This document shows positions 1 to 64,000 of a stretch of DNA of 64,000 nucleotides, piece by piece. Numbering within the stretch: position 1 is the first letter of the stretch; every line of letters starts with the position of its first letter. Both the position numbers and the translations under genes were made by a program. Below the pieces are notes generated by a model. The model saw nothing but the letters and a program-made list of their open reading frames with translations, had not been told where the DNA came from and did not search any database. The stretch covers positions 352,540 through 416,539 of IMG/VR virus record IMGVR_UViG_3300028840_002431. The stretch is one strand, 5' to 3'.

Positions 1-924
1 ATATGGTGTTTCCACCTCTGTGTTCGTGGTTGGGTCCCAATAGACACCCGTCACAACATAGTAAAGCGGGGCAGCGTCATCGACACTAATGAACTGATCC
101 GTATTGATGAAACCAGTCCCTCCTGCGCGACTATGGGTCCATGCGATAAACTCGTCGAACCTGTAGTTCTGAAGAGTGCTCGTGAAACGAAGTCGCCCCG
201 CCAACTGTTGGTTGTCGTGGAAGGAGTCCATCCGAATTTCTAACTCATTGCCGAACTCGTCTTCTTCCGTAACCCGGATTCGCAGATTCTTGTTGGCACT
301 CACATCCCATTCGGCCAAGTCCTCGTAGTCCAGGATGTCTGATTCTTCATACTCAATAGGAGTCGTTACCGGTTTCTCGTTAATCCGGTAGTAACCAGAG
401 GTTCCAGACGGTTCTACCGACGCATAGAAGTTGAAACCCAAGAACGTGGCCGTGTCAGTGGTAACAATGACGAGATCACCCTCATCGTCCTGGATTACGT
501 TCTCGATAGGTTGGGGTTTGGCGACGAGAATGTCGATCGTGTCTCTATTCCGATGGACTCTTATTCCCGTGGGAGTCTGTGTTTCTTGAGTGTCCGGCTC
601 CGCCACCCGTGTCACAACAACCGAAGAAGGTGCCGAAACACTCCCTACAATATCCACAGTCCTGATCAGGATTGTGTTAACGCCAAACTCTATGGGCAGT
701 CCGGTCGGATAGACCGATAAATTGGGGATCGTGAAGCCTTGTAGAACAAAGCTTACCAAGTCGGGGTCAGATACGAACGGAGCACCGTTCACAGAGATCT
801 GGATCGAAACCGTTGGGACATCAACGGTACCCTCGATAACGATCGCCTCTTGGTTAGTGGTGAACACAAGGTTAGTGGTGTACCCACTACCGTCTCGAAG
901 CGCTATTTGTGGAGCCGTTGCCAT
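1..924 (-). CDS. Partial CDS (N-terminal 308 aa, runs off the left edge); probable large baseplate wedge protein
   Basis: Not in the ORF track. Manual translation from ATG at 924 (MATAPQIALRDGSGYTTNLVFTTNQEAIVIEGTVD...) is open to position 1. It starts 3 nt after the stop of the gp25-like gene, is beta-rich, and occupies the usual baseplate J/wedge position. Confidence 0.6.
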   Translation of the reverse strand, partial: MATAPQIALRDGSGYTTNLVFTTNQEAIVIEGTVDVPTVSIQISVNGAPFVSDPDLVSFVLQGFTIPNLSVYPTGLPIEFGVNTILIRTVDIVGSVSAPSSVVVTRVAEPDTQETQTPTGIRVHRNRDTIDILVAKPQPIENVIQDDEGDLVIVTTDTATFLGFNFYASVEPSGTSGYYRINEKPVTTPIEYEESDILDYEDLAEWDVSANKNLRIRVTEEDEFGNELEIRMDSFHDNQQLAGRLRFTSTLQNYRFDEFIAWTHSRAGGTGFINTDQFISVDDAAPLYYVVTGVYWDPTTNTEVETPY

Positions 925-927
925 ACT

Positions 928-2061
928 CTAACCCGATAAGACCGTCCCGCTTAGTGATTGCCGGATAGTTCCGCCTGTTGTGTCTGGGAGTTCCAAAGCC
1001 TCTGGCAACTGCAAGCCACGAGTGAGTTGGATAGGTTCACTAGAACGATTTTGAACAGTACATGTGACGAAAACAACAGTCGGGTCCTGGGTGCTTTGTT
1101 CTAACACCACCGACAAAAGCCTGAACGGAAACTCCCTGTCCGTCACGGTTTGCCCGACATTTTCTTCTTGCTGCCTCTTGATAGACTGCCAACGGTTGAA
1201 AGCTTGGTACAAATCCGCTGTGATAATGTTCTGGGTGAAACCGCCCGCTGCCATCTTCTTGCCTATAGACTCGATGAGTTGAGTCCCGTACCACGTGTGC
1301 AGAGGGTTGCTCCCCTGTATCGTGTAAAAGTCTTTCTGTAGCTCTTGGATGAGCAAAGCCTCATCCCGAAGCTCGATGATCTTGCCATTCCTGTCATAAC
1401 GCCAGTCGTGCTCGACGCCGACGCCACCACACCGCCGACATTCTTCGCGGATCGTAACATACGAGATCTCAACGAAGTCGGAGCCGCTCCGTAGGGGTTC
1501 GTCGAAGATAACCAAACGAGTAGGACGATCCTCAAGGGTTGTGGGATCGCCAACAAGAGTCCACCCCGGAACAAGTTGTTGGCCACGGTAATTCCGGTGT
1601 GCCTGGAACCCGAAGACGCTGGCTGCCGTGCTCGTGCTCTCTATGAAAAAACTGTTGGCCGGACCACTTTCCAGGGTGGATAGCGCCAACCGCTCATTCA
1701 CCACGGAAAAGGTAATACCTCGAACCTGCCGATTCAGGAGCGCCGCCACCCGAGCAGCGTCCATACGATCCAAAGCGGGAAGAACGGCTGTCTGGACACT
1801 TCCCTGGTTCACCGATATGTCCAATGTGTCATCAACCCCAGTCGTGACGCTAAAAGGACCTCTCTTGGTGCCCGAAGTCTTGGCCGGGAGGGAGACACCC
1901 TCCGATGGCACCGAAACCTCGTTATTTAACAAGACTTTGACGGACGTTGTAGATGAAATCGGCCGTATTGGGCGAACAGTCTGTCGGTCGTCGGCTACGA
2001 ACAGCGCCTCTTCGACCACCTCGTGTGGGCACACCTGATCTATTTGCAAGTCAAAAGACAT
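928..2061 (-). CDS. Baseplate wedge / sheath-initiator protein, gp25/GPW-like C-terminal domain with N-terminal extension
   Basis: The C-terminus has the gp25-like pattern LLIQELQK...GSNPLHTWYGT...LLSVVLEQSTQDPTVVFVTCTV, preceded by CRRC. The N-terminal module FSVTTGVDDTLDISVN resembles repeats in the sheath. Confidence 0.6.
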   Translation of the reverse strand: MSFDLQIDQVCPHEVVEEALFVADDRQTVRPIRPISSTTSVKVLLNNEVSVPSEGVSLPAKTSGTKRGPFSVTTGVDDTLDISVNQGSVQTAVLPALDRMDAARVAALLNRQVRGITFSVVNERLALSTLESGPANSFFIESTSTAASVFGFQAHRNYRGQQLVPGWTLVGDPTTLEDRPTRLVIFDEPLRSGSDFVEISYVTIREECRRCGGVGVEHDWRYDRNGKIIELRDEALLIQELQKDFYTIQGSNPLHTWYGTQLIESIGKKMAAGGFTQNIITADLYQAFNRWQSIKRQQEENVGQTVTDREFPFRLLSVVLEQSTQDPTVVFVTCTVQNRSSEPIQLTRGLQLPEALELPDTTGGTIRQSLSGTVLSG

Positions 2062-2062
2062 G

Positions 2063-2797
2063 TTACGCCTTCGGCTTGACGGCCCCGTCCAAGGTCCGCT
2101 CGTAAGAAACAGGATCGCCGCGTTCCGGCCCTGGCATATACCCAGCTACAGGGGCGCGGGCGAGCTTACCGTGCGGATCTGGGTCCGCCTTATCGTTCGT
2201 GATCGCCATGTATTGCCGATCATTGGCTAGAGCCTCGATTTCACTAATGTAGAAGGCCAAGGACCCGTCAGTCTCAACACTCTCCTTGAGTAGCCTCAAC
2301 TCGCTGATTTCGGCTTCTAACTGATCGGCGTAATCCAAGGCCCGTTGGATCTTACGCTCTAGGGCCTCCCTCCTCCTGTGGAGGTCCTCACCGACCCAGT
2401 GACGCATCTTTTGGATCAGGAGAGCCGATTCGGCGTCAGACATGCCCAAAACACTAAGAACTTCACCATTGCTCATGAGTTGCGCCGGTTTTGTCTCGTC
2501 CCCGGCAAGCTGGTAGACAGGTTGCTTCTTGCTCCGGACCTGTAAATCGAATTCGACCTCGCCTCCAAGGGCCTCGTAAACCCCAAACAATTTCCCCACA
2601 TATGTGGTGGGCGGGTCGCCAGCGTAAGCCGACGGGACGCCTCCGTCATCAAACGCAAAGGCCAAGTTGCCTATCCGGTCTCGCTCAGACTCCAGGTGTA
2701 CGATCCGAGCGTCAATAAGCTGTACCTGATCCTGTACATACTTCTTGAACCGCTCGAACTGACTGGCCGTAAACGTACCGTTAAAATCAAAAGACAC
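2063..2797 (-). CDS. Hypothetical helical (coiled-coil) protein in the baseplate module
   Basis: 244 aa ORF, coupled to both neighbours, with heptad-like helices. Confidence 0.7.
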   Translation of the reverse strand: MSFDFNGTFTASQFERFKKYVQDQVQLIDARIVHLESERDRIGNLAFAFDDGGVPSAYAGDPPTTYVGKLFGVYEALGGEVEFDLQVRSKKQPVYQLAGDETKPAQLMSNGEVLSVLGMSDAESALLIQKMRHWVGEDLHRRREALERKIQRALDYADQLEAEISELRLLKESVETDGSLAFYISEIEALANDRQYMAITNDKADPDPHGKLARAPVAGYMPGPERGDPVSYERTLDGAVKPKA

Positions 2798-2823
2798 TTA
2801 CGCCTCCACGTTATACGGCACCA

Positions 2824-5004
2824 TTAGAAGATCAGAGAAAAAGCCTCCTCAAATGGGCCGATATCAACCGCTACGTACGCAAAGGACACGCCTCCTGTGT
2901 ACCCTCCGGGACCGCTGGGTGGCGGTGTCCCCCCGGCGTTATCGATCAACCTTACCCATTCGTTGACATCCCCTTCCACAGACGGAACACTTAGAATGTA
3001 GAAGCCGACCGAAAGACTTAACACAAAATCCAAAATCGAAATCAAATAAGCCAAGAACTCTTCTAGGACATCGATCTTACGGATAAGAAGATCGATGAAA
3101 GCCTTGAGTTCGTCTATAACACCCTTGTAGGCGTCAAGAAGAGCTTGCATCTTGGCGAGCAAGTCATATAGAAGCTGCCCCGACCAAGGTACGATATCCC
3201 TGAGAAGGCTGATCTGAATCCAGTCCGGGGGCGTTCCACCAAGAGTAAAAGCCTTACAGAAGTTCACAGCCCTTAACACGTTTTCGCGAACTTTGGTGTC
3301 CTCAAAAGCACGAGAGTAAAGAACTCCCGCGTCCTGTACCCCTCCCTGACCCGCCTCCGTGGGGTCCTGGACTTCTGTGATCTCGAACACAAGTTCTGAG
3401 ATATTAGTAGCCGTCAGACCCTCTACGTCCGGGTCGCCCTCAGGGTAAGGGCCTTCCATAAGGGCCTTGAACGAAACGGCGTTGTTGGCCTCTAACATCG
3501 CCCCGGCCACGATCGACGCCAGACGGGTTGAGTTCCTCCTGACCAAGGAATTATTCCAAGGGAGTTCTGGTAGCTCGCCTGTGGCCGGGTCCGGTTGGAA
3601 GATAGAGGTGATATCAGTGGACCCGGCCCCCTCGAACTCCCCGCCAACCAACGGGATAGCCGCAAACGACGACAAAGGCCCGGACAGAGAGGTCAAAGAC
3701 CCTTTTCCAATATCCTCAGGATCTGTGGGATCTTGGGCCTGACCGTTCTCATCCTTATCAGGAGGCAGGTGAAAGTTCAGGGAGAACGCCGTCTGGAACA
3801 ACCGCTTGAGGTTCTCGATGACATCGAAGTCCTCCGGGTATTCCGGAATCCGTATAGGGCTGACAGGGGAAGCCTTTCCCATGACGGGCGCGTCGTTCGG
3901 GTCGGTGCCGGGCCACTCTATAAAAGGGACCTGATCCACCACGTTGGCTTCCGGTGATTTGAAGTTAACTGTCGTGCCCGTGATATCCAGGTTGCCGCTG
4001 TAAGCCCTGACTCTGTAATAATACGTCTTGTTCAACTCAACATCGTCGTCGATGTATCTGTAGGTGCCGAGTTGCCCCAGAAGAAAAGTCGCGGTGTTGG
4101 TAGTGGCGTCGATGACGATATACTTCTGAAACTTGTAGAACGGGTCGTTGTATTGATCGAACAGACGGGTCTTGCGTATGATGTTTTGGCCCGGCTCTCC
4201 GCGAGCCTCGAACTTCGTAGGGACTTCCGCCGTGACCTGACCACAGGCGTCAGGATTCCCTAGCTCAGATACATCGACCTCCCCTACCGCTGGGTTCTTC
4301 TCACTCTTCTCAATGAGGAACCTGGGAGGGATAAACTGAGTAGCAATTTGCCCGAATAGATCGGAGAAACCTGGATCTCCTGGGACAGTTGTCGGAGGCA
4401 GGGACCACTCAACCACAACAGACTCTGGCTGGTCCTGGAACACCTTGACGACAGAAAGTATAGGGTCCCCGTCGTCGCCTAACGGAAGTACTTTGAAGTT
4501 AGCCGGGGCCAAATATTGAGGGGATAGAAACTCCTTACCCAAGAAATCGAGCAGGATTTTCATCAGCCGGACGAGACCCAGCGGCCCCTCTGCGTCCGCC
4601 ACAATAATAACAAACCCACTCTTCGTCACGACCGGGATAGGTTGCGGCCTGTTAGGGTCCCTGGAATCATATAACCCGGCCTTGTAGCGAGTCGTGAACG
4701 CGGGAAAACCACCAACGAAACGGTTGAAGTTAGGATCTACAAGAGGGTCGGGGACATCGAACCACCCGTAAATACCCGTCCGTTTGAGGGCTTCGAATAG
4801 CTGTAAGATCCTCTGGATGAGTGCTTCCAGGAGCGCCTTGAGCGGGTTGCCGAAGTCAATTAAGAAAGCCTTCACAGTCTCCAAAATGGCCTTGATGACC
4901 TCCAAAAAGACCATCAGGGTTTCGAGGATGTTCCTTGCCCCTTCCAGCAAATCCTCGCCGGGGAGTTTGATCTCGAAAGACTGCCAATTTGGAGGTGCGG
5001 CCAT
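2824..5004 (-). CDS. Hypothetical virion protein with a central FN3-like domain and duplicated hydrophobic helical ends
   Basis: 726 aa. FN3-like strand DDDVELNKTYYYRVRAY; long amphipathic/hydrophobic helices at both the N- and C-termini. Confidence 0.65.
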   Translation of the reverse strand: MAAPPNWQSFEIKLPGEDLLEGARNILETLMVFLEVIKAILETVKAFLIDFGNPLKALLEALIQRILQLFEALKRTGIYGWFDVPDPLVDPNFNRFVGGFPAFTTRYKAGLYDSRDPNRPQPIPVVTKSGFVIIVADAEGPLGLVRLMKILLDFLGKEFLSPQYLAPANFKVLPLGDDGDPILSVVKVFQDQPESVVVEWSLPPTTVPGDPGFSDLFGQIATQFIPPRFLIEKSEKNPAVGEVDVSELGNPDACGQVTAEVPTKFEARGEPGQNIIRKTRLFDQYNDPFYKFQKYIVIDATTNTATFLLGQLGTYRYIDDDVELNKTYYYRVRAYSGNLDITGTTVNFKSPEANVVDQVPFIEWPGTDPNDAPVMGKASPVSPIRIPEYPEDFDVIENLKRLFQTAFSLNFHLPPDKDENGQAQDPTDPEDIGKGSLTSLSGPLSSFAAIPLVGGEFEGAGSTDITSIFQPDPATGELPELPWNNSLVRRNSTRLASIVAGAMLEANNAVSFKALMEGPYPEGDPDVEGLTATNISELVFEITEVQDPTEAGQGGVQDAGVLYSRAFEDTKVRENVLRAVNFCKAFTLGGTPPDWIQISLLRDIVPWSGQLLYDLLAKMQALLDAYKGVIDELKAFIDLLIRKIDVLEEFLAYLISILDFVLSLSVGFYILSVPSVEGDVNEWVRLIDNAGGTPPPSGPGGYTGGVSFAYVAVDIGPFEEAFSLIF

Positions 5005-5180
5005 TAGCTACCGTATTGAAGCTTCTCTAGCTTCCGTTTGAGGCTGGCGATCTCGGCCTTGGTCGCGGCAATACCGAGTTCGCAGACCTGTTTCATGTGT
5101 TCGTTGAGCGCGAAGTTGCGCTTCTCCCATTTTGGAAACTCTTGCTTTTGAGTCTCACCCGGCTTCTTTTCGTTGTCCAT
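5004..5180 (-). CDS. Small hypothetical coiled-coil protein (58 aa)
   Basis: Start moved to the ATG at 5180 (MDNEKK), which has GAGGAGG upstream; its stop overlaps the next ATG. Confidence 0.6.
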   Translation of the reverse strand: MDNEKKPGETQKQEFPKWEKRNFALNEHMKQVCELGIAATKAEIASLKRKLEKLQYGS

Positions 5181-5181
5181 T

Positions 5182-8100
5182 CTAAGCCTCCTCAACGGCA
5201 AGCAGTTTGATCAGTTGGTTGTAGAAGTCCTCTTGCGCCTCTATCCGATTATCAACGGCTATGGCCTGTTGCACGATCAGGCCGGACTTCAAATTGATCC
5301 TTGTGTCAATCCACGTGTACCGGCCATCGTACAATTTGTCGGTGTTGGCCAGGATGTTCTCGATAAGTTCTATCGTAGCCGGGATATCAGTAGTTAGACG
5401 GGCGTCCACGAGAACGTCCCTGGCATCCAGGTCGGATGTCAGCGTCGGCCGTGCAAACGCCGCTGGAACCCCCGCTACGGGAACCGGGTCGTTAATCAAT
5501 GTCTGGAAGGCGATGGTGTTAGCTTCCAGGGCCGCAATACTCTGATAGAGAGTAAAGAGGGCCTGGACCGTGGCCTTGGACACACCAAAGAGCTTCACGA
5601 TCCGGTAAGAAATACCGGACTGGGTGGCCGGGAAGGGCGTCTCAACCTCCAACTGGGTCTCCGAAAGGACGTTTTCGACCTGATAGATGCCCGCGTTGGG
5701 TCCGGCCACGATGTACACGAAATGGGCCTGAGACACCTCTGATGTAAGAAAGGTGCCGTTCACGTCATCGAGCGTCTTCAAGCCAACGGTTGTCTCTCCC
5801 GTAGCACTGGTGAAGATGTCGGTGAAGACCTGATCCAGGAAATCCAAAATGTACGTTTGCTCGTCGGCGTATACCCCCAACTGGCCCGTCAAAGCATCGT
5901 TCAAAAGAGCCAAGTAGTCGTTGGAGGAACCGCCATACGTGGCCAGCGAGTTATCAATTCGATACGCACCACCGGCTGTAGACGGCAAAGGCGCGTCCAA
6001 CCGTACGTGCGTGTTATCTATAATATCTATGATTTGACGACGCTCCCCAGTGTTAGCACTGGGCGGGTCAACATAAACCACGGTGTAACCTACCCTCGCT
6101 TGACTCAGAAAGATCGCGGTGGCGTCGAAGAGTATGGTTGGATCGGGATCAAACATACCCAACCCGCCCACTGTGATGGAGCTAACCGCTATCTCGAACG
6201 TGACCGCGCCCGGCGTGGACCCGAGTGCCGTGTCCACCGTGATCGTGTTAGCCCCGACGGTCGTTATGCGAGCAAAAGCAGAAGGTCCATCGGGACCAGC
6301 GATGACACGGGCTATATCGTACTTCTCCGGATCTAAAGGCGGAGGAGGCCATGGACCCGCCCCGTTAGTAATGATCGTCCCGGTGCCGTCAATAGTACCT
6401 GTAGCCACGTACGGAGAGGTCGTCAGACCTCTTATGATGCCCGTCGGATTATGGATTATCTGGTCTTCTGTCCACAGGAACCCGTTCTGCTCGTTATCCG
6501 GGTCCGGCGTCTGGATCGGGAAGCTCAGATCCCCGTCGTCGTCTGTGATGCCACCATAAAGGGCCGGGAACTTTTCAGGCGCTGTTAAGGTATTGATCAG
6601 ATTAATCTTACCCGAAAGAGCCTGTTCCTCCTTCAGAGGCGTGTTGGATATCGAAGAAATCTCCTCGATGTAAATGATCTGGCCGCTCTCTCCGTTGAAC
6701 GAGTAATCCCGGCTAAAGAGATAATAAATCAACTCGTCAGGACCGGTTTGAGCGGAGCCGTCAATTGGGGAACGATAAATAGTAGTCCCCACGTCCGCCG
6801 TGCCCGCCAAGCCAGTTATACCAAGAGTAGTCGCTGTGACCGAAGTAACGGTAACAGGCGAACTGCTATCGTTGATATAGGTGCCGTCACGGCGCTGAAC
6901 GATACACTCCATGCCGGTTTTGAAAGGTGGCCGAGCGTACTCCTCCGAGCCTTCCGCGACATCTACCTTGAGTAAAGCCGGACCAGAAAACTCGGTAGAC
7001 TCCATGACGACAGCCCACGCGAGCCGTGTGCGCAAACCAAATACGAGTGTGATATTGGTTGACCCAGTGTCCGCGACCTCGTCCCCGGTTTCCGATGTGG
7101 GCGTGACCGCCGACACAGCGTAGAAATTCTTGTCCGTCGGGTAGAAACGACTCCTGGTTCCAGGGATGTAATACTTCTGGAAGGTGCCGATAGAGGTAAC
7201 AGCGAAAGGCGGGAAGGTTATCTCGTAGGGAGCGTCGGATACCTTGATAACATCGTCAATCTGGTTCGTAACTGGTCCAGGAGGATGCTCCGCGCCCGTT
7301 GTCCCGTCAAACAGCAACAGCCCGTCATTGTTGCCCACAACACGACCGTCCAGAGCACGAAGATAGACTTCGAGGAGGTTGACGGCGTCGTTGTAGAAAA
7401 GAAGCGTGGATCTGGCGATGATATCCTGGTTGGCAAGATGTTTTTCGTCGAAATAAAGAGACGGTCGGCCTTGCTCAAACAGTTGGGGTTGCGAAGCGTT
7501 CTCCGTCTGCGGGCCAGAAGAACCACTGCTCGCGTCTGACGCTATCTCCTGAGCATACTCGCCCCGGAAATTGGTCATCGTCTCAACGCGATAGTAGAAC
7601 GAGTCAGGGGACAGGATGGAATAGTTGGCCAACAAAATCTGGCCCAGCAAACCGTTAGAACTGTTGGGTGTTATCTGACTCGTGTAAGAAGCACGTAGAT
7701 TGATGCCCGCTTCCGCCACTTCGTAGCCCGTGTAAAAAATCGAGAACTCTTCTCTGGCCTTGAGAGCCTCCGAAAAGATTACCCGACCAGAGTTGTCGAT
7801 CTGGAACTGGGTTGGTTCAACGAGAATAACACCCGGTTCCCCTTCGACACGCCGATAGACCGTGTAAGGTTCCGTTAGAACCGGAACACGACTTGTCTGT
7901 ACCTCAGTGGTCGGAGGCTCGAAGATTGGTCGCACCGAGTAAAACAGAAGCTGGGAGCCGGACACATACTGCCGAATCGCATTGGCTGTTAACGAGACCT
8001 CCGTACGATTGGTTTCGCCGTCGTAATCCGTCCCTGACACCTGTAGGAAATCGGTGAAAGAGCCTCCGCTATCCGTGAACAACAACACTGTGCCGGTGCG

Positions 8101-11100
8101 GTAGGCATTGGTCCGATCCCCCGAAATCAAAAACGTGTTGCTCCCACGCGCAATGGCCTCAAAACTCTCAAGCTCCGCTGCGAAATACGACGGAGCCAGC
8201 GGGGCGCTCGTGATAGGAGTTGCTCCTGAAGAGACGAACACGTTCGGGTCCGTGAACGCATCCTGGAAAACCTGATTCCCATAGAGTTCGACAGTGGTCT
8301 CGTTTGTCGTCGGGTTGTATGTCGAGCTACCTATCAGATAGACCTGCTCGTTCTCGATACGAAGCAAGTAGTCTGGTGGGAAGCTCGCGGTGTGGTCTCC
8401 ATGGACGGTGAATTTATTGTTCGGGTCCCCGTTCTCGTCAATCACGGCAATGTTAACAACAGCCGTCAGAATGGGCGGATTGAGCACCGTGATGGTCTTC
8501 TCCCCGCCCACAGCCTGAGTCACGTAGTAGTCGATGTAGACACGCTCGTCCGGCCCGATGGTCGCCCCATGGGGCAGCGCATCTGTCAAATGGTCGTCGG
8601 GGAGAAACGTAATCGTAGATGCCGCCGTATCTACCGTACATTGAACCCCGAGTTCCTGTGGGCGACCGCCTCGAAACACCGCAGGGGGTGGGTCATCAGC
8701 CACATCCAATCCAGCCACGTTGAATTCCAAGGTGGACGTAGGGGTTGGATGATCCTGAGTGATCTCCTTACGGATCAAGAACCGGCCATACTCCTGTTGA
8801 GGAGGATCAGGGTCCGTCGGCGGTTCAGTGGAAGGCGGTTCCGTTGTGTATGTAACCAGGATCTCCTCTAGGGAGAGCATTCGGTCAGTAAATTGGATCA
8901 GCCCCAAACCAGCTTGAAGGATATAGTCGGTCTTGATGACCAGTTCCCGCATCCAGAAGACTTCGGTCCCAAGATCGGCTGCGGAGAAGTTCAGATTACC
9001 CGTCGCCTCGCTTATCTCCACGGTCCCGGCTGGCGGGCTGGTGAAATCAAGGTCCGTAGGTACGAGCACAACCGTGGCAAACTGGGCGGCGGCGGCCGGG
9101 CCGAAGCGGAAACCAGAGGTTGTGACGTATGCCGTCGGGATGTTCAGACGAGGAGCGTTAGTAGCTGGCCCCAGTGACCGTAAGCGTTGTACCTTGGTGG
9201 ACGGATCGATCAGTATCACTTCACCAAAGAACCGGTCCGCGAGGATTTCCCGGTTCTGCCGAATAGTATAAGCCGCCCCGGTAACACTCGCGGGAGACGC
9301 TACGTCCGTCTCCAATTCCGTCGCGGACACAACATTGGCGACCGTGTAGACCCCTTCGGCGGCCGTTGTGGACACCTCTATCAAATACCCAGGTTGAATG
9401 CCCGTGCTGACAAAATCAGCTAGAGGGTCTTCAAATGTGGTCCCTGAAAACGAGGCCACCCCTTCCACGATGATCGGATAGCTCGTTACAAGGGAGACAA
9501 CACCAGAAGTCGGATCAAGTAGTGCGTCAGTCCCAAGAACCAGCGGAGTGTAAGTACCGGTCCCTGGACCTGTCTCAAGCTCCAAAACAATGTTACCAGT
9601 CAAGACCAATGGGTCCGGTAACGCGACACCCGTGGTCGGCTGAAGAATTGGCACCAGTGTCTGATACTTACGCTGGGCGAAATACAACACGCCTTCGTCG
9701 AAGCCGATGTAATACCCAAGCCCTGTCGGCGGAGAAGGCACATCGAGACGCGGGAAATTGCTCGATATGTATGTGCCTTGGCCCTGAGCGATTTCTATGA
9801 CGAGGGGGTAGGCTGGATCGTCGATAGGCGTCGAGGGTAAGAACACCTGAGGGGACGCGATAATAGGGTCGGCCCAAACCGCGTTCGTAACCTCATAAAA
9901 CGCTGTGACATCCTTGATTGTCTGGGACGCATCGAGATTCACAGGTGTGCGTAGGAACCGGACCGAAATACCACGCTCGATCGGAAGGTCTCCGAATATG
10001 ACAGTTACCGACTCCCCGGCATATTTGGCTTGATCGGCGGCCGAAAACTGGACCGCACCGGAAGACGGGTCAACCTGGACCACCCCGGTCTTGCCCGAAG
10101 AGAACAAGGCGCTGTCCAGATACGTGAATTGAGGGAACTGGTAATAAGGGCTGGCGTTAGGGAGCGCGAAAATCAAATCCACGCCGGTCGGCGGCAACCC
10201 TGTGATAGCCGCTGGCGCGGCGATATCGCCCAGTACCTGTCTTGGAAGCGTCAGCCCTTTATCGTACAACACGCCGTCGTAATAAACCGGTGTCCCGGAG
10301 TAGTTAGATATGTCAGTCGGGTTGAACTTCAATCGTCCTGTGTCCAAGGCCCAGTTGACCGTTCCAGACGCCGGGGACGGCAAAGGCTCAGTCGGGAACT
10401 CGACAGTCTCCAAGTACAACCCGAACCCGAACCTCAGTAATGGGATCTGACCGGTACCCGGTATGGGGTTCAAGAGGACAACGTCATCGTCGATCAACCC
10501 GATGCTTGTCGAATCTTTGAACTCGAAGAACTGTTGCTGTTGCCACCGAACAAGCTGACCGGAGTAGGTCGTCAGGTCCCCGGTGTTCCAGTTCAGGTGC
10601 CCTGTCTCAAGAGACAACTCGGCTGTCCCGGAAGGAGGACTGCCAAACCCGGAGTCATCGGCTACGATGGAAACTGTCCAGGTTGTGCCACTTCCCGTGG
10701 AACCGACCGCCAGACGGTATGGCGCTCCCAGCACAGGGGCGGACCTTACCGGAGGTCGAACCGTTATCCGATCGACGTTGGAGTCTACAGTGAGAGTCCC
10801 CGCCTCTGTTACAACGCTCCCAGGCAAAGGTGCGAATCGACCGGCAGCGGCCTGATAATCGAGGCGCTGGACAACCTCGTTCTTGGTCCACCCGAACTCC
10901 GCGTTCGCCAAAAGACCGGCGATTGGCGTCCCCTCAGAGGTGATCAAAACCAGATAATCGTTACGAGGCTCCGACTCATCAGAAGGGTAGGCTGTGTCGA
11001 AAGCCGTCTGATCTGAAATATAGTTGTCCGGCGTCTGTGTGAACGGAGAATTGGCTTGACCAACTCTAATCGGTTCCAACACATATCCGCTGATACTGAA

Positions 11101-11106
11101 AGCCAT
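5182..11106 (-). CDS. Giant multi-repeat baseplate/tail appendage protein (1974 aa)
   Basis: Beta-rich internal repeats (SGTAELSLETGHLNW / SGTVNWALDTGRLKF / TGVVQVDPSSGAVQF / AGTVEISEATGNLNF) and a helical C-terminus; lies between the spike and wedge genes. Confidence 0.65.
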   Translation of the reverse strand: MAFSISGYVLEPIRVGQANSPFTQTPDNYISDQTAFDTAYPSDESEPRNDYLVLITSEGTPIAGLLANAEFGWTKNEVVQRLDYQAAAGRFAPLPGSVVTEAGTLTVDSNVDRITVRPPVRSAPVLGAPYRLAVGSTGSGTTWTVSIVADDSGFGSPPSGTAELSLETGHLNWNTGDLTTYSGQLVRWQQQQFFEFKDSTSIGLIDDDVVLLNPIPGTGQIPLLRFGFGLYLETVEFPTEPLPSPASGTVNWALDTGRLKFNPTDISNYSGTPVYYDGVLYDKGLTLPRQVLGDIAAPAAITGLPPTGVDLIFALPNASPYYQFPQFTYLDSALFSSGKTGVVQVDPSSGAVQFSAADQAKYAGESVTVIFGDLPIERGISVRFLRTPVNLDASQTIKDVTAFYEVTNAVWADPIIASPQVFLPSTPIDDPAYPLVIEIAQGQGTYISSNFPRLDVPSPPTGLGYYIGFDEGVLYFAQRKYQTLVPILQPTTGVALPDPLVLTGNIVLELETGPGTGTYTPLVLGTDALLDPTSGVVSLVTSYPIIVEGVASFSGTTFEDPLADFVSTGIQPGYLIEVSTTAAEGVYTVANVVSATELETDVASPASVTGAAYTIRQNREILADRFFGEVILIDPSTKVQRLRSLGPATNAPRLNIPTAYVTTSGFRFGPAAAAQFATVVLVPTDLDFTSPPAGTVEISEATGNLNFSAADLGTEVFWMRELVIKTDYILQAGLGLIQFTDRMLSLEEILVTYTTEPPSTEPPTDPDPPQQEYGRFLIRKEITQDHPTPTSTLEFNVAGLDVADDPPPAVFRGGRPQELGVQCTVDTAASTITFLPDDHLTDALPHGATIGPDERVYIDYYVTQAVGGEKTITVLNPPILTAVVNIAVIDENGDPNNKFTVHGDHTASFPPDYLLRIENEQVYLIGSSTYNPTTNETTVELYGNQVFQDAFTDPNVFVSSGATPITSAPLAPSYFAAELESFEAIARGSNTFLISGDRTNAYRTGTVLLFTDSGGSFTDFLQVSGTDYDGETNRTEVSLTANAIRQYVSGSQLLFYSVRPIFEPPTTEVQTSRVPVLTEPYTVYRRVEGEPGVILVEPTQFQIDNSGRVIFSEALKAREEFSIFYTGYEVAEAGINLRASYTSQITPNSSNGLLGQILLANYSILSPDSFYYRVETMTNFRGEYAQEIASDASSGSSGPQTENASQPQLFEQGRPSLYFDEKHLANQDIIARSTLLFYNDAVNLLEVYLRALDGRVVGNNDGLLLFDGTTGAEHPPGPVTNQIDDVIKVSDAPYEITFPPFAVTSIGTFQKYYIPGTRSRFYPTDKNFYAVSAVTPTSETGDEVADTGSTNITLVFGLRTRLAWAVVMESTEFSGPALLKVDVAEGSEEYARPPFKTGMECIVQRRDGTYINDSSSPVTVTSVTATTLGITGLAGTADVGTTIYRSPIDGSAQTGPDELIYYLFSRDYSFNGESGQIIYIEEISSISNTPLKEEQALSGKINLINTLTAPEKFPALYGGITDDDGDLSFPIQTPDPDNEQNGFLWTEDQIIHNPTGIIRGLTTSPYVATGTIDGTGTIITNGAGPWPPPPLDPEKYDIARVIAGPDGPSAFARITTVGANTITVDTALGSTPGAVTFEIAVSSITVGGLGMFDPDPTILFDATAIFLSQARVGYTVVYVDPPSANTGERRQIIDIIDNTHVRLDAPLPSTAGGAYRIDNSLATYGGSSNDYLALLNDALTGQLGVYADEQTYILDFLDQVFTDIFTSATGETTVGLKTLDDVNGTFLTSEVSQAHFVYIVAGPNAGIYQVENVLSETQLEVETPFPATQSGISYRIVKLFGVSKATVQALFTLYQSIAALEANTIAFQTLINDPVPVAGVPAAFARPTLTSDLDARDVLVDARLTTDIPATIELIENILANTDKLYDGRYTWIDTRINLKSGLIVQQAIAVDNRIEAQEDFYNQLIKLLAVEEA

Positions 11107-11684
11107 TAGATCACCGACCCGAATCCAACACCCACTCCGCCCGCAGGAGAGGCCGAACCCACGATAGGCACAGGTTGAACAAACGCCGCAAAAGTTATGT
11201 CCAAGGCCATGCCAATAGCTGTCGCCGTTTTGATGGACCCTTCACCGACCATCCCCACCGCCGCCAGACCAGTGATCATGGCCGGAATCGCAGAAGCCCC
11301 GACGATCTTGGCCACTCCCGTGCCCGTTCCGATACCGGGATGATTCGTCTGTATAAGCGCCAACGCTATCCAACCTGTCATGAGTCCATTTGATAGCCCG
11401 GTAATCATCAAGGGCGACATCGGGCCTAAGATTCCCATCGATGAAAAGCCGGTATACAAAGAGGCTTGTAAAAGAGGGAACGGTACGATCAATGGTATGA
11501 TGCTGGTGCCTACACCAAGGGTCCCGGTATCAACCGTTGTAACCTTGGCGTAAATCCCAAAGTATTGGCAGACCCCAATCGCCACTCCGAGTGAGAACTT
11601 AGGCACACCGATCCCAATGTTGCCGACGGCAAGTAGGTTCGGGGCGACGAATCCCGTCGCAAGTGCTGGCGGGTTTAAAGGCAT
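11106..11684 (-). CDS. Very hydrophobic Gly/Ala-rich protein directly downstream of the spike gene (192 aa)
   Basis: Start moved to the ATG at 11684 (TGATG overlap with the spike stop; MPLNPPALATG). Almost no charged residues. Confidence 0.65.
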   Translation of the reverse strand: MPLNPPALATGFVAPNLLAVGNIGIGVPKFSLGVAIGVCQYFGIYAKVTTVDTGTLGVGTSIIPLIVPFPLLQASLYTGFSSMGILGPMSPLMITGLSNGLMTGWIALALIQTNHPGIGTGTGVAKIVGASAIPAMITGLAAVGMVGEGSIKTATAIGMALDITFAAFVQPVPIVGSASPAGGVGVGFGSVI

Positions 11685-13846
11685 CAGACAGATCTCACCA
11701 CAGCGCACCCTTGTAATGGTAAGCCCGTGATCCAATCCAGGCTGGGCGAGCCAGGAGGCAGCATAGGTATACCTCTTGACACACCAAAGGCTGCGGCGGG
11801 CGCTCCAAGGAGGACCTGAGCGGAAGTAAGGACTATCCCCACAGGAGCCGTCAACGTCATGGCTGACCCGGCTGTGAGACTCAATGCCAAACCGGCTGTG
11901 ACCGACACCGCTCCAGCGGCGGCAGCCAGAGACAGTGCTCCGGAAGCGGTAGAAATCGAAACAGCACCCGTCCCGACAGTTACCGAATAGGCCCCAGCCG
12001 GAACATTCACGGCCATGGCACCGCTGGCGACGGTGGTACTCTTTGCCCCAACAGTGATGGTTTCTGCCACTCCACCGGCCAGGACGGTCGATACCTTTCC
12101 TCCGACCACCACGGTTTCCAACACCTGCATGGCGTACTGGTACTGACTCTTCCCGGAGACAAGGACATTGTACTCGCCAGCGTTTACCCCCATGCCGGAC
12201 TGAGCATTGACGCTGTACCGGTCGGCCAGGACAGCGTAGCCGCCGTTCACAGTCGTGGCCTTGGCCCCAGCGACGTTCTCAACACTATCCCCAGAACTGT
12301 AGGCTTCACGGTTGCCTTGAAGGTTCTCGCTGTACGCCACATTGTTGTTGTCCTGGACGCCTTGAGCCTCCACAACATAGGACGAGTGCGTGCGGAATTT
12401 CAGGCCAGCGCCGGACGAACTGCCCTTGAAGTCGAAGACAGCCCCGCCTTCGAGAGTCAAATGGAGAGCAATGTTGTCGGGTTTGGCTGCTCCGAGACGC
12501 ATCTTGAGAGCGCCGTCCATGTTAACTTCGGCGGATACGTTCTTGGTCGCCCCGGAACTATACTTCTCAGCCCTCGACCCTGGAATGTTGACAAACAGCT
12601 TGCCCTGCTTAGAGATAGCGGCGGCGAAGGCGCTCGTCGTATCCGACTTCCCAGCCGGACTTGGCGGCGGCACGATGCGAAGCAAAAAAGCGCCAGCCGT
12701 CGTGTAAGTCTCCTGGTCGTCCAGGGGCGATCTAGCGATAGGCTCTGTAACGAAATTGGCTTTCCCCGTGGCCAGAAAATCATCGAAGATCCTGGGACGA
12801 AGTATCTGACCGTATTGTTGTAGCCCTGTAGACGAGGAGGTGTCGTTCCCGATTAAGGTTCCAAGGATGCGTTCGATGTAGACCGGACGCCTGTCCATTT
12901 GAAAACCATCGACCTCTTCGCGCACCTCCTGAGTCAAATCAGTGGTGTGGGATATCTCTACGCGATCCTCTGTGTACACTTCCGCCACACCCCTGTTGTC
13001 GGGGTTCGCATCCTCTGTGTTCGCGCCAGACAAATTGGCGGGGTAATGAGCCTGACGCCCATTGGAAAACGTTATGGACGGGAATGCTGTTTCATTGTTG
13101 ATGGCGTCCAACACCGTGCCTTCAGACACAGTAAACCGCTTGAGAATGTCACCGCCGTAGTAACCCTCGTCGGTAGTTTTGAGCTTCTTACCCTCTGAGA
13201 ATATGTCGGGCGGCAGAAAGAACCCGCTCCTGCGAGCGGCACCAGAGAGGCGAAACACCCCAGCATCACTCTCCACACGATGTAGGGACTGCGATACCAA
13301 TGTCCTATCGCTGTCTCGAAGCTCGAAGAGATCCCCGGCCCGGTTGATCATCCTCACATCTTTGGTGAGGGCAAACTCAGACCCCGAAGCGGACATCCCG
13401 CCAACGTCACCCGGCTGTAGCTTCAGTCGCTTATAACGGGTCTGAGGGGTGAATACTTTTCTGTAAAGGTCGGCGTCCTCCGGGTCGATCTCGGCCGGGT
13501 TCGACGCGGACAACGGATCAAAACGCATGGCCGAACGTTTGCCGGTAGGGACGTACCCAAGAATCACAGCGTCCCAGATCTGCTTATGGCGTCGCCGGTA
13601 CCCGATGAGCACCATGGAGTTGACCTCAGGAATACCTCCCCAAAAGCTGCGCGGGCCGGTCATAGCCTGAGTCAAATCGATCTCGAAACGTTCCGCTCCG
13701 CCAGTGATCACCCTGACATCACACTTGAGTTCCACCTCGTCAACGCGGGTTATGATCCCGAGCTTTAAGCCGTAAGGGTCTCCCTGATCAACGAACTCAG
13801 TTCCAGGCACGTACCCCGACGGGGTCTTTGGTATATAGTCAGTCAT
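11684..13846 (-). CDS. Central baseplate spike, gp5/VgrG/GpV-like
   Basis: N-terminal OB-fold-like segment (YGLKLGIITRVDEVELKCDV...GIPEVNSMVLIGY) and C-terminal beta-helix-type repeats (ETVVVGGKVSTVLAGGVAETITVGAKSTTVASG); follows the hub gene. Confidence 0.7.
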   Translation of the reverse strand: MTDYIPKTPSGYVPGTEFVDQGDPYGLKLGIITRVDEVELKCDVRVITGGAERFEIDLTQAMTGPRSFWGGIPEVNSMVLIGYRRRHKQIWDAVILGYVPTGKRSAMRFDPLSASNPAEIDPEDADLYRKVFTPQTRYKRLKLQPGDVGGMSASGSEFALTKDVRMINRAGDLFELRDSDRTLVSQSLHRVESDAGVFRLSGAARRSGFFLPPDIFSEGKKLKTTDEGYYGGDILKRFTVSEGTVLDAINNETAFPSITFSNGRQAHYPANLSGANTEDANPDNRGVAEVYTEDRVEISHTTDLTQEVREEVDGFQMDRRPVYIERILGTLIGNDTSSSTGLQQYGQILRPRIFDDFLATGKANFVTEPIARSPLDDQETYTTAGAFLLRIVPPPSPAGKSDTTSAFAAAISKQGKLFVNIPGSRAEKYSSGATKNVSAEVNMDGALKMRLGAAKPDNIALHLTLEGGAVFDFKGSSSGAGLKFRTHSSYVVEAQGVQDNNNVAYSENLQGNREAYSSGDSVENVAGAKATTVNGGYAVLADRYSVNAQSGMGVNAGEYNVLVSGKSQYQYAMQVLETVVVGGKVSTVLAGGVAETITVGAKSTTVASGAMAVNVPAGAYSVTVGTGAVSISTASGALSLAAAAGAVSVTAGLALSLTAGSAMTLTAPVGIVLTSAQVLLGAPAAAFGVSRGIPMLPPGSPSLDWITGLPLQGCAVVRSV

Positions 13847-16800
13847 CAGGTGTTAGTTCTTAGCTCAAGTTGTTTGTTGGCCACGTCCTGGCGGAGTTCG
13901 GCAATTCTTTCATCGATAGATTCAATGGCCTTGGGGACATCAGTGCCAACCACAACAGCGTCGGATTCCAATTGCTGGACCAGACGTTCACGGGTTTGCG
14001 TGAGGCGTTGGATGCTGGCCTGATCCTGGCTGATCTCTTTTGTCAACGAAGACTTCTTCGCGTTGCTCCTGAGATTCTTGCCGAACGCCTCCCATGACTT
14101 CGAGATGTTATCCCGGTTAGTTCCGATGGCCCCAGAAGTGGCCTCTGGATCACCCAAGGAGAAACGGTTAGGAGCAGAGAAGGGAGGGGCGAACTGCGAC
14201 GGACGTTCAATCTCCTCGGCTTGTGTGGCAACCACTCTTGGAGTCTTAGGTAAGTAGTCGCCTCGGATAGCCTTTTCAAACTCCTGGTGAGGAGTATCGA
14301 GTTTCTTGTAGAGATCAACTAGAAACCGGTCAACCTTGGAGATCAGTTCTGTGCTGGACTGCCCGAATATGGAATTCTCGGTTTGATACTTGCTCTGCAC
14401 CTCCTCTAATCTCTCTTCCGCCTCCGTGAGGCGGACCTTCAATCTTCTAACCACCCTTTGCTGATCCAGATGTTCGTTGGTGATAGCGGCTACATCAGCG
14501 TCAGGTTGGTTTAGCCGCCGGTCGAGTTCGGCCAATCTTTCCTCCGCCGTGCGTACCTGGGCCGTCAAGGAATTGACGTTCCGGGCGGCAGCTTGTGACG
14601 CCCCGCTATTAACCGGACCGCCCAACGCTTCCAAGGAGGACAAGGCTGTTTGTTCTTCTTCGGCCGACGAACCTCCCGTGAGAGTTCTAACTTGATACCC
14701 GGAATTGATGAAAGCCAGATCTTGTCGCCCTGTAAGACAAACACAGTTCTCATTGTTGTATGTGGAAGCGTCTTTGACGGACATCTCCATCAAAGTTAAG
14801 GCCCGAGACAATTGCGAGGCTTCGACTTCGGGGGAACCCTGATTTTGCTGTGACCCGAGAGGAGCGTTATCGACAAAGTTGTCCCCAACATCAACGAATT
14901 CCGGTTCCCGGCTATCTGGGTTCAGAACGGCCGCGCTCTGTCGTTCCTCAGGAGTCAGAGTGGTCAGAGTTCCGGCCGGGTTAGCATAACCTGTGTGGAC
15001 CGTGGTCAACCCTTGAGACTCGGCTGTTAACATCTCCTGCATACCGCCCGATAACGCCAGTTGCACATCAACCGTGGCCCGGCTCTGAGTTTTGGCGTCC
15101 ACGTTCGTGATCAGTCGGCCGTCCTTCAACGAGACACGTCTGCCATAGCGGTAATGGCCAATGACCTCGAACCCCCTTTCGTCGCTCACCGGACGTATCA
15201 TGGCTGTTTGAGACGCAAGGACATTCAAAGAAGAATCCGACTTCGGCGTGACGTTTAGGTTCTTCTTCGGTAGTGTTAGAATCTCGCTAATCGCGCCGCC
15301 TCTGGCAGAAGCGTCGTGGGCGTAAATGTAGACACCAGCGGAATTCAAACCGTATTGATAACGATTGTTCAGGTACTTGTCGGTCAACGCATCTTCATCA
15401 TTTGCCTTAAACTTCGGATGGATTCTCTCGTCGTAAGCATCCTTGGCTAACTGGGTCTGAGCCTGAGCCTCCTTTGGAACATACTTGTTCGCGCCACCCT
15501 TTTTCTCACCCGCCTGATCACTTATGTCAGCCGGGGCGAACGGCCGAGTGTAAGCCATCACCACGTTCGGATAGCCTACGATTCGACCAGTTTTCGGGTG
15601 CCGTAGAATGAGGGGTTCATAAGGGTTGTCGTCTCCCGATTTAGAATTGAAAGCCTCTTCGGTCGGCGGCACGGAGGCGGCGTTGCGGACATCCAAACTG
15701 AACACGCCGCTTTTGGATAGCTGCCGGGAACTGTAATGAAAGGAGTCGGGAGTCCCCGCCTTGTTCTTTTCCGCTTCACCGGAAAACTTCTGTAACTTCA
15801 ATACTCCGACCCCGCGAGGCGCGATGAACTTGGAACGCTTGGCCGTCAGGTTCAGAGTCGTCATAGCCCGGCTTCCCGCCGAAAAACTATGGCTTATACC
15901 TTGCAGGTACCAGACTTGATCCTTGGGGGCGACATATACAGGGAACCCTATACGCAACTCAGGGCGCATCGGAATCGTCACCGTCCCCCTATGACGACGA
16001 GAGTTGAGCCTGTCCAGCAAATCCAAGCCATGGTAGAACATGGTATGGACGTTGCCCATGAACTCAGAATTGAGGGGCCTTGATCTCCAACCGTACTTTC
16101 TCAATAGGTGGTAGTCCGTAACAGATGTGAACGGTGTCACGTCGGCGGGCATCCCATAGTCGTTAATGCCTCCCCACTGTCCTTGTAGGATAATCTGTGT
16201 GACTACCTCTGACTCCGAATCTCCGAAATCCCAGCTTTCAATATCAATATCCTGAATCCAGGAGACAGGCTTGTTCCCCAACACGTCGAGGTTGTAAAAA
16301 GGCGGCTTGAAGACGATATCCCCTGTCACATCCATGTAAAATTCGAAACCTATGGCCTCCTTAGCAGCGTTCGCCAACTCTAACTTCGTCTGGAATTCAG
16401 ACTGCCAAAGATCTACCTGCCCGGCTTGAGAAAAGACGTTCCGGTAGGCGGCTACATTGGAGGACGTGGGGTCGAATACCATCTGACCGCCATCGTTCCC
16501 CCCGTTGGCGTAGCTTACCGCCGTAGACGCAAAGCGCTTCTTTGGGACGGTGCCCGGTGGATTGCTCTGGGAATAGGCTTGGTAGAGCGTGTCCCCGCGA
16601 ACTGCTACGCCCTGAGTCCCATAGAGAACCAGATTACTCCTCATGCGAGAGAAGCGTTGCTGCCAGTAGCCCATCAAATCAGCCAAAGCAGCGTCAAACA
16701 CCGGCCGTTGGGCCGTTTCTTTTACCAACTGGTTCAAAGATCCTGTTCCCACGACGATGTCCCCGAACGACTGGAAAGCAAGGGAGAAAATAATGTCGTA

Positions 16801-17328
16801 GGGGTTCGTCTGGGCGTAGACGTTCTGCCCCATGTTCCTGCCTCTTTGTCCAGCGGGGACAGTGTAGGCAGGGTTGATGTTCATCTGACAGAGTTCCCAC
16901 CACTTGAGTATGTCCGAACAACTGATGCTAACCGTGTGCTCTCCGCCAGAGTAGTTGTCCGTGACCTCCGTGATGATCCCCCAGAAGATCGGGTAATACT
17001 GCGGAATACCTTCGACCAGATAATACCCCTTGGCATAGATCTCTACTTCCATCATAGGGGTAATGATCGCGGTACCGTCAAAGTAAAAGTCGTCTATAGT
17101 GTGCCTCGGAATCGACAACTGTATAGACGCGCTGCCCGGCACACTCTCCACGCTCAAATCTGTCTGGATAGACGTGATATACCTATTGAAATCAAACGAC
17201 CTGGAGCACTGCGGGCAACTCACCACCTCCTGTTCCCCATTAATGAAAACAATAGCGTCTGGAGCCGTGACTATTGTCGGCCGAACATTGGGGAGAAAAG
17301 TACCCTGGTAAGGTCCACGAGCCATCAA
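13846..17328 (-). CDS. Baseplate hub protein (gp27/gp44/GpD-like) with long C-terminal extension
   Basis: Hub-type motifs GFEFYMDVTGDIVFKPPFYN and GTVTIPMRPELRIGFPV...WYLQGISHSFSAG...TTLNLT. About 650 aa of extra sequence with coiled coils follows. Confidence 0.65.
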   Translation of the reverse strand: MMARGPYQGTFLPNVRPTIVTAPDAIVFINGEQEVVSCPQCSRSFDFNRYITSIQTDLSVESVPGSASIQLSIPRHTIDDFYFDGTAIITPMMEVEIYAKGYYLVEGIPQYYPIFWGIITEVTDNYSGGEHTVSISCSDILKWWELCQMNINPAYTVPAGQRGRNMGQNVYAQTNPYDIIFSLAFQSFGDIVVGTGSLNQLVKETAQRPVFDAALADLMGYWQQRFSRMRSNLVLYGTQGVAVRGDTLYQAYSQSNPPGTVPKKRFASTAVSYANGGNDGGQMVFDPTSSNVAAYRNVFSQAGQVDLWQSEFQTKLELANAAKEAIGFEFYMDVTGDIVFKPPFYNLDVLGNKPVSWIQDIDIESWDFGDSESEVVTQIILQGQWGGINDYGMPADVTPFTSVTDYHLLRKYGWRSRPLNSEFMGNVHTMFYHGLDLLDRLNSRRHRGTVTIPMRPELRIGFPVYVAPKDQVWYLQGISHSFSAGSRAMTTLNLTAKRSKFIAPRGVGVLKLQKFSGEAEKNKAGTPDSFHYSSRQLSKSGVFSLDVRNAASVPPTEEAFNSKSGDDNPYEPLILRHPKTGRIVGYPNVVMAYTRPFAPADISDQAGEKKGGANKYVPKEAQAQTQLAKDAYDERIHPKFKANDEDALTDKYLNNRYQYGLNSAGVYIYAHDASARGGAISEILTLPKKNLNVTPKSDSSLNVLASQTAMIRPVSDERGFEVIGHYRYGRRVSLKDGRLITNVDAKTQSRATVDVQLALSGGMQEMLTAESQGLTTVHTGYANPAGTLTTLTPEERQSAAVLNPDSREPEFVDVGDNFVDNAPLGSQQNQGSPEVEASQLSRALTLMEMSVKDASTYNNENCVCLTGRQDLAFINSGYQVRTLTGGSSAEEEQTALSSLEALGGPVNSGASQAAARNVNSLTAQVRTAEERLAELDRRLNQPDADVAAITNEHLDQQRVVRRLKVRLTEAEERLEEVQSKYQTENSIFGQSSTELISKVDRFLVDLYKKLDTPHQEFEKAIRGDYLPKTPRVVATQAEEIERPSQFAPPFSAPNRFSLGDPEATSGAIGTNRDNISKSWEAFGKNLRSNAKKSSLTKEISQDQASIQRLTQTRERLVQQLESDAVVVGTDVPKAIESIDERIAELRQDVANKQLELRTNT

Positions 17329-19157
17329 ACGTCTCCAAGATCAAAATCAAACTCGCCGCCGCCAGTGAAAGCCTCTTCTTCTATCCTCGCCTCTTCGACT
17401 CCGGGGGGTAGGGGCACATCTGGGGCAGGTTGTTCGTTGTTACCCGTGGATAAGGGCGGATCAGCCGAACCTGTCGGCAACGATGGAACGGGAGGACCTT
17501 GACCGTATGTGTACTGATCATCGCCCAGATGATCGAGAAGGAACCAAGCCCGCACCGTAAAGGCGAATGTGTATTCCAACGTAAACGGGTCTGCGTCGGC
17601 CTCGGTGAGGTTGAACGTGTCAAAAGACCCCACGTATAGAATCCCGTCGTAATAAAGGTACACAGAACCTAACACCGAGAGATTCTTGGCGTGAGAGTTG
17701 CTGGCGGCAAGGGGATCGGGAAAATATATACCACCGTTGTTCTTGTAAATAAGCCACAAAGCCAGGAGGTTCTGGTAGCTGGCTGAGAACTGCCGAGCCG
17801 TACGAGAGAGACCAGGGCTATTACCTTCCGTCGTGTCCAAGGAATAGAACGCGGCAATCTTACCGGAACCCTCAATCGTATCCTGGTTGTCGCCCCAGTG
17901 TTCGATGATATGACCGTTCCGGCCCCAACCACCGTCGGCTATCAACTTCTCGGCCGATACCCTGAACGACTGAGGGTTGACCAGAAGACGCAGCGGCGGG
18001 GTCTTGGCCATCTGGTCCAGCGCGTCAAGCGTTTGATTGATCATCGCCCGCTGGGCGTGCATGAACTCCTTCCCAAGGTTTGTCTGATTCAAGTCCTTGT
18101 TGGCCACCGCCCACGCCGTCTTGAACGCTTTGTTAGCGTTCCTGGAACCTCCTTTTGCCCATTTACCCGAACTACGACCGTCTGGCTGAAACGGCTCGTA
18201 CCCAACCGCCATACCAAGCTTACGTCTGGCTTGATTGATCTTGGAACGGTACTTCTTTCTTAACGGTTTCTTCGCCAGACGGAAGGCTACGTCCTCCGGA
18301 GTGAGATACCCCTTCGGCGGGGGCGGCTTATCTAGAGCTTTGTTCCTCTGGTAAGCTGAGCGTTGTCTCTTGGCGTTCCTGTATTCGGGTTCTCTGGCGT
18401 TACCGTGGTAGATAGAACCGTCCGGGTTGTTGAAGCCCCCGAGTGTCACGGCCTTGAGTTCGAAAGCGTTTCTCCCTTTCGACCGACCTTTGTAGAAACG
18501 CTCTATGAACGTAAGCTGTTCCTCCCGAGACATGGTCTCCATATTGTCCCACTGCTCCGGAGTCATACCTATCTTCTTACCCGTGGCCGTTGACTTGATG
18601 AATTGGATCAAACCCTTGGCTGTAACCTTACCGTCCTTATTCTTGGCCCCCGCTGCCGGATTCCAGCCGCTCTCGGCCTGGATCACACGTGCCAACTCTT
18701 CCGGCTGACAACCTAGTCGGTTACACATCACCACATACCGGACCCAGAAGTCCTTGTTTGACGTTGACGTTGGGCCATTAGGCTCCGTCGTTCTCGTTGA
18801 AATACCACCCGTCTCGCCTGGAAGATCTCCCGTGGAAGAAGAACTCACATCCGGGTTTTCCTGTTGTAGCTCTTCCAGGTTTTGCTCTTCGAGGGTGCGG
18901 ATAGTGGCTGTACGATCCAGCAACCGGCCGGTGACGTTAGAAGAAGGTGGAATCAGACCGACAGCGAACATCAACGTCCGCTCTTGTTCCCACGGCTGAA
19001 CCGTCGTTAGAGGAATGAACTGACCGTCAAGAGGGTCCTCGTGGAGCGCGAGAGCATGATAAAAACTCAACAATTCGTAGACGGCTGGCTGATAAAAGTC
19101 GGCCTCCTGTTCGATTTGCTGGTACGTCTTTAGCTCTGAGTTTTCAGTTGTCGTCAT
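17325..19157 (-). CDS. Lytic transglycosylase (lysozyme-like/SLT) domain fused to a tail-tube-initiator-like domain
   Basis: LARVIQAESGWNP (candidate catalytic Glu) and KGLIQF motifs. The C-terminal LRLLVNPQSF...IEHWGD segment is paralogous to the 19154-19849 protein. Confidence 0.7.
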   Translation of the reverse strand: MTTTENSELKTYQQIEQEADFYQPAVYELLSFYHALALHEDPLDGQFIPLTTVQPWEQERTLMFAVGLIPPSSNVTGRLLDRTATIRTLEEQNLEELQQENPDVSSSSTGDLPGETGGISTRTTEPNGPTSTSNKDFWVRYVVMCNRLGCQPEELARVIQAESGWNPAAGAKNKDGKVTAKGLIQFIKSTATGKKIGMTPEQWDNMETMSREEQLTFIERFYKGRSKGRNAFELKAVTLGGFNNPDGSIYHGNAREPEYRNAKRQRSAYQRNKALDKPPPPKGYLTPEDVAFRLAKKPLRKKYRSKINQARRKLGMAVGYEPFQPDGRSSGKWAKGGSRNANKAFKTAWAVANKDLNQTNLGKEFMHAQRAMINQTLDALDQMAKTPPLRLLVNPQSFRVSAEKLIADGGWGRNGHIIEHWGDNQDTIEGSGKIAAFYSLDTTEGNSPGLSRTARQFSASYQNLLALWLIYKNNGGIYFPDPLAASNSHAKNLSVLGSVYLYYDGILYVGSFDTFNLTEADADPFTLEYTFAFTVRAWFLLDHLGDDQYTYGQGPPVPSLPTGSADPPLSTGNNEQPAPDVPLPPGVEEARIEEEAFTGGGEFDFDLGDV

Positions 19158-19849
19158 GCTCCAACCTCTGGTTCTGAGGTGGTAACGATTTTCTTAACGT
19201 TATTAGTGCTCCCGAAGTATTTAGCGCTCGCGTCGTATTTACCTCTTTGTGTTGGATTAACACCCAGGCCAGGAATTCTCATAATCTCCTCTTCGACCTT
19301 GAACGCCCACGACACGCGAAACGCGAAAGGTTGTTCATCGCTCTCTTCGGCGTCGAACGACCGGAAATACCCCAAGTAGGTCCCCCGGTCATACATGAGC
19401 ATCACATGGCCTTGGAGCACAACATTCCCATACGGGTCGTAGACGCTCCCATTATTACGGTATAGGTCGTGGAGGTCCCGGTAACGGTCCCAGGCTATGG
19501 TCTTCTGCCGTAGCACGGACGACAACCCCGTGTAGATGTTCATGAAAGCACCGGTAGAGCCGTCGCAGTTGAGGTCCGAAAGCTCATCGCCCCAGTGTTG
19601 CTCTACGTACCCACCACGGGTCTGGAAACGTTCGACCTTCTTGATGTGGTTCTCTTGGAGGCTCTCCGGATTGACATGCATGACGAGAGCGTGCGGAAGA
19701 AGCACCCTCCGACTGTTGAACGGACTTGTTATCTGAAACGCCATGGGGATATTGGTCTTCCGCCGCTCAAGCCCGTGGGAGTAGTTAGGACTCTCGGTGG
19801 GGACCTGTAGCTCGTCGAAATCAGGGTTTGCTGACGGAATACGTGGCAT
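19154..19849 (-). CDS. Tail tube initiator / baseplate-tube linker (gp48/gp54-like)
   Basis: LVMHVNPESL...GGYVEQHWGDE...YLGYFRSFDAEES..PFAFRVSWAF; lies immediately after the tape measure gene. Confidence 0.55.
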   Translation of the reverse strand: MPRIPSANPDFDELQVPTESPNYSHGLERRKTNIPMAFQITSPFNSRRVLLPHALVMHVNPESLQENHIKKVERFQTRGGYVEQHWGDELSDLNCDGSTGAFMNIYTGLSSVLRQKTIAWDRYRDLHDLYRNNGSVYDPYGNVVLQGHVMLMYDRGTYLGYFRSFDAEESDEQPFAFRVSWAFKVEEEIMRIPGLGVNPTQRGKYDASAKYFGSTNNVKKIVTTSEPEVGA

Positions 19850-19856
19850 CTATCCC

Positions 19857-22800
19857 TCAACGCAGACGTTTGTTCTTCTCGAACTGAGCCGTGCCCTCGA
19901 TGACGCGAGCCTGGATAAACCGGCCGAAATCGCCTTTCAACGCCAACTCGACCTTCACACTGCCGCCCCCGCCAGCCCCAGCGGGAAGAATCCGCTCTCC
20001 AACACCTATAGGAGTCCACCCCTCCCCAGGAGGCAATCTGGATAACGTGGCCTTACCATCCACTATACTGGCAACAAGGCCACCAGCTTGCGCTGGTTTC
20101 ACTCTTTTAGCTTCGACAAGGCTCGTAATCGTTGTGTCTGCCACGTCTCCTTTCTTCGTCGCGCCTTCGGCAACTTTCTCTCCAAACGTCGTTGGATCAA
20201 AGGCCCCTGACTTCATGCCTTCGGCCACCATCGCTCGATCTTCAAACGCGGAGTACATGTAATATTCAAAAAGCCCTTTGCGGATGGCTTCGAGAGTGGA
20301 GTCAGTGACCGCTTTCTTGTGATCACTCGAAGGTTTGTCGATAGCCTTCTTGACCTCCTCTACACCCTTAATGGTTTCTTTAGCCCCTGCCGCGACGGTC
20401 TCCCCTACAGCATCCACGGAATCCTTGGTTGACGCTTGAGCCTTCAAGTCCTCCTTGGCCACCTCTTCGGCAACCTTTTTCGGGACCGGCGCGTCGTCAG
20501 GAGGAGGGGAAGGAGCCGCTTTGGCTACGGCCTTGGTTTCGGCCGTGGCTTTAGTTTTGCCCCCGGCTCCCTCGAACCCCGACTCAGCAATCGCCTTCTT
20601 CATCTCACCCAGGTACCACACGAGATAATCAGGACCCATCTCCTTGCTCATCTTGTAGAGTTCTTCTTTCGTGGTACCCACATACCCCGCAATTGACTCT
20701 GTCCCTTCCAACTCCTTTAAACGCTTTTCCCGTTCTTCTTTCGGTAGTTCCCATAGGTCTTTGGAGAGTTCTTGTACTTTCTTATTACCCGCTTCGAGGT
20801 CCGCTATCATCTCCTTCCCCATGGACTCGATCATCAAGTTCCTGGCTTTCCATATGTCACCCTCGGAGTCCTCCAAGGCTTTGGTCATCCTTGGGTCGCC
20901 CACCCTTGTGGCCGCCATTCTGAAACGCTGACCGCGTTCGGCCTCCACCCCACGCCCAACAACCTTGCCGAACTTGTCTCCTAACCACTTGAAGATGTCC
21001 CCTATAGAATGCCACACCCCCATCATGATGTTATAGAGCTTGTTCAACAAGAAATCGGCTATGATCCCCAACCTCTCCGCAATACTAACTTGATGGTCAG
21101 CAATCTCTTTTTGAAAATTCCTTTGGTCTTCGACGCCTTTGATCAAATCCTTTTGTTTAGCGTCCATACTGTGCCAAATTTTTGAAGCCGTGGCGTCACG
21201 GACCTCTTTCGCGGCCCCGTCCTTCTCTAAAGTGACACCCAAATTCTTCATTAGAGTTTCTTCAACAGCGGTGATACCTATCTGCTTACGCAACTCTTTG
21301 AGTTGCTCCTCACTCTTGCCCACTGACTCCTTCTGATACCTCTCGATCTTGAAGGCCAAATCCATTTGTACCTGCTCAACCCCGGCAGCCGCCTTCCGGT
21401 TTTGATCGATCATCTCATCGTTAAAACCGGTCATAGCCTCGAACGCAATCTTCTGTTGCCCCACAAGTTGGGACATCGGTTTGCCGAACCTCTTCTGAGA
21501 GATCTTGTCTAAGATTTGTGTCACAGCTATTGGACTAGCATCTTTCAAAGCAGAGGCTATTTCGATCAGGTTCCCGGAATTTAATTTCCCTTGCATTATC
21601 GTCGCATCGAGTATGGCTTCTCGTTGAGCGCCCGTAAGCTTGTCACTGAACTGCGCCATCGCTTTAACAACGTCTCCTGTTTTACCCTTAGTTATTTCAG
21701 GGCCTAACACCTTAGCTATATCCGGGCCTAGATCGGTAAGCATCCCCTCAACCCTCCGTCCAAGGTCAGCTTTGAGGACCCCCCCTACCTCCTTCTTTCC
21801 CCCGAGCATGACGGCACGGGTCCGATCCAACAATCCTTGGCCCTTGAAAAATTGAGTGATCGTCTGAAGGTATTGTTGGGCATTGCGCGGACTCATGGTC
21901 TTGCCCAGCACCGTCATAACCTTGACTAAGTCAGCCATGCGAAGCGTGAACAACGACAGATCAGCCGAGAAGCTTTTAACGAGTCCGAAGAATTTGTTAG
22001 AGGCCATCCCCGCCTCTTCGGCTCCTCTCGTCATCATTTGAAAACTGGTGTTGACGGTGTCTAAGCCCATGCCTACTTCAGTCATCAACTCACCTTGAAG
22101 CTGGCTTAGCTCATTCAAGCTCACCCCAAAAGCGCGTGAGTAGGCGACGGACATCTGGATCGTATTAGCCATCTCATCGATACCAGCCGTCGCCCTCTCG
22201 GTTTCCTCTCTTAACCGGCGAAGAGTCACCCCCTCCGCTGTCAGGGAACTTATGAACGCCTGAGCGGTGTCTTTGGAAATCCCCCACTGGACGTTACTCC
22301 AATCCATCGCCGCGTCACGTACTACTTTAAGGTCCGCTTCTAACGCTTCAGAGGCGTCTGACACGTCCCCTAAATTCCGGCTTAAGTAACCTGCCGTGCT
22401 CGTTGTCTCTAGTATACCCTTGTGAAATCCTTTGGCCGCTGATTCTGCGTCCATGAAAATCTTCATGAGGCCCATCACAGCGCCTGACATCAACCCTATG
22501 AATGGTGCGGCCTTGGAGAGCACTTTCACTATAGGCCCAAGACCTTTGGCCAGACCACCTGCCCCCCTAGCAATGCCTCCCATCATTCCACGTTTCGCCT
22601 TGGGGTCCATCTTCATTTCGCCCATGGCCATGAACCCCTTCCCGCTCTTCTTTAAGAGGCCCCCTAACGCTTTCCCAGCCCCTGGCAAGTCCTTCTTCGC
22701 AATGAGTTCAAGAGGTTTTGCTATCTCTTTACCTGCCTCACGGGCAGCGTCTATACCCGTGACCATTTCGATGTCTATGTCCTTCTTAGCCTCCTTGGCG

Positions 22801-23171
22801 AGCTTACCAAGCTCGTCCAATTTCTCTTTCTTTCGTTCTTTAATGCCCCTAATCTCTTCTTGTATCGCTGCTACCTTTTCCTCGCTGGCTCCTCGCATCC
22901 TAGCGTCGGCAGTAGCCATCTGCTTGTCGATTTTAGCTATATCGTCTTCAAGCTCCTGCATCGCTTTGAGAGCGGGAGCGAAGGCGGGCTTAATTTTACC
23001 CAGCTTCGTGATGTACTTCCCCATCGTCGTGGAGACATCCCTCTCCTTCTTCTCAATCGCGCCGAGATATTTGTTCGCTGCCTTCTTGAAATGCTCCATG
23101 GACTTGATCACGTCTTTGGTGTCAAGTTGGAACTGCATGTGAAGCACTTCTGATTTGGACGGCTCTGGCAT
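19857..23171 (-). CDS. Tail tape measure protein
   Basis: 1104 aa, helical, Ala/Lys/Glu/Gly-rich, with hydrophobic stretches (APFIGLMSGAVMGLMKIF; LGIIADFLL..LYNIMMGVW); canonical position after tube and chaperones. Confidence 0.7.
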   Translation of the reverse strand: MPEPSKSEVLHMQFQLDTKDVIKSMEHFKKAANKYLGAIEKKERDVSTTMGKYITKLGKIKPAFAPALKAMQELEDDIAKIDKQMATADARMRGASEEKVAAIQEEIRGIKERKKEKLDELGKLAKEAKKDIDIEMVTGIDAAREAGKEIAKPLELIAKKDLPGAGKALGGLLKKSGKGFMAMGEMKMDPKAKRGMMGGIARGAGGLAKGLGPIVKVLSKAAPFIGLMSGAVMGLMKIFMDAESAAKGFHKGILETTSTAGYLSRNLGDVSDASEALEADLKVVRDAAMDWSNVQWGISKDTAQAFISSLTAEGVTLRRLREETERATAGIDEMANTIQMSVAYSRAFGVSLNELSQLQGELMTEVGMGLDTVNTSFQMMTRGAEEAGMASNKFFGLVKSFSADLSLFTLRMADLVKVMTVLGKTMSPRNAQQYLQTITQFFKGQGLLDRTRAVMLGGKKEVGGVLKADLGRRVEGMLTDLGPDIAKVLGPEITKGKTGDVVKAMAQFSDKLTGAQREAILDATIMQGKLNSGNLIEIASALKDASPIAVTQILDKISQKRFGKPMSQLVGQQKIAFEAMTGFNDEMIDQNRKAAAGVEQVQMDLAFKIERYQKESVGKSEEQLKELRKQIGITAVEETLMKNLGVTLEKDGAAKEVRDATASKIWHSMDAKQKDLIKGVEDQRNFQKEIADHQVSIAERLGIIADFLLNKLYNIMMGVWHSIGDIFKWLGDKFGKVVGRGVEAERGQRFRMAATRVGDPRMTKALEDSEGDIWKARNLMIESMGKEMIADLEAGNKKVQELSKDLWELPKEEREKRLKELEGTESIAGYVGTTKEELYKMSKEMGPDYLVWYLGEMKKAIAESGFEGAGGKTKATAETKAVAKAAPSPPPDDAPVPKKVAEEVAKEDLKAQASTKDSVDAVGETVAAGAKETIKGVEEVKKAIDKPSSDHKKAVTDSTLEAIRKGLFEYYMYSAFEDRAMVAEGMKSGAFDPTTFGEKVAEGATKKGDVADTTITSLVEAKRVKPAQAGGLVASIVDGKATLSRLPPGEGWTPIGVGERILPAGAGGGGSVKVELALKGDFGRFIQARVIEGTAQFEKNKRLR

Positions 23172-23180
23172 ATCTAACCC

Positions 23181-24461
23181 TTATTTCTTAAACGAGTCTG
23201 TCGCGGGCGTCTTCCGAACCGGGAGTGCTGTCGCGCCTGATGTGTCTCGGTCTGTATTAGCAATCTCAGTAGTTATTTCTGGCCCCGTAGCGCCCCACCT
23301 GTCCAAGAACGCCTCTGTTTTTTCCTGATCAGGCACGGAGTGAAGCTGCATTCGGGCCGCATTCTGAGCCTGGATCTGCTTGGAGCGTTTAACTCTCTCC
23401 TCGACTTCTTGAACCGTTAGACCATCGAGTTCTGACCCTCCAATAACGTTGCGATTCCCAAACCGAGAAGCGCTGGCTTCCGCAGCCTCCTCCCTCTGTC
23501 TCTGTCGAGCCTGATACTGCTCCTTGATTCGACGCTCGTGATCTGCGATGACCTTATCGTGCCAGTCCTGGTCCCCCCGCAGGTCCTTTTCTAACTGATC
23601 GGCCAACTCTTCTACGGTTCGAGGCGCTGTTACCTGGGCACCGGGTAACATGGTGGTCTTCTCCGGAACCTTCTCTCCAAGAACCACCTCTCTCAACAGC
23701 TTGTCCTTTCGAGAGATACGTTCCTCTTTGTCTTTGTTTCTCCGGTCCGTGTCTTGCGCGTAGACTTTGTTCAGACCCTTGCCCGCGAAACAGGAGCCTA
23801 TGAATTTGGCATTGTCCCAGTCTCGCTCGTGTTGATCGTTACGATCTTCCGCCAGATTCAAAGCACGCCAAACATGCTGCGCCCAATTCATTCCCAGTGA
23901 CTGGGTGCCAGCGATTCCTGTGACCGCTGTTGCCGTCAGATCCAGGCCCTTGACTTGCATCCAACGGTATCGAGACATGCTCTCCATGGCGTACGCCTCG
24001 GTTAGAATCGTGGCAGCCGATACTCGTCGATTGATCTCCGAGATGTGTCGGATGATCTTCCGCTTGGCTTTTGTTGGAAGAGGCGAAAACGTGTCGGCTA
24101 TCCTGGGAAGCCACTGGTCACGATCACGGAGGACATTGACCCCCTCCACCATAAATACGCCGTAAGACAAAAAGGTGTCCCAGAAGCCTTTGGCGGCCGT
24201 ATCGTCAAGCAAACCGCTGAAACGTAGAAGCTCAAACTCATGGTGGTTCAAGCTCTTGAATACAAACGGTACGCCATTGATCTCCGCCGACGCTGTCAAA
24301 AATCCGCGAAAAACTAGAGGCTCAACATCCTTATAAACCTTTGGGTTGACTTCGGGTTCCTGGGGCGCAGTGACACGAATATCCTCCACAGGCTTGCCGT
24401 CGTATTCGCTCTTAAGCCTTCTCTGCTCCTCCTCGTATCTCTGTGCAGCATCAGCGGGCAT
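23181..24461 (-). CDS. Putative tail assembly chaperone 2
   Basis: Located between tube and tape measure. GFLTASAEINGVPFVFKSL resembles GFVEETFTVENCEVTLRNL in the upstream gene. Confidence 0.5.
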   Translation of the reverse strand: MPADAAQRYEEEQRRLKSEYDGKPVEDIRVTAPQEPEVNPKVYKDVEPLVFRGFLTASAEINGVPFVFKSLNHHEFELLRFSGLLDDTAAKGFWDTFLSYGVFMVEGVNVLRDRDQWLPRIADTFSPLPTKAKRKIIRHISEINRRVSAATILTEAYAMESMSRYRWMQVKGLDLTATAVTGIAGTQSLGMNWAQHVWRALNLAEDRNDQHERDWDNAKFIGSCFAGKGLNKVYAQDTDRRNKDKEERISRKDKLLREVVLGEKVPEKTTMLPGAQVTAPRTVEELADQLEKDLRGDQDWHDKVIADHERRIKEQYQARQRQREEAAEASASRFGNRNVIGGSELDGLTVQEVEERVKRSKQIQAQNAARMQLHSVPDQEKTEAFLDRWGATGPEITTEIANTDRDTSGATALPVRKTPATDSFKK

Positions 24462-25553
24462 CTATACTCTTGTCGGAGGCTTGAACCTTGGGTTGATCCC
24501 GGAGACCGGGGGTTGATCAAGAATCCTAGCGGCCTTTTTTGGGTCCACCGGCTCCTGTTTTTTCAACTCTGCTACTTCCGGAGCGTCTTCCGGTTGAAGG
24601 ACAGGGATTTCCGCGCCCTCTGGCACCTCAACCCCAATACCGGCTTCAGCTTCAAGGGCAGCGATTTGGGCCGCCCTTGACGACTTCTCGTCCTCGCTCT
24701 TTTCTTCTTGGGCCGACTGGACCGGAGCCTTTCGTCGGGTCTCGATGACCTTCTGTAAAGTCGCGTGAGGGTCTACTGGAACTTTAGCGGGCGGTCGGGC
24801 CGGGGTCTCAGGCTCAGGGGCAGCTTGTGGGGTAGGTGCCGGTTCTGCGGTGCTTTCCTGTGGCCTCTCAACAACTTTGGGGGCCTCTTGGGCGCTTGGC
24901 TCCGGAGACCCTTCTTCGGCCTTCTTCGCCTCTTCGCGAGCCAGTTGGTCGGCCCTCTCCATGGCTGCCTTGGCTTCTTCGGCCGTGCTCTTTTGCATCC
25001 AACCGTGCTCGCCCAATATGGTTTCGACCAAGGCGTTGGGAAGTTCGCCTTCCACCTCCTTGGCTTCCAACAATAGCCTCCGGTACTTCTCCTCCTCAGT
25101 CTCTTCCGGCATTATGAACTTAACACCCTCGTTGGCCTTTCGTTCGGCAGCCTCAAGGACCTCCGAGAACTTCCGGTACGTTGTGAAAATGGCCTCTTTA
25201 CCCCAGGTGTTCACCACGTTAGTAAGTAAGAACGTGTGAAGCTCGACCTTGACGGTACGCATTTCACCGCTCTTCTTTGGATCAGGTTCCTCTACCTCAA
25301 CGTGTTTCACCTCACGAAGATCCACCCCATTGAGCACCACGATAGATCTGGAGAGGTGCTCCTTCTGGTAAGCGTGAAGATAGGCCACGTCCTCAAGGCC
25401 CTCACACGCCTCCATAGAGGCAACATACTCGTCAGGGCGGAGGTTACGGAGCGTGACTTCGCAGTTCTCTACGGTGAAGGTCTCCTCCACAAAGCCGACG
25501 TTCTTGGCCTTGTCGAGGGCATCACTGAGTTTCTTCGCTGTAAGTGTGCTCAT
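24462..25553 (-). CDS. Putative tail assembly chaperone 1 with low-complexity P/E/A-rich C-terminus
   Basis: First gene after the tube; acidic; shares an N-terminal domain pattern with 23181-24461. Confidence 0.5.
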   Translation of the reverse strand: MSTLTAKKLSDALDKAKNVGFVEETFTVENCEVTLRNLRPDEYVASMEACEGLEDVAYLHAYQKEHLSRSIVVLNGVDLREVKHVEVEEPDPKKSGEMRTVKVELHTFLLTNVVNTWGKEAIFTTYRKFSEVLEAAERKANEGVKFIMPEETEEEKYRRLLLEAKEVEGELPNALVETILGEHGWMQKSTAEEAKAAMERADQLAREEAKKAEEGSPEPSAQEAPKVVERPQESTAEPAPTPQAAPEPETPARPPAKVPVDPHATLQKVIETRRKAPVQSAQEEKSEDEKSSRAAQIAALEAEAGIGVEVPEGAEIPVLQPEDAPEVAELKKQEPVDPKKAARILDQPPVSGINPRFKPPTRV

Positions 25554-25554
25554 C

Positions 25555-25687
25555 TCATCCTCGTTGCGAGGATGACAGCGTTAAAAACTCGACGTGATTT
25601 ACATCTGGGTTCGAAGGGTACTGCCGGTTACAACATGTACATTTGGTTCAATCTGATTCGATTCACATCTAGTCAACCGCTGTCATC
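25555..25687 (-). promoter_or_regulatory. Candidate cis-regulatory RNA leader with alternative stems over the RBS
   Basis: A 9-bp hairpin (25555-25563/25567-25575) contains the GAGG RBS. A 10-bp long-range inverted repeat (25571-25580/25678-25687) overlaps one hairpin arm by 5 nt. Confidence 0.45.
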
Positions 25688-25701
25688 TAGCTCTATGGTT
25701 C

Positions 25702-26412
25702 TTAGACCGGAACTACTGTGTTGCTGTTATTAGCGAATCTGAGCGAGAAGCCCTTACCTGGACTGCCGTTTGCCGACACCGGAGCAAGGCCCGTGTCGAT
25801 GAATTCGCCGTACTGAGATACACCGTCGATGATATCCGTGACCGTCACGGAACTATTCTCAGCCACCATGGCCGAGTCGGAGGCGTAACTCGCAGAGTAG
25901 GAGTTCAGCCAACAACCCTCGTAGAAGGTCAAAAGGGCGCGAGGTGTAACAATGGGATTGTCCGCACTCGTCGGCCCTGTTGTGACTGTTGCCTCCACGG
26001 AGACACCGTTAGGATCTTGGAGAGAAGATAACTCCGAAAAGACCAGTTCCTGTTTGATGTCGAAGGGCCAACGATGGTGCCGCAAACTCCTGGCCAGTCC
26101 ATCGATGCCGCCCTTGTAACCGAGAATCTGAAACAAGTTCGCTGTGTAAAGCAGCGTCTTGTTCAGGGTCAGGGTCATCGGGTCGGTAACGCCCGGCACC
26201 AACTCAGCAACTTGGTCCCCGTAGCCCACACCACGAACCGGATCGATCGTGCGGGACTCGTCGAAGCCAAACTCCGAGATCACACCGAGTTGTTGGAAAC
26301 CGGCCACGCCCACGGTGTAACCGTAAATCTTACTCTTCTGGCTTACGGCGGCGCGGGTGTTAGGGGCCGTCCCCATCCGGTAGATGTAGTCAGAGGTAGT
26401 TACGTTTGCCAT
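25702..26412 (-). CDS. Tail tube protein (T4 gp19-like)
   Basis: GVISEFGFDESRTIDPVRGVG...ELVPG...MTLTLNKTLLY...PFDIKQ...YEGCWLNSYSASY...AENSSVTVTDI fits the contractile-tail tube pattern; followed by chaperones and tape measure. Confidence 0.75.
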   Translation of the reverse strand: MANVTTSDYIYRMGTAPNTRAAVSQKSKIYGYTVGVAGFQQLGVISEFGFDESRTIDPVRGVGYGDQVAELVPGVTDPMTLTLNKTLLYTANLFQILGYKGGIDGLARSLRHHRWPFDIKQELVFSELSSLQDPNGVSVEATVTTGPTSADNPIVTPRALLTFYEGCWLNSYSASYASDSAMVAENSSVTVTDIIDGVSQYGEFIDTGLAPVSANGSPGKGFSLRFANNSNTVVPV

Positions 26413-26448
26413 GTTATCTTACATCTCCCATTTAGCAGCCGGTCAGTG

Positions 26449-27036
26449 TTAGCTTCGCGGCTCGAACAACTTGTGGATCTCGTTGGCTCTCTCAGAAAGC
26501 GTCGAAAGGTCGGTCTCCACCCACGGGTGCGCGAGATCAACGTTCTGAGCAATCTCAGATACGCGAGACGCGATTTTGTGAAGGTCGGTCTTGGCCCGGT
26601 TCGAATCGAACTCCTTACCCTCTTTCAGCAAGTCCTCGATCCTGTCATTTGTGGCCGCCACCTTGGCGAGAATGTCTTCCGCCAACTCCACGTTAGAACT
26701 AAAAGTCTCGTAAGAAGCGGTCTTCTGCATAGCAATCTCCAAATCTGTGGGAAAACTACGATCTCCCTTTTTCATAAGAGAGTTAGTAGTAGATGAATAT
26801 CGAGCACGTTGGAAAGGCAGCAAAGCCCACATTTTATCGAGGTCAACCGAGAGCAAGACTTGGTTGTTCTCGTTAAACGCCTTCAACGCTGCCCTGGCCG
26901 TACGGTTGGTCACAAGCCCTGTAATGAGCTTGAGGACCGAGACCGGTCCCAACATGAAACGCTGACCGTTAGGCATCTGGACATAGTCCACGACCCCGTC
27001 GGTCCCAACTGTTACGAGTGCCAGCCGCTTAGCCAT
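26449..27036 (-). CDS. Hypothetical protein (195 aa) with internal KTAS motif
   Basis: Start moved to the ATG at 27036 (MAKRLALV) to avoid overlap with the upstream gene. Confidence 0.65.
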   Translation of the reverse strand: MAKRLALVTVGTDGVVDYVQMPNGQRFMLGPVSVLKLITGLVTNRTARAALKAFNENNQVLLSVDLDKMWALLPFQRARYSSTTNSLMKKGDRSFPTDLEIAMQKTASYETFSSNVELAEDILAKVAATNDRIEDLLKEGKEFDSNRAKTDLHKIASRVSEIAQNVDLAHPWVETDLSTLSERANEIHKLFEPRS

Positions 27037-27071
27037 CTCTCTAAGGATGGCTGATAGAAGAAATGTAACGG

Positions 27072-27860
27072 CTACAGATCTGACGGGTAATCGGCGTACT
27101 CGTCGGGGATGTCCTCTTCGGAAGCCCAACGGTCGCCAGACTTGAGGGTTTCGATAATCATACACCCCTGAGCCTTGGACAGTTCCTTCAACTGCACACG
27201 CTTTGGAATGTGATCGTAACCTGTTATGTCCATCAGCCCCAGGTCATGCCACCGGTTGTGATCGATCCCGGCGTCCTTCAACAGGAAAAATATGTAGCCG
27301 ACCTGCTTACTTGTAATCTCTCCCATCAGGCGCATACAACGGCGGTGACGGGATTTAGCTTCGGGAGTGGGATAGCCCTGGAGACCGGCCTCTTCGACCT
27401 CTTCTTCCCGCTCCTTACGCTCCTCCTGGGCCTCTTCTTGCTGCTCTTCTTGGCGCTCCATTTCCTTCTCAGGATCGCCACGTCGCTGGCGAGTCTCTGC
27501 CCAGTTCTCCCAGAACTCCTCGTTGTCGTCGAACTTTTCGGCCAGCTCCCCTACCCGCTTTTTAACATTGTCGCGCCAGTTCTGGGTCCGCTTGACGATG
27601 GGAGCTTTACCCTTTTCTAACGGCCCGTCGTCCTTCAAGCTGATGAGTTGAATTCTGATAGCATCAGCCCCACGACCGGCTCCCATACCGGAATGCGGTC
27701 GGATAGAAGTCCAAACACGGACGCCCACATGCTTTCCGAGTTTCAGGTCGTAATAAATCTCGCCACGGTTGGTACCGTCAGTGGGGCGTAGAGCACGGAA
27801 AGCCCTCTTCAAGAACTTTTCCATCTCCTCCTGAGTGATTTCTACGTATCGAGCGGCCAT
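27072..27860 (-). CDS. Hypothetical two-domain protein with acidic linker
   Basis: 262 aa. C-terminal TSKQVGYI...LSKAQGCMIIETLK resembles small helical nucleic-acid-binding modules of phage proteins (weak). Confidence 0.65.
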   Translation of the reverse strand: MAARYVEITQEEMEKFLKRAFRALRPTDGTNRGEIYYDLKLGKHVGVRVWTSIRPHSGMGAGRGADAIRIQLISLKDDGPLEKGKAPIVKRTQNWRDNVKKRVGELAEKFDDNEEFWENWAETRQRRGDPEKEMERQEEQQEEAQEERKEREEEVEEAGLQGYPTPEAKSRHRRCMRLMGEITSKQVGYIFFLLKDAGIDHNRWHDLGLMDITGYDHIPKRVQLKELSKAQGCMIIETLKSGDRWASEEDIPDEYADYPSDL

Positions 27861-27863
27861 GGC

Positions 27864-30800
27864 TTATTCCTCTTCCCAGTCGTCCGGTAGGACGCCTTCA
27901 TACTCAACGGCGGCCGTTCTTACTTCCGGTTCTTCTTCGATGACTTCTTCCCCGACTTCGACTTCTGCCTCCGTCTCAGGTTTCGGCACGTTCTGGCCTA
28001 CCGCGAGACCAGCCTCGCTCACAAAGGGGCTGATACCCGCTGCCTTACCCCCAACCACGTTCGGGCATATGACATTGAGATTCTCAGCGGCCCGGCTCAA
28101 CGCCACATACGCGAGCCGTCGTTCTGATTCTAACTCTTCTTGCTGAACCGCAGGATCGGGCGGCGGTTCCCCCGGCTTGGCGGGAGGAACAATCGGGAAC
28201 CGGCCCTTCGGCATCGCAACATAACAGTTCTTCCACTGCGCTCCTTTGACCGAGTGGACGGTGCCAAGGTAGACACCGGGCGGCGGCTTCCGCTCCTCCG
28301 GGGGTAGATTCTTCTGAGCGTCCTCCCACTTCTTGACATCCACCCTGAGTTCGTCGGCCTTAGCGGCATACCGGTCCATCTTGGCCTTGAAACCGAATGG
28401 CGTGCCTGGGTCCGTGATCATGTCCTCCGGGTCCGTCGGGTCCTTCTTGATCAACTCGAATAAGAAGCTGACGTTGCCGAGTCCTTCGGTCTCGCTTCCC
28501 TCTTCGTCATCACCCGCGTCGGCGGCTGCGTCTTCGTCGTCACCAATGGCGTCCCTGAGGTCCGCCTTGAGGCTCTCGCGGAACGTTTGCTCCACATACT
28601 CAGTACGGCCCGTGACAGAATCCGTGACCGTTGCAGTGCCACGCATACCAAGGATGTCCTCGAAGAGGTCGGTTGTTGTGTACTCAGGATCTTCGGAGCG
28701 GGCCTTCATCTGCCCCATCTCGCCTCGAAGCTCTTCGAGTTTCTCGATGGTCTTACGGAACTTGAAACCGGACTTGGAGCGAGCCAGCTTTCCAGCCAAG
28801 CTCCTCATGAACATGTCGTCTTCCATGGCCGCGATCGGGTTGACCGTTTTGACATCCAGTTCCATCCGCTTGGCGTAACCGTAAAGAGAGTCATTGACGG
28901 CCTGTTCGCATACCTCAGGAGCGACGAAGAACCGATTTGGCTTGTTAAGAACCTCTGCCAGGGCCTTCTGCATCTTCCCGAAGTCGCTCCCCATGACGAG
29001 GTCCACGTAACCCAGGAAAGCCTTTGTTTCAGGCGACCCCAGGAAACTCGAAGTGCCCTTACGGGCGTAAGGGACACCACGGATGATACAAGCCGTCTCG
29101 TAGGCGTGTTGCTCCTTGTTGGTCCGGGTTAGAATCGCGTTGTCCGTCACATTCCCGTCGGCCGTGATGTCGGACTTGATCTCTTCTACAACAGACAGGG
29201 CAGCGGTGGCCTCGTCAGGAGGGTTCCTAACCTCAATGGACGCCATCCCACGCGCCTTGTGTGGAGACGGCACAGCCTCCATGGGGATTTGCTTTTCGTT
29301 GTGCGCAATCAAAGCGTTCGCGGCCTCGACAATTTCCGGCTGGCACCGGTAGTTGGTGCGAATCATCTTGGTGGTCCAGCCCTCTGTCTCGCTTAGACTG
29401 GTGAAGAGGTCCGGACGCGCTCCACGGAAACCGTAGATGCTCTGCTTATCGTCCCCGCAAATCCATAATGATTTCCCATCTTTACCGTCACTGACGTGTT
29501 CAGTCATCTGGGAAATGACCGAGTACTGGACGCCGGACAGGTCCTGAGCCTCGTCCACGATAACGTGATCAAACGCCTGTTGCAGGGTCTTTCTGACGGC
29601 TGGCTCTCGTTTCAGGATGTTGTCGAAGATCACGAGCATGTCATCGAAGTCACCCAGGCGCTGATCGTTAGGACGCCATCGGCCCATGAATCTCTCGTAC
29701 GCCTTCGACTTACACGGGGCGGTCCAGCCAGGGATGGCCCCTTTCAAACCCTCGTACATCTCATACCAATCGGCGGCATCAACTTCTTCGGGAGTCCTGG
29801 CCTCCTCCTTGGCCTTGGCGGGAGTAATGTTGTTCCCGGCCCATTTGGCCTTGGCCAGAAGGACGTTCTTCAACCTGGGGACCTTACGCTCTTCGGGCGT
29901 ATCAGCCGGGTAACAGTCTGACCACATCCGCTGGACCGCTCTGGCGACAGGCGAGCCACCCTTGACGAATCCGCTCCGCCCTTTGGCCAAACCCATTGCC
30001 ATGCGCTCACGACCAGTCCCGTATTCCCCGATGAACTTCTTGAACAGCTTGTGCATTGTGCCGACCGACATCTGAGACACAGAGTCGCCGCCAATCGCGG
30101 TCCCGATCTTCTGTTCTAGCTCGTCGGCCGCCTTCTTGTTGAAGCTCGTCACGAGGATACGACTGGGGTCAACACGCCGATCCTTGACCAGGAACTCCGT
30201 CCGAGAGACGACCGTCGTGCTCTTGCCAGCACCGGCCCCGGCCGCCACGAGAACCCGGCCGTCGGTCAAGGCGGCCATCCTCTGTTCGTCATCCAGCTTA
30301 CGAAGAGGAGCGGGAACGTTGTTGGGGTTCGCAGGGTCGGTGGTTACAGCAACAGCGGCGGCTGTAGCGATTCCTACAACCTCCGACTTGGCGGGAGGTT
30401 CATCAACCTCACCCGACACCACCATGGCCCTCTCAGCGGCCTCCGTGGCTTTCTCCTGTACGTCGAGGAGACGGTCATCCTTCTCACTCACAGCCTGATT
30501 GTGTTCTTCTGAGTCCGGCGACGTGCCCTGTTGGTTCGTGCGGGCTGTCGCGATGGCTGCCACATCTTCGTCGGCTTCTTCCGAACCCACAGCCACGGCA
30601 TTCTGGAAAGAACCGGAACCAGCCGCCTCCGCCGCCATGTCGATCCACCTCCGAAGACGCATGTTCTTCAAAGGGATGACTGCAAACTTGTCGAGAGCGA
30701 CATCAGCGTCCTCGATGTCGGCGGCGGCCATTGCCGCTTTCATCTCCCGGATAGCCTTGTTGGACTTGAATATCTTTCTCAGGGTGGCCGGGCCGCCACG

Positions 30801-31163
30801 TTCGAGGGCGAACTGCATCTGCATTCTACGACGACCGAGACTCGTCGAGTTGCTGGGCAAGAACCGGAACGCCTTGTCCATCATTTTCTTCTGGCTCCCG
30901 GTCGGCATCGCGTCTCCCAGGAACTCTTTGATGGTCCCCACGTGAGCGCGATCAGCCATCTTAACAAGCTGGACGCCTTTCCGGACCAAGTCGTCGTCAA
31001 CCTTGGAACCCGTCGCTTCTTCGAGGTAACGCGAGTAGGTGTCTAACGCGAGTATGAACACAACATACTCAGCGATTTCGAGTTCGCCTATCTCGTCTTC
31101 TTCATCGTCATCGGGAGGCATCGCACCCGAGCGTTGAAGAACTTGCTCTGGAGAAAGTGTCAT
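27864..31163 (-). CDS. UvrD/PcrA/Rep-family superfamily 1 DNA helicase with ~290 aa N-terminal extension
   Basis: All SF1 motifs are present: AGAGAGKST, TSFNKKAADEL, DFDDML, VDEAQD, GDDKQSIYGFRGA, TNYRC, ILTRTN, TVHSVKG, ERRLAYVALSRA. Confidence 0.95.
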   Translation of the reverse strand: MTLSPEQVLQRSGAMPPDDDEEDEIGELEIAEYVVFILALDTYSRYLEEATGSKVDDDLVRKGVQLVKMADRAHVGTIKEFLGDAMPTGSQKKMMDKAFRFLPSNSTSLGRRRMQMQFALERGGPATLRKIFKSNKAIREMKAAMAAADIEDADVALDKFAVIPLKNMRLRRWIDMAAEAAGSGSFQNAVAVGSEEADEDVAAIATARTNQQGTSPDSEEHNQAVSEKDDRLLDVQEKATEAAERAMVVSGEVDEPPAKSEVVGIATAAAVAVTTDPANPNNVPAPLRKLDDEQRMAALTDGRVLVAAGAGAGKSTTVVSRTEFLVKDRRVDPSRILVTSFNKKAADELEQKIGTAIGGDSVSQMSVGTMHKLFKKFIGEYGTGRERMAMGLAKGRSGFVKGGSPVARAVQRMWSDCYPADTPEERKVPRLKNVLLAKAKWAGNNITPAKAKEEARTPEEVDAADWYEMYEGLKGAIPGWTAPCKSKAYERFMGRWRPNDQRLGDFDDMLVIFDNILKREPAVRKTLQQAFDHVIVDEAQDLSGVQYSVISQMTEHVSDGKDGKSLWICGDDKQSIYGFRGARPDLFTSLSETEGWTTKMIRTNYRCQPEIVEAANALIAHNEKQIPMEAVPSPHKARGMASIEVRNPPDEATAALSVVEEIKSDITADGNVTDNAILTRTNKEQHAYETACIIRGVPYARKGTSSFLGSPETKAFLGYVDLVMGSDFGKMQKALAEVLNKPNRFFVAPEVCEQAVNDSLYGYAKRMELDVKTVNPIAAMEDDMFMRSLAGKLARSKSGFKFRKTIEKLEELRGEMGQMKARSEDPEYTTTDLFEDILGMRGTATVTDSVTGRTEYVEQTFRESLKADLRDAIGDDEDAAADAGDDEEGSETEGLGNVSFLFELIKKDPTDPEDMITDPGTPFGFKAKMDRYAAKADELRVDVKKWEDAQKNLPPEERKPPPGVYLGTVHSVKGAQWKNCYVAMPKGRFPIVPPAKPGEPPPDPAVQQEELESERRLAYVALSRAAENLNVICPNVVGGKAAGISPFVSEAGLAVGQNVPKPETEAEVEVGEEVIEEEPEVRTAAVEYEGVLPDDWEEE

Positions 31164-31202
31164 ATCAAAACGCTCCTACTCGTCAATTAAACCAAAGAAT
31201 AC

Positions 31203-31796
31203 TCAACACGGAGGCTCGCAGTCAGGAGGGCAAGGAGGTCGTCCGTAAGGTTCGCAATCAGGGCCTACTATGGGGACAGGCGGATCACAAGGCGGAGATG
31301 TTACAGCCTGGGTCGGCATCGGCGTCTCAGGGAACACCCGAATCTTACGCGGCCTGAAATCCGGACACAGAGCGTGCTCTGTCAAACTGGCCCGGTGGTC
31401 AGCCTCACAAACCTGATTGGACAAATCGGCCCACGAGTTCACCGGGATCGGTATTGTGTTGTCCTCCCACCCCTGAACCGTCGCCAACGGGACGCCGAAC
31501 GCCGTCGCTATATCGGCTTGTGTCAGTTGGAGCGAAAGCCTCAGAAACTCAAAGGTCTCGCCTCTTATGAGACCCATATGGGCCAGCGTGGAAGCGGCCC
31601 TCAGGTTCGAAGCTTGCTGGACTTCGGGCGTGAACTGCACTCCCCATTCATACAAAGTGCCCGGCACCGCCGCGACGAATACGATTCCCGTATCCCCGAC
31701 GGGCATCAAATAGTCGAAGAGACCGACTCTTCCAACCCGCTCTGGATAGTCGGCCTCAAGAACGACAATAGGGAAATCAGGTAGGTCGTCAGCCAC
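31203..31796 (-). CDS. XRE/Cro-type HTH protein, MqsA-antitoxin-like but lacking the Zn-finger cysteines
   Basis: GETFEFLRLSLQLTQADIATAFGVPLATVQGWE HTH pattern; Pro/Cys-rich C-terminal tail; GTG start. Confidence 0.6.
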   Translation of the reverse strand: MADDLPDFPIVVLEADYPERVGRVGLFDYLMPVGDTGIVFVAAVPGTLYEWGVQFTPEVQQASNLRAASTLAHMGLIRGETFEFLRLSLQLTQADIATAFGVPLATVQGWEDNTIPIPVNSWADLSNQVCEADHRASLTEHALCPDFRPRKIRVFPETPMPTQAVTSPPCDPPVPIVGPDCEPYGRPPCPPDCEPPC

Positions 31797-31853
31797 AGAA
31801 CCCTCTCCTCACAATTAATAACAAAGAATCCTCTCGACGGTGTAAACTTTCGC

Positions 31854-32723
31854 ATGGACTTAAATGTCCGAATTGAGAAGGGTTTGCCGACCGTTGTGCC
31901 GGATGCGATATCCTTCGAAACAGGCTTAACCAAAGAACAGTTAGAAGACCCGGAAGTGTTGGGGTATGAGCACCACGGGCCTGAATTCTCCGCCTACGAT
32001 AAAGGCGCGTTGCCGAGCTTCTACGAGGACCTCATCCTGGGAAGACCGATGCCCACGACCTTGGCCACTCCTGGGGTCCAGGACATCGACACCCTTCTTG
32101 CCATAGCCTTATTCTTACACCGGGATTTGGCGACCCACCCTTCTACCGCCCACGTTGTTTACACAGTGGACTTCATACACCGGCTTGGTCTACCAGCCCT
32201 GGCCCACCTGGACGACAACCTCGCACGCTTCTTTTCCTCCCTCCGAACCTATTTTCCGGAAGGACTCGGACAACGCGAACTCAGCGACCGGGTCCAACAC
32301 GGCGTCGGCTGGCTCAGAGAGTACATACACGACGGCACTTTAGCGCTCACCGCCCCGTCACGAGCCAGGGTCAGAATCCTGGACCAGGGCACATCAGGTT
32401 TCGTTGTCGCGACCGATGAGTCCGACACCCCTTTGTCGATCCACCTTGTTGACGGTTGGGTAGAACTCTACCGCCTTGGTTTCCTGAGGGGTGTCCTCTC
32501 CAAGAGCGGGCAAAACGACCGAAACTACGTTCTCGCCGCCCGTAAGAGCCTCTTCTTGCCCTTCGACCTGGAAAAGGCGTGCCACATCCTGAACCAGATG
32601 GAAAGCTCCATGGGAGAGCTACCCGACTGGAAGGTGTCAGAAGACGAATTATGGTTGTGGGGTCCGCCAGAAGGAACGTTGATCCTTCTTCGGCATATCA
32701 ACGACGTGCTCGTTAGAGTCTAA
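31854..32723 (+). CDS. Hypothetical protein, remote DHH-phosphoesterase-like candidate; only credible plus-strand gene
   Basis: 289 aa filling a gap free of minus-strand genes; EHHG and QDIDT motifs; its stop overlaps the convergent stop at 32720-32723. Confidence 0.6.
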   Translation: MDLNVRIEKGLPTVVPDAISFETGLTKEQLEDPEVLGYEHHGPEFSAYDKGALPSFYEDLILGRPMPTTLATPGVQDIDTLLAIALFLHRDLATHPSTAHVVYTVDFIHRLGLPALAHLDDNLARFFSSLRTYFPEGLGQRELSDRVQHGVGWLREYIHDGTLALTAPSRARVRILDQGTSGFVVATDESDTPLSIHLVDGWVELYRLGFLRGVLSKSGQNDRNYVLAARKSLFLPFDLEKACHILNQMESSMGELPDWKVSEDELWLWGPPEGTLILLRHINDVLVRV

Positions 32724-32971
32724 CCACCCCGCTTAACCCTAGCGTGGATATCTTTCAGGGCGTCCACAATCTCCGCTTGCTCTTTTTCAAGGTCCGCAAG
32801 ATTCTTCTTGGCCCTCTCCGCCCAATTCGAGGTTTCTCTGAGATCACGTTTGGCGTCGCCCAACGGCCCGGCGAGATTGATTACTCGCACGAAAGCTTCT
32901 TCCAAGTCGTCCTCAATAGAGGCACCCTTCTTTGTTCTAGCCTTGGCGGTCTTCCAGCGGAGATGGTCCAT
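32720..32971 (-). CDS. Small helical protein with MDxLRWK N-terminus
   Basis: MDHLRWKTAKART; GAGG RBS. Confidence 0.75.
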   Translation of the reverse strand: MDHLRWKTAKARTKKGASIEDDLEEAFVRVINLAGPLGDAKRDLRETSNWAERAKKNLADLEKEQAEIVDALKDIHARVKRGG

Positions 32972-32974
32972 GAT

Positions 32975-33256
32975 CTACCTCTTAGCGTCCATCCCGCCCC
33001 ACCAGTAAGCGAACTCCCAAAGACTGCTCGCAAGATTGGCGAAATGGCCTAAAGGAGGCCCTATGGGTGAACGTCCTTTCTTCGCAGCCCTCTCAGCTTG
33101 CTTGGCCGACGCCATCAATTCTGAAAAAGCCTGATCGAACTCGGCTTCCGCCTCCGGGTCGGCCGCCTTGAATCCGGCCTCGTAAGCCCTTTTCAACGTC
33201 TCTACAATAGGGCGATCCATACCCGCTTGTTTGGTTTTCCATTTGAGTTGGTCCAT
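32975..33256 (-). CDS. Small helical protein with MDxLKWK N-terminus
   Basis: Start moved to the ATG at 33256 (TGATG overlap): MDQLKWKTKQAG. Confidence 0.75.
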   Translation of the reverse strand: MDQLKWKTKQAGMDRPIVETLKRAYEAGFKAADPEAEAEFDQAFSELMASAKQAERAAKKGRSPIGPPLGHFANLASSLWEFAYWWGGMDAKR

Positions 33257-34002
33257 CAGATTTGCGCCCAATCATCAAAGCGGGTGTCCTTGAAACCGCC
33301 CTCAATTGAATTCATGTCTACCTGCATTTCCCACTCTTCACCTTCGTAGTCCTCGATGGTGAACACGATAGACTGTTGCTTCTGGCCTTTACCCCCGTAT
33401 TCGTCCCACTTCACATCTTCCACGTCCACCGGAGTGCCAAAAGTCTCCTCGTAATCCTCGTCGTCTCCTGTGAACTGGTTGGTCATTGTGACTGTGACTT
33501 CGACCCCATCCCCAATCGGGTAAGCATTAACGTCACTGATGTAATAGACGGAACCGGCGTGGCCCCCCTTTGGGACAAACTTGTGTTTCCGTAGCTTGCC
33601 GCTGGGCTTCCCTCTCTCATAATAACTCAACCACTTCTCGACTTCCCGGTTTCCGTACCAGTCGTCGTCTCTGGGAAGACCCTTGCGGGCCGCCGCCCTG
33701 ATATCGTCCTCAAGGAACTTGAACACATCCACGTAGAGTTGGACCCCGGAAGACATAACTACATCCCACACACCCATGGCCGCGTAACGAGGTGTGAACT
33801 CCCGGTCCTTGAGCCATTTCTCCACTAGATTCGCGGCTTTACGAGGGTCGAGTTTCCCAACGCTGTGGAGAAGATCCAAGGGAGAGTCCCCACCCATTGG
33901 GTCTTCCCCCCACCACCCGGCAGTCTTGCGCCGAGTGTAAGCTTTTTCAAAAGCCTTCCTCTCGACGACGTTCCTGTAACCCTCTACTACTTTTTCACGC
34001 AC
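33256..34002 (-). CDS. Hypothetical protein with KAFEKA..KTAG N-terminal tag
   Basis: 248 aa, coupled to its neighbours. Confidence 0.75.
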   Translation of the reverse strand: MREKVVEGYRNVVERKAFEKAYTRRKTAGWWGEDPMGGDSPLDLLHSVGKLDPRKAANLVEKWLKDREFTPRYAAMGVWDVVMSSGVQLYVDVFKFLEDDIRAAARKGLPRDDDWYGNREVEKWLSYYERGKPSGKLRKHKFVPKGGHAGSVYYISDVNAYPIGDGVEVTVTMTNQFTGDDEDYEETFGTPVDVEDVKWDEYGGKGQKQQSIVFTIEDYEGEEWEMQVDMNSIEGGFKDTRFDDWAQI

Positions 34003-34005
34003 GGT

Positions 34006-34338
34006 TTACTCCTCGTCTTCCGGAGGTGGTGTCCCCGGTTTGTGGCTCTTGTCGGTCGAGTAATGAGCCGGTCGCCACTTGATCTTATACTGACGAGCCA
34101 ACTTTTTAGCGGTCTTAACGGCCTCCTCGAAAGTCTTGGCCCACACAGTCCGAATCGAATCCCGCTCAATGACCTTGCCACCCCGAGATATCCCGACCTC
34201 TGTGCGCCATCCGTCAGACTCCGCCGCAATCACCTGAACCATCAGGGTGACTTTGTCAGAGCCGCCGACAAAATTATACTTCCACCGTTCCTTGTCAGCG
34301 GCCGTTTTCGTGTTCGTTTTCCAGCGAAGGTCGTCCAT
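34006..34338 (-). CDS. Small protein with MDxLRWK N-terminus
   Basis: MDDLRWKTNTKTAAD; GAGG RBS. Confidence 0.75.
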   Translation of the reverse strand: MDDLRWKTNTKTAADKERWKYNFVGGSDKVTLMVQVIAAESDGWRTEVGISRGGKVIERDSIRTVWAKTFEEAVKTAKKLARQYKIKWRPAHYSTDKSHKPGTPPPEDEE

Positions 34339-34339
34339 A

Positions 34340-34717
34340 TTACCTCGGAAAGATCTTGGCCCGCATTTGATCGGAGTACTCGCCAGGATCTCCGAACTTC
34401 TTGACGAACTTAGTCTCAGCCTTGGCGAGTTCGTCGAACGTCTTTTTGGAGATGTTCTCCAACTCCTTTACGGCGTCCTCTATCTTCTTGATCATGGCTT
34501 CGGCGTCTTTTCTAGCGGGGCCGTCTATAAAGTGAGCCGCGTCATAGTAGTCCCGCTTTGTCTCTGTGAGGTCGTACTCGATATCATGGAGAGTGTTCCA
34601 TACCTTATCGAGACAACGTCCCACGGGTCCGTCCCTAAGGAGGGCCTTACGGTTGAAAGCTGCGTCGAACGCGCTCTTCTCAAGAGCCTCCTTAAAAGCC
34701 TTCACCTCCTTGGACAT
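34340..34717 (-). CDS. Small helical protein with KAFKEALEKSA N-terminal tag
   Basis: 125 aa; AGGAGG RBS upstream. Confidence 0.75.
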   Translation of the reverse strand: MSKEVKAFKEALEKSAFDAAFNRKALLRDGPVGRCLDKVWNTLHDIEYDLTETKRDYYDAAHFIDGPARKDAEAMIKKIEDAVKELENISKKTFDELAKAETKFVKKFGDPGEYSDQMRAKIFPR

Positions 34718-34725
34718 AACACCTC

Positions 34726-35013
34726 CTACCGTCGCCGCTTCTTTACGTTTCTCTCCAGGATCTCGGCGGCTCTCCTGGCGTCCATCAAGGAGCGTGTTGC
34801 CTTGCTTATAGGCTCCAATACCGTGTCGGCCTCAAGCATACTCACCACTCCCTGATACTGGATGTTCGACACCATCTCTTCTAACTTCTTGACTGCCCGT
34901 GCGACCGCCATGAACTCCCGATCAACGGTCTTGAAGTCGGTGTCCTTCCAGCCCGCAGAACGCACGACTCCGTCAGACGCCGCGTTCCTTACCTTCCAAC
35001 GCAAAGCATCCAA
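34726..35013 (-). CDS. Small helical protein with MDxLRWK N-terminus
   Basis: TTG start with GGAGG RBS; MDALRWKVRNAAS. Confidence 0.7.
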   Translation of the reverse strand: MDALRWKVRNAASDGVVRSAGWKDTDFKTVDREFMAVARAVKKLEEMVSNIQYQGVVSMLEADTVLEPISKATRSLMDARRAAEILERNVKKRRR

Positions 35014-35029
35014 CGGAGCCTCCGGTGTG

Positions 35030-38000
35030 TTAGATCCGCGCCCTCAGATTGAACGTCAGGAGGATGTACAACAGCGGGAAGATCGGGCTGTAGAACATCT
35101 CAAACCTGAGAATCGTGGGATCGTCCTGGTCGATGGTAGCTGTCATGCCCGTGAAGGCTCCGACAATCTCAGCTTGCACGAGAGAGCGGAACAATCCGGT
35201 CATGGAGACCACGACCTCGTTGGTACGCGAAGCCAGGAACTTCGTGCCGATGAACGAGTCCAGGATAGCCCGGCTCTGTTGCTGGACGAAGTCAGCGATT
35301 TGGATGACTGTCGGAAGCCGTGTGAGCACCGAAGTCATGTTGGTGGTCAGGCCCTGACGAATCCGGATAATCGGGTCCAGATCTTCCAGGAGCGTAACAC
35401 CAGCAACCGCTGTCTGGTTCGCCTCGACAGGATCAAGGATACGCGGAATCCGCGTAAAGCCCTGAACCCGACGACGTGTGTAAGGAGTGGCTACATCGAC
35501 AGCCGGGGAAACGACAGCGCCAGCCACAGCGGCTGCGAAGAAGCTGCCATCGATCAGGCTCTCGAACGACTGCCCCAGTTCATCGGTCAAGGTGATAACC
35601 GATGAATCCGGGTAGTAGGCCACGATACGGCTGGAATTCAGCCCTCTGGCCACACTCTGAGCCGTCGTCGCGGAGGTGCCGGACGCGAATCCGATCATAC
35701 CCATCCGCTCTGCCTGATTCCGAGTGTTGCTCTGAATCTCGCAGTGTGAGGTCAGGTGCGTGTATACCGATGTGTCCGTGGACCCCGGAACGATGATATC
35801 CGGCCGGATGTTGCCCGGAAGCGGGGTCGCCAGTTCATCGATCGCCTCGTTGTACGACTGGGCGCTGGCTTGGTTCGTGTTCGGCTCCTTGAGGACCTGC
35901 TTCATGATGAGCAAGACGGCCCCGTTCAGGATCGACAAGTAACCAGACAGCGTCAGACGGTTCTCAGCCGACGTGCGGCCGAAGTTCGCCTCAATCGTCT
36001 TGAGTTGCTGGTAGATCTTGGGCGAGTAGTCCTGCTTCAAGTAGCGGTAGCTGATGAAGTAGAAGTCCCCAACGGCCGGTTCCACACCATCCGGGTTGTA
36101 CGTCACGAGAGACGCAGTGTCGTTCACGCCCACGCCAACGGTGTTTGTGACCAACAGTTCCAGACCACCGATGGAGTAGCGAGGAATCGACGGACTCACA
36201 TGGAAAGTCGTGGAGATCTCCAACGTGAAATACCCGGCTGGATCATAACTCCCGGTCGCGGACGGCAGAACCGTGAACCGAAGACCCGTACGAGCGTCTG
36301 TGTAGGTCTGGCCCGGATAACCGGTTCCAGCGGAACCCACAGCCGAAGTTGACGTTACGTCGTACTTATCGGACGGGTCCTCACCAACGTCTCCGTCGGT
36401 GCCCGGCGTGATGTTGATGCCTGTCGTCGGATTGAATGCCGAATTCGCGGAGTTCACGAATCCGATGCTCGAAGTAGCCGCACCCACCGTCAACGACTCG
36501 ATACGAATGTAGCTGTCGCCAGAGATTTCCTCGACGTAAGCCACAGCACCGGCCGCGAAACCAGCCGTGTCGTTGAGAATGTCCACGACCTCTTGAGCGC
36601 CAACCTGGGTCTGGGTGGCCGCGTCGTTCTGGGTGTACCCTAGTACATCGTTCGCAGAGCCACCGCCAATCAACAGGGAAGACCCGGTATCGTTGGTCGG
36701 GCTGGTCAGACGAATCTTGTCCAGGTTCACCCCGGTGCCCACCGACGCCAAGGCAGGGACCACGGCGTTGATGTCCGCGATAACTGTCGCGGGAAGAACG
36801 GCCGCACCCGCTGTCAGCGTGACGGTGTACTCCACGCCGTCCACAGTGACGACCAGTGTGTCGTTCAGACCGGTGGTGATGTTGAACGGGCCAGCAAGAG
36901 TGCCGAGATACGTGGCCGCCTTGCAGATGGCTCCGGTGGTCCCGTTGGCTTGCTGGAAGGTCGCGAAACCGAGAGTGGTCTCGGCCGTCCCCTGGTTGAT
37001 CGTGACATTCGCCACGTCGTCCAATCCAGCCGGTAGCGCACCCGGAACCTGACGACCCTCAATGATAAAGAAAACGTCGCCGGTAGCCGGTCCAACCTGC
37101 CGGAAGCTGGCCAGATTGTTCGGGGCTGTGGCAATGAAGTTCGGATCAGCGTCGATGGCCGCGTTGATCTCGCCTACGATGAAGGCCGGAAACTGGTTGC
37201 CAGCGGTCAAGCTGATCGTACCAATCGTGAACCCGTCGATCGTAAGATTCAGATCGTTATTAGGAGCCGGGGAGATGGCAATCTTACCAGCGTCCGGACC
37301 GGTCTGAATCGGAGTCACAGCGTCGCCCACCAGGAAAGCCTGGGCAGCCGCCGCCAGATTCGAGGACTGGTTCACGCCGTTGACCTGAGTGACCCAGGTG
37401 GCGGAGAACGGGGAGTAGAAGCTGTACGGAGCCGCTCCCTTGTTCGTGTAGCTCGCGTTGGAGCCAGGGGTCTGCCCGAAGGTCACTGTAACAACCTCGG
37501 ACACCGCCGTGCCGGAACCTGTGTGGAAGGCGTCCGGAATCAACTCCGAGCCACGCGGCCACTGGACGATCTGACTCAGACCGGACTTGGTTCCAAACCG
37601 GACCTCGTAGAGATTCTGATCGAGAATGGTCGAGAACACCGTGTACTCGCCCGTGCCGACCGGACCGGCAACCTGATTGGTCAGGATGAAGGTGTCATCC
37701 GACAACCGGCTGTAGTAGAAGGTCGCGTAGGCGTTATGGTCGGGCGGGACCGGGTCCTTGAGGACGATTCGCCGGTTCACACCATCCACGACAGTGACGG
37801 TCGCAGCCGGGCGGTTCAACGCATCTTGGAGGTTGATGCCCGTGTAAACCCTCACGAGATCCGGTCGGTTCGTCGTGAGCGCCTGACGGCTGTTAGCCAC
37901 CGAATTGAAGGTTTGAAGGCCCAGCGGAGTGCTACGCCCGTTACCCATGGTCGGAACCTCAGGCAACAGAAAGTCGGTGGACGATACTGTGGCCGGAATC

Positions 38001-39319
38001 GTTGTCGTGTCTGTGACCCGGTCACAGAGAGCCAGATAGTACTGACTGTCGATGAGGGTTCCGACGATTTGTCCGCCAGATCCGGTGTCACCATCGAACG
38101 GGGTCGCGCCCGGAGTGGTCGTTTCCGCCGTTACCTGGAAGCTTGCGCCCCAGTTGATGACGCTCACATCCGTGCTTGGGTTCGAGATAACGAAGTCCGT
38201 ACCCTGGATGTAGTCGTTACGACCCGGCGAGATCCCGCACCGCAGTACGGTGGTCACGAGGCTGTTGGGCAGGTAATCGAAGGTGTCCTGCCATGTGTTG
38301 GCCCAGTAGTCGATTGTGACAGTCGAGCCAGGAGCCGGGGCAAACGGCAGCGTGACGATACCGTTGGTGCCGTCAACCGCTTCGGCCACAACCTGTGTAC
38401 CGTCTACCTTGGCAACAACCTTGGACGGATCGGTTGTTGTGATTCCGCCGCTCGAACCATCCACGATTGGCCGGTTGAAGACCCGGAAATCGGCGTTACG
38501 GTTCGTGCTGTTACCTTCGGAGAAGCCCAAAGGACCGTTGGCGGTCCCGTTCCCAATCTCGATGCTGATTGAACTCGTGAACGAGATGTGGTCCCGGCCC
38601 TGACCGTCCGTGAAGACCGAAGTCGAAAGATTTGGAATCGCGGCAGCGTCAATGACCGATTTCAGGGTGGCGGCGCTGAGCGATCCGGCCGGGAACGTAA
38701 CCGTTGACTCCGTGCCGTTCACGTCGATGACAAAGATGTCGTTAACGCCGGTCGCAATGTCAAACGGAGCGTATCCCGGAGAAATCAGATTCGCGTTCTC
38801 AGTTGTGACCTGATCCGACACATCGTCGGTGAACGCTGTGTCTCCCCGGTGGAAGAAATAAGTGACGCGAACGTCGGCTTCCGGTTGGGTAGGCACCTGA
38901 AGGGTAACGAGGCCCTCTTGACCCCGCACAGACCCTAAAGATACGGGTACGCCGTTAACCGTGACAGTGACCGTTCTTGTGTCATTAGTCACCCGACCAA
39001 ATCCCTGGCCGTCTACAATCGGATAGTTCCTAACACGGAACGTCGTGAACGTACCGTCCTGAGCACCTAAGAGCAGGTTTTGAGGGTTCGTCGCATCAAC
39101 AACCCAGCTTTCTGACACGTCTTCGTTGACGATTTGCTGATCAACGGTTGCCGACGAGCCACGAACAAGCTCAAAATCGTTCTGCTCTAACTCTTCTTGA
39201 CCAACACCGATCAGGGCGGGGATTCTAAGTCCAGCCACCAAGTTCGAGGCATTGGTTTCAGTCAGGGTACGTGTGTAGACACCCGGAGGAGCATATGAAA
39301 TGAAGGGGCCAATCGCCAT
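35030..39319 (-). CDS. Contractile tail sheath protein with large inserted domains (1429 aa)
   Basis: N-terminal YAPPGVYTRT...IPALIGVG. C-terminal sheath core: AERMGMIG, SSRIVAYYP, GVTLLE, IRIRQGLTT, QIADFVQQQSRAILDSFIG, DPTILRFEMFYSPIFPLLYI. Confidence 0.9.
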   Translation of the reverse strand: MAIGPFISYAPPGVYTRTLTETNASNLVAGLRIPALIGVGQEELEQNDFELVRGSSATVDQQIVNEDVSESWVVDATNPQNLLLGAQDGTFTTFRVRNYPIVDGQGFGRVTNDTRTVTVTVNGVPVSLGSVRGQEGLVTLQVPTQPEADVRVTYFFHRGDTAFTDDVSDQVTTENANLISPGYAPFDIATGVNDIFVIDVNGTESTVTFPAGSLSAATLKSVIDAAAIPNLSTSVFTDGQGRDHISFTSSISIEIGNGTANGPLGFSEGNSTNRNADFRVFNRPIVDGSSGGITTTDPSKVVAKVDGTQVVAEAVDGTNGIVTLPFAPAPGSTVTIDYWANTWQDTFDYLPNSLVTTVLRCGISPGRNDYIQGTDFVISNPSTDVSVINWGASFQVTAETTTPGATPFDGDTGSGGQIVGTLIDSQYYLALCDRVTDTTTIPATVSSTDFLLPEVPTMGNGRSTPLGLQTFNSVANSRQALTTNRPDLVRVYTGINLQDALNRPAATVTVVDGVNRRIVLKDPVPPDHNAYATFYYSRLSDDTFILTNQVAGPVGTGEYTVFSTILDQNLYEVRFGTKSGLSQIVQWPRGSELIPDAFHTGSGTAVSEVVTVTFGQTPGSNASYTNKGAAPYSFYSPFSATWVTQVNGVNQSSNLAAAAQAFLVGDAVTPIQTGPDAGKIAISPAPNNDLNLTIDGFTIGTISLTAGNQFPAFIVGEINAAIDADPNFIATAPNNLASFRQVGPATGDVFFIIEGRQVPGALPAGLDDVANVTINQGTAETTLGFATFQQANGTTGAICKAATYLGTLAGPFNITTGLNDTLVVTVDGVEYTVTLTAGAAVLPATVIADINAVVPALASVGTGVNLDKIRLTSPTNDTGSSLLIGGGSANDVLGYTQNDAATQTQVGAQEVVDILNDTAGFAAGAVAYVEEISGDSYIRIESLTVGAATSSIGFVNSANSAFNPTTGINITPGTDGDVGEDPSDKYDVTSTSAVGSAGTGYPGQTYTDARTGLRFTVLPSATGSYDPAGYFTLEISTTFHVSPSIPRYSIGGLELLVTNTVGVGVNDTASLVTYNPDGVEPAVGDFYFISYRYLKQDYSPKIYQQLKTIEANFGRTSAENRLTLSGYLSILNGAVLLIMKQVLKEPNTNQASAQSYNEAIDELATPLPGNIRPDIIVPGSTDTSVYTHLTSHCEIQSNTRNQAERMGMIGFASGTSATTAQSVARGLNSSRIVAYYPDSSVITLTDELGQSFESLIDGSFFAAAVAGAVVSPAVDVATPYTRRRVQGFTRIPRILDPVEANQTAVAGVTLLEDLDPIIRIRQGLTTNMTSVLTRLPTVIQIADFVQQQSRAILDSFIGTKFLASRTNEVVVSMTGLFRSLVQAEIVGAFTGMTATIDQDDPTILRFEMFYSPIFPLLYILLTFNLRARI

Positions 39320-39323
39320 CAGA

Positions 39324-39488
39324 ATCTCCTTGAGGTTAGGTTATTTCTATCTGGGTCTGGGTGTCATCTTGGAAGTTTACCGTCGGAGGCGTTGGCTTCA
39401 CGGCGATAACGGTCTGATTCGATCCGGATCTAATCTTAGAGAAGCAACACACAACCTCTCGTACAGGCGGAGAAAATAAAACTTTATC
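39324..39488 (-). promoter_or_regulatory. Sheath leader containing shared intergenic motifs
   Basis: Five ATCT (AGAT on the mRNA strand); ATCTGGGT and TCTGATTCGAT shared with 25553-25702; AAAACTTTATC shared with 43157-43167. Confidence 0.4.
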
Positions 39489-39906
39489 GCTTCTCTTGCT
39501 CGCCGGTTAACTGAGATGCCTCTTTCTCCAGCTTCTTACGAGCCTCCTTTCCCTGATCGCTCATAGGTTCATAATCAACATAACCCTCCCCGGTGTGCCG
39601 GATAAGTGCGCGAGTTTCTCCCTGTTTTCTCGCTTCTTCTTTCACCTTGTCGCGCTCTTTGATGTAATCCCACCGCCTCTTAGCGCTACGCCCCACGGCC
39701 TTATCGGCCGTCGGGTAGTCTTGATCATGGACTCCAGAATTGGCCGCTGACGCGCCCCCTTCAGCGAACGAAAATCCGAATCCGGACATTACGAGCGGAG
39801 CTTGATCCTGACACTCCGGGCACTCGTGCGTCGGGTGGTCCCCCACCTTCAAGCTGCGCTCAAAACGAAGATTACACACTGGACACTCAAATACGTATTT
39901 GGGCAT
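39484..39906 (-). CDS. FmdB-family zinc-ribbon protein
   Basis: MPKYVFECPVC..RFE...ECPEC...LVMSGFGFSF pattern. Confidence 0.75.
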   Translation of the reverse strand: MPKYVFECPVCNLRFERSLKVGDHPTHECPECQDQAPLVMSGFGFSFAEGGASAANSGVHDQDYPTADKAVGRSAKRRWDYIKERDKVKEEARKQGETRALIRHTGEGYVDYEPMSDQGKEARKKLEKEASQLTGEQEKR

Positions 39907-39939
39907 TTTTTAATCCGATCTGTTATATATTTTGACAAC

Positions 39940-41133
39940 CTAGAGAATTCTCTCGAAATTATTGTTACGACCCGCGATGACGGGGATCGTGGAGAAAAAC
40001 AGATTGCTCTGAACGTCGCCGCTGATGGTGGACGTTTGAGGTTCGTTAGGAGAGGTAGCCCGGTCCGTTTCCGGAGTCGTCGGCGTCGCCTGACTGATTG
40101 TTAGAGGCAACGGGACATGGATCTCCCAGTCCGCCTGGACCTGGAGAGACAGCGAAGCGTTGTAGAAGTAATCGTCCCCCGTCTCGTCGTACACTTCTTC
40201 GGCTTCTCCCCCTATGGAAATGTCAGTGATTTCAATACCTTCGGTGGATAAAGTGTCCCTCTTCTGACCCCAGAGGTACATAACAATGAGATCGGCTATC
40301 TCCTCCATCTGGGTCGTATCCCTGGCTATGGCATCGAAATCAAACGACGCCTCGAACCTCCCTCCAAAAGCCCTTGCGGCCTCAACCCGATCTTCATACA
40401 CAACCACCGCTACCTTATCCCCCTTCTTGGCCCGTTTGCCGAAAGCGAGGACCACACCCGGTAGAGTTTGAAAATCACCAGTGTTCCACCGGAACTTAAC
40501 AGGTCCCACCGACGGAACCGCGTACCTGTAGTCGGCTGTTAGAACGGCCCCGGCCGGTGAACGAGCTATTAGCTCGATCGCCCCCGTGTCGTAATTCACG
40601 TTGTAGTGCTGTCCTTCTACCAACAGGAACTTGTGGTTTTCCCACAGGCGCAATGTTCCGACAACCGGGCGTTGTTGGAGTTGCGCCTCACTCTCAACAC
40701 CTGTTACAAACTTGAGAACCGGCTCGTCGTTGACTGTTAGAAGCGGATCGATCACGAACTCACCCTCTGTTTGAGGATCGTCCGGGGCACTCAGGATTTC
40801 GATGTAGTAAATCCCAGGAGGTGCTGGCATCACGCCGTCGTTCGCTTCTATACAACCAAGGTCCTCCTTGACCCATTCTAACGGGTACTTAGGAGCGCCC
40901 ACGTAAGCCAACATCACATGGCTCATTACCGACCCCATAAAGTTGTCGGCGGAGAGTTGAATCTTGTTAGCGCTGGACCCCTTTACAACAATCCCGAACT
41001 GTGGCCGTTCCTTGAAAGAGTATCGATTCTGAATGTACGGAACGACCTTCTCGTAGACCGGGTGTCGAGAAAAACTATCCTTTAGCTCCAGAACGAGCCG
41101 ACGCTTAAGCGCTTGTGTGAGATAATAATACAC
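39940..41133 (-). CDS. Tail terminator / tail completion protein (gp15-like) with inserted beta domain
   Basis: Located just upstream of the sheath. C-terminal FDFDAIARDTTQMEEIADLI...YNASLSLQVQADWE fits a terminator-type fold. Confidence 0.5.
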   Translation of the reverse strand: MYYYLTQALKRRLVLELKDSFSRHPVYEKVVPYIQNRYSFKERPQFGIVVKGSSANKIQLSADNFMGSVMSHVMLAYVGAPKYPLEWVKEDLGCIEANDGVMPAPPGIYYIEILSAPDDPQTEGEFVIDPLLTVNDEPVLKFVTGVESEAQLQQRPVVGTLRLWENHKFLLVEGQHYNVNYDTGAIELIARSPAGAVLTADYRYAVPSVGPVKFRWNTGDFQTLPGVVLAFGKRAKKGDKVAVVVYEDRVEAARAFGGRFEASFDFDAIARDTTQMEEIADLIVMYLWGQKRDTLSTEGIEITDISIGGEAEEVYDETGDDYFYNASLSLQVQADWEIHVPLPLTISQATPTTPETDRATSPNEPQTSTISGDVQSNLFFSTIPVIAGRNNNFERIL

Positions 41134-41134
41134 A

Positions 41135-42220
41135 TCACCCGTCTGCGTGCTCTTCCATAGCGAGGACCAAAAGCCCTTCCGCTACGGCTGTCATTGGATC
41201 TCTGGCGGTACGGATCTCGCTGATCTCTATCGGGAACCCGCGCCTCTTGACGGCCTCGAACTCCTCGGTGAAGACCTTCATAAACCCGTTCGCCTTACTC
41301 GTTCCCCCAGACACCACGAATGGGACAGGGTCGGGTAGATCAATAGCTGCCTGAACCTTCTTGAATTGGACCGCGATATTGTCCAAGCAATACTTGATCA
41401 AAGCCCGGATATACAGGGCGATGGCTTCTTCTTCCCGGTTTGTGGGATTTGACAGATCTACACCCTTCTCCTTGATGGCGCACATCCTGGATGCTGTGGA
41501 GCCGATGGCCTTGGCCGCGTGAGCATCGACCCAGTCCCCACATCTCGCCAGGGCGAAGTCCAACCCTTTCACCGTCTGGTAAGACAGGGCTATATTCATC
41601 ATACCGCTGCCGAAAGACGCGGCGAGACCGGAGAAATTCTCGTTCATGCACTGCGAGTAAATAATAGCCATCGCCTCATTCATGGGATGAGGTGTGTACC
41701 CCAACTCCGTGAGGATCTTCCGGAACACCTCCGTGTGGTAGATGATATCCTGGCCGACATCGTCCACAGGCTCAGCCGGAACACTGTAGAAGCAATGCTC
41801 GTTAGGCGAGACCGGCTTGCCGAGCACGTTCTCAATCAACAGGCTCAAAATCTGTTGCGCTTCTAACTCAGCGGACGAAATGATGCCGTGAGACAGCGGG
41901 CGGCGCACCTCCCGCTTGAACAGATTCGCCATGTTGAGAGCCGGGTCCCCTAACACGACAAGGGTGTCTCCTTGCTCGACGTAGTCAACTTGGGACAGGC
42001 GTAAGGTTTTCTTGGTCTCGATGTCCAGATCAATGAACACGTCCCGAATGCGCTTGGTCTCTATTTGATTACCGCCCGTCTGACGAGCCGACACCAAGTT
42101 CATGGTTCCCAAGTCCAGGCCACACCCAGGCGCGGACGCAGTCGCTGGAGCCGGGGCAGCGGGTTTGGCCGGTGGTTGCTGCGGGGGTGGTTGCGGTTGT
42201 TGAGGTTGGTCTTGCGCCAT
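41135..42220 (-). CDS. Actin-fold ATPase (MreB/FtsA/ParM superfamily)
   Basis: Phosphate-1 GLDLGTMN, connect-1 PMNEAMA, phosphate-2-like SFGSGMMNIA, adenosine VVSGGTS, connect-2 DPMTAVAEG. Confidence 0.85.
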   Translation of the reverse strand: MAQDQPQQPQPPPQQPPAKPAAPAPATASAPGCGLDLGTMNLVSARQTGGNQIETKRIRDVFIDLDIETKKTLRLSQVDYVEQGDTLVVLGDPALNMANLFKREVRRPLSHGIISSAELEAQQILSLLIENVLGKPVSPNEHCFYSVPAEPVDDVGQDIIYHTEVFRKILTELGYTPHPMNEAMAIIYSQCMNENFSGLAASFGSGMMNIALSYQTVKGLDFALARCGDWVDAHAAKAIGSTASRMCAIKEKGVDLSNPTNREEEAIALYIRALIKYCLDNIAVQFKKVQAAIDLPDPVPFVVSGGTSKANGFMKVFTEEFEAVKRRGFPIEISEIRTARDPMTAVAEGLLVLAMEEHADG

Positions 42221-42261
42221 CTGATCTTCTCCAATCTGATCTTAGCTCGCCCGAAGGCGAG
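42221..42261 (-). promoter_or_regulatory. C(UUCG)G tetraloop hairpin plus tandem AAGATCAGAT repeats in the actin-gene leader
   Basis: mRNA strand: CTCGCC-TTCG-GGCGAG (42246-42261), then AAGATCAGAT twice, the second overlapping the ATG. Confidence 0.55.
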
Positions 42262-42267
42262 AACTGC

Positions 42268-42801
42268 CTATCGACGGTAAGTGTAAGCAACTCGCCCACC
42301 TGCTCGTTGCTGAAGCAGGTATAAGAACTCCTCATGTTTATCAGCTACACCTTGAATCAGGTTATCTAACCCGTTTGTGAGCGTTCCCTTGGCGTCAAGG
42401 CTCTCCCTGGCAGCGTTGAGACACCCAACAACACACTTTTCCGTCGCCAAACTCACGGCCACCATCTCGTCGGCACTCGGCCGATCTTCGGGCGACCACG
42501 CATTGACGAAGACACTCATCACCTCCATCTGAGTAACTGGACACACCAAATCCGGGTGTCCTAAGCCCATGGCCTTCTCAGCCATCTGGTCGATGAAAAG
42601 CTGAGAATCCTCGTACAGACGCTCGAAAAGTATATGGTCCCCGTAATACGAGGGACCAGCCGTCCGCCAATGGTGGCTCTGGTGCATCGCATTGGCCGCC
42701 CTTAGAATCGCTGTAAGCGCTCCCAACTCCGCCATCGGAAGTCCGGCGAAGCTTTGACACGCCTGAGCGAAATAAGGACTGGCCTCATTCGCTACACGCA
42801 T
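42268..42801 (-). CDS. Dps/ferritin-like protein
   Basis: HHW..GPSYYGDHILFERLYE....IDQMAEK matches the Dps ferroxidase-centre pattern; C-terminal DKHEEFLYLL. Confidence 0.75.
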   Translation of the reverse strand: MRVANEASPYFAQACQSFAGLPMAELGALTAILRAANAMHQSHHWRTAGPSYYGDHILFERLYEDSQLFIDQMAEKAMGLGHPDLVCPVTQMEVMSVFVNAWSPEDRPSADEMVAVSLATEKCVVGCLNAARESLDAKGTLTNGLDNLIQGVADKHEEFLYLLQQRAGGRVAYTYRR

Positions 42802-42807
42802 GATGGC

Positions 42808-43092
42808 CTACTTCCAGTTCTTTTCGCCAGCTTCTTTGCCGCCTTCGCCGCCTTCGTCACCGCCCTTGAGATCCTGGACCATGGCCGAAAACTGAGTCCG
42901 AACCGGAGCGCCCTTAAGAGACTTTCCAGTCCACGGGGACTTGCACGGCATTACCTTCTCATCAAGGTAGAACGTTTTCGAGCCGTCAGTGTACTTCCAC
43001 ATGACGGGAGCCGCCGCCGTCTTTGTCTCAACAGCGGTGCGCTCCGCAATCTCGTTGGCCTGACTCAGTACGCTTGCTTGTCTCGGATGCAT
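42808..43092 (-). CDS. Small hypothetical protein with RQAS/KTAA motifs
   Basis: 94 aa; fills the gap between neighbours. Confidence 0.65.
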   Translation of the reverse strand: MHPRQASVLSQANEIAERTAVETKTAAAPVMWKYTDGSKTFYLDEKVMPCKSPWTGKSLKGAPVRTQFSAMVQDLKGGDEGGEGGKEAGEKNWK

Positions 43093-43165
43093 GAGAATAT
43101 TCCCTTTGTGTTAAAAACCACGGTTTTCAAAACCACTCCACTTGTGCTTCAACAAGAAAACTTTA

Positions 43166-43762
43166 TCAATGACCCTTCTTTCTCAGTTTTCTGAGGGCGT
43201 TTGCCGCGCTAACAGCGTCAGAAGTGGCGGATTCACCCTTCACGTCGATTCTAACGTTAGCGTCCTCAGGGTGTATCTGATCGGGTAGGTACATGGGGGC
43301 CGACCCGTCTACTGTCTCTTCTTCCGTAACCGGGGCAGCGGCGGTTGCCACTTGGCCCGGCATTACAACCACAGGGCGTTCCTGTAACGCAGCTAGAATT
43401 TCGTCTAATTTACGGGCGGTTTGGGTGTCATCCTTATCCCGTAATTCTTTGTTCTCGGCTTCTAACGCCCTGACTCTGGAAGATAGCTCCTGGACCTGGG
43501 TTTCTAACTGGCTCGTGTTACTGGCGGCTTGTTGAGTCGAGGTCGGCGCGGGTGGCGCTGCCGATGGAAGCTGAAAAAGGTGATGTTGGCTGATCCCCCG
43601 CCACAGATCCTTGGACTGGACCGCCAACTCTCCCGGAATAGTCACTGTCACCCCATGAGGCACTTCCCGGCGAATGTCCTCTATCTTGTGAGACGGGGAG
43701 ACCATCCCAATGACCTTGACATCCCCTCTCCGACTCGCTCGAAAAATATGCCCCTTCATCAT
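43166..43762 (-). CDS. Hypothetical protein with central coiled coil
   Basis: 198 aa; LETQVQELSSRVRALEAENKELR heptads. Confidence 0.7.
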   Translation of the reverse strand: MMKGHIFRASRRGDVKVIGMVSPSHKIEDIRREVPHGVTVTIPGELAVQSKDLWRGISQHHLFQLPSAAPPAPTSTQQAASNTSQLETQVQELSSRVRALEAENKELRDKDDTQTARKLDEILAALQERPVVVMPGQVATAAAPVTEEETVDGSAPMYLPDQIHPEDANVRIDVKGESATSDAVSAANALRKLRKKGH

Positions 43763-44263
43763 TTACCTCGTCCAAGCTTCGCGTATTTTCTTCCGCGCTC
43801 CATCTCTAAATTTCTTCTTGAGAAAGGCCCGTGATTCCTCTTTCGCTTTATCCACAAAACCCGACGGCGGCCTACCGGGATGAACCCACCTTCCGTCAGC
43901 CATCGACTTGGCCGTCGCGCTCCGGAATACCAATTCCCCAGTTTCGGTCACGATGGGTATCGGTTTACGGGCCTTGGTTAACCATTTCATCTGCTCCGAC
44001 TTCTGGCCCTTCACGAGCGGTGCAAATGCCGGGTGAGTCGCCGTGATTTGGAGGCTCGACGGCTTTATCTCAATCTTGATGGACTGGCTTATCGCTCTCT
44101 TGGCCCGATCTGAAAAACCCGTCTGCATCAACTCCCTCTTGACGCGCCGAAGAAGATCCGTCTTCGACCTCTTGAGGATGGTGTTCAGGTCCCCGGTGTT
44201 CGGTAGTTCACCGGGGAGTAAGGGTTTCATGTAAACCCGCGACGCTATGAAGGGCTTAGGCAT
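43763..44263 (-). CDS. Neck/tail-completion protein (HK97 gp10-like)
   Basis: Basic 166 aa protein with a VHPG..PSGFVDKA motif; follows the head-closure gene. Confidence 0.45.
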   Translation of the reverse strand: MPKPFIASRVYMKPLLPGELPNTGDLNTILKRSKTDLLRRVKRELMQTGFSDRAKRAISQSIKIEIKPSSLQITATHPAFAPLVKGQKSEQMKWLTKARKPIPIVTETGELVFRSATAKSMADGRWVHPGRPPSGFVDKAKEESRAFLKKKFRDGARKKIREAWTR

Positions 44264-45622
44264 CTACCACTCTATGTTTTCCCACACCTTGGTGCGTCCT
44301 CTTAGCTCACGCTCGTCCGGGATGTTGGGTTTCTCGGTTGGCTTTGCTTCCGCCTCAAGCTCCGGGCCGTGAGGCTTGAACTGGACTGCGTCGTATTTGA
44401 CCGGGTCGCCCACCGGGACCTGATACCGGATGTCCTTCTCGTCCAGGTGGCCGATGTTGAAGTGTTGTTGGAGAACCATTCCCCGGTTACTCGGGAACCT
44501 GACCGGGCCTATCGAGTACCGGACACCATTGATCTTCACCAGAAAGTCCCGTTGGGAAAGGATAGGCATCGGGCCTGTCCACACCTCATAAACGTGCTCC
44601 ACGGTCCTTCCCGTATCCCTCTGGGCTTTCCGCCTCTCGGCATCGTCCGGGGCTATCATGGCCTCGTACGGACCTTCATAGCCGCCCAAAACGCCAGTCC
44701 CGTAACACTTCCGACAGTCATTCAAAGGCTGTCCGTAATGCTCTGCCTGGAAGCACGAGCAAGGGACTCCCACCTCCTTACGGATGAACAGCTTCACCCG
44801 CTCACCGCCTTGAGACAATATCCACCGATTACGCCGGACAGCTTCCCGCCAGATATAGTCCAGCTTCTCGATTTCCATCGAGTTGGTGGCCACTGCGTTC
44901 TCAATCGGCGTCTCAACCATCTGCTCGCACTGGACCTGAGTCAGGTCACATTTCAGCGGCACTCCGACGGTCGTGAGCCGGTAAAAGACCCGCTGGTCAA
45001 GATCGGTCTTGAGTAAGGATCGGTTGCGCCGGTACGTGACCGTCACCCGGCTATCGGGACCAGGGACCAACGAAGGGTCTAGCTTCTGAGTCTCGACATC
45101 CGCGTAGATGAACGGGTCGATTTCGACCTCTCCGGAGAACCCATCCACCCGCAATGGCTGGACTGTCTGGCCGTCGATCTTTACCCAAACGTCGTCTGGC
45201 AAATTAGCCGTGACGGCCTGGGACCCCTCCTTGACGATCGGGCAGAGAAGTGTCTTGAAAATCCACCGGGGAGCCTTGGTCCCGGCCCCACACTCGCCCC
45301 TTATAATCCACCGGTCTTCTGTAACCTCCTCGTCGATCACGAGTTCGTTGTCTGTCCGGTCTCGCCAGAAGGAGGCACAGGCCAAGGTGTCAGAAATACG
45401 GAAGAAGGGACCATACTCCGAATCGAAGGAGCGGTAGATGTTAACACCAAGGATTTTGAACTGGCTGTTCAACGCCAGAATCGCCGGATTGTCCCACGTA
45501 AGATCGTATATCCCCGGCTCGAAACCACTGGTCAAGAAGACGTTGAGCGGCGGTAACGGCCACGGAGTCTTTGTATACTCCAGGGTCGTTATGTTCCGAT
45601 CCCGGTTAGTGATATAGGCCAT
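44264..45622 (-). CDS. Head-closure/neck protein (gp14-like) with Zn-finger
   Basis: GERVKLFIRK...CSC...CRKCYGTG...RDFLVKINGVRYSIGPV...QQHFNI pattern; located in the neck region. Confidence 0.55.
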   Translation of the reverse strand: MAYITNRDRNITTLEYTKTPWPLPPLNVFLTSGFEPGIYDLTWDNPAILALNSQFKILGVNIYRSFDSEYGPFFRISDTLACASFWRDRTDNELVIDEEVTEDRWIIRGECGAGTKAPRWIFKTLLCPIVKEGSQAVTANLPDDVWVKIDGQTVQPLRVDGFSGEVEIDPFIYADVETQKLDPSLVPGPDSRVTVTYRRNRSLLKTDLDQRVFYRLTTVGVPLKCDLTQVQCEQMVETPIENAVATNSMEIEKLDYIWREAVRRNRWILSQGGERVKLFIRKEVGVPCSCFQAEHYGQPLNDCRKCYGTGVLGGYEGPYEAMIAPDDAERRKAQRDTGRTVEHVYEVWTGPMPILSQRDFLVKINGVRYSIGPVRFPSNRGMVLQQHFNIGHLDEKDIRYQVPVGDPVKYDAVQFKPHGPELEAEAKPTEKPNIPDERELRGRTKVWENIEW

Positions 45623-45668
45623 GTGGCAAACCTCTACACTAGAGCTTTACCACAAGAAAAAGCGCGGC

Positions 45669-46001
45669 CTACGACGGCGGCTCTCCCGGTGGTGGTCCCT
45701 CTAGGACGCTCAACAAACCAGTCTTCGGGTCTATCTCCGCCTGAACATCAGGTGACAAACCTCTGTCCGTGATCACCTTCTCGAACACCCGTGATTTCTG
45801 CACGTTAACCTGATGGGACGCCGACAATATCTGGACCCGGCTTTCTTCAAGCGCCAAGAATTGGAGGGCTAAATCAATACGGGCCTCGTCCAACTCGTTG
45901 AGGCGCTGGATAACCTCCGGAGGAACGGGGTCGTTCAGGGTTAGTTTCTTGGGCTTTTCCGGCTGTTTTCCGGGCTTTTTGCCAGCGTCTTTTTTGGGCA
46001 T
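45669..46001 (-). CDS. Hypothetical protein
   Basis: 110 aa with Lys/Pro N-terminus and a helical core. Confidence 0.65.
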   Translation of the reverse strand: MPKKDAGKKPGKQPEKPKKLTLNDPVPPEVIQRLNELDEARIDLALQFLALEESRVQILSASHQVNVQKSRVFEKVITDRGLSPDVQAEIDPKTGLLSVLEGPPPGEPPS

Positions 46002-46018
46002 GTGGGTACCTACACCAA

Positions 46019-47482
46019 TCAGGTAACAGCCTTCACGAATTCAGACAGGGCCTTACGGTACTTACCAGGGGCGCTGCGTTTGAGAGCCTTGAAGAACTCG
46101 TGGGGTTTCAGCATGTCTATCGCTCTGTAGCCACCCAAAGCGTCCGCTTTCTCCTGCCAGTCCCGGTCACGGTAGTCTGGAAACGGAATCGTGCCGGTAA
46201 ACAATTTGACGGCCGACCGAAGCTCCAACGGCGCTGGTAATGCTTCGCCGTCCCTTTTTCGTTCCTTAAGTTGATCCCGATGTTCCTTCTGGGCTTGCTT
46301 CCAGTGCCACTCGAACGAATCAATCGAGTCCGCGAGCCTAGTGTAAAACTCGATGTCGTCCAGGGCGTGAAAGTCCAACTGCCTAACTGAGAGGCCCTGG
46401 TCCTTTAGCCGTTGGCGTAACTTGATAACCTCCGGGTCATCCTTTCTGTACGAAGGGTGTCCGGGGTCGTACTGTTGTCGAAACTCTGGGGTCTGAATCT
46501 TACGAGAAGGGAAACCAGGGCGACGACCCCGCATTTCCGGCAGCATCAATGTACTCCGGTCCACAGCATAGGCCATATAACTCTGAGCAAAATGCTGTAG
46601 CTCGTGCCGCAACGACTTGCCAAGACCCTCTAACCCTTCCCATCGGAGGGTGTCGGGGATAATAATCGTCAGAAGCCTCTGAGGATCGTACCAAAAAGCC
46701 TTGACCCCTTTTGTCGCCTTGGTTGTCAGCTTTACCTTTATCCCCTGCCAACCGAGCTTCGTCCTCTCGATGGACTTCTTGAGGTCTTCTAACAACTGCT
46801 TACGCATCTCCGCGACCTCAGGCTTGGCCGACTCGTCTTTTTCTCCCAGGAACTTAACGGTCCCCTTCAACTCTTCTACGTGCTCGTCTATTTGCTTCTG
46901 GAGTTTCTTTTCCAGATCCTTCGTATCGTATCGCCAGCCCTTGAGATTGATGGGAAACTCCCTCACGGCCTCGTCGCCTTTGAGTGTAACGCCGGGCTGA
47001 ATCCTCTTCTTGATACTGGCTATTTCACGTTGAATGTCGGCTATGTCCTGTCTCTTACTCTCGTAGTGACCGTCCACACGACCCTTGTAGTACTCATACC
47101 TATTGTCGGCTCGCTCTTGAAGATCCTTTTGCTTCTCAGGGGTCATCTTCTGAAACAACCGGATGCTGTCACGTTCCCCAGGATGCCCAAAGACCCACGA
47201 AACGTCGTAGAACGCTTTGTAGTTCTTCCACGTCGGGTTGGTCTTGTACTCTTTGGCGACATCCAAAAGCTGTGACAGCCTCTTATCGTAGTCCGTTTTT
47301 TCCTTCCGACCCTTCAACAAGGACTGTGCTTTCTTAAGTTCATGGTCGGAAACGACGGCTACAACCCAGTCGTAAATCTCTTCGTACATGGCGGGCGGCG
47401 CTTCGAATATCCCGGCGACTCGTAAGGCCGCTTCCCTACGACGGTCGTAGCTGTAGAACGTCGTACGATCGTAGGTGTACAT
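46019..47482 (-). CDS. Hypothetical protein with HExxH zinc-metallopeptidase-like motif
   Basis: LRHELQHFAQSY plus a downstream DDIEF; N-terminal REAALRVAG tag. Confidence 0.55.
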   Translation of the reverse strand: MYTYDRTTFYSYDRRREAALRVAGIFEAPPAMYEEIYDWVVAVVSDHELKKAQSLLKGRKEKTDYDKRLSQLLDVAKEYKTNPTWKNYKAFYDVSWVFGHPGERDSIRLFQKMTPEKQKDLQERADNRYEYYKGRVDGHYESKRQDIADIQREIASIKKRIQPGVTLKGDEAVREFPINLKGWRYDTKDLEKKLQKQIDEHVEELKGTVKFLGEKDESAKPEVAEMRKQLLEDLKKSIERTKLGWQGIKVKLTTKATKGVKAFWYDPQRLLTIIIPDTLRWEGLEGLGKSLRHELQHFAQSYMAYAVDRSTLMLPEMRGRRPGFPSRKIQTPEFRQQYDPGHPSYRKDDPEVIKLRQRLKDQGLSVRQLDFHALDDIEFYTRLADSIDSFEWHWKQAQKEHRDQLKERKRDGEALPAPLELRSAVKLFTGTIPFPDYRDRDWQEKADALGGYRAIDMLKPHEFFKALKRSAPGKYRKALSEFVKAVT

Positions 47483-48402
47483 CAGAAACCTACGAATTTT
47501 CTAGGACTTAGAACGCCCCGGCCGACGTACGGACCGAAGGAACTCCGAATACCAATACCGAACCTGGGTTGTTGTAGACCCTTGACGACGTTGACGGTAA
47601 GCTTCGCCTTCTCGATTTGCTTATCGAATTGGTCTGACGCCGCTTGGTACGCAGACTCGTATTTACTCGACTTATCCAGAGCCAACGAGATGCCACCAAT
47701 GTTGTAGTCGAACTCGTCAGCGATCCAGTTGATCCGCAGAGCCTGTAGGGCGTGGACCATGGCTCCCGTCAACAACAGAGTCCGCCATTCCGGTTGTTGT
47801 GCAACCAATTGATCAACGCTGGAAAATGGGGTCCTAGGCGGTTGGGCCGAAATCATGTCCAAAGAACGTAAGAGGTACTCGTGAAGCTCCACGTCTTCCC
47901 AGATGTAACCGAACACCCGGCTGAATTGCTGGACTGTTTCCTCGTGCGTAGGAGGTCTAAAATGATAGTTCCGGTCCGGGTTGTTATCCCGGAGTAAGAT
48001 CCGCAACCGGCCCATCAGGTTCAACTCTTGAACCGTAGCCTCCAACGCCCCGCCCGTAATCAAACTGGCGCTGGCCGAAGACAACCCGGCCTTATCGACC
48101 ACAGAGAACTCCTGGACGACTTGTTGAGGAGGGCCTCCAACGAGTTCTCGGAAGTTCCACCTGATTCTATAATCGCCAAGATTGGCGTCCAAGGGCACAA
48201 CGATGGATGCGTAGTATTCCCCCACAGAAGGGTTAGCCGGTTCGCGTTTGGGCACGCCCACCAGGACTTCTTGGCCCGTTGTGAAATCGTACAGGCCATA
48301 CGAGATCTCGGCCGCGTTGACCGGGGTGTTAGAAGAATTGACCAGAAAGATGTTCAGGTCCGCCCGGCCAAGTTGCTGCCCTCTGTAGAAAGTGACGCCC
48401 AT
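47482..48402 (-). CDS. Head-tail adaptor/neck protein (gp13-like) with N-terminal Ig-like domain
   Basis: Helical C-terminal adaptor-like part (RLRILLRDNNP...DEFDYNIGGISLALDKSSKY); N-terminal beta domain paralogous to the C-terminus of 50708-51448. Confidence 0.55.
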   Translation of the reverse strand: MGVTFYRGQQLGRADLNIFLVNSSNTPVNAAEISYGLYDFTTGQEVLVGVPKREPANPSVGEYYASIVVPLDANLGDYRIRWNFRELVGGPPQQVVQEFSVVDKAGLSSASASLITGGALEATVQELNLMGRLRILLRDNNPDRNYHFRPPTHEETVQQFSRVFGYIWEDVELHEYLLRSLDMISAQPPRTPFSSVDQLVAQQPEWRTLLLTGAMVHALQALRINWIADEFDYNIGGISLALDKSSKYESAYQAASDQFDKQIEKAKLTVNVVKGLQQPRFGIGIRSSFGPYVGRGVLSPRKFVGF

Positions 48403-48404
48403 AC

Positions 48405-48800
48405 TTACTCATTGTAGTACAACGCCTGGGCAAGCAAGCTCATCAGGCTGTTTATCTGGCTCACCTTGCCTTCAAAGCGCTTGAACTCTCTGTTGAACGC
48501 GCCGTCACGCATCTTTTTGATGTGCTTCAAAACGTCTCTCGCCCACCGTTCCGAGATGCCGCCCAGAGCCTTTTCGATCTTATCGAGCGCCGTCTTGGTG
48601 GCCGGTTTGATCCTGGGGTACTTGCCCACCAAATCCGCAAGGCGTTTCACCTTGGAGTCTTTTAGGTCTGGTTCAGCGTCCACGATAGCATCGAACCAGT
48701 CGTCAGTGGAGGCGTCCCACGCCGCTGTCCGAACAGCCGCCTCAAAAGCTACACGTGGGTCGGCTTGAAGCGCCTTTTCAAATGCTTTACGCGGGTTCAT
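48405..48800 (-). CDS. Small helical protein with tandem PRKAFEKAL/PRVAFEAAVRTAA tags
   Basis: 131 aa; ATGA overlap with the upstream gene. Confidence 0.75.
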   Translation of the reverse strand: MNPRKAFEKALQADPRVAFEAAVRTAAWDASTDDWFDAIVDAEPDLKDSKVKRLADLVGKYPRIKPATKTALDKIEKALGGISERWARDVLKHIKKMRDGAFNREFKRFEGKVSQINSLMSLLAQALYYNE

Positions 48801-50707
48801 CTCGCGGCCTTTCTGAGGGCTTCTTCAAAATCCATGCGGGCTGTCTTTTTCTTCTTGGGCTTCTCTGGCCCGCGCCATTTGGTGGTACCCTCGATCCTGT
48901 CCTTGAGAGAAGCGCAGAAGGCTCCCGTGTCCGACACTTTGCCTTCCATCTTCTTCATACACTTCTTGACATCACCGCCGATGGACTTCCAGAACTTCTT
49001 GCGGCTTTCGTCCGTCCAGCCTTCCGGCATGGTCTCCCACTTGGCCGCGACCTTGTCCTTGTCCTGGCCAAACAGTTCCGACGCGGCGACCTTCTCCATC
49101 TCTAGCTCGACCATCTTCTCGGCGCACGGAAGACAGATGTCGGCCACCTCTTCCGCTGTCAGATAGAAGTCGGGTTCCTGAGCTTCCAGAGCCTCTTCAA
49201 ACGCTACTCTCGGGTTGCTCATGGACGCCTCCTTGGCTAGATAGTTGGAGGGGACCGCCTTCTTGACCGCTTTGGCTACGGTCTGCCCCGCACGGCTGCC
49301 GACATCACTGATGTGGACCTTGCCGCCTTTCCAATACGCTATCTTGTCGCCGCCCATCCAATTGCCATCCAGGCGTTCTCCGTCAGTGGAAAGCTTCTTA
49401 CTCTCCATTGACTTATGCTCATAAAAAGCGTCTATCACCTTCTTATCCTTGGGGCCTAAACGCAAATCAGCTTGCTTCTCCGTGGCTGCAACATGCAAAG
49501 CCGCCTCGAATTCAAACACCGGGTCAACAGAAGCCGTCTTGTCCATGTGTGTGATAACTCCCGTCATGAAGGCCAGATGGGTGTAAGCCTCGTACAGAGC
49601 CTCCATCCGCCGTTCGTAAGAATACCCGGCGAGCGGGGATTCCTGGTCCACCTTGTCGTCCCGGAGTTCCTTGAAGGCTTTTTCGGCCCTGTCGTAGGAC
49701 TCCTGGAGAGCCTTGATCTGGTTCTGGTCGCCACGGGACTTGGAACTCTTCCCCTTGTCGATAACACCATCGGCCAGCTTCATACCGGCCTTGGCTTCAT
49801 CTAACAACCGGTCCTTGGCCTTCTCGATATTGGCTATGGCCTTCTTCTTTCCTTCGTCCCGGTCCCCACGGTACTTGTAGTCGCTGGTCCGGCTCCACGC
49901 CTTTAACGCCCGCTCGAATTGTTTGAAGAACTTGTCAGCGTTCTTCTTACTCCGCTCCGCCTTCCGACGGACCTTCATGTCTCCTAACACAGAGGGAGCG
50001 TCAGGTTGTTGCGGATCGGTCAAGTCTTGCCACACAACATTGTACGCACGCCACACATATAGAAGTTTTCGCATGGCGAACCGGTGTGGATCGGCCGCCT
50101 CATCCGTCTTGGCATCCATGTAGGCGCGGGCCGCCTTGTGCTGGGCCTTCTGGACATTGATGTAACCCTTCTTGATGTCCTCCTGGTCCAGCTTACCCGA
50201 CTTCAAGCCGTCTTCGAGCTTCTTCTGTAGGGCCTTGATCTTCGGGTGGTCGTAGGACTCGTTCTTATCGAGGTCCGCCGCTGGCATGTCATCGATGGCC
50301 CTCTTGGCTTCGTTGGGAAGCCCTCGCAACCACTTGGAGGGGAGCTTCATACCGTCAGGCATCTTCTGAGGGTAGTACTTGTGGTTCTTCTCAGTCCGAT
50401 ACGCCTCTGACCTTTGGTGTGCCGGTTCGTCCTTGATCTCGTCGGAGGCAACCCTGGCCTCCAACACCGTCTGGAACTCGACTGCCGCCAGCTTCGAAAT
50501 CATTCTCTTCTTGCTCTGAATGGTGGCTTCCAGACCCTGTTCGATTGTCTTAGCGTTTTCGAGAGTCAGGTTTTCGACGGCCTTACCCGCTTTCAGGTCG
50601 GCCATGTCTTTGCGGAGCTTTTTCAGATCCTGTTCGTCTCTCTTGAGGGCCTCTTGCCACTCCTTCTTGGTCGTCTCGTAGGCAGCCTTCTCCATACTTA
50701 GCTCCAA
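48797..50707 (-). CDS. Lys/Glu-rich modular protein (putative internal head polyprotein)
   Basis: 636 aa (TTG at 50707 or ATG at 50695); modules separated by RVAS, KTAS, KEAS, KVAA and AFEEAL linkers. Confidence 0.75.
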   Translation of the reverse strand: MELSMEKAAYETTKKEWQEALKRDEQDLKKLRKDMADLKAGKAVENLTLENAKTIEQGLEATIQSKKRMISKLAAVEFQTVLEARVASDEIKDEPAHQRSEAYRTEKNHKYYPQKMPDGMKLPSKWLRGLPNEAKRAIDDMPAADLDKNESYDHPKIKALQKKLEDGLKSGKLDQEDIKKGYINVQKAQHKAARAYMDAKTDEAADPHRFAMRKLLYVWRAYNVVWQDLTDPQQPDAPSVLGDMKVRRKAERSKKNADKFFKQFERALKAWSRTSDYKYRGDRDEGKKKAIANIEKAKDRLLDEAKAGMKLADGVIDKGKSSKSRGDQNQIKALQESYDRAEKAFKELRDDKVDQESPLAGYSYERRMEALYEAYTHLAFMTGVITHMDKTASVDPVFEFEAALHVAATEKQADLRLGPKDKKVIDAFYEHKSMESKKLSTDGERLDGNWMGGDKIAYWKGGKVHISDVGSRAGQTVAKAVKKAVPSNYLAKEASMSNPRVAFEEALEAQEPDFYLTAEEVADICLPCAEKMVELEMEKVAASELFGQDKDKVAAKWETMPEGWTDESRKKFWKSIGGDVKKCMKKMEGKVSDTGAFCASLKDRIEGTTKWRGPEKPKKKKTARMDFEEALRKAAR

Positions 50708-51448
50708 TCAGTTCCACCCTATTTTACAGTACCGTGTCAGGGTGTCTCCCGGCACGGGAGACGAAATGGCGTCCACCACCTGGAAGTAACAAAGCTCCTC
50801 CACTACAGGATCACTATAACTTCTTTGCCAACGCCATCGAACAGCCCACAACCCCGGCTGACCGCACTCTCCCGCCGTCCCTGTCACGTAATAACACCCC
50901 GGCTTAGACTTGACAGGTTGACGATTGGCGGGGCCTATTCGCTTCAAGGCACACCCGGTCTGCATCTGGTACATGGAGTAACAAATCCAGACTGGATCAA
51001 CGCCTCCCGGAACTTGGTACAAAATGTCCCCCATCGTGAACGTGTGGCCCCAACGAAATACCAACGAAACCGTGGGCGTCGCACAAAGAGGCGGCGGGAC
51101 ATGAACCACGTCCAAATAACCAGTGACGACACCGACGCCGACAATCGGTCGCGGCTGCGATAAGGCGACTCGGGCAGAACCTTGGATGAAACCTTTGATC
51201 CCCATCCAGGCCATCACGTCGCCAGCGACGTTACTACCACCGACCGTGGAACCAGCTAGGTCCTTCAAACTACCGTCGATCAGTTCTCCCGAACCGACCA
51301 CGTAGCCAGACACGTTGAACGTGCTGACCGTGTCCCCGGTTACACTCGAAGAGCCTGTGATGGGATCAACGATATCGAGAGTCAGCGAAGGCGACCCGTC
51401 TACTGTCGCCGCACCTGTCGCCGTTCCGTCGATATCATAAAGAGGCAT
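50708..51448 (-). CDS. Structural protein: N-terminal G/S/T-rich beta repeats plus Cys-rich Ig-like domain
   Basis: 246 aa; the C-terminal domain aligns by eye with the adaptor N-terminus. Confidence 0.6.
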   Translation of the reverse strand: MPLYDIDGTATGAATVDGSPSLTLDIVDPITGSSSVTGDTVSTFNVSGYVVGSGELIDGSLKDLAGSTVGGSNVAGDVMAWMGIKGFIQGSARVALSQPRPIVGVGVVTGYLDVVHVPPPLCATPTVSLVFRWGHTFTMGDILYQVPGGVDPVWICYSMYQMQTGCALKRIGPANRQPVKSKPGCYYVTGTAGECGQPGLWAVRWRWQRSYSDPVVEELCYFQVVDAISSPVPGDTLTRYCKIGWN

Positions 51449-51463
51449 CCCATCTCTAACTTA

Positions 51464-51847
51464 TCAAGTTTCTTGGACGAGAAGCTGACCCGACGGAAAA
51501 CGCACCTGATCCGATACCAGGACCGTCCGTGGAGTGCTCAGGTTCCCGAAGTACAACATGTTGCCGCCAGAGGCTGCGTCCAGGAGCGCAAACGCCACGA
51601 TTGTCCCCCAGGTCGCTGTGGCCACCGGGAAGGTAATGTCCGTGGTGTTAGAAGTCTGACCGTTGACGGGGGCCGCGAATGTTGCAATCTGACGGCCATA
51701 ACCCCCGCCTGAAACTTCTGTGCCACCGCCTCCAACATTAGGGGCGACTGTGTAAAGAGCGACATAAACCGTTGTCGGGGACGTGTAGGGGGTAGCCCGT
51801 AACGCAGCGTTTATGAAGTTGTCGTCAAGATAATATGTCTTAGGCAT
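51464..51847 (-). CDS. Phage minor structural / fibre-anchor protein (paralog of 53714-54115)
   Basis: VYVALYT..P..GGGTEVSGGGYGRQ...NTTDITFPVATATWGTIVAFALLDAASGGNMLYFGNL motif, a pattern common in phage structural modules. Confidence 0.65.
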   Translation of the reverse strand: MPKTYYLDDNFINAALRATPYTSPTTVYVALYTVAPNVGGGGTEVSGGGYGRQIATFAAPVNGQTSNTTDITFPVATATWGTIVAFALLDAASGGNMLYFGNLSTPRTVLVSDQVRFPSGQLLVQET

Positions 51848-51886
51848 GATCCCTCTATTACGAGAACTGATTAAAGCTTCCGGAAC

Positions 51887-52270
51887 CTACATCCAAAACT
51901 TTCTCTCCGTTAGCTCCAGTCCTTTGTCCTTAGCCTTCGTCTTCAACGACACAACTTCCGCTGGCACAAACCTTCCGGACCAGAAATACCCTACCCGCAC
52001 CACGCCCTGGTACTTCGTGGAGTTGACATCAATCTGCCCTGGCCGCGCCTCTACCCCTCGCATCACGGAGTTAGCACCCTCTCGAACAGCGGCTACAGCG
52101 TCGTCTATCCGACGCTTCGAGGTGCTGGGATCGGCTCCAGCCCACGCGATTTGAATATTGGTACAGAAGAAGGCCCCCTCTTTTCCGGCGTACATTATCA
52201 CGTCCGGGTATGTTTCCCCGTGCGTGGCCGCTTCTTTCAGCGCTTCTTCGAATGCCTTACGAGGGTCCAT
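51887..52270 (-). CDS. Hypothetical protein with PRKAFEEALKEAA tag (127 aa)
   Basis: Start moved to the ATG at 52270 (GAGG RBS) to avoid overlap with the upstream gene. Confidence 0.7.
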   Translation of the reverse strand: MDPRKAFEEALKEAATHGETYPDVIMYAGKEGAFFCTNIQIAWAGADPSTSKRRIDDAVAAVREGANSVMRGVEARPGQIDVNSTKYQGVVRVGYFWSGRFVPAEVVSLKTKAKDKGLELTERKFWM

Positions 52271-52277
52271 CCTGACC

Positions 52278-52703
52278 TCAACAGTTGGGGCAACAATCGG
52301 TGCCCGTTCCGATAAGCGAAGCTGATAGGCCACCGGTTCCGGTGGGTAAGCTCTGTTTAACGTCGAAGTCCTGGGCCAGCACCTGCTTACCTGCTGGGTA
52401 CGACAAGAGGTTTCGCCAATACCCTAACGTGTTGGGCCTGAACCTGACATTGTAGTACCCAGGCTGTCCGGGAACCTCGTGGACATAAACATTCCCGGAC
52501 ACCACCTGTTCGTCCGTGACCCCGACCCCGGAGAGAAGAGGCCACGGCTGGGCCTCATTCTCGTAGAAGATGGTAGAAACCAAGTCGGAAGGAATGAGAC
52601 CCACTACCCGTGTGAAACCGTCCCCCGCGAAGAAGTCAGCCTGATCCAACACTACTTCGTTAGCTTGAACAACTCTCCCTCGCGTGGTGGCAGTGGTTCC
52701 CAT
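52278..52703 (-). CDS. Ig-like beta-sandwich structural protein
   Basis: 141 aa; PGYYNVRFRPNTLGYWRNLLSY resembles BppU-type Ig-like domains. Confidence 0.55.
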   Translation of the reverse strand: MGTTATTRGRVVQANEVVLDQADFFAGDGFTRVVGLIPSDLVSTIFYENEAQPWPLLSGVGVTDEQVVSGNVYVHEVPGQPGYYNVRFRPNTLGYWRNLLSYPAGKQVLAQDFDVKQSLPTGTGGLSASLIGTGTDCCPNC

Positions 52704-52855
52704 TATCCAGTCTTCTTAGGTTCCTTGGGACGGTTCTTGTCGCTCCCGGCAGACGCCTTTCCAACCAAAGAAGCGGATACGGACATCCTTCTGACAGGCA
52801 CGACAGACGCCTTGGAAGACCCTTCCATTTTCACTTCGATGTTAGAAGCCGTCAT
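52703..52855 (-). CDS. Small basic protein (50 aa)
   Basis: ATG at 52855 with GAGGAG RBS; TAATG coupling to the next gene; fills an otherwise empty gap. Confidence 0.45.
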   Translation of the reverse strand: MTASNIEVKMEGSSKASVVPVRRMSVSASLVGKASAGSDKNRPKEPKKTG

Positions 52856-53624
52856 TGTTTGACTCCTCTTCCCGCCGCCCACGACCCGGTGTCGTAATAG
52901 GTCCGACCGAGAATGACGGGGGCACAGGTGCCGGTGGTACAACCCGTATGGTAGGCACCGTGAGAGGCCGCGCTGTCACAGGGATTTGCGGTCCTCGCAG
53001 GGTGTTAGTAACCGTGATGCCCGCTGGATCGTAGATGATCGCGGAATCACCCGCCACAGTCATGTCCAGGGCACCGACAACAACACCTGTCGGTGTACAA
53101 CTTGAATCCCCAGCCATCGTCGAGGCAGCGTCGTACACAACCGTCGCACCGGGGGACATACTCGAATCAGCGTTCATCGTAACGCTTTCCTGGTCGAATA
53201 TGTCCACGTCCGCTGTGATTGACGAGTCACCAGCCATAGAGGCAGCCGCGTCGTACACAACCGTCGCTCCCGCCCCAAGGTTGGAGTCGGCACTCATCGT
53301 AACGCTTTCCTGGTCGAATATATCCAGGTCCGCCGCTACAGATGAATCTCCGTCCATGGAAGTGGCACCGGCATACGTGACAACAGGTCCCGCACTCGCG
53401 GCGGAATCTCCGTCCATGGACGACACGCCCGCCCAAATTGCAGCGCCTCCCGCACCAACGGAGGAATCCCCGTCCATACTAGAGACACCATCCCAAACGA
53501 CGCCAGCACCAGCACCGACAGCGGAATCGCCGCCCATGGAGGCGATAGCGTCCCAAAGGACGGTAGCACCAGCACCAACGGAGGAGTCCGCACTAAAGGA
53601 CGCACCAATTTCAACAATAGCCAT
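52842..53624 (-). CDS. 20-residue-repeat beta-solenoid/fibre-like protein
   Basis: About 9-10 repeats of MxGDSxVxA(G)xxVxYDAxxS followed by a Pro-rich tail. Confidence 0.7.
   Translation of the reverse strand: MAIVEIGASFSADSSVGAGATVLWDAIASMGGDSAVGAGAGVVWDGVSSMDGDSSVGAGGAAIWAGVSSMDGDSAASAGPVVTYAGATSMDGDSSVAADLDIFDQESVTMSADSNLGAGATVVYDAAASMAGDSSITADVDIFDQESVTMNADSSMSPGATVVYDAASTMAGDSSCTPTGVVVGALDMTVAGDSAIIYDPAGITVTNTLRGPQIPVTARPLTVPTIRVVPPAPVPPSFSVGPITTPGRGRREEESNNDGF
53036..53609 (-). repeat. Coding tandem repeat, 60-bp unit with 120-bp higher-order duplication
   Basis: DIFDQESVTM..DS occurs twice, 40 aa apart; CATCGTAACGCTTTCCTGGTCGAATAT at 53176 and 53296. Confidence 0.85.
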
Positions 53625-53653
53625 TAGGCTTCACCTCCGTTAAAAGGGTCAAG

Positions 53654-53687
53654 AGAAGAGTTGCGGCCGACTGACCGCAACCCCCTC
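53654..53687 (-). terminator. RNA hairpin (possible terminator or stabiliser)
   Basis: 13-bp stem with two G-U pairs that form only on the minus-strand transcript; 8-nt loop; weak downstream U-tract (CCCTTTTAA). Confidence 0.4.
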
Positions 53688-53713
53688 TTACATGGCCCCT
53701 TGTCGGCAAAAGC

Positions 53714-54115
53714 CTAAGACTCAGTGACCGTGAGAGCGCCGATGGCGAAGTTCAACTGGTCTCCGACACCAACGACCTTGGAGGCAGTCAGATTGCCGAA
53801 GTACAGTACGTTGCCAGCGCCCGGTGTGGCGTTGTCAGTGACCGCAGCACCAACCACGGTTCCCCACGCAGCGCCCGCTACGGGGAAAGTGACGGCACCG
53901 GAGTTCGAGGTCGAAGCCGAAGCCGCAGCCGCGAACGTGGCCGCAACACGGTTGTAGAGGGTACCGCCAGCGGTAGTGACCTCTGTTCCCGGCGTTGTTG
54001 CAGTCGGAGTCACAGTGTAGAGCGCAGCGTAGACGTTCGCAGGAGAAACATACGCGACGTTCCGCAACACAGCGTCAAGAAGAAGATTGGATAGAGTTTC
54101 AGCCTTAGCAGCCAT
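53714..54115 (-). CDS. Phage minor structural / fibre-anchor protein (paralog of 51464-51847)
   Basis: VYAALYTVTP...GTEV...VTFPVAGAAWGTVVGAAVTD...NVLYFGNL. Confidence 0.65.
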   Translation of the reverse strand: MAAKAETLSNLLLDAVLRNVAYVSPANVYAALYTVTPTATTPGTEVTTAGGTLYNRVAATFAAAASASTSNSGAVTFPVAGAAWGTVVGAAVTDNATPGAGNVLYFGNLTASKVVGVGDQLNFAIGALTVTES

Positions 54116-54176
54116 GGTTATTCCTCTTTCTAGTTGTTGTTAGGGGCCAATTCGCATCTGATTTGATCTCTACCCA

Positions 54177-54431
54177 CTACGACATATGACAGACCGACTT
54201 CAGCGACTTCACATTGTGGGCATACGGCTGGGCCGGAACCTTCCCGGTGTTGTTAAACCATGCCGTTTTAAGTTCATCGATGTTGGCGATACTCGTATCA
54301 AAAACGAAGTAAACTCGCCCGTTCTCCCTGTCCGTCCTTTTCATCTCCACTCCCGCCGTCTGTAAATAGGCGGCGAAATAGAGATCCGGCGTCCGGAATT
54401 CACCGGGCTTCGATTGAATCCTATTTGACAT
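54177..54431 (-). CDS. Small DUF5659-like protein
   Basis: TPDLYFAAYLQTAGVEM....ENGRVYFVF pattern recalled for DUF5659; not verified by search. Confidence 0.55.
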   Translation of the reverse strand: MSNRIQSKPGEFRTPDLYFAAYLQTAGVEMKRTDRENGRVYFVFDTSIANIDELKTAWFNNTGKVPAQPYAHNVKSLKSVCHMS

Positions 54432-54509
54432 ATCTCAATCCTCATCTAAGCACCTTTTCGGTGACACTAACTTCATCTTGGGATCTGTTTTTTATCTACA
54501 TCTATATCT
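54432..54509 (-). repeat. AGAT-repeat leader (7 copies in 78 bp)
   Basis: Plus-strand ATCT at 54432, 54444, 54475, 54483, 54494, 54500 and 54506. Confidence 0.75.
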
Positions 54510-54527
54510 GGGTTACTACACTCCGGT

Positions 54528-55640
54528 CTAAGTGACCGTGAACTCGTTCGAGGCAAGGCTGGTGTACTGCACGATGACCTTGGAACCTGCCACACCAAGG
54601 CTGTTCAGAAGGGACGCGGGGATCACGATGGTGGTAGGAGCAACTCCGCCCTGAGTACCACCCGAAAGCGTGGTCCTGATCGTGTACTGATAGAGCTTGA
54701 CCGAAATCGCCCCACAAGCCGATGTGACCCGGACCACCGTCTGGTCAACCTCAGGGTCAGGGTGCCCAAGGTTGGTTCCCGTGATGGTGATGTCACCCGC
54801 ATTCGGGTTGTCGGACGCCGCGCCACCGATCACTGTGAGAGGAGCCGTGAAGGGCGTAACACCGTCATCTGCCACGACCTCGATAGCCGGTCCCGGCGTC
54901 AGAGGCGGCATGGCCCTCGGATCGGGGTTGTAAGAAGCATCCAGGAACCCGGAAATCATCCCGACCTGAAAGCTCTTAATCGCCACATCAGTGTCGATGA
55001 ACTGAGGGGCGATCGTGTCCGCGAGAGCGTTCAGTTGAGCCAGGGTGGCTCCCGCGCCCACGGTGGCGTACAGAGTCGCCGTAGAAACATCGAGAGGGCC
55101 GCCGACGGGCAGACAGGTCGTAACGACGGTGGCCACTGTCGGCACCGTGAACGAGCCGCCCGCTCCGAAACCAACCACGCCGTTGAACGTGGAGGGTGGA
55201 TCAGCATCGATCTCGACATAACTGCCGACTCCCGGCGTATTGCTCTGTAACACCATGTAGGTGCCAGAATCATCCAGCCGGGCGGTGGCGTCCAAGCCAG
55301 CCGTGGCAATGGCGGTGTTCACGGCGTCCACCAGATCCTGGCCGGAAGCGTATACCGCTGCCGCCACAGTGACCGTGGTGAAGGCTGCCGCCGACGCCAC
55401 CTTGGCCTCAAGAACGTCATCGACGCCGAGAGTGACCGTGGCACCGCCTGAGATGTCCGTCGTGCCTTGAAGACCCGCAGGAATTACCCCTAACGCGCCC
55501 CCGACAACCGTTGAATCGGGTCGTCCAACACGCCGCTCTTGGCCTTCCGGCTCCGTGGGCGGGTTGTACCGACTGATCGGCTCCAGATCCATTAATGCAA
55601 GCGGTCCTGGAATATCTCCTCGAATAACACCAACGCGCAT
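54528..55640 (-). CDS. Putative decoration/structural protein with C-terminal IPT/TIG-like domain
   Basis: 370 aa, A/G/T/V-rich; C-terminal domain paralogous to 56063-56671; central module resembles the sheath insertions. Confidence 0.55.
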   Translation of the reverse strand: MRVGVIRGDIPGPLALMDLEPISRYNPPTEPEGQERRVGRPDSTVVGGALGVIPAGLQGTTDISGGATVTLGVDDVLEAKVASAAAFTTVTVAAAVYASGQDLVDAVNTAIATAGLDATARLDDSGTYMVLQSNTPGVGSYVEIDADPPSTFNGVVGFGAGGSFTVPTVATVVTTCLPVGGPLDVSTATLYATVGAGATLAQLNALADTIAPQFIDTDVAIKSFQVGMISGFLDASYNPDPRAMPPLTPGPAIEVVADDGVTPFTAPLTVIGGAASDNPNAGDITITGTNLGHPDPEVDQTVVRVTSACGAISVKLYQYTIRTTLSGGTQGGVAPTTIVIPASLLNSLGVAGSKVIVQYTSLASNEFTVT

Positions 55641-55651
55641 AGCCTAGCTCC

Positions 55652-56047
55652 TTATGGTTTTCCGACTGCAACCTCTGTTGCGGGGGTCTCCGTGAACTTT
55701 CCGCGTAGCTGATCCCTTCTTAACAACTTGAGAATAGAACCGTAATCGGAGTAATAACCCGCCACGGCCTTGAGGAACCTGAGTTGGTCCGCTCGCCACG
55801 CGAACTTGGCCTCTCTGGACCAGATCCGCATTCTCCGCAAATATTTGATATACTTTGGCGCATACTCTAGTGTCTTGAACTCGTCCTGTGCTAACTCAAG
55901 GTTCGCCTGTCGTGCCAAAACATCCTTGAGAATAAGTTGGACTTGTCGCATGAGGAACAGGTTCTTCGGCCGCCATTGTTGCTTGACGGCCATGAAGTCC
56001 GAGACATCCTCTTGCTCCAAAATCCATGGGATGTAGTGGTATTGCAC
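55652..56047 (-). CDS. Hypothetical basic/aromatic protein
   Basis: 131 aa, GTG start, fills the gap between neighbours. Confidence 0.6.
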   Translation of the reverse strand: MQYHYIPWILEQEDVSDFMAVKQQWRPKNLFLMRQVQLILKDVLARQANLELAQDEFKTLEYAPKYIKYLRRMRIWSREAKFAWRADQLRFLKAVAGYYSDYGSILKLLRRDQLRGKFTETPATEVAVGKP

Positions 56048-56062
56048 ACCGGGTTTTCCCTG

Positions 56063-56671
56063 CTACGGGGTTACGGCCACCACCGCTGTAAGTTGCTCAT
56101 TAGCGAGCACCTGTACCGAAGACACAGCCGGACCGATGCCTGGAACCAACGCGGCAGGGATAACGATCGATGTCGCTCCCACAGTTCCACCACCGCCCGT
56201 AATCTGCGTCTGGGTTAATGTGACAGCCCCAAAGCCGGTGATGACCACCGACGTGATATCAGGCGGGACCGACAAGAAAGTGGTTCCTGTCAAAGTCAGA
56301 TCGCCAGGGCCGGGGTTGTTGATCTGAGCCACCGTCAACGTCGGGGCTTGCACCTGAGACGCTGTCAGCGACAGAACGTCAATGGCCCCGGATTGCTGGA
56401 AACCGTAGATCTTACCCTTTCCAGCCGAGTGAGTGACTCTCTGGGTCTCCTGTAGATCTATGTACCCCTGAATCAAAGGATACCCAGCGGATGCCTGAGT
56501 GCGGGGAACATAACACTCCTGCTTGGGTTTACCGATTATGCCGTCTCGAACATAGGCATTGGGATCGGCCGTCGAACCGAGACGGTGATATTGCTTGTTC
56601 GGGAGACCGTCATCGATGTCATCGATCAGAATCGCGTTCGAAACAGTCTGTTGGTGAATGAGCCTTAACAT
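56063..56671 (-). CDS. Putative decoration/structural protein with IPT/TIG-like C-terminal domain
   Basis: Start moved to the ATG at 56671 (GAGG RBS). GDLTLTGTTF...GATSIVIPAAL matches GDITITGTNL...APTTIVIPASL of 54528-55640. Confidence 0.55.
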   Translation of the reverse strand: MLRLIHQQTVSNAILIDDIDDGLPNKQYHRLGSTADPNAYVRDGIIGKPKQECYVPRTQASAGYPLIQGYIDLQETQRVTHSAGKGKIYGFQQSGAIDVLSLTASQVQAPTLTVAQINNPGPGDLTLTGTTFLSVPPDITSVVITGFGAVTLTQTQITGGGGTVGATSIVIPAALVPGIGPAVSSVQVLANEQLTAVVAVTP

Positions 56672-56846
56672 ATAGCGCCTCTCAATTGGTTCACTAAGAT
56701 CTAAGGATCTCAGCGTGGCACGGGACCTTTTGTGAAAGGCAGCCAATAAAAGAAAGTGCAGAATTTTACTGGCTTCTTCCGTCGATTTCCGAAAGTGTTG
56801 GAAAAACCAACAGCGCCCGCGACGCCGAAGCCTAAAATTTAGCGCT

Positions 56847-57749
56847 TTATGGAGGGCCTTCTAACAAATTCACGAACTTGTCGATGCAACGCCCCATGGA
56901 ATAGCGGGTCTCCACCCACTCTCTGCACCAAGCCGGGTCTTTAGGCTTTATGGCCCCCAACTCCTCAAAGGTGTTCCAGAGGCACTCTCTGGGCCATATG
57001 GTGTCGGCCCCTGGCCACGCATGGACGAGAGGAGTCAAGCCCATTGCCATAGCTTCCGCGACCCCCATGCCGAAGCTCTCAGTCACGCTCGTGGATATGA
57101 TAAAACGCTTACCCCTCAAGAACTCCTCGGTCCGCACCCACCCGAAATACCTAACATTAGGCAGTTCCAGATCTCGAAAATATAGCTCTATCTCCTCGTC
57201 CTGGAATGTCCCTCCGACATGAAATTGCCGGTCCGCTAACGAGGCCATTACCGCCCGCAAGAGGGCTGGACCCTTTTTCTTGTTCAGATAGCCGACGTAG
57301 GCGACGGTGCTGTCGTCCATAGACGCCTCGTCCTGAAGCTGAAACTTCGTGAGATCAACACCGTTCGGGATAAGATGTAATCTCACCTCAGGGCACAACT
57401 TGGCCATCTTGGCCCCCACGATCTCCTCGAATTTGGGAGACACCACGATCAGATCCGACACGTTAGGCCAAAAAACCCTCTTTAAATACTGATCCTGAGC
57501 CTCGTAACGGTGCAACCGGACAATGAGTCTTGGTTTTTTAGGTAGCTCCCCTAGCCTCTTGGACAAAACGACGGCGTTCTCGTCGCAGAAATCAACGAAT
57601 ATAACGTCCGGGCACAAAGTCTTGACATACTTCCACATATATTCGTTTTGGACGTGCTGTTCCCGATAGACGCTGTGGCCCTGTAGCCTCTCTGCGAGAT
57701 AAGGAGCCAGAGAGAAATTGGGTGTGATTTCGACAACGAGAAGCTTCAT
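56847..57749 (-). CDS. Glycosyltransferase, GT-B fold, family 4-like
   Basis: IPNGVDL, YVGYLNKKKG and ESFGMGVAEAMAMG motifs; start at ATG 57749 (ATGA overlap). Confidence 0.85.
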   Translation of the reverse strand: MKLLVVEITPNFSLAPYLAERLQGHSVYREQHVQNEYMWKYVKTLCPDVIFVDFCDENAVVLSKRLGELPKKPRLIVRLHRYEAQDQYLKRVFWPNVSDLIVVSPKFEEIVGAKMAKLCPEVRLHLIPNGVDLTKFQLQDEASMDDSTVAYVGYLNKKKGPALLRAVMASLADRQFHVGGTFQDEEIELYFRDLELPNVRYFGWVRTEEFLRGKRFIISTSVTESFGMGVAEAMAMGLTPLVHAWPGADTIWPRECLWNTFEELGAIKPKDPAWCREWVETRYSMGRCIDKFVNLLEGPP

Positions 57750-58246
57750 CGCCACCCCAAAATATGCTTCCGGCCTTCCCTGCCAGAGACTACAGAGGCG
57801 TGTTTGAAGTCCTCTTGGGTCCACCTGGAAATGTGAGCTTCATGCTTGTTTCCGTGGCAAGCGCCCTGCCCGCTCCAGTACGCCGGGGTCGAGACAATGT
57901 AATGTTTCTTCACACCCTCCAACAATTTCTTACCGTCTTCTCGACTCAGATGCTCGATAATATCGACGAGCAAGATCAGATCATACCCCTCGAACGTGGG
58001 CAGAAGTTCCATGACATTCTGGTAGAAAACACGCCGGTAGACGCAGTCATGGACCGGGGATTTGTAGTTTTCAAAAACCTCAACCCCATCCACGATCGGC
58101 GTGAACCCCTTCCAGTATTTTAAATACTCAACACACAGGACACCCCACTTACCGTACCCGGCCCCCACATCCAAAATGGTCCGGGGACACATCTCCATCA
58201 CCTTGTAGACAATGTCCGATATCACTTCCGGCCGACAACTAGGCAT
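57746..58246 (-). CDS. Class I SAM-dependent methyltransferase
   Basis: ILDVGAGYGKWG motif I; YDLILLVDIIEHL. Confidence 0.85.
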   Translation of the reverse strand: MPSCRPEVISDIVYKVMEMCPRTILDVGAGYGKWGVLCVEYLKYWKGFTPIVDGVEVFENYKSPVHDCVYRRVFYQNVMELLPTFEGYDLILLVDIIEHLSREDGKKLLEGVKKHYIVSTPAYWSGQGACHGNKHEAHISRWTQEDFKHASVVSGREGRKHILGWR

Positions 58247-58247
58247 C

Positions 58248-58835
58248 CTAGCTCCTCACGTAGATATAGAAATCAGCCAAGCTCCCGTTCGAGTGTTTAC
58301 TCATGGGCCATGGATTTTCCACCTTCTCGGCCAATCTCCATTCCGGGAACACTGTTTCCACATGATCCGTAAACTTGCGCTGACGCTCGTAGGTCGAAAA
58401 CCACTTCTCAAAGTTGGAGGAATAGATGGCCACGAACCTCCGGGCGCAACGAAAAAGCGCTTCCATATAAGCTAGATACACCTCATCTTCTACGAGATGA
58501 AAAATGACATCCAGGCTCAAAGTTAGCTCAGCGCTTCCGACCCGGTAGTCCGGATGTTGAACCACCTGAAAGGTCTTGGTGGGATCGCCTTTATACTTCT
58601 CCGAGCAAACGCGGACCGCTTCTTCGGAGACATCTAACCCTGTGTAAACAGGGATCTGGAAAAGGCCCAACTGGTTGCCGTCCCCACACCCCAAATCCAA
58701 CACCGACCGTATCTTGTTCTCTCTCACAAGACGGTTTATTACCTCGGCCTTGAACTCGGCCAACTTGCCGTAGGACCCTCTTCCCGAAGTCCGCCCGCTA
58801 CGGTACCGCTGCTCCCAGTATTCGGCGCTAGACAT
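58248..58835 (-). CDS. Class I SAM-dependent methyltransferase
   Basis: VLDLGCGDG motif I; GLDVS; SLDVIFHL. Confidence 0.85.
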   Translation of the reverse strand: MSSAEYWEQRYRSGRTSGRGSYGKLAEFKAEVINRLVRENKIRSVLDLGCGDGNQLGLFQIPVYTGLDVSEEAVRVCSEKYKGDPTKTFQVVQHPDYRVGSAELTLSLDVIFHLVEDEVYLAYMEALFRCARRFVAIYSSNFEKWFSTYERQRKFTDHVETVFPEWRLAEKVENPWPMSKHSNGSLADFYIYVRS

Positions 58836-59439
58836 CGTACCCCAGAAACCCGGAAGGCACGATTTCCTTGACGGCCCTCAGGAGGCTCTCGGGAGGCTCT
58901 TTGGGCTGAGTAGGCGGCTTCGCTGGTAACCACCCAACGCGCTCCTTGACCCTCTTGTAACTATCGTGCTTTGGAGTTAGCTCGAACCAGTCGGCTATCC
59001 GGGACAGGATCTCGTCATGCTTGTCGCTTATAAGATCTTCATAACGCACCCAACAACACCCTGTCGTGTACCACTTCGCGTGTCGAAGCCACGACTCCAC
59101 GCCCTGTCTTCCGATGTACTTACCGTTGTCCCACCTGCATAGTGGGTCCATCAACCGCCAATAAGACATCAAAGTATCTACCGGGTGTCGGACGATGTAT
59201 AGCACTCTCCTGTCACGGGCTAAGAGGTTGTGTGTGTACCAGAGACGATGCCACGGTATTTCGGCACGAGTTCCCGGCCCCCACTCCTTATCCCCGTAAA
59301 TGAACTTGTAAGGGGGCGGCATCTTTACCCTGAGAGACATGTCGGGCAACTCAAAATTCTTCCATATAGTAGCAGCCAAAAGATGGGTCCCACTTCTCTT
59401 ATGAGAGCAGAGTCGGATCGGACCGTAGTTAGCTGTCAC
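58828..59439 (-). CDS. PAPS-dependent sulfotransferase-like protein
   Basis: 5'-phosphosulfate loop SHKRSGTHLL, 3'-phosphate-binding YIVRHPVDTLMSYW, and VRYEDL. Confidence 0.8.
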   Translation of the reverse strand: MTANYGPIRLCSHKRSGTHLLAATIWKNFELPDMSLRVKMPPPYKFIYGDKEWGPGTRAEIPWHRLWYTHNLLARDRRVLYIVRHPVDTLMSYWRLMDPLCRWDNGKYIGRQGVESWLRHAKWYTTGCCWVRYEDLISDKHDEILSRIADWFELTPKHDSYKRVKERVGWLPAKPPTQPKEPPESLLRAVKEIVPSGFLGYDV

Positions 59440-61016
59440 ACTTTTCTCACAAACAACACATCTTTATTGGTCGCCGTTTCGGCGTAACGGCTCCAAGCGG
59501 CGGCATTGTTAGGTCCGCTCAACTGGGCCATCAAAACCAAAGCTTCTTTGAATTCAGCGTTGATACCCAGCGCTTTCATACAATTCTTCTTGGCCCCGTC
59601 CCAGTCTTTGAGGATCATACAGCACCGTGCCATTTGGAGACGGGCTTCGGCCATCTCAGGCCCCCACGTGGCTTGTGCCATGTAAATCCGATACATCTCA
59701 AGGGCCGATTTCCACTGGCCGTGGTAGCCGTACTCCCGCGCCAAATAGAACTTGTGCCTCGAATTCCCCGGATGTTTGGCTACCGCCTTGGTCAAGATTC
59801 GTACCATTCGGCCTTTATCGATGGAGTGTGCGGGACTCACACCATAAACGATCTTGACCCCGCTGTGCCCGTCGGCCGGTCTCGGGATTGTTTCATGCGC
59901 CATACCCTCGAACTTCAAACCTCTTCGGTTCCGCCAGAAGCGTACGGGATAGTTAGATTGACTTCCGCCTTCCGCTTCTAACTCGCACGATAAGGTCCAC
60001 GCCTCTGGGGCCGCATTCGCAGCCGCCTTCCGCAACCGGGAGATACCGTTCTTTTCTAACACCTCGTCGGCGTCGATACTTAGAATCCAATCCGTTGTGG
60101 AACGGGCGATCGCGAAGTTACGGGCGTCGTCGAACTCGTCCTTCCATTCGTACTCTCCGACGCTCACGTTCTTTGTATACTTACGAGCTATCTCCGGAGT
60201 GTTGTCTTCGGAGCCGGTGTCCACGATCACAATCTCGTCGATGCCATCCAGGGACTTCAAACATTTGTCCAGACAAGCGCTCTCGTTTTTGACAATCATG
60301 GCAGCGCCGATCGTGGGTCTCTTCTCAAACTTTTTCTTGGCCCCGGTTTCTGCGATGAATGTGTACTCGGCAGTCTCAGGCTCAATACGAGTCTTGGTGC
60401 TAGTCTCCACCAACTTATGGTAATCACTACGCAATTTGGAGTTCATACCGGTATCGGGGTCGGCGCTGAGTTGGTTCGGACTAATCCCACGCTGGAACGT
60501 CGCCTTGGGGATCTCACCGACTTTCAACCCAACTCTGGCGGCACGGGTGATGAACTCGTAATCGGCCGCGCAACGCCACGGCTCATAGCCTCCCATCCGC
60601 TCCCACGCCTCGTTCCAGATAGCGAATGCGCCGTAAGCGAGTAAACGGTCGTCCGTGACCTGACGAACAATGTCCGCCCCATCTCGTACCGCTACGTGCT
60701 CATCAACAAGAAACGGATAGGGCACATCGTCAGCGCCGAAGAACATAACGTAAGGATGGCTCGCCAGCGGGACCAGAGTGTTAAATACAATGTAAGGGCC
60801 GTGGTTTTCCGGGAACCAAAAAAGCCGTGTATTCGGCGGAAGCGCCAAATGACCCAACTCTTCCAAGGTGTTCTCGCACCCGTCAACGCCGATCAAAATC
60901 TCTAACGGAATCCCCGCCTTGTTTTCCTGTGCGCCGAACGCATCAAGGCAATTACCGATGTGGTCTGCCGCATTCCAAGCAGAGATCACGACGCTCATAC
61001 CAAGAGGCTGTTCCAT
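59436..61016 (-). CDS. Tandem GT2-GT2 glycosyltransferase with C-terminal TPR repeats
   Basis: VVISAWNAADHIGNCL...FGADD; MIVKNESACLDKCL...VDTGSED...IDADE; TPR-like FYLAREY...EMAEARLQMARC...EALVLMAQL. Confidence 0.85.
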   Translation of the reverse strand: MEQPLGMSVVISAWNAADHIGNCLDAFGAQENKAGIPLEILIGVDGCENTLEELGHLALPPNTRLFWFPENHGPYIVFNTLVPLASHPYVMFFGADDVPYPFLVDEHVAVRDGADIVRQVTDDRLLAYGAFAIWNEAWERMGGYEPWRCAADYEFITRAARVGLKVGEIPKATFQRGISPNQLSADPDTGMNSKLRSDYHKLVETSTKTRIEPETAEYTFIAETGAKKKFEKRPTIGAAMIVKNESACLDKCLKSLDGIDEIVIVDTGSEDNTPEIARKYTKNVSVGEYEWKDEFDDARNFAIARSTTDWILSIDADEVLEKNGISRLRKAAANAAPEAWTLSCELEAEGGSQSNYPVRFWRNRRGLKFEGMAHETIPRPADGHSGVKIVYGVSPAHSIDKGRMVRILTKAVAKHPGNSRHKFYLAREYGYHGQWKSALEMYRIYMAQATWGPEMAEARLQMARCCMILKDWDGAKKNCMKALGINAEFKEALVLMAQLSGPNNAAAWSRYAETATNKDVLFVRKV

Positions 61017-61034
61017 ACGCCTCTTTACACCGAC

Positions 61035-62057
61035 TTATACCGTAGTCGCCCGCGAAATAAGCATGGACCAGACGACTTGCCGGTCCGAACCTGTCGCGCC
61101 TCTGTGTATAACCGCCTTGGTCTTCCACTGAGGCAAGACAGTGGCCGGGATATTGTCATAAACGGTCAGGTCGTCGTGGCCTTCCCCAGACATCCACAAC
61201 TTTCGCACGTACGTCGTCAGATCAAGAGACACGTCGAACAAGTTGTGCGTGCCGGTTCCCGGTGTGTACGTCAGAACACCGGTAGCTGCCACATACGTGA
61301 AAAAGCCGTCATTGTTTGACGCCGGTACCGGAACGGCTTTCGTGAAGCTCACATTCGCGTTTAGCGTTTCTTCAAGGTCTATATCCCAGTTAGGGCCATC
61401 AGAACCTGGGGTGCCTGGAGCTACAATCATGTTCGCACCGCCGCCAATACCTAGCTTGGCGTAAGCGCCTGAGCCGGTGTTCTCCACAATGTTCGAGGTG
61501 GCTGGAGCATAGATCGTCAAGTTAGCATAATCACCGTACTCACATCCGTTCCAATGGATACAACCGCCTCCAAGACGCACAGGATGGATATACTGAGACT
61601 CGACTGTGGTGTCGCCCTCTGCGGTCAACTCCGCCCTAAACTCTGTACCCCCGCCAACATTGCCGCCCGTAACATCGTCACCCTCCCCACACCAAACGAC
61701 GTACTGCTCGATGGGCCATGTGTTTGCGGCTACAACGGGAGTGTCCCCCTCAACACTCGGACCATTCAGATGAACGAGAGGAACGCCGTCGGCTGTGACT
61801 GGGTCAGGGAGAGGCTCGCCGGAAGTATTACCAATCAAGCCGCCACAAGGATCGGTAGTATCTCCATCCAAGACAGTCTTGTCAGCGGCGGGTAAAGAGT
61901 TCTTAAAAACAACACCTAACACGTCACCCGTGATGTCGATCCTGTCGAGAGCGATCGTGATGGCGCTCTCTTGGATTTCCTGCGTCAGCCTGGGAGCGTC
62001 GCACTTACCGGCTACAATGTCGTCCGCGATAGAATATGTGTAAGTGGTTTCGGCCAT
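61035..62057 (-). CDS. Putative fibre/appendage-associated protein
   Basis: The N-terminal ~70 aa are paralogous to those of 62057-62644; beta-rich remainder. Confidence 0.55.
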   Translation of the reverse strand: MAETTYTYSIADDIVAGKCDAPRLTQEIQESAITIALDRIDITGDVLGVVFKNSLPAADKTVLDGDTTDPCGGLIGNTSGEPLPDPVTADGVPLVHLNGPSVEGDTPVVAANTWPIEQYVVWCGEGDDVTGGNVGGGTEFRAELTAEGDTTVESQYIHPVRLGGGCIHWNGCEYGDYANLTIYAPATSNIVENTGSGAYAKLGIGGGANMIVAPGTPGSDGPNWDIDLEETLNANVSFTKAVPVPASNNDGFFTYVAATGVLTYTPGTGTHNLFDVSLDLTTYVRKLWMSGEGHDDLTVYDNIPATVLPQWKTKAVIHRGATGSDRQVVWSMLISRATTV

Positions 62058-62643
62058 CAGATCCTCTTCATCAACGAAACACTAGCCCTGCGAATACAAG
62101 CCGCGCCTTGCTTCCCCTGAGCTTTGAACTGTAACTTGATATGTGGTGTGTCGCCTGTGTTAAAATCGATGAACGCTTCCCCGCTGCAATAACGCCATCG
62201 ATTTTTGATCCAATTATCACAACAGTACTCGATTCCATCAACTTCAATTCGGGTCTCAACTCTTGTGGCACTACTATTTGACGTTTTTACTTCATAACTC
62301 CATGCGACTCGATAAGCGCCATCGATTAAGGGATCGAGAGTTGCGTCTATTTTATCCCGGTATTCTGTAGTAGTGCTTATACTCTCCGCTTCATCCGTAA
62401 CAGTCTGAGGGGTATCAGAAACATCCGTACCTTGATGCGCCGCTACAAGGCCGTCCAGTATAGTTTGATCACCACCGCTAAGGGCGTCGTCGAACCAAAT
62501 GTCGCACACGTCCCCAGTGGTAAAGATATAGTACAAAGCAGTGACGATAGCAGAACCATCAATCTCTTTAGAGAGTAGGGTGCTGTTGACCTTCTGGTTC
62601 GGAAAGTCCTCACTAATACTATAAGTATACTTGGTAGCGGCCA

Positions 62644-62644
<1 letters not shown>
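62057..62644 (-). CDS. Putative fibre-associated protein (shared N-terminal anchor plus jelly-roll-like C-domain)
   Basis: MAATKYTYSISED...GDVCDIWFDDALSGGDQTILDG versus MAETTYTYSIADD...GDVLGVVFKNSLPAADKTVLDG. Confidence 0.55.

Positions 62645-64000
<1,356 letters not shown>

What the first reader, a model, noticed from the sequence alone, without database searches (positions are those of the whole stretch)
26449..52270. Recurrent [KR]-x-A-[AS] and AFEEAL peptide tags on unrelated proteins: candidate capsid-targeting / maturation-protease signal
Seen: PRKAFEKAL and PRVAFEAAVRTAA (48405), PRVAFEEAL, FEFEAALHVAA and DFEEALRKAAR (48797), PRKAFEEALKEAA (52270), KAFKEALEKSA (34340), KAFEKAY..RKTAG (33256), REAALRVAG (46019), RQAS and KTAA (42808), MRVA (42268), KTAS (26449), RWAS (27072) and RTAA (near the helicase C-terminus). 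The protein bodies share nothing else, and the motifs cluster near termini; they do not stand out at the termini of the tail/baseplate proteins. Established: T4 internal proteins carry a short N-terminal capsid-targeting sequence removed by gp21, and phiKZ gp175 cleaves many head proteins at a short consensus. Inference: this is an analogous but different code, marking cargo that is loaded into the prohead and cleaved near K/R-x-A.
Basis: partly seen in the sequence, partly recalled or inferred. Interest (0 to 1): 0.76.

Follow-up and report, generated by a model that had tools for sequence, protein, structure and literature searches.

The report
N-terminal address tags in huge phages
A family of roughly 400-kb phages puts one of at least four short, interchangeable peptides on the very start of about a tenth of its proteins, probably to load them into the capsid and then cut them free, which would be a new protein-sorting code if experiments confirm it.

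Summary
The window is the end of a 416.5-kb uncultivated phage genome. M-x(0-2)-N-P-R-K-A-F-E-x-A-L-x-K-x-A-A sits at the exact N-terminus of about 12 otherwise unrelated small proteins here, about 17 in a 398-kb relative and about 6 in a 412-kb relative (expected about 0.1 each). Codons vary synonymously, so selection acts on the peptide.

It is one of four N-terminal tags; the others are YSYDRR, MDxLRWK and RVAARF. Orthologues and paralogues swap tags on the same body.

[KR]-x-A-[S/A/G] follows 27-54% of tags against 7% of untagged N-termini. It is also 4-10 times over-represented in the scaffold protein next to the prohead protease. On its own the tetrapeptide is common, and proteome-wide it is no better conserved than control tetrapeptides.

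An AlphaFold model of one carrier shows the tag as a loose extension ending at the junction.

A T4-like capsid-targeting tag plus a maturation-protease site is the best reading (about 0.4), but nothing shows encapsidation or cleavage. Tail and baseplate proteins carry no tags.

The parts
52226..52270 (-). Tag A (MDPRKAFEEALKEAA) at the N-terminus of the 127-aa protein (gene 51887-52270).
   Evidence: HMM score 23.1. The G001 orthologue carries MAANPRKAFEETLKKQA.
48717..48800 (-). Two tandem tag A copies followed by the RTAA junction (MNPRKAFEKALQADPRVAFEAAVRTAAW) on the 131-aa protein (gene 48405-48800).
49178..49222 (-). Tag A (MSNPRVAFEEALEAQ) inside the 636-aa ORF 48797-50707. It is preceded by AAGGAGG plus ATG, so it is probably the start of a nested 141-aa product.
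   Evidence: This module is 76% identical to part of the G001 1014-aa ORF.
49484..49546 (-). Degenerate internal tag A with a preceding KTAS (MDKTAS-V-DPVFEFEAALHVAA) in the 636-aa ORF.
   Evidence: Not scored by the HMM. Coordinates were derived by hand.
48800..48838 (-). C-terminal tag remnant RMDFEEALRKAAR of the 636-aa ORF. Its stop codon overlaps the ATG of the next tagged gene.
   Evidence: HMM score 7.0. In G001 the two reading frames are fused here.
34655..34717 (-). Degenerate tag A (MSKEVKAFKEALEKSAFDAAF) on the 125-aa protein (gene 34340-34717).
   Evidence: The G001 orthologue begins MSNPRKAFESAIKRKA.
33910..34002 (-). Degenerate tag A plus the RRKTAG junction (…VERKAFEKAYTRRKTAGWW) on the 248-aa protein (gene 33256-34002).
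   Evidence: The G001 orthologue begins MNPRKAFENAINNPRSAFEEALGKTGAF. It ranks second of 486 proteins for [KR].A[SAG].
47411..47482 (-). Double tag B plus junction (MYTYDRTTFYSYDRRREAALRVAG) on the 487-aa HExxH protein (gene 46019-47482).
   Evidence: In the AlphaFold model residues 1-22 have pLDDT below 50 and the body scores about 91.
32918..32971 (-). Tag C (MDHLRWKTAKARTKKGAS) on the 83-aa protein (gene 32720-32971).
33221..33256 (-). Tag C (MDQLKWKTKQAG) on the small protein in ORF 32975-33271.
34294..34338 (-). Tag C plus the KTAA junction (MDDLRWKTNTKTAAD) on the 110-aa protein (gene 34006-34338).
34972..35013 (-). Tag C (LDALRWKVRNAASD, TTG start) on the 95-aa protein (gene 34726-35013).
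43006..43092 (-). Conserved N-terminus MHPRQAS… followed by KTAA on the 94-aa protein (gene 42808-43092). Possibly a diverged tag.
   Evidence: MHPRQAS is identical in G000, G001 and G005. KTAA is present in G000 only.
31119..31163 (-). Tag-D-like N-terminus of the UvrD-like helicase (MTLSPEQVLQRSGAM; gene 27864-31163).
   Evidence: The orthologues read MIMTISAKRVVEAAVG (G001) and MATISERVIERSRQAA (G005).
27909..27920 (-). RTAA in the acidic C-terminal tail of the helicase.
   Evidence: V-[RK]-T-A-[A/F] is retained in G001 and G005 although the flanks differ. Coordinates were derived by hand.
27120..27131 (-). RWAS in the C-terminal tail of the 262-aa protein (gene 27072-27860).
   Evidence: [KR]-x-A-S-E-E is retained in G001 (twice) and in G005 within diverged flanks. 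Coordinates were derived by hand.

Best explanation
**Shown.**
- These are portable N-terminal address peptides.
- About 10% of the proteins of this clade of roughly 400-kb phages begin with one of at least four short motifs:
  - A: NPRKAFEEAL-x-K-x-AA
  - B: YSYDRR
  - C: MDxLRWK
  - D: RVAARF
- Each motif lies at a fixed distance from the initiator Met.
- The motifs sit on bodies that share nothing else, and they can be exchanged on the same body.
- The tag is often followed by [KR]-x-A-[S/A/G]. The same tetrapeptide is packed into the scaffold protein encoded beside the prohead protease.

**Inferred mechanism.**
- The tag is an N-capped amphipathic helix on a flexible leader.
- It docks the protein onto a component of the assembling prohead (scaffold, inner shell surface or protease), so that the protein is enclosed.
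- The prohead serine protease then cuts at or near [KR]-x-A-small. This frees the cargo from its tag while it also dismantles the scaffold.
- The cargo is mostly small, fast-evolving ORFans, plus HExxH and SprT-like metallo-enzymes and a UvrD-like helicase. It would be ejected with the DNA as host-takeover or anti-defence proteins.
- This matches the logic of the T4 capsid-targeting sequence with gp21, but the sequences differ and there are several tag classes.
For: **The tag is real and acts as a peptide.**
- Counts far exceed shuffles in three genomes, and the HMM shows a clear gap to noise.
- Synonymous codon variation shows peptide-level selection.
- Each tag keeps a fixed spacing from the Met.

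**The bodies are unrelated.** All-against-all BLAST finds no similarity between carriers of the same tag, and the N-terminal clusters were built after removing body homologues.

**Tags are swapped on the same body.**
- The HExxH family carries B, D, or A/D and B/D hybrids before the same AG-[ILV][FL]EAPPAM body, across 36 relatives.
- The PPEFLEQQKK protein carries D in G000 and C in G001.
- Single peptides combine A and D in L078 and L097.

**The tag is a loose extension.** Residues 1-22 have pLDDT below 50, and a confident body begins at the junction (mean pLDDT 91.1).

**The junction is enriched after tags**.

**A head protease and scaffold are present.**
- Protease: phrog_18299, E = 2.5e-9, located between the portal and the MCP. 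His132 and Ser183 are invariant in 20 relatives.
- Homologues are annotated as head maturation protease in Tunturi_5 and phage G.

**The scaffold carries the motif.**
- It is the most [KR].A[SAG]-enriched protein of 486 (p = 8e-7).
- In 34 relatives there are 227 sites against 51 expected. A [KR]-x-A-S about 50 aa from the C-terminus is kept even where the flanks have changed.
- The Tunturi_5 scaffold-like gp332 has 9 against 2.3 expected.

**Carriers look like accessory cargo.**
- They lie in the head-to-tail structural block and in hypervariable tRNA-rich regions.
- They are less conserved than other genes: 11/32 against 242/454 have a G001 homologue.
- Tail and baseplate proteins lack tags.

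**Precedents.** T4 CTS, the P1 DarB N-terminal 30 residues, and SPN3US gp245 cutting after A-x-E (PMC9024508; PMC10052503). Tag A holds an invariant A-F-E.
Against: - There is no virion proteome, N-terminome or expression data for any member.
- The MCP, portal and protease carry no tag. The MCP's KTAA is not conserved in distant relatives.
- Proteome-wide, the tetrapeptide is no better conserved than control tetrapeptides. It shows no N-terminal enrichment in G005.
- In the HExxH family the conserved junction is really small-Gly (AG or GG), and the K/R is poorly kept.
- Most 'internal' tags are internal translation starts, so they give no evidence for polyprotein cleavage.
- Many carriers lie in regions that look early or accessory and are not near head genes.
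- The protease has no Pfam or PDB relative, and its model was poor, so its specificity cannot be inferred.
- Ten percent of the proteome is a large cargo list.
- My gene calls and tag patterns are hand-made.
Confidence: 0.4

Rival explanations
1. The tags are docking helices for a shared hub that is not the prohead interior. Candidates are an external virion platform (head or tail fibres, as with the conserved N-terminal anchors of tailspikes), the phage actin-like Volactin filament, or an intracellular phage compartment. In this reading [KR]-x-A-small is only a helix-ending linker.
For: - The tags are amphipathic, N-terminal, exchangeable and detached from the body.
- The window's tagged genes are interleaved with Gp80 fibre-like genes, a sheath-like gene and a Volactin gene.
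- Tandem tag copies would raise avidity.
- Many carriers are far from the head genes.
Against: - Most bodies are 80-160-aa ORFans that do not resemble fibres or receptor-binding proteins.
- The main replication and transcription enzymes are untagged, which argues against a general compartment-import signal.
- This reading does not explain why the junction tetrapeptide is concentrated in the scaffold.
Confidence: 0.2
2. The tags are N-terminal degrons or adaptor-binding peptides for the phage's own Clp-type machinery. They would time the removal or unfolding of accessory proteins.
For: - The genome encodes a protein I read as ClpX-like (AAA+ matches; Cys-rich N-terminus). A tag-D gene lies next to it.
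- It also encodes a tmRNA with an …LAIAA tag.
- In the relative phage G, ClpX and ClpP were detected in particles (PMC12484599).
- Degrons need a free terminus, which fits the fixed spacing from the Met.
Against: - By my recollection, known ClpX N-terminal signals are short and degenerate, not four sharply conserved 7-14-residue motifs.
- This reading does not explain the scaffold enrichment.
- ClpP was not looked for here.
Confidence: 0.1
3. There is no common function. In this reading the motifs are remnants of shared ancestry or of recombination at gene starts in a gene-shuffling genome, and [KR]-x-A-[AS] reflects Lys/Ala-rich helical N-termini.
For: - The tetrapeptide is frequent and is not specially conserved proteome-wide.
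- The genomes hold many small paralogous families.
- Some K-E-A-S strings are simply translated Shine-Dalgarno sites.
Against: - Synonymous codon turnover with invariant N, P, R, A, F and E excludes a DNA-level recombination signal.
- Tags persist across genomes of 44-55% GC.
- In the HExxH family the tag is kept down to about 30% identity.
- Tag exchange on one body and the fixed spacing from the Met indicate selection on the tag itself.
Confidence: 0.1

Closest known systems
T4 capsid targeting sequence (CTS) of internal proteins IPI-III and Alt, removed by prohead protease gp21 (Mullaney & Black 1996, as cited in PMC9024508 and PMC10052503)
   Same: - A roughly 10-residue peptide at the extreme N-terminus.
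- It is shared by otherwise unrelated, fast-evolving proteins.
- A protease site lies at its C-terminal edge.
- The scaffold is cut at many copies of the same site.
   Different: - There is no sequence similarity to the T4 CTS.
- No PF03420 (gp21-type) protease is present.
- There are at least four tag classes instead of one.
- The candidate site is [KR]-x-A-small rather than L/I-x-E.
- Far more carriers exist (about 30-45 per genome).
- Function is untested.
Head propeptides of phiKZ-like phages, for example SPN3US gp245 cutting after A-X-E (PMC10052503)
   Same: - A giant phage in which many head and ejection proteins are processed at a short consensus.
- Tag A contains an invariant A-F-E.
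   Different: - Those propeptides are mostly 111-254 residues long and are not a shared tag.
- Tags B to D have no A-x-E.
- The protease families are not detectably related.
P1 DarB N-terminal packaging signal (PMC9024508)
   Same: - The N-terminal 30 residues are sufficient for capsid loading of an anti-restriction protein.
- A UvrD-like helicase is among the carriers here.
   Different: The P1 signal is not described as a motif shared by many proteins, and no shared sequence is seen.
Encapsulin cargo-loading peptides (recalled from memory; not tested here)
   Same: Short terminal peptides on unrelated cargo bind the interior of an HK97-fold shell.
   Different: They are usually C-terminal, are not removed, and belong to a non-viral compartment.
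L27-like N-terminal extension of Staphylococcus phage 80alpha capsid and scaffold proteins, cut by host Prp (recalled from memory; not tested here)
   Same: A conserved N-terminal peptide on phage head proteins, removed at a fixed site.
   Different: That peptide mimics a host ribosomal protein and is cut by a host cysteine protease. It sits on the capsid and scaffold proteins themselves, not on accessory cargo.

Membership tests
T4-type capsid targeting sequence system | Short peptide at the extreme N-terminus shared by proteins with unrelated bodies | tested here: met
T4-type capsid targeting sequence system | Peptide directs the protein into the prohead | not testable with these tools
   No virion proteome exists for any tag-bearing phage. 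Phage G and Tunturi_5 lack tag D, the only tag searched in them.
T4-type capsid targeting sequence system | Prohead protease removes the peptide at a site on its C-terminal edge, and the same site recurs in the scaffold | tested here: inconclusive
   - The junction is enriched after tags.
- The scaffold is the top-enriched protein, with conserved sites.
- The tetrapeptide is not specially conserved proteome-wide.
- No cleavage data exist.
T4-type capsid targeting sequence system | gp21-type (Peptidase_S77, PF03420) protease | tested here: not met
   No match in the whole 416.5-kb genome at E <= 1.
phiKZ/SPN3US head propeptide processing | Cleavage after (S/A/G)-x-E | tested here: inconclusive
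   Tag A has an invariant A-F-E (24 of 24 A and F, 23 of 24 E). Tags B to D have none. Enrichment of A-x-E in head proteins was not computed.
HK97-fold head with separate scaffold and serine maturation protease | HK97-type major capsid protein | tested here: met
   phrog_2522 at E = 2e-49. PF05065 gives only a weak match, below its cut-off. The protein is 40% identical to the phage G major head protein.
HK97-fold head with separate scaffold and serine maturation protease | Prohead protease with a His/Ser catalytic pair, encoded between the portal and the scaffold/MCP | tested here: inconclusive
   - phrog_18299 at E = 2.5e-9.
- H132 and S183 are invariant in 20 relatives.
- There is no Pfam or PDB match, and the model has pLDDT below 50 over the catalytic part.
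ClpX N-terminal degrons | Recognition and unfolding by ClpX | not tested
   AAA+ matches and a Cys-rich N-terminus led me to read one gene as ClpX-like; this was not tested against a ClpX family.
Double-glycine leader peptides (C39 peptidase) | Leader ending in GG, GA or AG and removed by a C39 peptidase | not tested
   The junction in the HExxH family is AG or GG before [ILV]. No C39 peptidase was searched for, and the bodies are large folded proteins.

The most novel reading that the evidence does not exclude
A clade of roughly 400-kb phages uses a multi-address peptide code. At least four interchangeable N-terminal tags, sharing one protease-site junction, would decide which of about 30-45 accessory proteins per genome are loaded into the capsid. 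The different tags might specify different layers or a loading order. No phage is known to use several tag classes on this scale.
Probability: 0.3. Interest if true: 0.85.

Novelty: new variant of a known kind. Interest (0 to 1): 0.7.

Why it matters
**If true**
- It would give a readable rule for predicting the injected proteome of uncultivated huge phages from sequence alone.
- It would point to dozens of candidate host-takeover and anti-defence proteins.
- It would supply several short tags for loading foreign proteins into large capsids.

**If the destination is not the capsid**
- A set of exchangeable N-terminal peptides on a tenth of a viral proteome would still be a protein-sorting system that has not been described.

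**Practical consequence**
- Many start codons in these genomes can be fixed by the tags. Several database gene calls of the HExxH family begin 25-40 residues too late.

Tried and rejected
**Hypotheses rejected or weakened**
- DNA- or RNA-level signal: rejected. Codons vary and upstream DNA is not conserved.
- Polyprotein cleavage at internal tags: weakened. Most internal tags follow an in-frame Shine-Dalgarno plus ATG, and 'K-E-A/T-S' is simply AAG GAG translated.
- MCP KTAA as a conserved cleavage site: rejected. It reads KTPQ in distant relatives.
- Motif-wide purifying selection on [KR].A[SAG]: not found.

**Searches that led nowhere**
- T4 gp21-type protease: none found.
- Classifying the prohead protease by structure or profile: the model was poor and there were no Pfam or PDB hits.
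- Finding tag carriers in the 5.8-billion-protein set by N-terminal words: only the query itself came back.
- PHROGs and Pfam on tagged proteins: almost all unknown. The exceptions are SprT-like, DUF5662 and UvrD-like hits.
- ESM Atlas on the 127-aa carrier: only a sub-threshold nuclease-like lead.
- Fold search of the HExxH protein: no significant match.
- A late-promoter test for expression timing: only a leaderless-type promoter-like motif was found, and it does not precede the tagged genes.
- Tag D in phage G and Tunturi_5: absent.

**Not done**
Full report
**Context**

- The window is bases 352,540-416,539 of a single 416,539-bp IMG/VR virus record, called G000 here (GC 0.55; CheckV completeness 87%).
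- Nearly all window genes lie on the minus strand.
- In genome coordinates the head genes are:
  - large terminase, 25124-27166
  - portal, 21041-22834
  - head maturation protease, 15688-17163
  - an acidic, Gln-rich scaffold-like protein, 14437-15642
  - HK97-type major capsid protein (MCP), 12804-13682
- Comparison with a complete relative shows that the two contig ends adjoin. The window therefore continues the head block into fibre-like (Gp80), sheath-like, tube-like and baseplate genes.
- By MCP identity the relatives are an uncultured 485-kb phage (84%), Tunturiibacter phage Tunturi_5 (48%) and Bacillus phage G (40%).

**The AFEEAL peptide is real**

- Genome-wide the motif resolves into M-x(0-2)-[N/D]-P-R-[K/V]-A-F-E-x-[A/S]-[L/V/I]-x-K-x-A-A. 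It sits at the exact N-terminus of small proteins of 83-158 aa whose bodies show no mutual BLAST similarity.
- Scanning IMG/VR for its back-translation found almost only this phage and two complete relatives:
  - G001: 398,071 bp, terminal repeats, GC 0.48
  - G005: 411,618 bp, terminal repeats, GC 0.44
- I fetched both relatives whole.
- The pattern [NDK]PR.A[FY]E occurs 10, 15 and 5 times in G000, G001 and G005. Residue-shuffled ORFs give 0.1, 0.0 and 0.05.
- A 14-column HMM gives about 35 hits at 9-28 bits, then a gap to noise.
- P, R, A and F are invariant in 24 seed instances.
- Their codons differ freely (CCA/C/G/T, AGA/CGT/AGG/CGA, and so on) and the upstream DNA is unrelated. Selection is therefore on the peptide.
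- The degenerate copies at 34340 and 33256 are genuine, because their G001 orthologues begin with canonical tags.

**It is one of several tags**

I clustered the first 45 residues of all gene calls of the three genomes after removing pairs with homologous bodies. This revealed further N-terminal motifs:

| Tag | Motif | Met position before the tag | Examples in the window |
|---|---|---|---|
| A | NPRKAFEEAL-x-K-x-AA | 1-3 residues | 48405, 51887 |
| B | [YF]-[ST]-Y-D-[RH]-R | 1-2 residues | present twice on the 487-aa protein at 46019-47482 |
| C | M-D-x-[LN]-[RK]-W-K | 1 residue | four genes at 32720-35013, alternating with degenerate tag-A genes |
| D | R-V-[VA]-A-R-[FY] | 5-8 residues | helicase N-terminus (weak) |

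- Counts against shuffles (G000/G001/G005):
  - B: 15/10/1 against about 0.15
  - C: 10/7/2 against about 2.4
  - D: 18/18/12 against 2-3.6
- Counting only instances with a nearby upstream Met gives the clearest contrast for C and D (5-14 against 0.2-0.45).
- Tag D is also the usual N-terminus in more distant relatives.

**Tags are exchangeable modules**

- The 487-aa protein belongs to a family with invariant H293, E294, H297 and E378.
- In 36 members the body starts at [ILV]-[FL]-[EQ]-A-P-P-A-M and is preceded by a small-Gly junction. The leader before that varies:
  - tag D in most members
  - tag B in the window copy and in two others
  - hybrids such as ANPRKVASRW and TEFQDAV…RRVVGRF
- A Lys/Glu-rich protein with the body PPEFLEQQKK carries tag D in G000 and tag C in its G001 orthologue.
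- L078 and L097 carry A and D in one peptide.
- An AlphaFold model of the window's HExxH protein, built on a 36-sequence alignment, is confident (mean pLDDT 91.1, pTM 0.83). The exception is residues 1-22, the two B tags, at pLDDT below 50. The ordered fold begins just after R-V-A-G.
- The fold has no significant match in the PDB or BFVD.

**The [KR]-x-A-[AS] element**

- Alone it is common, at about 2-3 per 1000 positions. It is enriched 2-3 fold in residues 1-20.
- [KR]-T-A-[AGS] is enriched 5-fold in the first 30 residues of G000, but not in G005.
- It starts within about 23 residues of the tag in 9/29 (A), 10/21 (B), 7/13 (C) and 9/33 (D, excluding the tag's own RVAA). The rate is 7.2% for untagged N-termini and 4.6% for an internal window.
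- The scaffold-like protein is the most enriched of all 486 proteins: 9 sites against 0.95 expected from its own composition, p = 8e-7.
  - Second is the tagged 248-aa window protein.
  - Tail and baseplate proteins show 19 against 17.4.
- Thirty-four non-identical scaffolds from relatives, found through the protease, hold 227 sites against 51 expected.
  - A [KR]-x-A-S about 50 residues from the C-terminus persists while its surroundings change: RTASTRTVG, RKASKGVKSVG, KTASKKGAKSLK, RQASVKTLGN.
  - It lies just before the conserved C-terminal L-W-x-S-A-P-D-V domain.
- Tunturi_5 gp332, in the scaffold position, has 9 against 2.3.
- Caveats:
  - Across all orthologue pairs the tetrapeptide is retained no better than permuted controls (42% against about 37%, p = 0.24).
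  - The MCP's KTAA is KTPQ in distant relatives.
  - In the HExxH family the K/R is poorly conserved.
The first two lie in diverged acidic tails.
- MRVA at 42268 has no support.

**Internal tags**

- In G001 the tag occurs inside ORFs of 1014 and 330 aa, and in G000 inside the 636-aa ORF.
- In six of the eight internal copies examined the tag follows an in-frame AAGGAG-type Shine-Dalgarno and an ATG. These are probably nested or fused starts, and the recurring K-E-A/T-S-M is the ribosome-binding site read as protein.
- Only two copies lack a Met. This removes what looked like evidence for polyprotein processing.

**Who carries tags**

- Carriers are shorter than other proteins (median 133 aa against 171 aa).
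- They less often have a G001 homologue (11/32 against 242/454).
- They concentrate in two kinds of place:
  - a hypervariable stretch at 64-150 kb, part of which (about 64-94 kb) holds about 42 tRNA genes and a tmRNA
  - slots inside the structural block; the slot upstream of a conserved 306-aa gene holds different tagged genes in each genome
- Few bodies can be named. The exceptions are the HExxH family, an SprT-like protein, DUF5662 and the UvrD-like helicase.
- No tag occurs in tail or baseplate ORFs, or in the MCP, portal or protease.

**Interpretation**

- The sequence shows a system of portable N-terminal peptides with a shared junction, and a scaffold studded with the same junction motif next to a prohead protease.
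- Precedents are the T4 CTS with gp21, the P1 DarB signal, and the many processed head and ejection proteins of SPN3US, which are cut after A-X-E. Tag A contains an invariant A-F-E.
- Encapsidation and cleavage remain inferences.
- Membership in the T4 family fails on protease type and on sequence.
- The protease could not be classified beyond a PHROG match and an invariant His/Ser pair.
- Rival readings cannot be excluded: docking to another hub, Clp degrons (the genome encodes a ClpX-like protein and a tmRNA), or no common function.
- I put the capsid-cargo reading at about 0.4.

**Limits**

- Gene calls are my own crude caller.
- Tag patterns were derived from the same genomes in which they were then counted.
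- The relatives are not independent samples.
- No complex prediction or proteomic data were available.

Noticed in passing
window 41135-42220 (-): A strong match to Pfam Volactin (PF25216, E = 1e-71), an actin-like family that I recall as archaeal. It is encoded inside the phage structural block and is 85% identical in G001.
   Followed up: partly
window 31838, 46017 and 61032; 125 sites genome-wide: The motif [CT]GGTGTA[AG] lies with its first base 16-20 nt before the ATG of many genes (the 7-mer CGGTGTA stands in 30 upstream regions against 2.3 expected). No Shine-Dalgarno lies between them. This suggests a -10-like promoter giving leaderless mRNAs. It is rare in the structural block and does not precede tagged genes.
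   Followed up: partly
G000 genome 12804-13682 (locus L026): The major capsid protein is 99.3% identical to G001 and 95.5% identical to G005, although most genes are about 70% identical. It stays at 76-98% in relatives whose proteases are only 37-70% identical.
   Followed up: partly
L029-L030 (G000 genome about 64-94 kb): About 42 tRNA genes and a tmRNA with tag peptide ANDNAAPLAIAA, interspersed with small tagged ORFs. The genome also encodes a protein I read as ClpX-like.
   Followed up: no
window 46019-47482 (-); paralogues at G000 212271-215259: The 487-aa family has invariant HExxH plus a downstream Glu. Its AlphaFold model is confident (pLDDT 91), yet it has no significant structural match in the PDB or BFVD. 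This may be a new metallo-enzyme fold. Forty-three metagenomic homologues exist, all unannotated.
   Followed up: partly
window 48797-50707 (-), internal start at 49222: A strong in-frame Shine-Dalgarno (AAGGAGG) plus ATG lies inside the 636-aa ORF. This suggests a nested 141-aa product sharing the C-terminus, as seen in some phage head-assembly genes.
   Followed up: partly
G005 390923-394204 (loci L071-L072): The G005 orthologue of the helicase ends in …STYDRRAL. This is a tag-B-like string at a C-terminus, in a genome that otherwise lacks tag B.
   Followed up: no
window 51464-51847 and 53714-54115 (-): Two paralogues match Pfam Gp80 (podophage GP4 fibre I protein; E = 3e-42 and 5e-34). They flank the tagged genes.
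   Followed up: no
window 42268-42801 (-): A Dps/ferritin-like DNA-binding protein (phrog_3636, E = 1e-9). I found no counterpart among my G001 or G005 gene calls.
   Followed up: no
window 35030-39319 (-): A 1429-aa protein, 86% identical to its G001 counterpart. Its N-terminus looks sheath-like (…PPGVYTRT…) and it gives weak DUF2460 and DUF4815 matches. It lies directly upstream of the block of alternating tag C and tag A genes.
   Followed up: no

What the first reader, a model, noticed from the sequence alone, without database searches (positions are those of the whole stretch)
32720..35013. Array of small genes sharing an MDxLRWK N-terminal tag
Seen: four of six consecutive genes begin MDALRWKV, MDDLRWKT, MDQLKWKT and MDHLRWKT, then diverge completely. 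The other two carry the AFxxAL tag. Codons differ among copies (for example TTG versus ATG start), so selection is on the peptide, not on a DNA repeat. Inference: a second targeting or recombination-cassette leader, resembling the variable small-gene arrays that encode host-takeover or anti-defence proteins.
Basis: partly seen in the sequence, partly recalled or inferred. Interest (0 to 1): 0.64.

Follow-up and report, generated by a model that had tools for sequence, protein, structure and literature searches.

The report
Short N-terminal address tags in a huge phage
A 416-kb uncultured phage and its closest relative put a few short, conserved peptide "labels" on the first residues of dozens of otherwise unrelated proteins, most likely to sort them to one destination such as the virus particle, as phage T4 does with its capsid-targeting sequence.

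Summary
Four of six tightly packed minus-strand genes just downstream of the tail-sheath gene start M-D-x-L-[RK]-W-K-[TV] and share nothing else. The other two carry variants of a second tag, M-x-N-P-R-K-A-F-E-x-A-L. Synonymous sites differ freely among copies, so selection acts on the peptide.

The array is one visible piece of a larger system. The 416-kb genome has about 8 tag-A genes, 12 tag-B genes and 12 tag-C genes (M-x-Y-S-Y-D-R-R). It also has a longer leader D and a looser N-terminal motif E. A complete 398-kb relative (sheath 86% identical, GC 48% against 55%) carries the same tags on partly different proteins. More distant relatives lack them, but one has its own 30-residue leader on 10 proteins.

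The tags are modular. Homologous bodies carry different tags or none, tags occur in tandem, and tagged proteins include an AAA ATPase and a SprT-like peptidase. The array sits in a hypervariable island between the sheath gene and a conserved gene.

My best reading (about 0.4) is docking or packaging leaders analogous to the T4 capsid-targeting sequence. These would deliver separate effectors that a cultured relative bundles into one polyvalent protein. No receptor, cleavage or virion evidence exists.

The parts
34726..35013 (-). g1, 95 aa, TTG start, tag A (MDALRWKV). First gene after the sheath gene.
   Evidence: ORF and sequence. GGAGG lies 5 nt upstream of the TTG. No Pfam or PHROG hit.
34340..34717 (-). 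g2, 125 aa, variant of tag B (MSKEVKAFKEAL, then SAFDAAF).
   Evidence: The G002 orthologue (62% identical) starts with canonical MSNPRKAFESAI.
34006..34338 (-). g3, 110 aa, tag A (MDDLRWKT), then a linker and a body of beta strands plus one helix.
   Evidence: The G002 orthologue keeps the tag while the linker has a 5-residue indel. In the AF2 model residues 1-18 are disordered. Ten body relatives elsewhere lack the tag.
33256..34002 (-). g4, 248 aa, GTG start. Tag-B-like KAFEKAY at residues 16-22, followed by RRKTAG.
   Evidence: The G002 orthologue (56% identical) starts with a tandem tag B, MNPRKAFENAINNPRSAFEEAL.
32975..33256 (-). g5, 93 aa, tag A (MDQLKWKT). Its ATG overlaps the g4 stop codon.
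   Evidence: The body is 46% identical to G002 33291-33653, which carries leader D instead of tag A.
32720..32971 (-). g6, 83 aa, tag A (MDHLRWKT). Last gene of the array.
35030..39319 (-). Tail sheath gene (1429 aa). Upstream boundary of the variable island.
   Evidence: tblastn to annotated sheath genes. It is 86% and 78% identical in G002 and G001.
31854..32723 (+). Conserved 289-aa gene of unknown function. Downstream boundary of the variable island.
   Evidence: It is 73%, 68%, 63% and 44% identical in G002, G001, L139 and L140.
46019..47482 (-). 487-aa protein starting with tandem tag C (MYTYDRTTFYSYDRRR). It sits in the neck/tail module, in the slot that holds a polyvalent protein in Tunturi_5.
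   Evidence: Synteny.
48405..48800 (-). 131-aa protein with tandem tag B (MNPRKAFEKALQADPRVAFEAA).
   Evidence: No database relatives.
48797..49222 (-). 141-aa tag-B module (MSNPRVAFEEAL) nested in frame at the end of the 636-aa ORF 48797-50707. It has its own AAGGAGG box and ATG.
   Evidence: G002 has the same arrangement.
51887..52270 (-). 127-aa tag-B protein (MDPRKAFEEAL).
   Evidence: In G002 it is fused in frame behind another tag-B module.
25702..26412 (-). Conserved virion structural protein, probably the tail tube. In LR745208.1 it lies almost directly after the sheath gene.
   Evidence: 47% identical to Tunturi_5 gp329, annotated as a virion structural protein, and 42% identical to the LR745208.1 copy.

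Best explanation
The MDxL[RK]WK peptide (tag A) is one of several short N-terminal address or docking leaders that this huge-phage lineage attaches to otherwise unrelated proteins. The others are tag B (M-x-NPRKAFE-x-AL), tag C (M-x-YSYDRR), the 45-residue leader D and the looser motif E (h-R-V-A-x-R-[FY]-L).

Each leader is a flexible N-terminal extension joined to its body by a variable linker. I infer that it is recognised by a phage-encoded partner and brings the protein to a common destination. The most likely destination is the assembling virion, so that the proteins travel with the DNA into the next host. This would work like the T4 capsid-targeting sequence on its internal proteins and Alt, and like the N-terminal packaging signal of P1 DarB.

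On this view the lineage gives each small effector its own tag, whereas a cultured relative bundles effector domains into one polyvalent virion protein.

**Shown:** the tags exist, they are selected as peptides, they are modular, they are restricted to this lineage, and they sit at true N-termini.

**Inferred:** that they bind a partner, and that the destination is the virion.
For: **1. Peptide-level selection.** Ser uses both AGY and TCN codons, Arg uses both CGN and AGR, and Leu uses both TTR and CTN at equivalent tag positions.

**2. N-terminal specificity.** 7 of 16 tag-A matches follow a start codon. All 7 tag-B matches and 11 of 14 tag-C matches lie within 3 codons of one.

**3. Conservation across genomes.** G002 (GC 48%, complete, with direct terminal repeats) has 7 tag-A, 11 tag-B, 7 tag-C and 4 leader-D genes. 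G001 has only tag B. LR745208.1 and Tunturi_5 have none.

**4. Modularity.**
- The g5 body carries tag A here and leader D in G002.
- A head-module domain carries tag A, tag C or no tag in different copies.
- Relatives of the g3 body elsewhere have other N-termini.
- Tags occur in tandem two or three times.
- Tag-B modules are fused in frame, each keeping its own Met.

**5. Flexible leader.** The g3 tag and linker are disordered in the model, and the linker carries an indel between orthologues.

**6. Context.**
- The array follows the sheath gene with no promoter-like or terminator-like site on its strand.
- Other tagged genes sit between the major capsid gene and the uracil-DNA-glycosylase-like gene in G002, and in the neck/fibre module of all three phages.

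**7. Effector link.**
- Tunturi_5 gp321, in the syntenic slot, is a polyvalent protein with SprT-like, 2H/Acb1-like, ART-PolyVal and GNAT domains.
- Its SprT-like domain is 36% identical to a stand-alone tag-C protein here.
- The stand-alone ART-PolyVal gene of LR745208.1 starts with a motif-E-like sequence.
- Polyvalent proteins are argued to be injected with the DNA (PMC5512222).

**8. Precedent.** T4 internal proteins are diverse and share only a capsid-targeting sequence (PMC3012670, PMC5694885). The first 30 residues of P1 DarB are sufficient for packaging (PMC9024508).
Against: - There is no proteomic, expression or binding evidence at all. Only DNA metagenome runs hold this phage.
- No receptor was identified.
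- G001 shares near-identical capsid and scaffold-region genes yet lacks tags A and C. A core head protein is therefore an unlikely specific receptor.
- Tag A has no conserved Glu, so it lacks the L/I/A-x-E site at which T4-type prohead proteases remove capsid-targeting sequences. Only tags B and D and the LR745208.1 leader contain A-x-E.
- About half of the tagged genes lie among tRNA genes far from the structural operons, some on the other strand.
- Some tagged proteins are enzymes that could act in the cytoplasm: AAA ATPase, topoisomerase IB, CCA-adding enzyme.
- The structure models are of low confidence.
Confidence: 0.4

Rival explanations
1. The leaders are docking peptides for a partner that is not the virion. 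Possible partners are an intracellular compartment or replication factory, a phage chaperonin or AAA unfoldase (folding, or timed degradation as a degron), or a modifying enzyme. The tags would sort or regulate proteins inside the infected cell.
For: - Tagged proteins include an AAA ATPase, topoisomerase IB, a CCA-adding enzyme and a P-loop protein.
- The genome encodes a GroEL-like protein and an actin-like protein.
- Many tagged genes lie in the tRNA-rich accessory region rather than in late operons.
- Several leader classes could mean several destinations.
Against: - No compartment shell gene or adaptor was identified.
- The clearest clusters sit inside structural modules: after the sheath gene, after the major capsid gene in G002, and in the neck/fibre module.
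- The link to polyvalent-protein domains points to delivered effectors.
Confidence: 0.25
2. The leaders are nucleic-acid-binding N-terminal arms. They would be basic peptides that tether each protein to phage DNA or RNA, in the way the N-terminal strand of Arc-type repressors or the arginine-rich motif of lambda N works. This comparison comes from memory and was not tested.
For: - Tags and linkers are rich in Arg and Lys: RWKT, RRKTA, PRK.
- The g3 body gives weak fold matches to the DNA-binding WGR domain.
Against: - The strict conservation of Trp, Asp and Tyr positions, and five distinct motifs, are not what generic basic arms look like.
- Tag B and leader D are amphipathic and acidic rather than basic.
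- No cognate repeated DNA or RNA element was looked for or seen.
Confidence: 0.08
3. The tagged genes are ordinary paralogues of one or a few fast-evolving families, and only the N-terminus is still recognisable.
For: - Many bodies look helical and charged.
- g5 and g6 share weak similarity over about 60 residues.
- B_82584 and C_66185 share 37% identity over 56 residues.
Against: - Bodies range from 57 to 487 aa. They include a beta-sheet domain, an AAA ATPase and a SprT-like peptidase.
- Homologous bodies carry different tags or none.
- Tags occur in tandem.
- Orthologues keep the tag while the adjacent linker changes.
Confidence: 0.07
4. The conserved feature is a DNA or RNA element that overlaps the start codon. 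It could be a recombination site for cassette exchange, a translation-initiation enhancer or an operator, and the peptide would be a by-product.
For: - The motif always sits at the start codon.
- The island content differs in every relative, as expected if cassettes are exchanged.
Against: - Third codon positions, and even whole codon families, differ among copies while the amino acids are kept.
- The tags persist in genomes of 48% and 55% GC.
- Upstream regions share no common motif.
Confidence: 0.05

Closest known systems
T4 capsid-targeting sequence (CTS) on internal proteins IPI-III and Alt
   Same: - A peptide of about 10 residues at the extreme N-terminus is the only thing shared by otherwise diverse proteins.
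- The genes sit in hyperplastic regions.
- The cargo includes anti-host enzymes (PMC3012670, PMC5694885).
   Different: - There is no sequence similarity to the T4 tag.
- Here there are at least four or five leader classes on about 30 genes per genome, against one class on a handful of genes.
- Tag A has no Glu-containing protease site.
- Packaging and cleavage are unproven.
[quoted passage not shown]
   Same: An N-terminal stretch (30 residues) is sufficient to send a protein into the capsid for delivery (PMC9024508).
   Different: In P1 the signal is not a motif repeated on many proteins. No homology to the Dar proteins was found here.
Polyvalent proteins of phages (Iyer et al. 2017)
   Same: - The same kinds of domains occur. 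The SprT-like/MPTase domain here is 36% identical to that of the Tunturi_5 polyvalent protein gp321.
- The same slot in the structural module is used.
   Different: Here the domains are separate small proteins, each with its own leader, rather than one giant polypeptide. No ART-PolyVal domain was found in this genome.
Cargo-loading and encapsulation peptides of encapsulins and bacterial microcompartments (from my own knowledge)
   Same: Short terminal peptide, flexible linker and unrelated cargo. Encapsulin shells have the same fold as phage capsids.
   Different: Those peptides are usually C-terminal (encapsulins) or poorly conserved amphipathic helices (microcompartments). Their cargo genes neighbour the shell gene. 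Nothing of this was tested here.
Shared N-terminal propeptides of giant-phage head proteins (SPN3US gp53/gp54, phiKZ inner-body proteins)
   Same: These are giant phages, and head or ejection proteins have identical N-terminal stretches that contain A-x-E or S-x-E sites (PMC5694885). Tags B and D and the LR745208.1 leader contain A-x-E.
   Different: Those proteins are paralogues with propeptides longer than 100 residues. Here the bodies are unrelated and the tags are 8-12 residues long.

Membership tests
T4-type capsid-targeting sequence system | A short (10-20 aa) N-terminal peptide is the only feature shared by otherwise unrelated proteins. | tested here: met
   Only the first 8 residues are shared. 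Bodies are diverse and exchangeable.
T4-type capsid-targeting sequence system | The tag ends in a prohead-protease site (L/I/A/S/G-x-E) and is removed during maturation. | tested here: inconclusive
   Tag A has no conserved Glu, and the downstream x-x-E matches are not consistent. Tags B and D and the LR745208.1 leader have a conserved A-x-E. Cleavage itself cannot be tested with these tools.
T4-type capsid-targeting sequence system | The tag is necessary and sufficient for incorporation into the prohead. | not testable with these tools
   This needs virion proteomics or reporter fusions. Only DNA metagenome runs exist.
T4-type capsid-targeting sequence system | Sequence relatedness to the T4 tag or to T4 internal proteins. 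| tested here: not met
   No PHROG or Pfam hit for any array protein. The motifs differ from the T4 tag as I recall it.
Polyvalent protein (Iyer et al. 2017) | Several effector domains, usually with an MPTase, in one large polypeptide. | tested here: not met
   Tagged proteins have one domain or none. The SprT-like domain stands alone in a 227-aa protein. The polyvalent architecture is present only in Tunturi_5 gp321.
Single paralogous gene family | Members can be aligned over most of their length or share one fold. | tested here: not met
   BLASTP aligns only the tag. The low-confidence g3 model is beta strands plus a helix. The g4 model, too poor for a fold search, predicts a helical part followed by beta strands. 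Other tagged proteins are an AAA ATPase and a SprT-like peptidase.
DNA-level repeat or recombination cassette | Nucleotide identity among copies beyond what the peptide requires. | tested here: not met
   The codon table shows free synonymous variation. blastn of the array finds nothing in the phage collection.

The most novel reading that the evidence does not exclude
This lineage of ~400-kb phages runs a multi-address protein-sorting code. At least five classes of N-terminal leader are combined freely with effector and enzyme bodies. Different classes would direct proteins to different places or loading steps, for example the capsid interior, the neck or tail, or an intracellular compartment. 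The code would replace the polyvalent-protein strategy of related phages. It would be the first combinatorial signal-peptide-like system described within a virus genome.
Probability: 0.25. Interest if true: 0.85.

Novelty: new variant of a known kind. Interest (0 to 1): 0.68.

Why it matters
If the tags are packaging or sorting signals, they mark, from sequence alone, the set of proteins that an uncultured huge phage delivers or localises together. That set is about 30 genes per genome, nearly all of unknown function. It would be a ready-made candidate list for host-takeover and counter-defence factors.

The tags would also show that the T4 solution (one short tag, many cargoes) has been scaled up and diversified in huge phages as an alternative to polyvalent proteins.

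Finally, they would provide portable peptides of 8-12 residues for loading foreign proteins into large capsids. The tag and body swaps between two sequenced relatives make the hypothesis directly testable.

Tried and rejected
- **Family scans.** Pfam and PHROGs on all six array proteins gave nothing above threshold.
- **Word-based protein search.** g3 and the tag-B protein at 48405-48800 found only themselves.
- **IMG/VR scan with the tag-A pattern.** It returned 31 loci. All but two were out-of-frame chance hits, and those two are 100% identical pieces of this same phage.
- **Phage collection.** blastn of the array and tblastn of g4 found no match.
- **Structure.** The g4 model was too poor to search (pLDDT 44). 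The g3 model (pLDDT 58) gave only weak WGR-domain matches, E about 0.04 and TM 0.43, which I treat as a lead only.
- **Protein atlas.** g4 gave nothing above 0.76. The 487-aa protein gave only weak leads to LPD and SprT clusters.
- **Prohead protease.** It could not be assigned to a solved family, so its cleavage rule is unknown. Searching for x-x-E sites behind tag A gave no consistent pattern.
- **Upstream regions of the tagged genes.** No common promoter or RNA motif.
- **Genes shared by G000 and G002 but absent from G001.** There are 105, too many to name a receptor.
- **Expression.** No RNA run holds the locus.
- **Complex prediction.** Not used, because I have no specific pair to claim.
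- **Chance look-alike.** The uracil-DNA-glycosylase-like gene starts MHPSWKTAL. From memory, this resembles the usual N-terminus of that enzyme family, so I did not count it as tag A.
Full report
**What the window is.** The window is the last 64 kb of a single 416,539-bp IMG/VR virus contig (G000; CheckV completeness 87%, GC 55%). Nearly all genes run on the minus strand. The 1429-aa protein at 35030-39319 is a tail sheath. Other structural genes, a UvrD-type helicase, glycosyltransferases and an actin-like gene are also present.

The nearest GenBank relatives are the uncultured 485-kb phage LR745208.1 (W01) and the cultured Tunturiibacter phage Tunturi_5 (W02). Only sediment and seawater DNA metagenomes hold the sequence.

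**The observation.**
- They are separated by 17 nt or less, or they overlap.
- Five have a GGAGG or GAGG box, and g5 is coupled to the g4 stop codon.
- The TTG of g1 is the only possible start in its 16-nt spacer.
- The back-translated tag occurs 4 times in the window against 0.14 expected.
- BLASTP aligns only the first 8 residues between the four tag-A proteins.
- None of the six has a Pfam or PHROG family.

**Selection is on the peptide.** The codon tables of all copies show free use of synonymous codons. This includes both codon families of Ser, Arg and Leu, while the amino acids stay fixed. A DNA repeat, a recombination site or an RNA element cannot explain that.

**The array is part of a genome-wide system.**

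*Tag A.* A six-frame scan of the whole genome finds further tag-A genes at 73209, 74549, 75198 and 81872. With the consensus M-D-x(1,2)-[RK]-W-K, 7 of 16 six-frame matches directly follow a start codon.

*Tag B.* The AFxxAL feature of g2 and g4 is a variant of a second tag, M-x-N-P-R-K-A-F-E-x-A-L. Ten other proteins carry it at their start.

*Tag C.* A third tag, M-x-Y-S-Y-D-R-R, often continued as K-T-A, starts 12 proteins.

*Leader D and motif E.* A 45-residue leader D (M-E-K-I-A-[SN]-P) was also found. A looser motif E (h-R-V-A-x-R-[FY]-L) is 10- to 18-fold enriched in the first 30 residues of proteins.

*Enzymes among the tagged proteins.*
- AAA ATPase with tag A.
- SprT-like peptidase with tag C.
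- Topoisomerase IB, and a CCA-adding enzyme in G002, both with motif E.

**Relatives.** A pattern scan of IMG/VR for tag B found two complete genomes with direct terminal repeats.
- G002: 398,071 bp, GC 48%, sheath 86% identical.
- G001: 411,618 bp, GC 44%, sheath 78% identical.

G002 has 7 tag-A, 11 tag-B, 7 tag-C and 4 leader-D genes. G001 has only 4-5 tag-B genes, all in the neck/fibre module. W01 and W02 have none of these tags.

W01 instead has its own 30-residue leader, M-T-T-L-R-S-K-L-I-R-L-A-H-E-N-P..., on 10 proteins of 92-349 aa. The same leader occurs on other metagenomic proteins. Shared leaders on divergent bodies are therefore a trait of this wider group, while the leader sequences are specific to each lineage.

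**The island.** The space between the sheath gene and the conserved plus-strand gene at 31854-32723 differs in every relative.

| Genome | Content of the island |
|---|---|
| G000 (this window) | Six tagged genes |
| G002 | g3, g2 and g4 orthologues in a different order, two further tag-A genes (MDNKRWKV, MDQKWKTK), a CCA-adding enzyme and an untagged gene |
| G001 | Four unrelated untagged genes |
| L139 | An HTH-type gene and a CRISPR-like array |
| L141 | One 70-aa membrane ORF |
| W01 | The sheath gene is followed almost directly by the tube-like gene |

No promoter-like or terminator-like site lies on the minus strand between the sheath gene and the array. Co-transcription with this late gene is therefore plausible but not shown.

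**Modularity.** This is the strongest argument for a tag.
- The g3 orthologues keep the tag while the linker behind it has a 5-residue indel.
- The g2 and g4 orthologues in G002 carry canonical, and in g4 tandem, tag B where G000 has variants.
- The g5 body carries tag A in G000 and leader D in G002.
- A C-terminal domain of a head-module protein occurs with tag A, with tag C or without a tag.
- A tag-C protein has an orthologue that lacks the leader.
- Ten relatives of the g3 body in a library of 1.84 billion proteins align only from residue 9-15 or later. The seven whose sequences I read have unrelated N-termini.
- Tags occur two or three times in tandem.
- Tag-B modules are fused in frame, each still with its own Met. 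In this window one has its own AAGGAGG box (start at 49222).

**Structure.** The AF2 model of g3 has low confidence (pLDDT 58). It leaves residues 1-18 disordered, followed by four strands and a helix. The g4 model is unusable, but it predicts a helical half followed by a beta-rich half. Together with the AAA and SprT-like bodies, this argues against one paralogous family.

**Mechanism.** I commit to docking leaders that send proteins to a common phage-encoded partner, most likely during virion assembly.

*Precedents.*
- Such tags are 10-20 residues long and are cut off by the prohead protease (PMC5694885).
- The first 30 residues of P1 DarB suffice for packaging (PMC9024508).

*Link to polyvalent proteins.*
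- Tunturi_5 gp321 lies between the homologues of the window genes 47482-48402 and 44264-45622. It is a polyvalent protein with SprT-like, 2H/Acb1-like, ART-PolyVal (E 6e-48) and GNAT domains.
- In G000 that slot holds the 487-aa protein with tandem tag C.
- The SprT-like domain, 36% identical to that of gp321, stands alone behind tag C elsewhere in G000.
- The stand-alone ART-PolyVal gene of W01 starts with a motif-E-like sequence and follows a leader gene.
- Polyvalent proteins are argued to be injected with the DNA (PMC5512222).

Separate effectors would each need their own packaging signal, and the tags could be that signal.

**Weaknesses.**
- Nothing shows binding, packaging or cleavage.
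- Tag A lacks a conserved Glu.
- G001 shares the head genes but not tags A and C.
- Half of the tagged genes lie among 42 tRNA genes and a tmRNA gene, away from the structural operons.
- Several tagged enzymes could work in the cytoplasm.

I therefore give the virion reading 0.4 and a non-virion docking role 0.25. The remainder goes to nucleic-acid-binding arms, paralogy and DNA- or RNA-level elements.

**Novelty.** I found no description of multi-class, combinatorial N-terminal leaders in huge phages in the literature searches. The principle is known from T4 and P1, so I rate this a new variant of a known kind. It is of clear interest because the hypothesis can be tested directly.

Noticed in passing
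window 41135-42220 (-): Actin-like gene (Pfam Volactin, E 1e-71) inside the neck/tail module. LR745208.1 has a copy 56% identical and LR756511.1 one 29% identical. Its role in a huge phage is unknown.
   Followed up: partly
L139:9415-10423 (IMGVR_UViG_3300037722_000745): A 323-kb relative carries a CRISPR-like array in the same sheath-adjacent island that holds the tag-A array here. It has at least 13 repeats of about 37 nt with a period of about 74 nt.
   Followed up: partly
G000 64-94 kb (loci L131, L132): 42 tRNA genes and a tmRNA gene (tag peptide ANDNAAPLAIAA) are interleaved with tagged small genes. This recalls the hyperplastic tRNA and internal-protein regions of T4.
   Followed up: no
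L047:1501-5589 (Tunturi_5 gp321): The gene is annotated as a MutT/NUDIX hydrolase. By Pfam it is a polyvalent protein with SprT-like, 2H/Acb1-like, ART-PolyVal, GNAT and DUF3990 domains.
   Followed up: yes
LR745208.1 (W01), 10 sites, e.g. 398171-398575 (-): A 30-residue leader (MTTLRSKLIRLAHENPALRPQLLPLLKEA) sits on 10 divergent proteins, one of them between the capsid and protease genes. The same leader occurs on other metagenomic proteins.
   Followed up: partly
window 48797-50707 (-): A 636-aa ORF contains, in frame, a complete tag-B module with its own ribosome-binding site and ATG (start at 49222). This suggests nested long and short products. G002 and G001 have similar in-frame fusions.
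   Followed up: partly
G000 285850-287094, 58775-60430 and 1-5702 with window 62644-64000: The genome encodes a type IB topoisomerase (with motif E), a GroEL-like chaperonin and a giant collagen-like Gly-x-y repeat protein that runs off the contig end.
   Followed up: no
window 34006-34338 (g3 body): The g3 body belongs to a small family of about 100-aa proteins found in tightly packed small-gene arrays on metagenomic contigs. Its central hairpin also matches repeats in Big_7-type Ig-domain proteins. Fold matches to WGR domains are weak.
   Followed up: partly
G000 17156-17443 (-): A 95-aa gene overlapping the start of the prohead protease gene has a tag-C-like TTYDRRGLS near its N-terminus. 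It has no homologue in the relatives.
   Followed up: no

What the first reader, a model, noticed from the sequence alone, without database searches (positions are those of the whole stretch)
41135..42261. Actin-fold ATPase embedded in the neck/tail operon
Seen: all five actin-superfamily motif regions are present, plus a Q/P/A-rich N-terminal arm. The phosphate-2 Asp appears replaced (SFGSGMM instead of DxGGGT). The stop is 1 nt from the tail-terminator start, and the leader has a UUCG hairpin and tandem AAGATCAGAT. Established: phage cytoskeletal proteins include PhuZ and TubZ tubulins and the actin-like AlpC of corynebacterial prophage CGP3, all linked to DNA or capsid positioning. Inference: late co-expression with neck and tail genes suggests a filament or ATPase scaffold for virion assembly or transport, or interference with host MreB/FtsA, and not plasmid-type partitioning.
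Basis: partly seen in the sequence, partly recalled or inferred. Interest (0 to 1): 0.7.

Follow-up and report, generated by a model that had tools for sequence, protein, structure and literature searches.

The report
Volactin-type actin gene of huge phages
A 416-kb uncultivated phage encodes an actin relative of the 'volactin' family, present in all 69 informative relatives sampled and wedged between neck and tail genes, so these giant viruses probably build their own actin-like filament, though its job is untested.

Summary
ORF 41135-42220 (-) encodes a 361-aa protein that matches Pfam Volactin over its full length (242 bits). It folds confidently (pLDDT 95) and superposes on Haloferax volcanii volactin (TM 0.85/0.89, 38% identity). 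MreB, MamK, FtsA and actin are far more distant (13-18%).

The window is the end of a 416.5-kb virus record. I found relatives through the neighbouring terminator gene, independently of the actin gene. All 69 informative loci carry the actin gene, and it is more conserved than the sheath.

The order neck-like, coiled-coil protein, actin, terminator-like, Zn-ribbon, sheath-like persists down to 44% actin identity.

The phosphate-2 Asp-to-Ser change is real, but it is a subfamily signature (Ser in 88 of 90), not decay. H. volcanii volactin keeps Asp. Inteins sit at five or more sites in and beside this loop in relatives.

The record has no tubulin, ParB or iteron array.

Best reading: a nucleotide-dependent filament, probably slow-hydrolysing, coupled by the coiled-coil protein to virion parts or phage DNA. 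Polymerisation, nucleotide use, timing and cargo are all inferred. I found no paper linking volactin to phages.

The parts
41135..42220 (-). Volactin-family actin homologue, 361 aa (stop codon at 41135-41137)
   Evidence: Pfam PF25216 at 242 bits, E 1e-71, full length. AF2 pLDDT 95.3. Superposes on H. volcanii volactin D4GU28 with TM 0.85/0.89, rmsd 1.7, 38% identity.
42128..42220 (-). Q/P/A-rich N-terminal arm (residues 1-31), lineage-specific
   Evidence: No secondary structure in the model. Homologues align only from about residue 31. Only L003 has a similar arm.
42104..42121 (-). Phosphate-1 motif GLDLGT (residues 34-39)
   Evidence: D36 in 86/90, G38 in 88/90, T39 in 86/90.
41672..41680 (-). 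Connect-1 N-E-A (residues 181-183), holding the conserved Glu
   Evidence: E182 in 88/90. It aligns with the MamK S-E-P segment.
41594..41617 (-). Variant phosphate-2 loop SFGSGMMN (residues 202-209)
   Evidence: S202 in 88/90, G206 in 90/90, N209 in 89/90. MamK has D..T.D at these positions. H. volcanii volactin has DFGAGT (PMC10869688 Suppl. Fig. 8b). Inteins are inserted at five or more sites here and just after in relatives.
41297..41311 (-). Adenosine motif SGGTS (residues 304-308)
   Evidence: G305 in 90/90, G306 in 88/90.
41174..41188 (-). Connect-2 AVAEG (residues 345-349)
   Evidence: G349 invariant.
42221..42267 (-). 47-nt leader. It holds the UUCG hairpin (42246-42261), two AAGATCAGAT copies (42234-42243 and 42219-42228) and GGAG (42229-42232).
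   Evidence: The features are real, but the fold is not above shuffles and is not conserved. It was not listed as terminator-like.
43166..43762 (-). Coiled-coil protein, 198 aa, candidate adaptor. It has conserved C-terminal motifs: M-[FY]-[IL]-P, then A-L-[KR]-x-x-R-K-K.
   Evidence: In relatives that lack the Dps-like gene, its homologue lies directly upstream of the actin gene (gap -20 to +142 nt; at most 54 nt in all but L036). P160 and L190 are invariant and K195 is in at least 90% of 14 sequences that are only 15-59% identical overall. Otherwise only coiled-coil noise in Pfam and nothing in PDB.
42268..42801 (-). Ferritin/Dps-like protein, 177 aa. It is a clade-specific insertion between the coiled-coil gene and the actin gene.
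   Evidence: Pfam Ferritin at 27 bits and phrog_3636 at E 1e-9. Present in 68/69 close relatives but absent from deeper ones.
42808..43092 (-). Small ORF, 94 aa, unknown function, variably present
   Evidence: No family hit. Detected in only some relatives.
39940..41133 (-). Neck/tail-terminator (gateway)-like protein, 397 aa, starting 1 nt after the actin stop
   Evidence: Atlas leads SP10_terminator, Phage_tail_terminator_9 and E217_gp29. The AF2 model has pLDDT 72. Foldseek matches 8qkh_G (phage 812 neck) at E 2e-8, plus 8fvh_M, 9b42_G and tail-completion proteins.
39484..39906 (-). Zn-ribbon protein, 140 aa, conserved between the terminator-like and sheath-like genes
   Evidence: Pfam Zn_ribbon_8 at E 1.6e-7, just under the cutoff. 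Syntenic in relatives.
35030..39319 (-). Probable tail sheath, 1429 aa
   Evidence: Weak support only: Phage_sheath_1C in 2/9 and Phage_sheath_1 in 1/9 orthologue C-termini. The N- and C-termini look sheath-like by eye. Syntenic everywhere.
44264..45622 (-). Neck / head-completion-like protein, 452 aa
   Evidence: Atlas structure leads T4_neck-protein, Phage_HCP and Phage_H_T_join_2. These are leads only. Syntenic.
43763..44263 (-). Basic 166-aa protein of unknown function, conserved member of the block
   Evidence: No family hit. Syntenic.

Best explanation
The gene encodes a phage-borne actin homologue of the volactin family. It belongs to a distinct subfamily whose phosphate-2 loop reads S-x-G-x-G-M-x-N. 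It is a core gene of a large clade of uncultivated huge myophages (about 230-530 kb) found in sediment and water.

Most likely mechanism, step by step:
1. The monomer binds ATP. The phosphate-1 Asp, the connect-1 Glu and the adenosine Gly-Gly are all kept.
2. It polymerises into actin-like filaments in the infected bacterium.
3. Because the phosphate-2 Asp, Thr and acidic residue are replaced by Ser, Met and Asn, hydrolysis is probably slow or partner-stimulated. That would give a long-lived track or scaffold.
4. The coiled-coil protein encoded just upstream, with its conserved C-terminal peptide motifs, acts as the adaptor.
5. The cargo is most probably virion assembly intermediates (neck, tail or capsid). 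Phage DNA is the second choice.

Shown here: fold, family membership, motif conservation, core-gene status and deep synteny.

Inferred: nucleotide binding, polymerisation, slow hydrolysis, the adaptor role, the cargo and late expression.

My rough probabilities:
- Actin-fold volactin-family protein: 0.97.
- Forms filaments: about 0.65.
- Cargo is virion parts: about 0.35.
For: Family and fold:
- Pfam Volactin at 242 bits against a cutoff of 35.
- AF2 pLDDT 95.
- Best fold match is H. volcanii volactin at TM 0.85/0.89 and 38% identity. All other actins are at 13-18%.
- The family profile hits only filament-forming actins in PDB: MamK 7e-15, BeeR 4e-10, MreB 4e-7, FtsA 2e-6. There is no Hsp70 hit at E <= 0.01.
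- Volactin itself forms dynamic filaments in vivo (PMC10869688).

Constraint on the nucleotide site:
- D36, E182, S202, G204, G206, N209, G305 and G306 are each conserved in at least 86 of 90 sequences.
- Inteins sit at five or more sites in and beside the phosphate-2 loop.

Core gene:
- All 69 of 69 loci found through the terminator gene carry it.
- Its median identity to the window protein is 65.7%, above sheath (61.6%), terminator (60.8%) and neck (59.4%).

Deep synteny:
- The neck, coiled-coil, actin, terminator, Zn-ribbon, sheath order persists down to 44-50% actin identity.

Packing and composition:
- Gaps in the block are 0-73 nt on one strand.
- GC3 is 0.69, like sheath and neck.

Adaptor candidate:
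- C-terminal motifs are conserved in an otherwise divergent neighbour.

Other context:
- No tubulin in the 416.5-kb record.
- Cellular relatives sit in cargo-linked settings: a gas-vesicle cluster, and ParB-HTH or HU fusions.
Against: - Polymerisation is not shown. The homotrimer prediction gave no answer.
- The phosphate-2 Asp and Thr, which the characterised volactin keeps, are absent. Extrapolating from H. volcanii is therefore weaker.
- No expression data exist. No RNA run was listed.
- Gene position in a co-directional 130-kb stretch is weak evidence for a functional link.
- A UvrD helicase and a Dps-like gene also sit among the structural genes.
- A second huge-phage lineage (LR756511, 29% identity) carries the gene in a different context.
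- The terminator, neck and sheath calls rest on moderate or weak structural and HMM evidence.
Confidence: 0.5

Rival explanations
1. A non-polymerising actin-fold ATPase acts as an assembly factor or chaperone for the neck-tail junction. From my own knowledge, the closterovirus Hsp70 homologue is needed for virion tail assembly and would be the analogue. On this reading the protein binds and releases neck, terminator or sheath subunits instead of forming a track.
For: - Adjacent to the terminator-like gene in most relatives: the gap is at most 40 nt in 43 of 69, with a median of 16 nt.
- Deep synteny with neck and sheath genes.
- The altered catalytic loop could mark a change of function.
- The trimer prediction gave no interface (this counts neither way).
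Against: - The family profile finds only filament-forming actins in PDB and no Hsp70.
- The protein is a bare 361-aa actin core with no substrate-binding domain.
- The nearest characterised relative polymerises in vivo.
- In 26 of 69 relatives other DNA, up to 1.5 kb, separates it from the terminator gene.
Confidence: 0.15
2. A DNA-positioning filament, in the manner of ParM or AlpC. It would move or anchor the replicating or packaging-ready phage genome, or a plasmid-like prophage, through a DNA-binding adaptor.
For: - Cellular relatives at 39-43% identity carry N-terminal ParB-HTH domains. A whole Atlas cluster carries HU fusions.
- A Dps-like 'DNA binding protein' PHROG lies directly upstream in this subclade.
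- AlpC of prophage CGP3 is a precedent (PMC4446434; abstract).
Against: - No ParB_N in the record.
- No direct-repeat family in the block has more than two copies, and the AAGATCAGAT decamer itself occurs only twice there, so there is no iteron array.
- The two decamers are not conserved.
- The Dps-like gene is missing from deeper relatives that keep the actin gene in the same place.
- The conserved neighbours are virion genes, not replication genes.
Confidence: 0.15
3. A host-directed cytoskeletal mimic. It would co-assemble with or displace a host actin (host volactin or MreB) to change cell size or shape, or to block division, making room for very large virions.
For: - Volactin controls cell shape in H. 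volcanii.
- Volactin-family proteins occur in bacteria of several phyla.
- The host has peptidoglycan, since the record encodes an SLT domain.
Against: - The closest non-syntenic relatives are at most about 45% identical. The syntenic phage group branches deeply, though support is weak.
- A mimic would be expected to track its host protein. Instead this gene is conserved across 350 or more viral stretches in a fixed virion-gene context.
- Identity to MreB is 15-16%.
Confidence: 0.08

Closest known systems
Volactin (VolA, HVO_2015, UniProt D4GU28) of Haloferax volcanii; Pfam PF25216
   Same: Same Pfam family (242 bits). Same fold at TM 0.85/0.89 and 38% identity. The phosphate-1 and adenosine motif regions are present in both. 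Volactin forms dynamic filaments in vivo.
   Different: - It is a cellular archaeal protein involved in the rod-to-disk transition, not a phage gene.
- H. volcanii volactin has D-F-G-A-G-T in phosphate 2. The phage protein and 88 of 90 relatives have S-x-G-x-G-M-x-N.
- The genomic context is entirely different.
MamK (magnetosome actin; PDB 5jyg, 5ljv)
   Same: It is the best solved-structure relative, by profile (E 7e-15) and by Foldseek. It is an actin that positions a large intracellular cargo through an adaptor.
   Different: Only 18% identical. It has the canonical D-I-G-A-G-T-T-D loop. It is cellular, with a membrane organelle as cargo.
AlpC/AlpA of Corynebacterium glutamicum prophage CGP3
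   Same: A phage-encoded actin-like filament with an adjacent adaptor gene, which makes it the functional precedent (PMC4446434; abstract).
   Different: - It is a different actin family. The volactin HMM did not ring in the C. glutamicum control genome. That holds only if the control genome carries CGP3.
- It belongs to a temperate prophage and is linked to viral DNA replication, not to neck or tail genes.
PhuZ/TubZ tubulins of nucleus-forming jumbo phages
   Same: Phage-made cytoskeleton in very large phages, used to position the replication compartment and deliver capsids (reviews PMC7950403 and PMC8314001). It is a possible functional analogue. This record has no tubulin.
   Different: Unrelated fold (tubulin/FtsZ GTPase). 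It belongs to a different phage clade and is not placed among neck and tail genes.
ParMRC / Alp7ARC plasmid partition systems
   Same: An actin-like ATPase with an adjacent small adaptor that binds the filament through a C-terminal peptide (my own knowledge of ParR-ParM). The coiled-coil neighbour here has conserved C-terminal motifs.
   Different: No ParM match at E <= 0.01 with the family profile. No iteron centromere. No ParB_N. The neighbours are virion genes.

Membership tests
Volactin family (Pfam PF25216) | Full-length match to the family HMM above the gathering score | tested here: met
   242.4 bits against a cutoff of 35, residues 34-354 on profile positions 4-321. Confirmed in the genome search.
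Volactin family (Pfam PF25216) | Structural superposition on the founding member D4GU28 | tested here: met
   Foldseek E 7.6e-38, TM 0.85/0.89, rmsd 1.7 A over 332 residues, 38% identity. The next hits are at 13-18% identity. Both structures are predictions.
Volactin family (Pfam PF25216) | Phosphate-2 motif as published for H. volcanii volactin (hhhDxG..., with Asp and Thr) | tested here: not met
   H. volcanii volactin has GVDFGAGT. The window protein has AASFGSGMMN. Ser is in 88/90 and Asn209 in 89/90 relatives. It is therefore a distinct subfamily within the Pfam family.
Volactin family (Pfam PF25216) | Forms dynamic filaments in vivo | not testable with these tools
   This has been shown only for H. 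volcanii. The homotrimer prediction gave no answer.
Cytomotive actins (MreB/MamK/ParM/actin superfamily) | Five motif regions: phosphate 1, connect 1, phosphate 2, adenosine, connect 2 | tested here: met
   All five are present and conserved. Phosphate 2 is in a variant form.
Cytomotive actins (MreB/MamK/ParM/actin superfamily) | Self-assembly into protofilaments | tested here: inconclusive
   Complex prediction with 3 copies scored 0.00, and the tool states this is no evidence either way.
MreB (Pfam PF06723) | Match to the MreB_Mbl HMM above cutoff, and close similarity to MreB | tested here: not met
   No PF06723 hit for the window protein at E <= 0.01. Identity to MreB structures and models is 15-16%.
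ParMRC-type partition locus | Iteron centromere and a DNA-binding adaptor beside the actin gene | tested here: not met
   No direct-repeat family in 39300-46100 has more than two copies, and AAGATCAGAT itself occurs only twice there. No ParB_N in the record. No ParM hit by profile.
Hsp70-type chaperone | Hsp70 nucleotide-binding-domain similarity plus a substrate-binding domain | tested here: not met
   No Hsp70 Pfam hit. No Hsp70 chain at E <= 0.01 with the family profile. The protein is 361 aa with a single actin core.
Phage cytoskeletal proteins (functional class: PhuZ, TubZ, AlpC) | Encoded by a phage, and forms filaments that position DNA, compartments or capsids | tested here: inconclusive
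   Phage-encoded: yes. It lies in a 416.5-kb virus record and is a core gene in 69/69 relatives. Filaments and cargo were not tested.

The most novel reading that the evidence does not exclude
These huge phages run an actin-based virion assembly line. Long-lived volactin filaments, coupled through the conserved C-terminal peptide of the upstream coiled-coil protein to neck or terminator complexes, would gather or transport very large heads and tails so that they can be joined in a crowded cell. That would be the first actin-driven morphogenesis system in a bacterial virus. It would also be a mechanistic counterpart, on a different polymer, of the PhuZ spindle.
Probability: 0.25. Interest if true: 0.85.

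Novelty: new variant of a known kind. Interest (0 to 1): 0.7.

Why it matters
Phage-built cytoskeletons are so far known from tubulins (PhuZ, TubZ) and from one prophage actin (AlpC). Here an actin homologue is a universal gene of a widespread clade of 230-530-kb phages with no cultivated member, and it is more conserved than the tail sheath. No cultivated phage in the 50,697-record collection carries it.

It gives concrete entry points into how the largest phages organise infection:
- A protein that can be expressed and tested for polymerisation.
- A natural active-site variant, Ser-Met-Asn in place of Asp-Thr-Asp/Glu, that may tune filament lifetime.
- A candidate adaptor.
- A defined set of possible cargos.

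It also shows that the volactin family, described in 2024 from one haloarchaeon, is a broad family spanning bacteria and phages. Its contexts point to cargo positioning: gas-vesicle clusters and DNA-binding fusions.

Tried and rejected
- PHROGs gave no hit for the actin, terminator or neck genes.
- phmmer of the single protein against PDB found nothing. Only the 90-sequence profile reached MamK, BeeR, MreB and FtsA.
- Complex prediction, spent on a homotrimer of residues 31-361, returned 'no answer'. The more informative actin plus coiled-coil pair could then not be run.
- The search for related loci on genome contigs with the 90-sequence alignment failed for lack of a conserved stretch. The single scan, with the acidic representative P0195, found only a Planctomycetia-labelled MAG contig and no haloarchaeon. 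I therefore took the H. volcanii motif from the paper's supplement.
- Relatives cannot be drawn for a virus record.
- No RNA run was listed. Only DNA runs from sediment and seawater hold the sequence, so expression timing is untested.
- Leader hairpin as a conserved element: rejected. z is -0.35 to -0.39, and hairpins in relatives are inconsistent.
- Decamers as a parC-like centromere: rejected.
- Dps-like protein as the conserved DNA adaptor: rejected, because it is absent from deeper syntenic relatives.
- N-terminal extensions of long relatives were compared with the phage proteome. The only matches were to the actin itself, which means tandem duplication.
- The tree of 90 sequences is star-like, with 43 of 87 inner branches open. 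It supports the window's own clade (100) but not a firm phage-versus-cell split. Several context look-ups landed on contigs too short to classify.
- Profile and Pfam searches of the coiled-coil protein returned only coiled-coil noise.
- Rfam and tRNA scans of the window were empty.
Full report
**1. The observation**

The ORF at 41135-42220 on the minus strand encodes 361 residues. All five actin-superfamily motif regions are present:
- Phosphate 1: GLDLGT, residues 34-39.
- Connect 1: N-E-A, residues 181-183.
- Phosphate 2: SFGSGMMN, residues 202-209.
- Adenosine: SGGTS, residues 304-308.
- Connect 2: AVAEG, residues 345-349.

In a profile alignment to MamK, S202, M207 and N209 stand opposite the Asp, Thr and Asp of the canonical loop.

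Residues 1-31 are Q/P/A-rich and unstructured in the model. They are not conserved. Homologues align only from about residue 31, and they carry short, different N-termini.

The stop codon (41135-41137) is followed after one base by the GTG of the next gene.

The 47-nt leader (42221-42267) contains three features:
- A six-pair stem with a UUCG loop at 42246-42261.
- Two exact AAGATCAGAT copies. The window holds 3 matches against 0.04 expected.
- A GGAG Shine-Dalgarno sequence.

These leader features exist, but they carry little weight. The fold is no better than shuffles (z -0.39, -0.35). The hairpin was not listed as terminator-like. Upstream regions of 18 relatives show no consistent hairpin or decamer.

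**2. What the protein is**

- Pfam gives a full-length match to Volactin, PF25216 (242 bits against a cutoff of 35). PHROGs gives nothing.
- An AlphaFold2 model built on 90 diverse homologues is confident (pLDDT 95.3, pTM 0.89).
- Against Swiss-Prot models the top hit is H. volcanii volactin (E 8e-38, TM 0.85/0.89, rmsd 1.7 A, 38% identity). Salactin, MreB, Mbl, FtsA, MamK and eukaryotic actins all follow at 13-18% identity and TM about 0.6.
- Against solved structures the best matches are MamK, MreB and BeeR.
- The family profile finds MamK (7e-15), BeeR (4e-10), MreB (4e-7) and FtsA (2e-6). It finds no Hsp70 at E <= 0.01.

The protein is thus a member of the volactin family. It is not nested in MreB or FtsA. 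Its nearest structural kin are all filament formers.

**3. The altered catalytic loop**

Across 90 relatives, Ser202 occurs in 88, Gly206 in 90 and Asn209 in 89. The phosphate-1 Asp (86), the connect-1 Glu (88) and the adenosine Gly-Gly (90 and 88) are also kept.

The characterised H. volcanii protein has D-F-G-A-G-T at this loop (Suppl. Fig. 8b of PMC10869688). The phage protein therefore belongs to a separate 'Ser-type' subfamily that is under strong constraint. It is not a decaying copy.

Inteins give independent support. Many relatives carry inteins with LAGLIDADG or HNH endonuclease domains. They are inserted at five or more different positions:
- after Ser202,
- after Gly204,
- after Met207,
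- after Asn209,
- before the G-D-W motif.

From my own knowledge, inteins home to conserved functional sites.

Also from my own knowledge, mutating this Asp in MreB or ParM blocks hydrolysis but not assembly, and stabilises filaments. I therefore infer ATP binding with slow or partner-stimulated hydrolysis. This is an inference, not a result.

**4. Where the gene sits**

The window is the last 64 kb of a 416.5-kb IMG/VR virus record that is estimated 87% complete. The sequence occurs in sediment and seawater DNA runs. A lytic transglycosylase domain in the record points to a peptidoglycan-bearing bacterial host.

The neighbours, from downstream to upstream of the actin gene:
- Downstream 397-aa protein: neck/tail-terminator ('gateway')-like. 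Evidence is language-model and structure leads, and a moderate-quality model (pLDDT 72) matching the phage 812 neck chain (E 2e-8), E217 and Pa193 gateway proteins and tail-completion proteins.
- 1429-aa protein: a probable sheath, on weak HMM evidence.
- 452-aa protein upstream: neck or head-completion leads.

Gaps within the block are 0-73 nt on one strand. GC, GC3 and codon usage of the actin gene resemble those of the sheath and neck genes. Co-transcription and late timing are only inferred, because no RNA run was listed.

**5. Distribution and conservation**

- The protein has more than 1000 metagenomic homologues. The top 120 are at 68-87% identity, on contigs up to 530 kb.
- At 50% clustering there are 1039 clusters at E <= 1e-3.
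- In the 50,697-record phage collection only two uncultured huge phages match (485 and 595 kb). No cultivated phage carries the gene.
- Thirty-five IMG/VR loci found through the actin gene show the same gene order.
- To remove ascertainment bias I searched with the terminator family instead. That found 350 viral stretches. Of the best 80, 69 have at least 1.5 kb of upstream sequence, and all 69 carry the actin gene.
- Median identity to the window proteins in those 69 loci is 65.7% for the actin, 61.6% for the sheath, 60.8% for the terminator, 59.4% for the neck protein and 42% for the Dps-like protein.
- Relatives whose actin is only 44-50% identical still keep the neck, actin, terminator, Zn-ribbon, sheath order.
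- A more distant huge phage (29% identity) has the gene in another context, next to PKD-domain proteins.

The record has no tubulin and no ParB_N. The block has no iteron array.

**6. A candidate partner**

In deeper relatives that lack the Dps-like gene, the ORF immediately upstream of the actin gene is a 190-220-aa protein. The two genes often overlap.

This ORF aligns with the window's coiled-coil protein (43166-43762). The 14 sequences are only 15-59% identical overall. They share the same architecture and two C-terminal linear motifs: M-[FY]-[IL]-P (Pro invariant), and A-L-[KR]-x-x-R-K-K (Leu invariant, Lys in at least 90%).

In the window's subclade, the 94-aa ORF and the Dps-like gene were inserted between the coiled-coil gene and the actin gene. 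A conserved terminal peptide on an otherwise fast-evolving neighbour is what an adaptor for an actin-like filament looks like. ParR-ParM is the example, from my own knowledge.

**7. The family elsewhere**

Volactin-family genes also occur in cells in cargo-suggestive settings:
- Inside a gas-vesicle gene cluster.
- As ParB-HTH fusions next to a second plain copy.
- As HU fusions in an Atlas cluster.
- Fused to a Wzz/BY-kinase module.
- As tandem duplications.

The 90-sequence tree is poorly resolved. It separates the window's clade with full support and places it in a 34-row group. Every member of that group that I could check has the phage synteny.

**8. Interpretation**

The best-supported reading is a phage-made, nucleotide-dependent actin-like filament. 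It would be coupled by the coiled-coil protein to a large cargo. Virion intermediates are the first candidate, because of the deep and universal linkage to neck and tail genes. Phage DNA is the second candidate, because of the DNA-binding fusions in cellular relatives.

Three rivals remain open: a non-polymerising assembly ATPase, a ParM-like DNA system, and a host-cytoskeleton mimic. Each has specific counter-evidence, listed under the rival explanations.

**9. Novelty**

No paper in the searchable library links volactin to phages. Searches on huge or jumbo phages with actin-like or MreB terms returned only tubulin work and AlpC. The founding huge-phage survey mentions tubulin but not actin.

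Phage cytoskeletal proteins and the volactin family are both known. The new elements are a universal, highly conserved Ser-type volactin in a large uncultivated huge-phage clade, fixed between neck and tail genes, with a candidate adaptor. I rate this a new variant of a known kind, with interest 0.7.

Noticed in passing
L033:7977-10058 (also L034; proteins P0121-P0123, P0126, P0130, P0133, P0135, P0150, P0162, P0166, P0169, P0171, P0217, P0228, P0232, P0239): Many phage volactin genes are interrupted by inteins carrying LAGLIDADG or HNH endonuclease domains. The inteins sit at five or more distinct sites clustered in and just after the phosphate-2 loop.
   Followed up: partly
L039:6001-7044 (NCBI GCA_049642725.1, contig JBARPC010000005.1): A volactin-family gene (P0188, 38% identical) lies inside a gas-vesicle gene cluster, flanked by GvpH-, GvpL/F-, GvpG-, GvpO- and GvpK/GvpA-family genes and AAA ATPase genes (AAA_5, CDC48-type). 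It may be a MamK-like organelle-positioning actin for gas vesicles.
   Followed up: no
L037:4860-5870 and L037:6001-8676: On a 247-kb cellular contig, a plain 336-aa volactin gene is followed by an 891-aa ParB-HTH-volactin fusion (P0156). Seven 50%-cluster representatives share this N-terminal domain. An ESM Atlas cluster (69 members, Acidobacteriota) fuses HU to volactin.
   Followed up: partly
proteins P0125, P0142, P0144; P0158: Some relatives are tandem duplications: a degenerate N-terminal actin domain plus a C-terminal volactin domain. One relative (P0158, 1160 aa) is fused to Wzz/GNVR and a ParA/MinD-type tyrosine-kinase-like module.
   Followed up: no
window 43166-43762 and the homologues aligned in A4: The coiled-coil protein upstream of the actin gene evolves fast (15-59% identity) but keeps two C-terminal linear motifs, M-F-I-P and A-L-K-x-x-R-K-K. 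This looks like a docking peptide.
   Followed up: partly
window 17325-19157 (-), SLT match at about 18564-18713: A 610-aa ORF contains a lytic transglycosylase (SLT) domain (31 bits, above cutoff). This is consistent with a tail-associated cell-wall hydrolase and a peptidoglycan-bearing bacterial host.
   Followed up: no
window 27864-31163 (-): A 1099-aa UvrD/REP-type helicase (phrog_1967, E 2e-77) sits only about 4 kb downstream of the probable sheath gene. The 'structural' region is therefore interspersed with DNA-metabolism genes.
   Followed up: no
window 5182-11106, 13846-17328, 19857-23171 (all -): Very large ORFs of 1974, 1160 and 1104 aa. The 1104-aa ORF had no informative Pfam or PHROG match. 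The other two were not searched. They may be baseplate, fibre or tape-measure proteins.
   Followed up: no
window 35030-45622: GC3 is highest in the probable sheath (0.71), the neck-like gene (0.72) and the actin gene (0.69), against 0.57-0.67 for the smaller neighbours. This may be a sign of high expression.
   Followed up: no
L043 (LR756511.1, 539798-558790): A 595-kb uncultured phage carries a 29%-identical volactin gene in a different neighbourhood. Three PKD-domain proteins lie upstream, and none of the window's neck or tail neighbours is present.
   Followed up: partly
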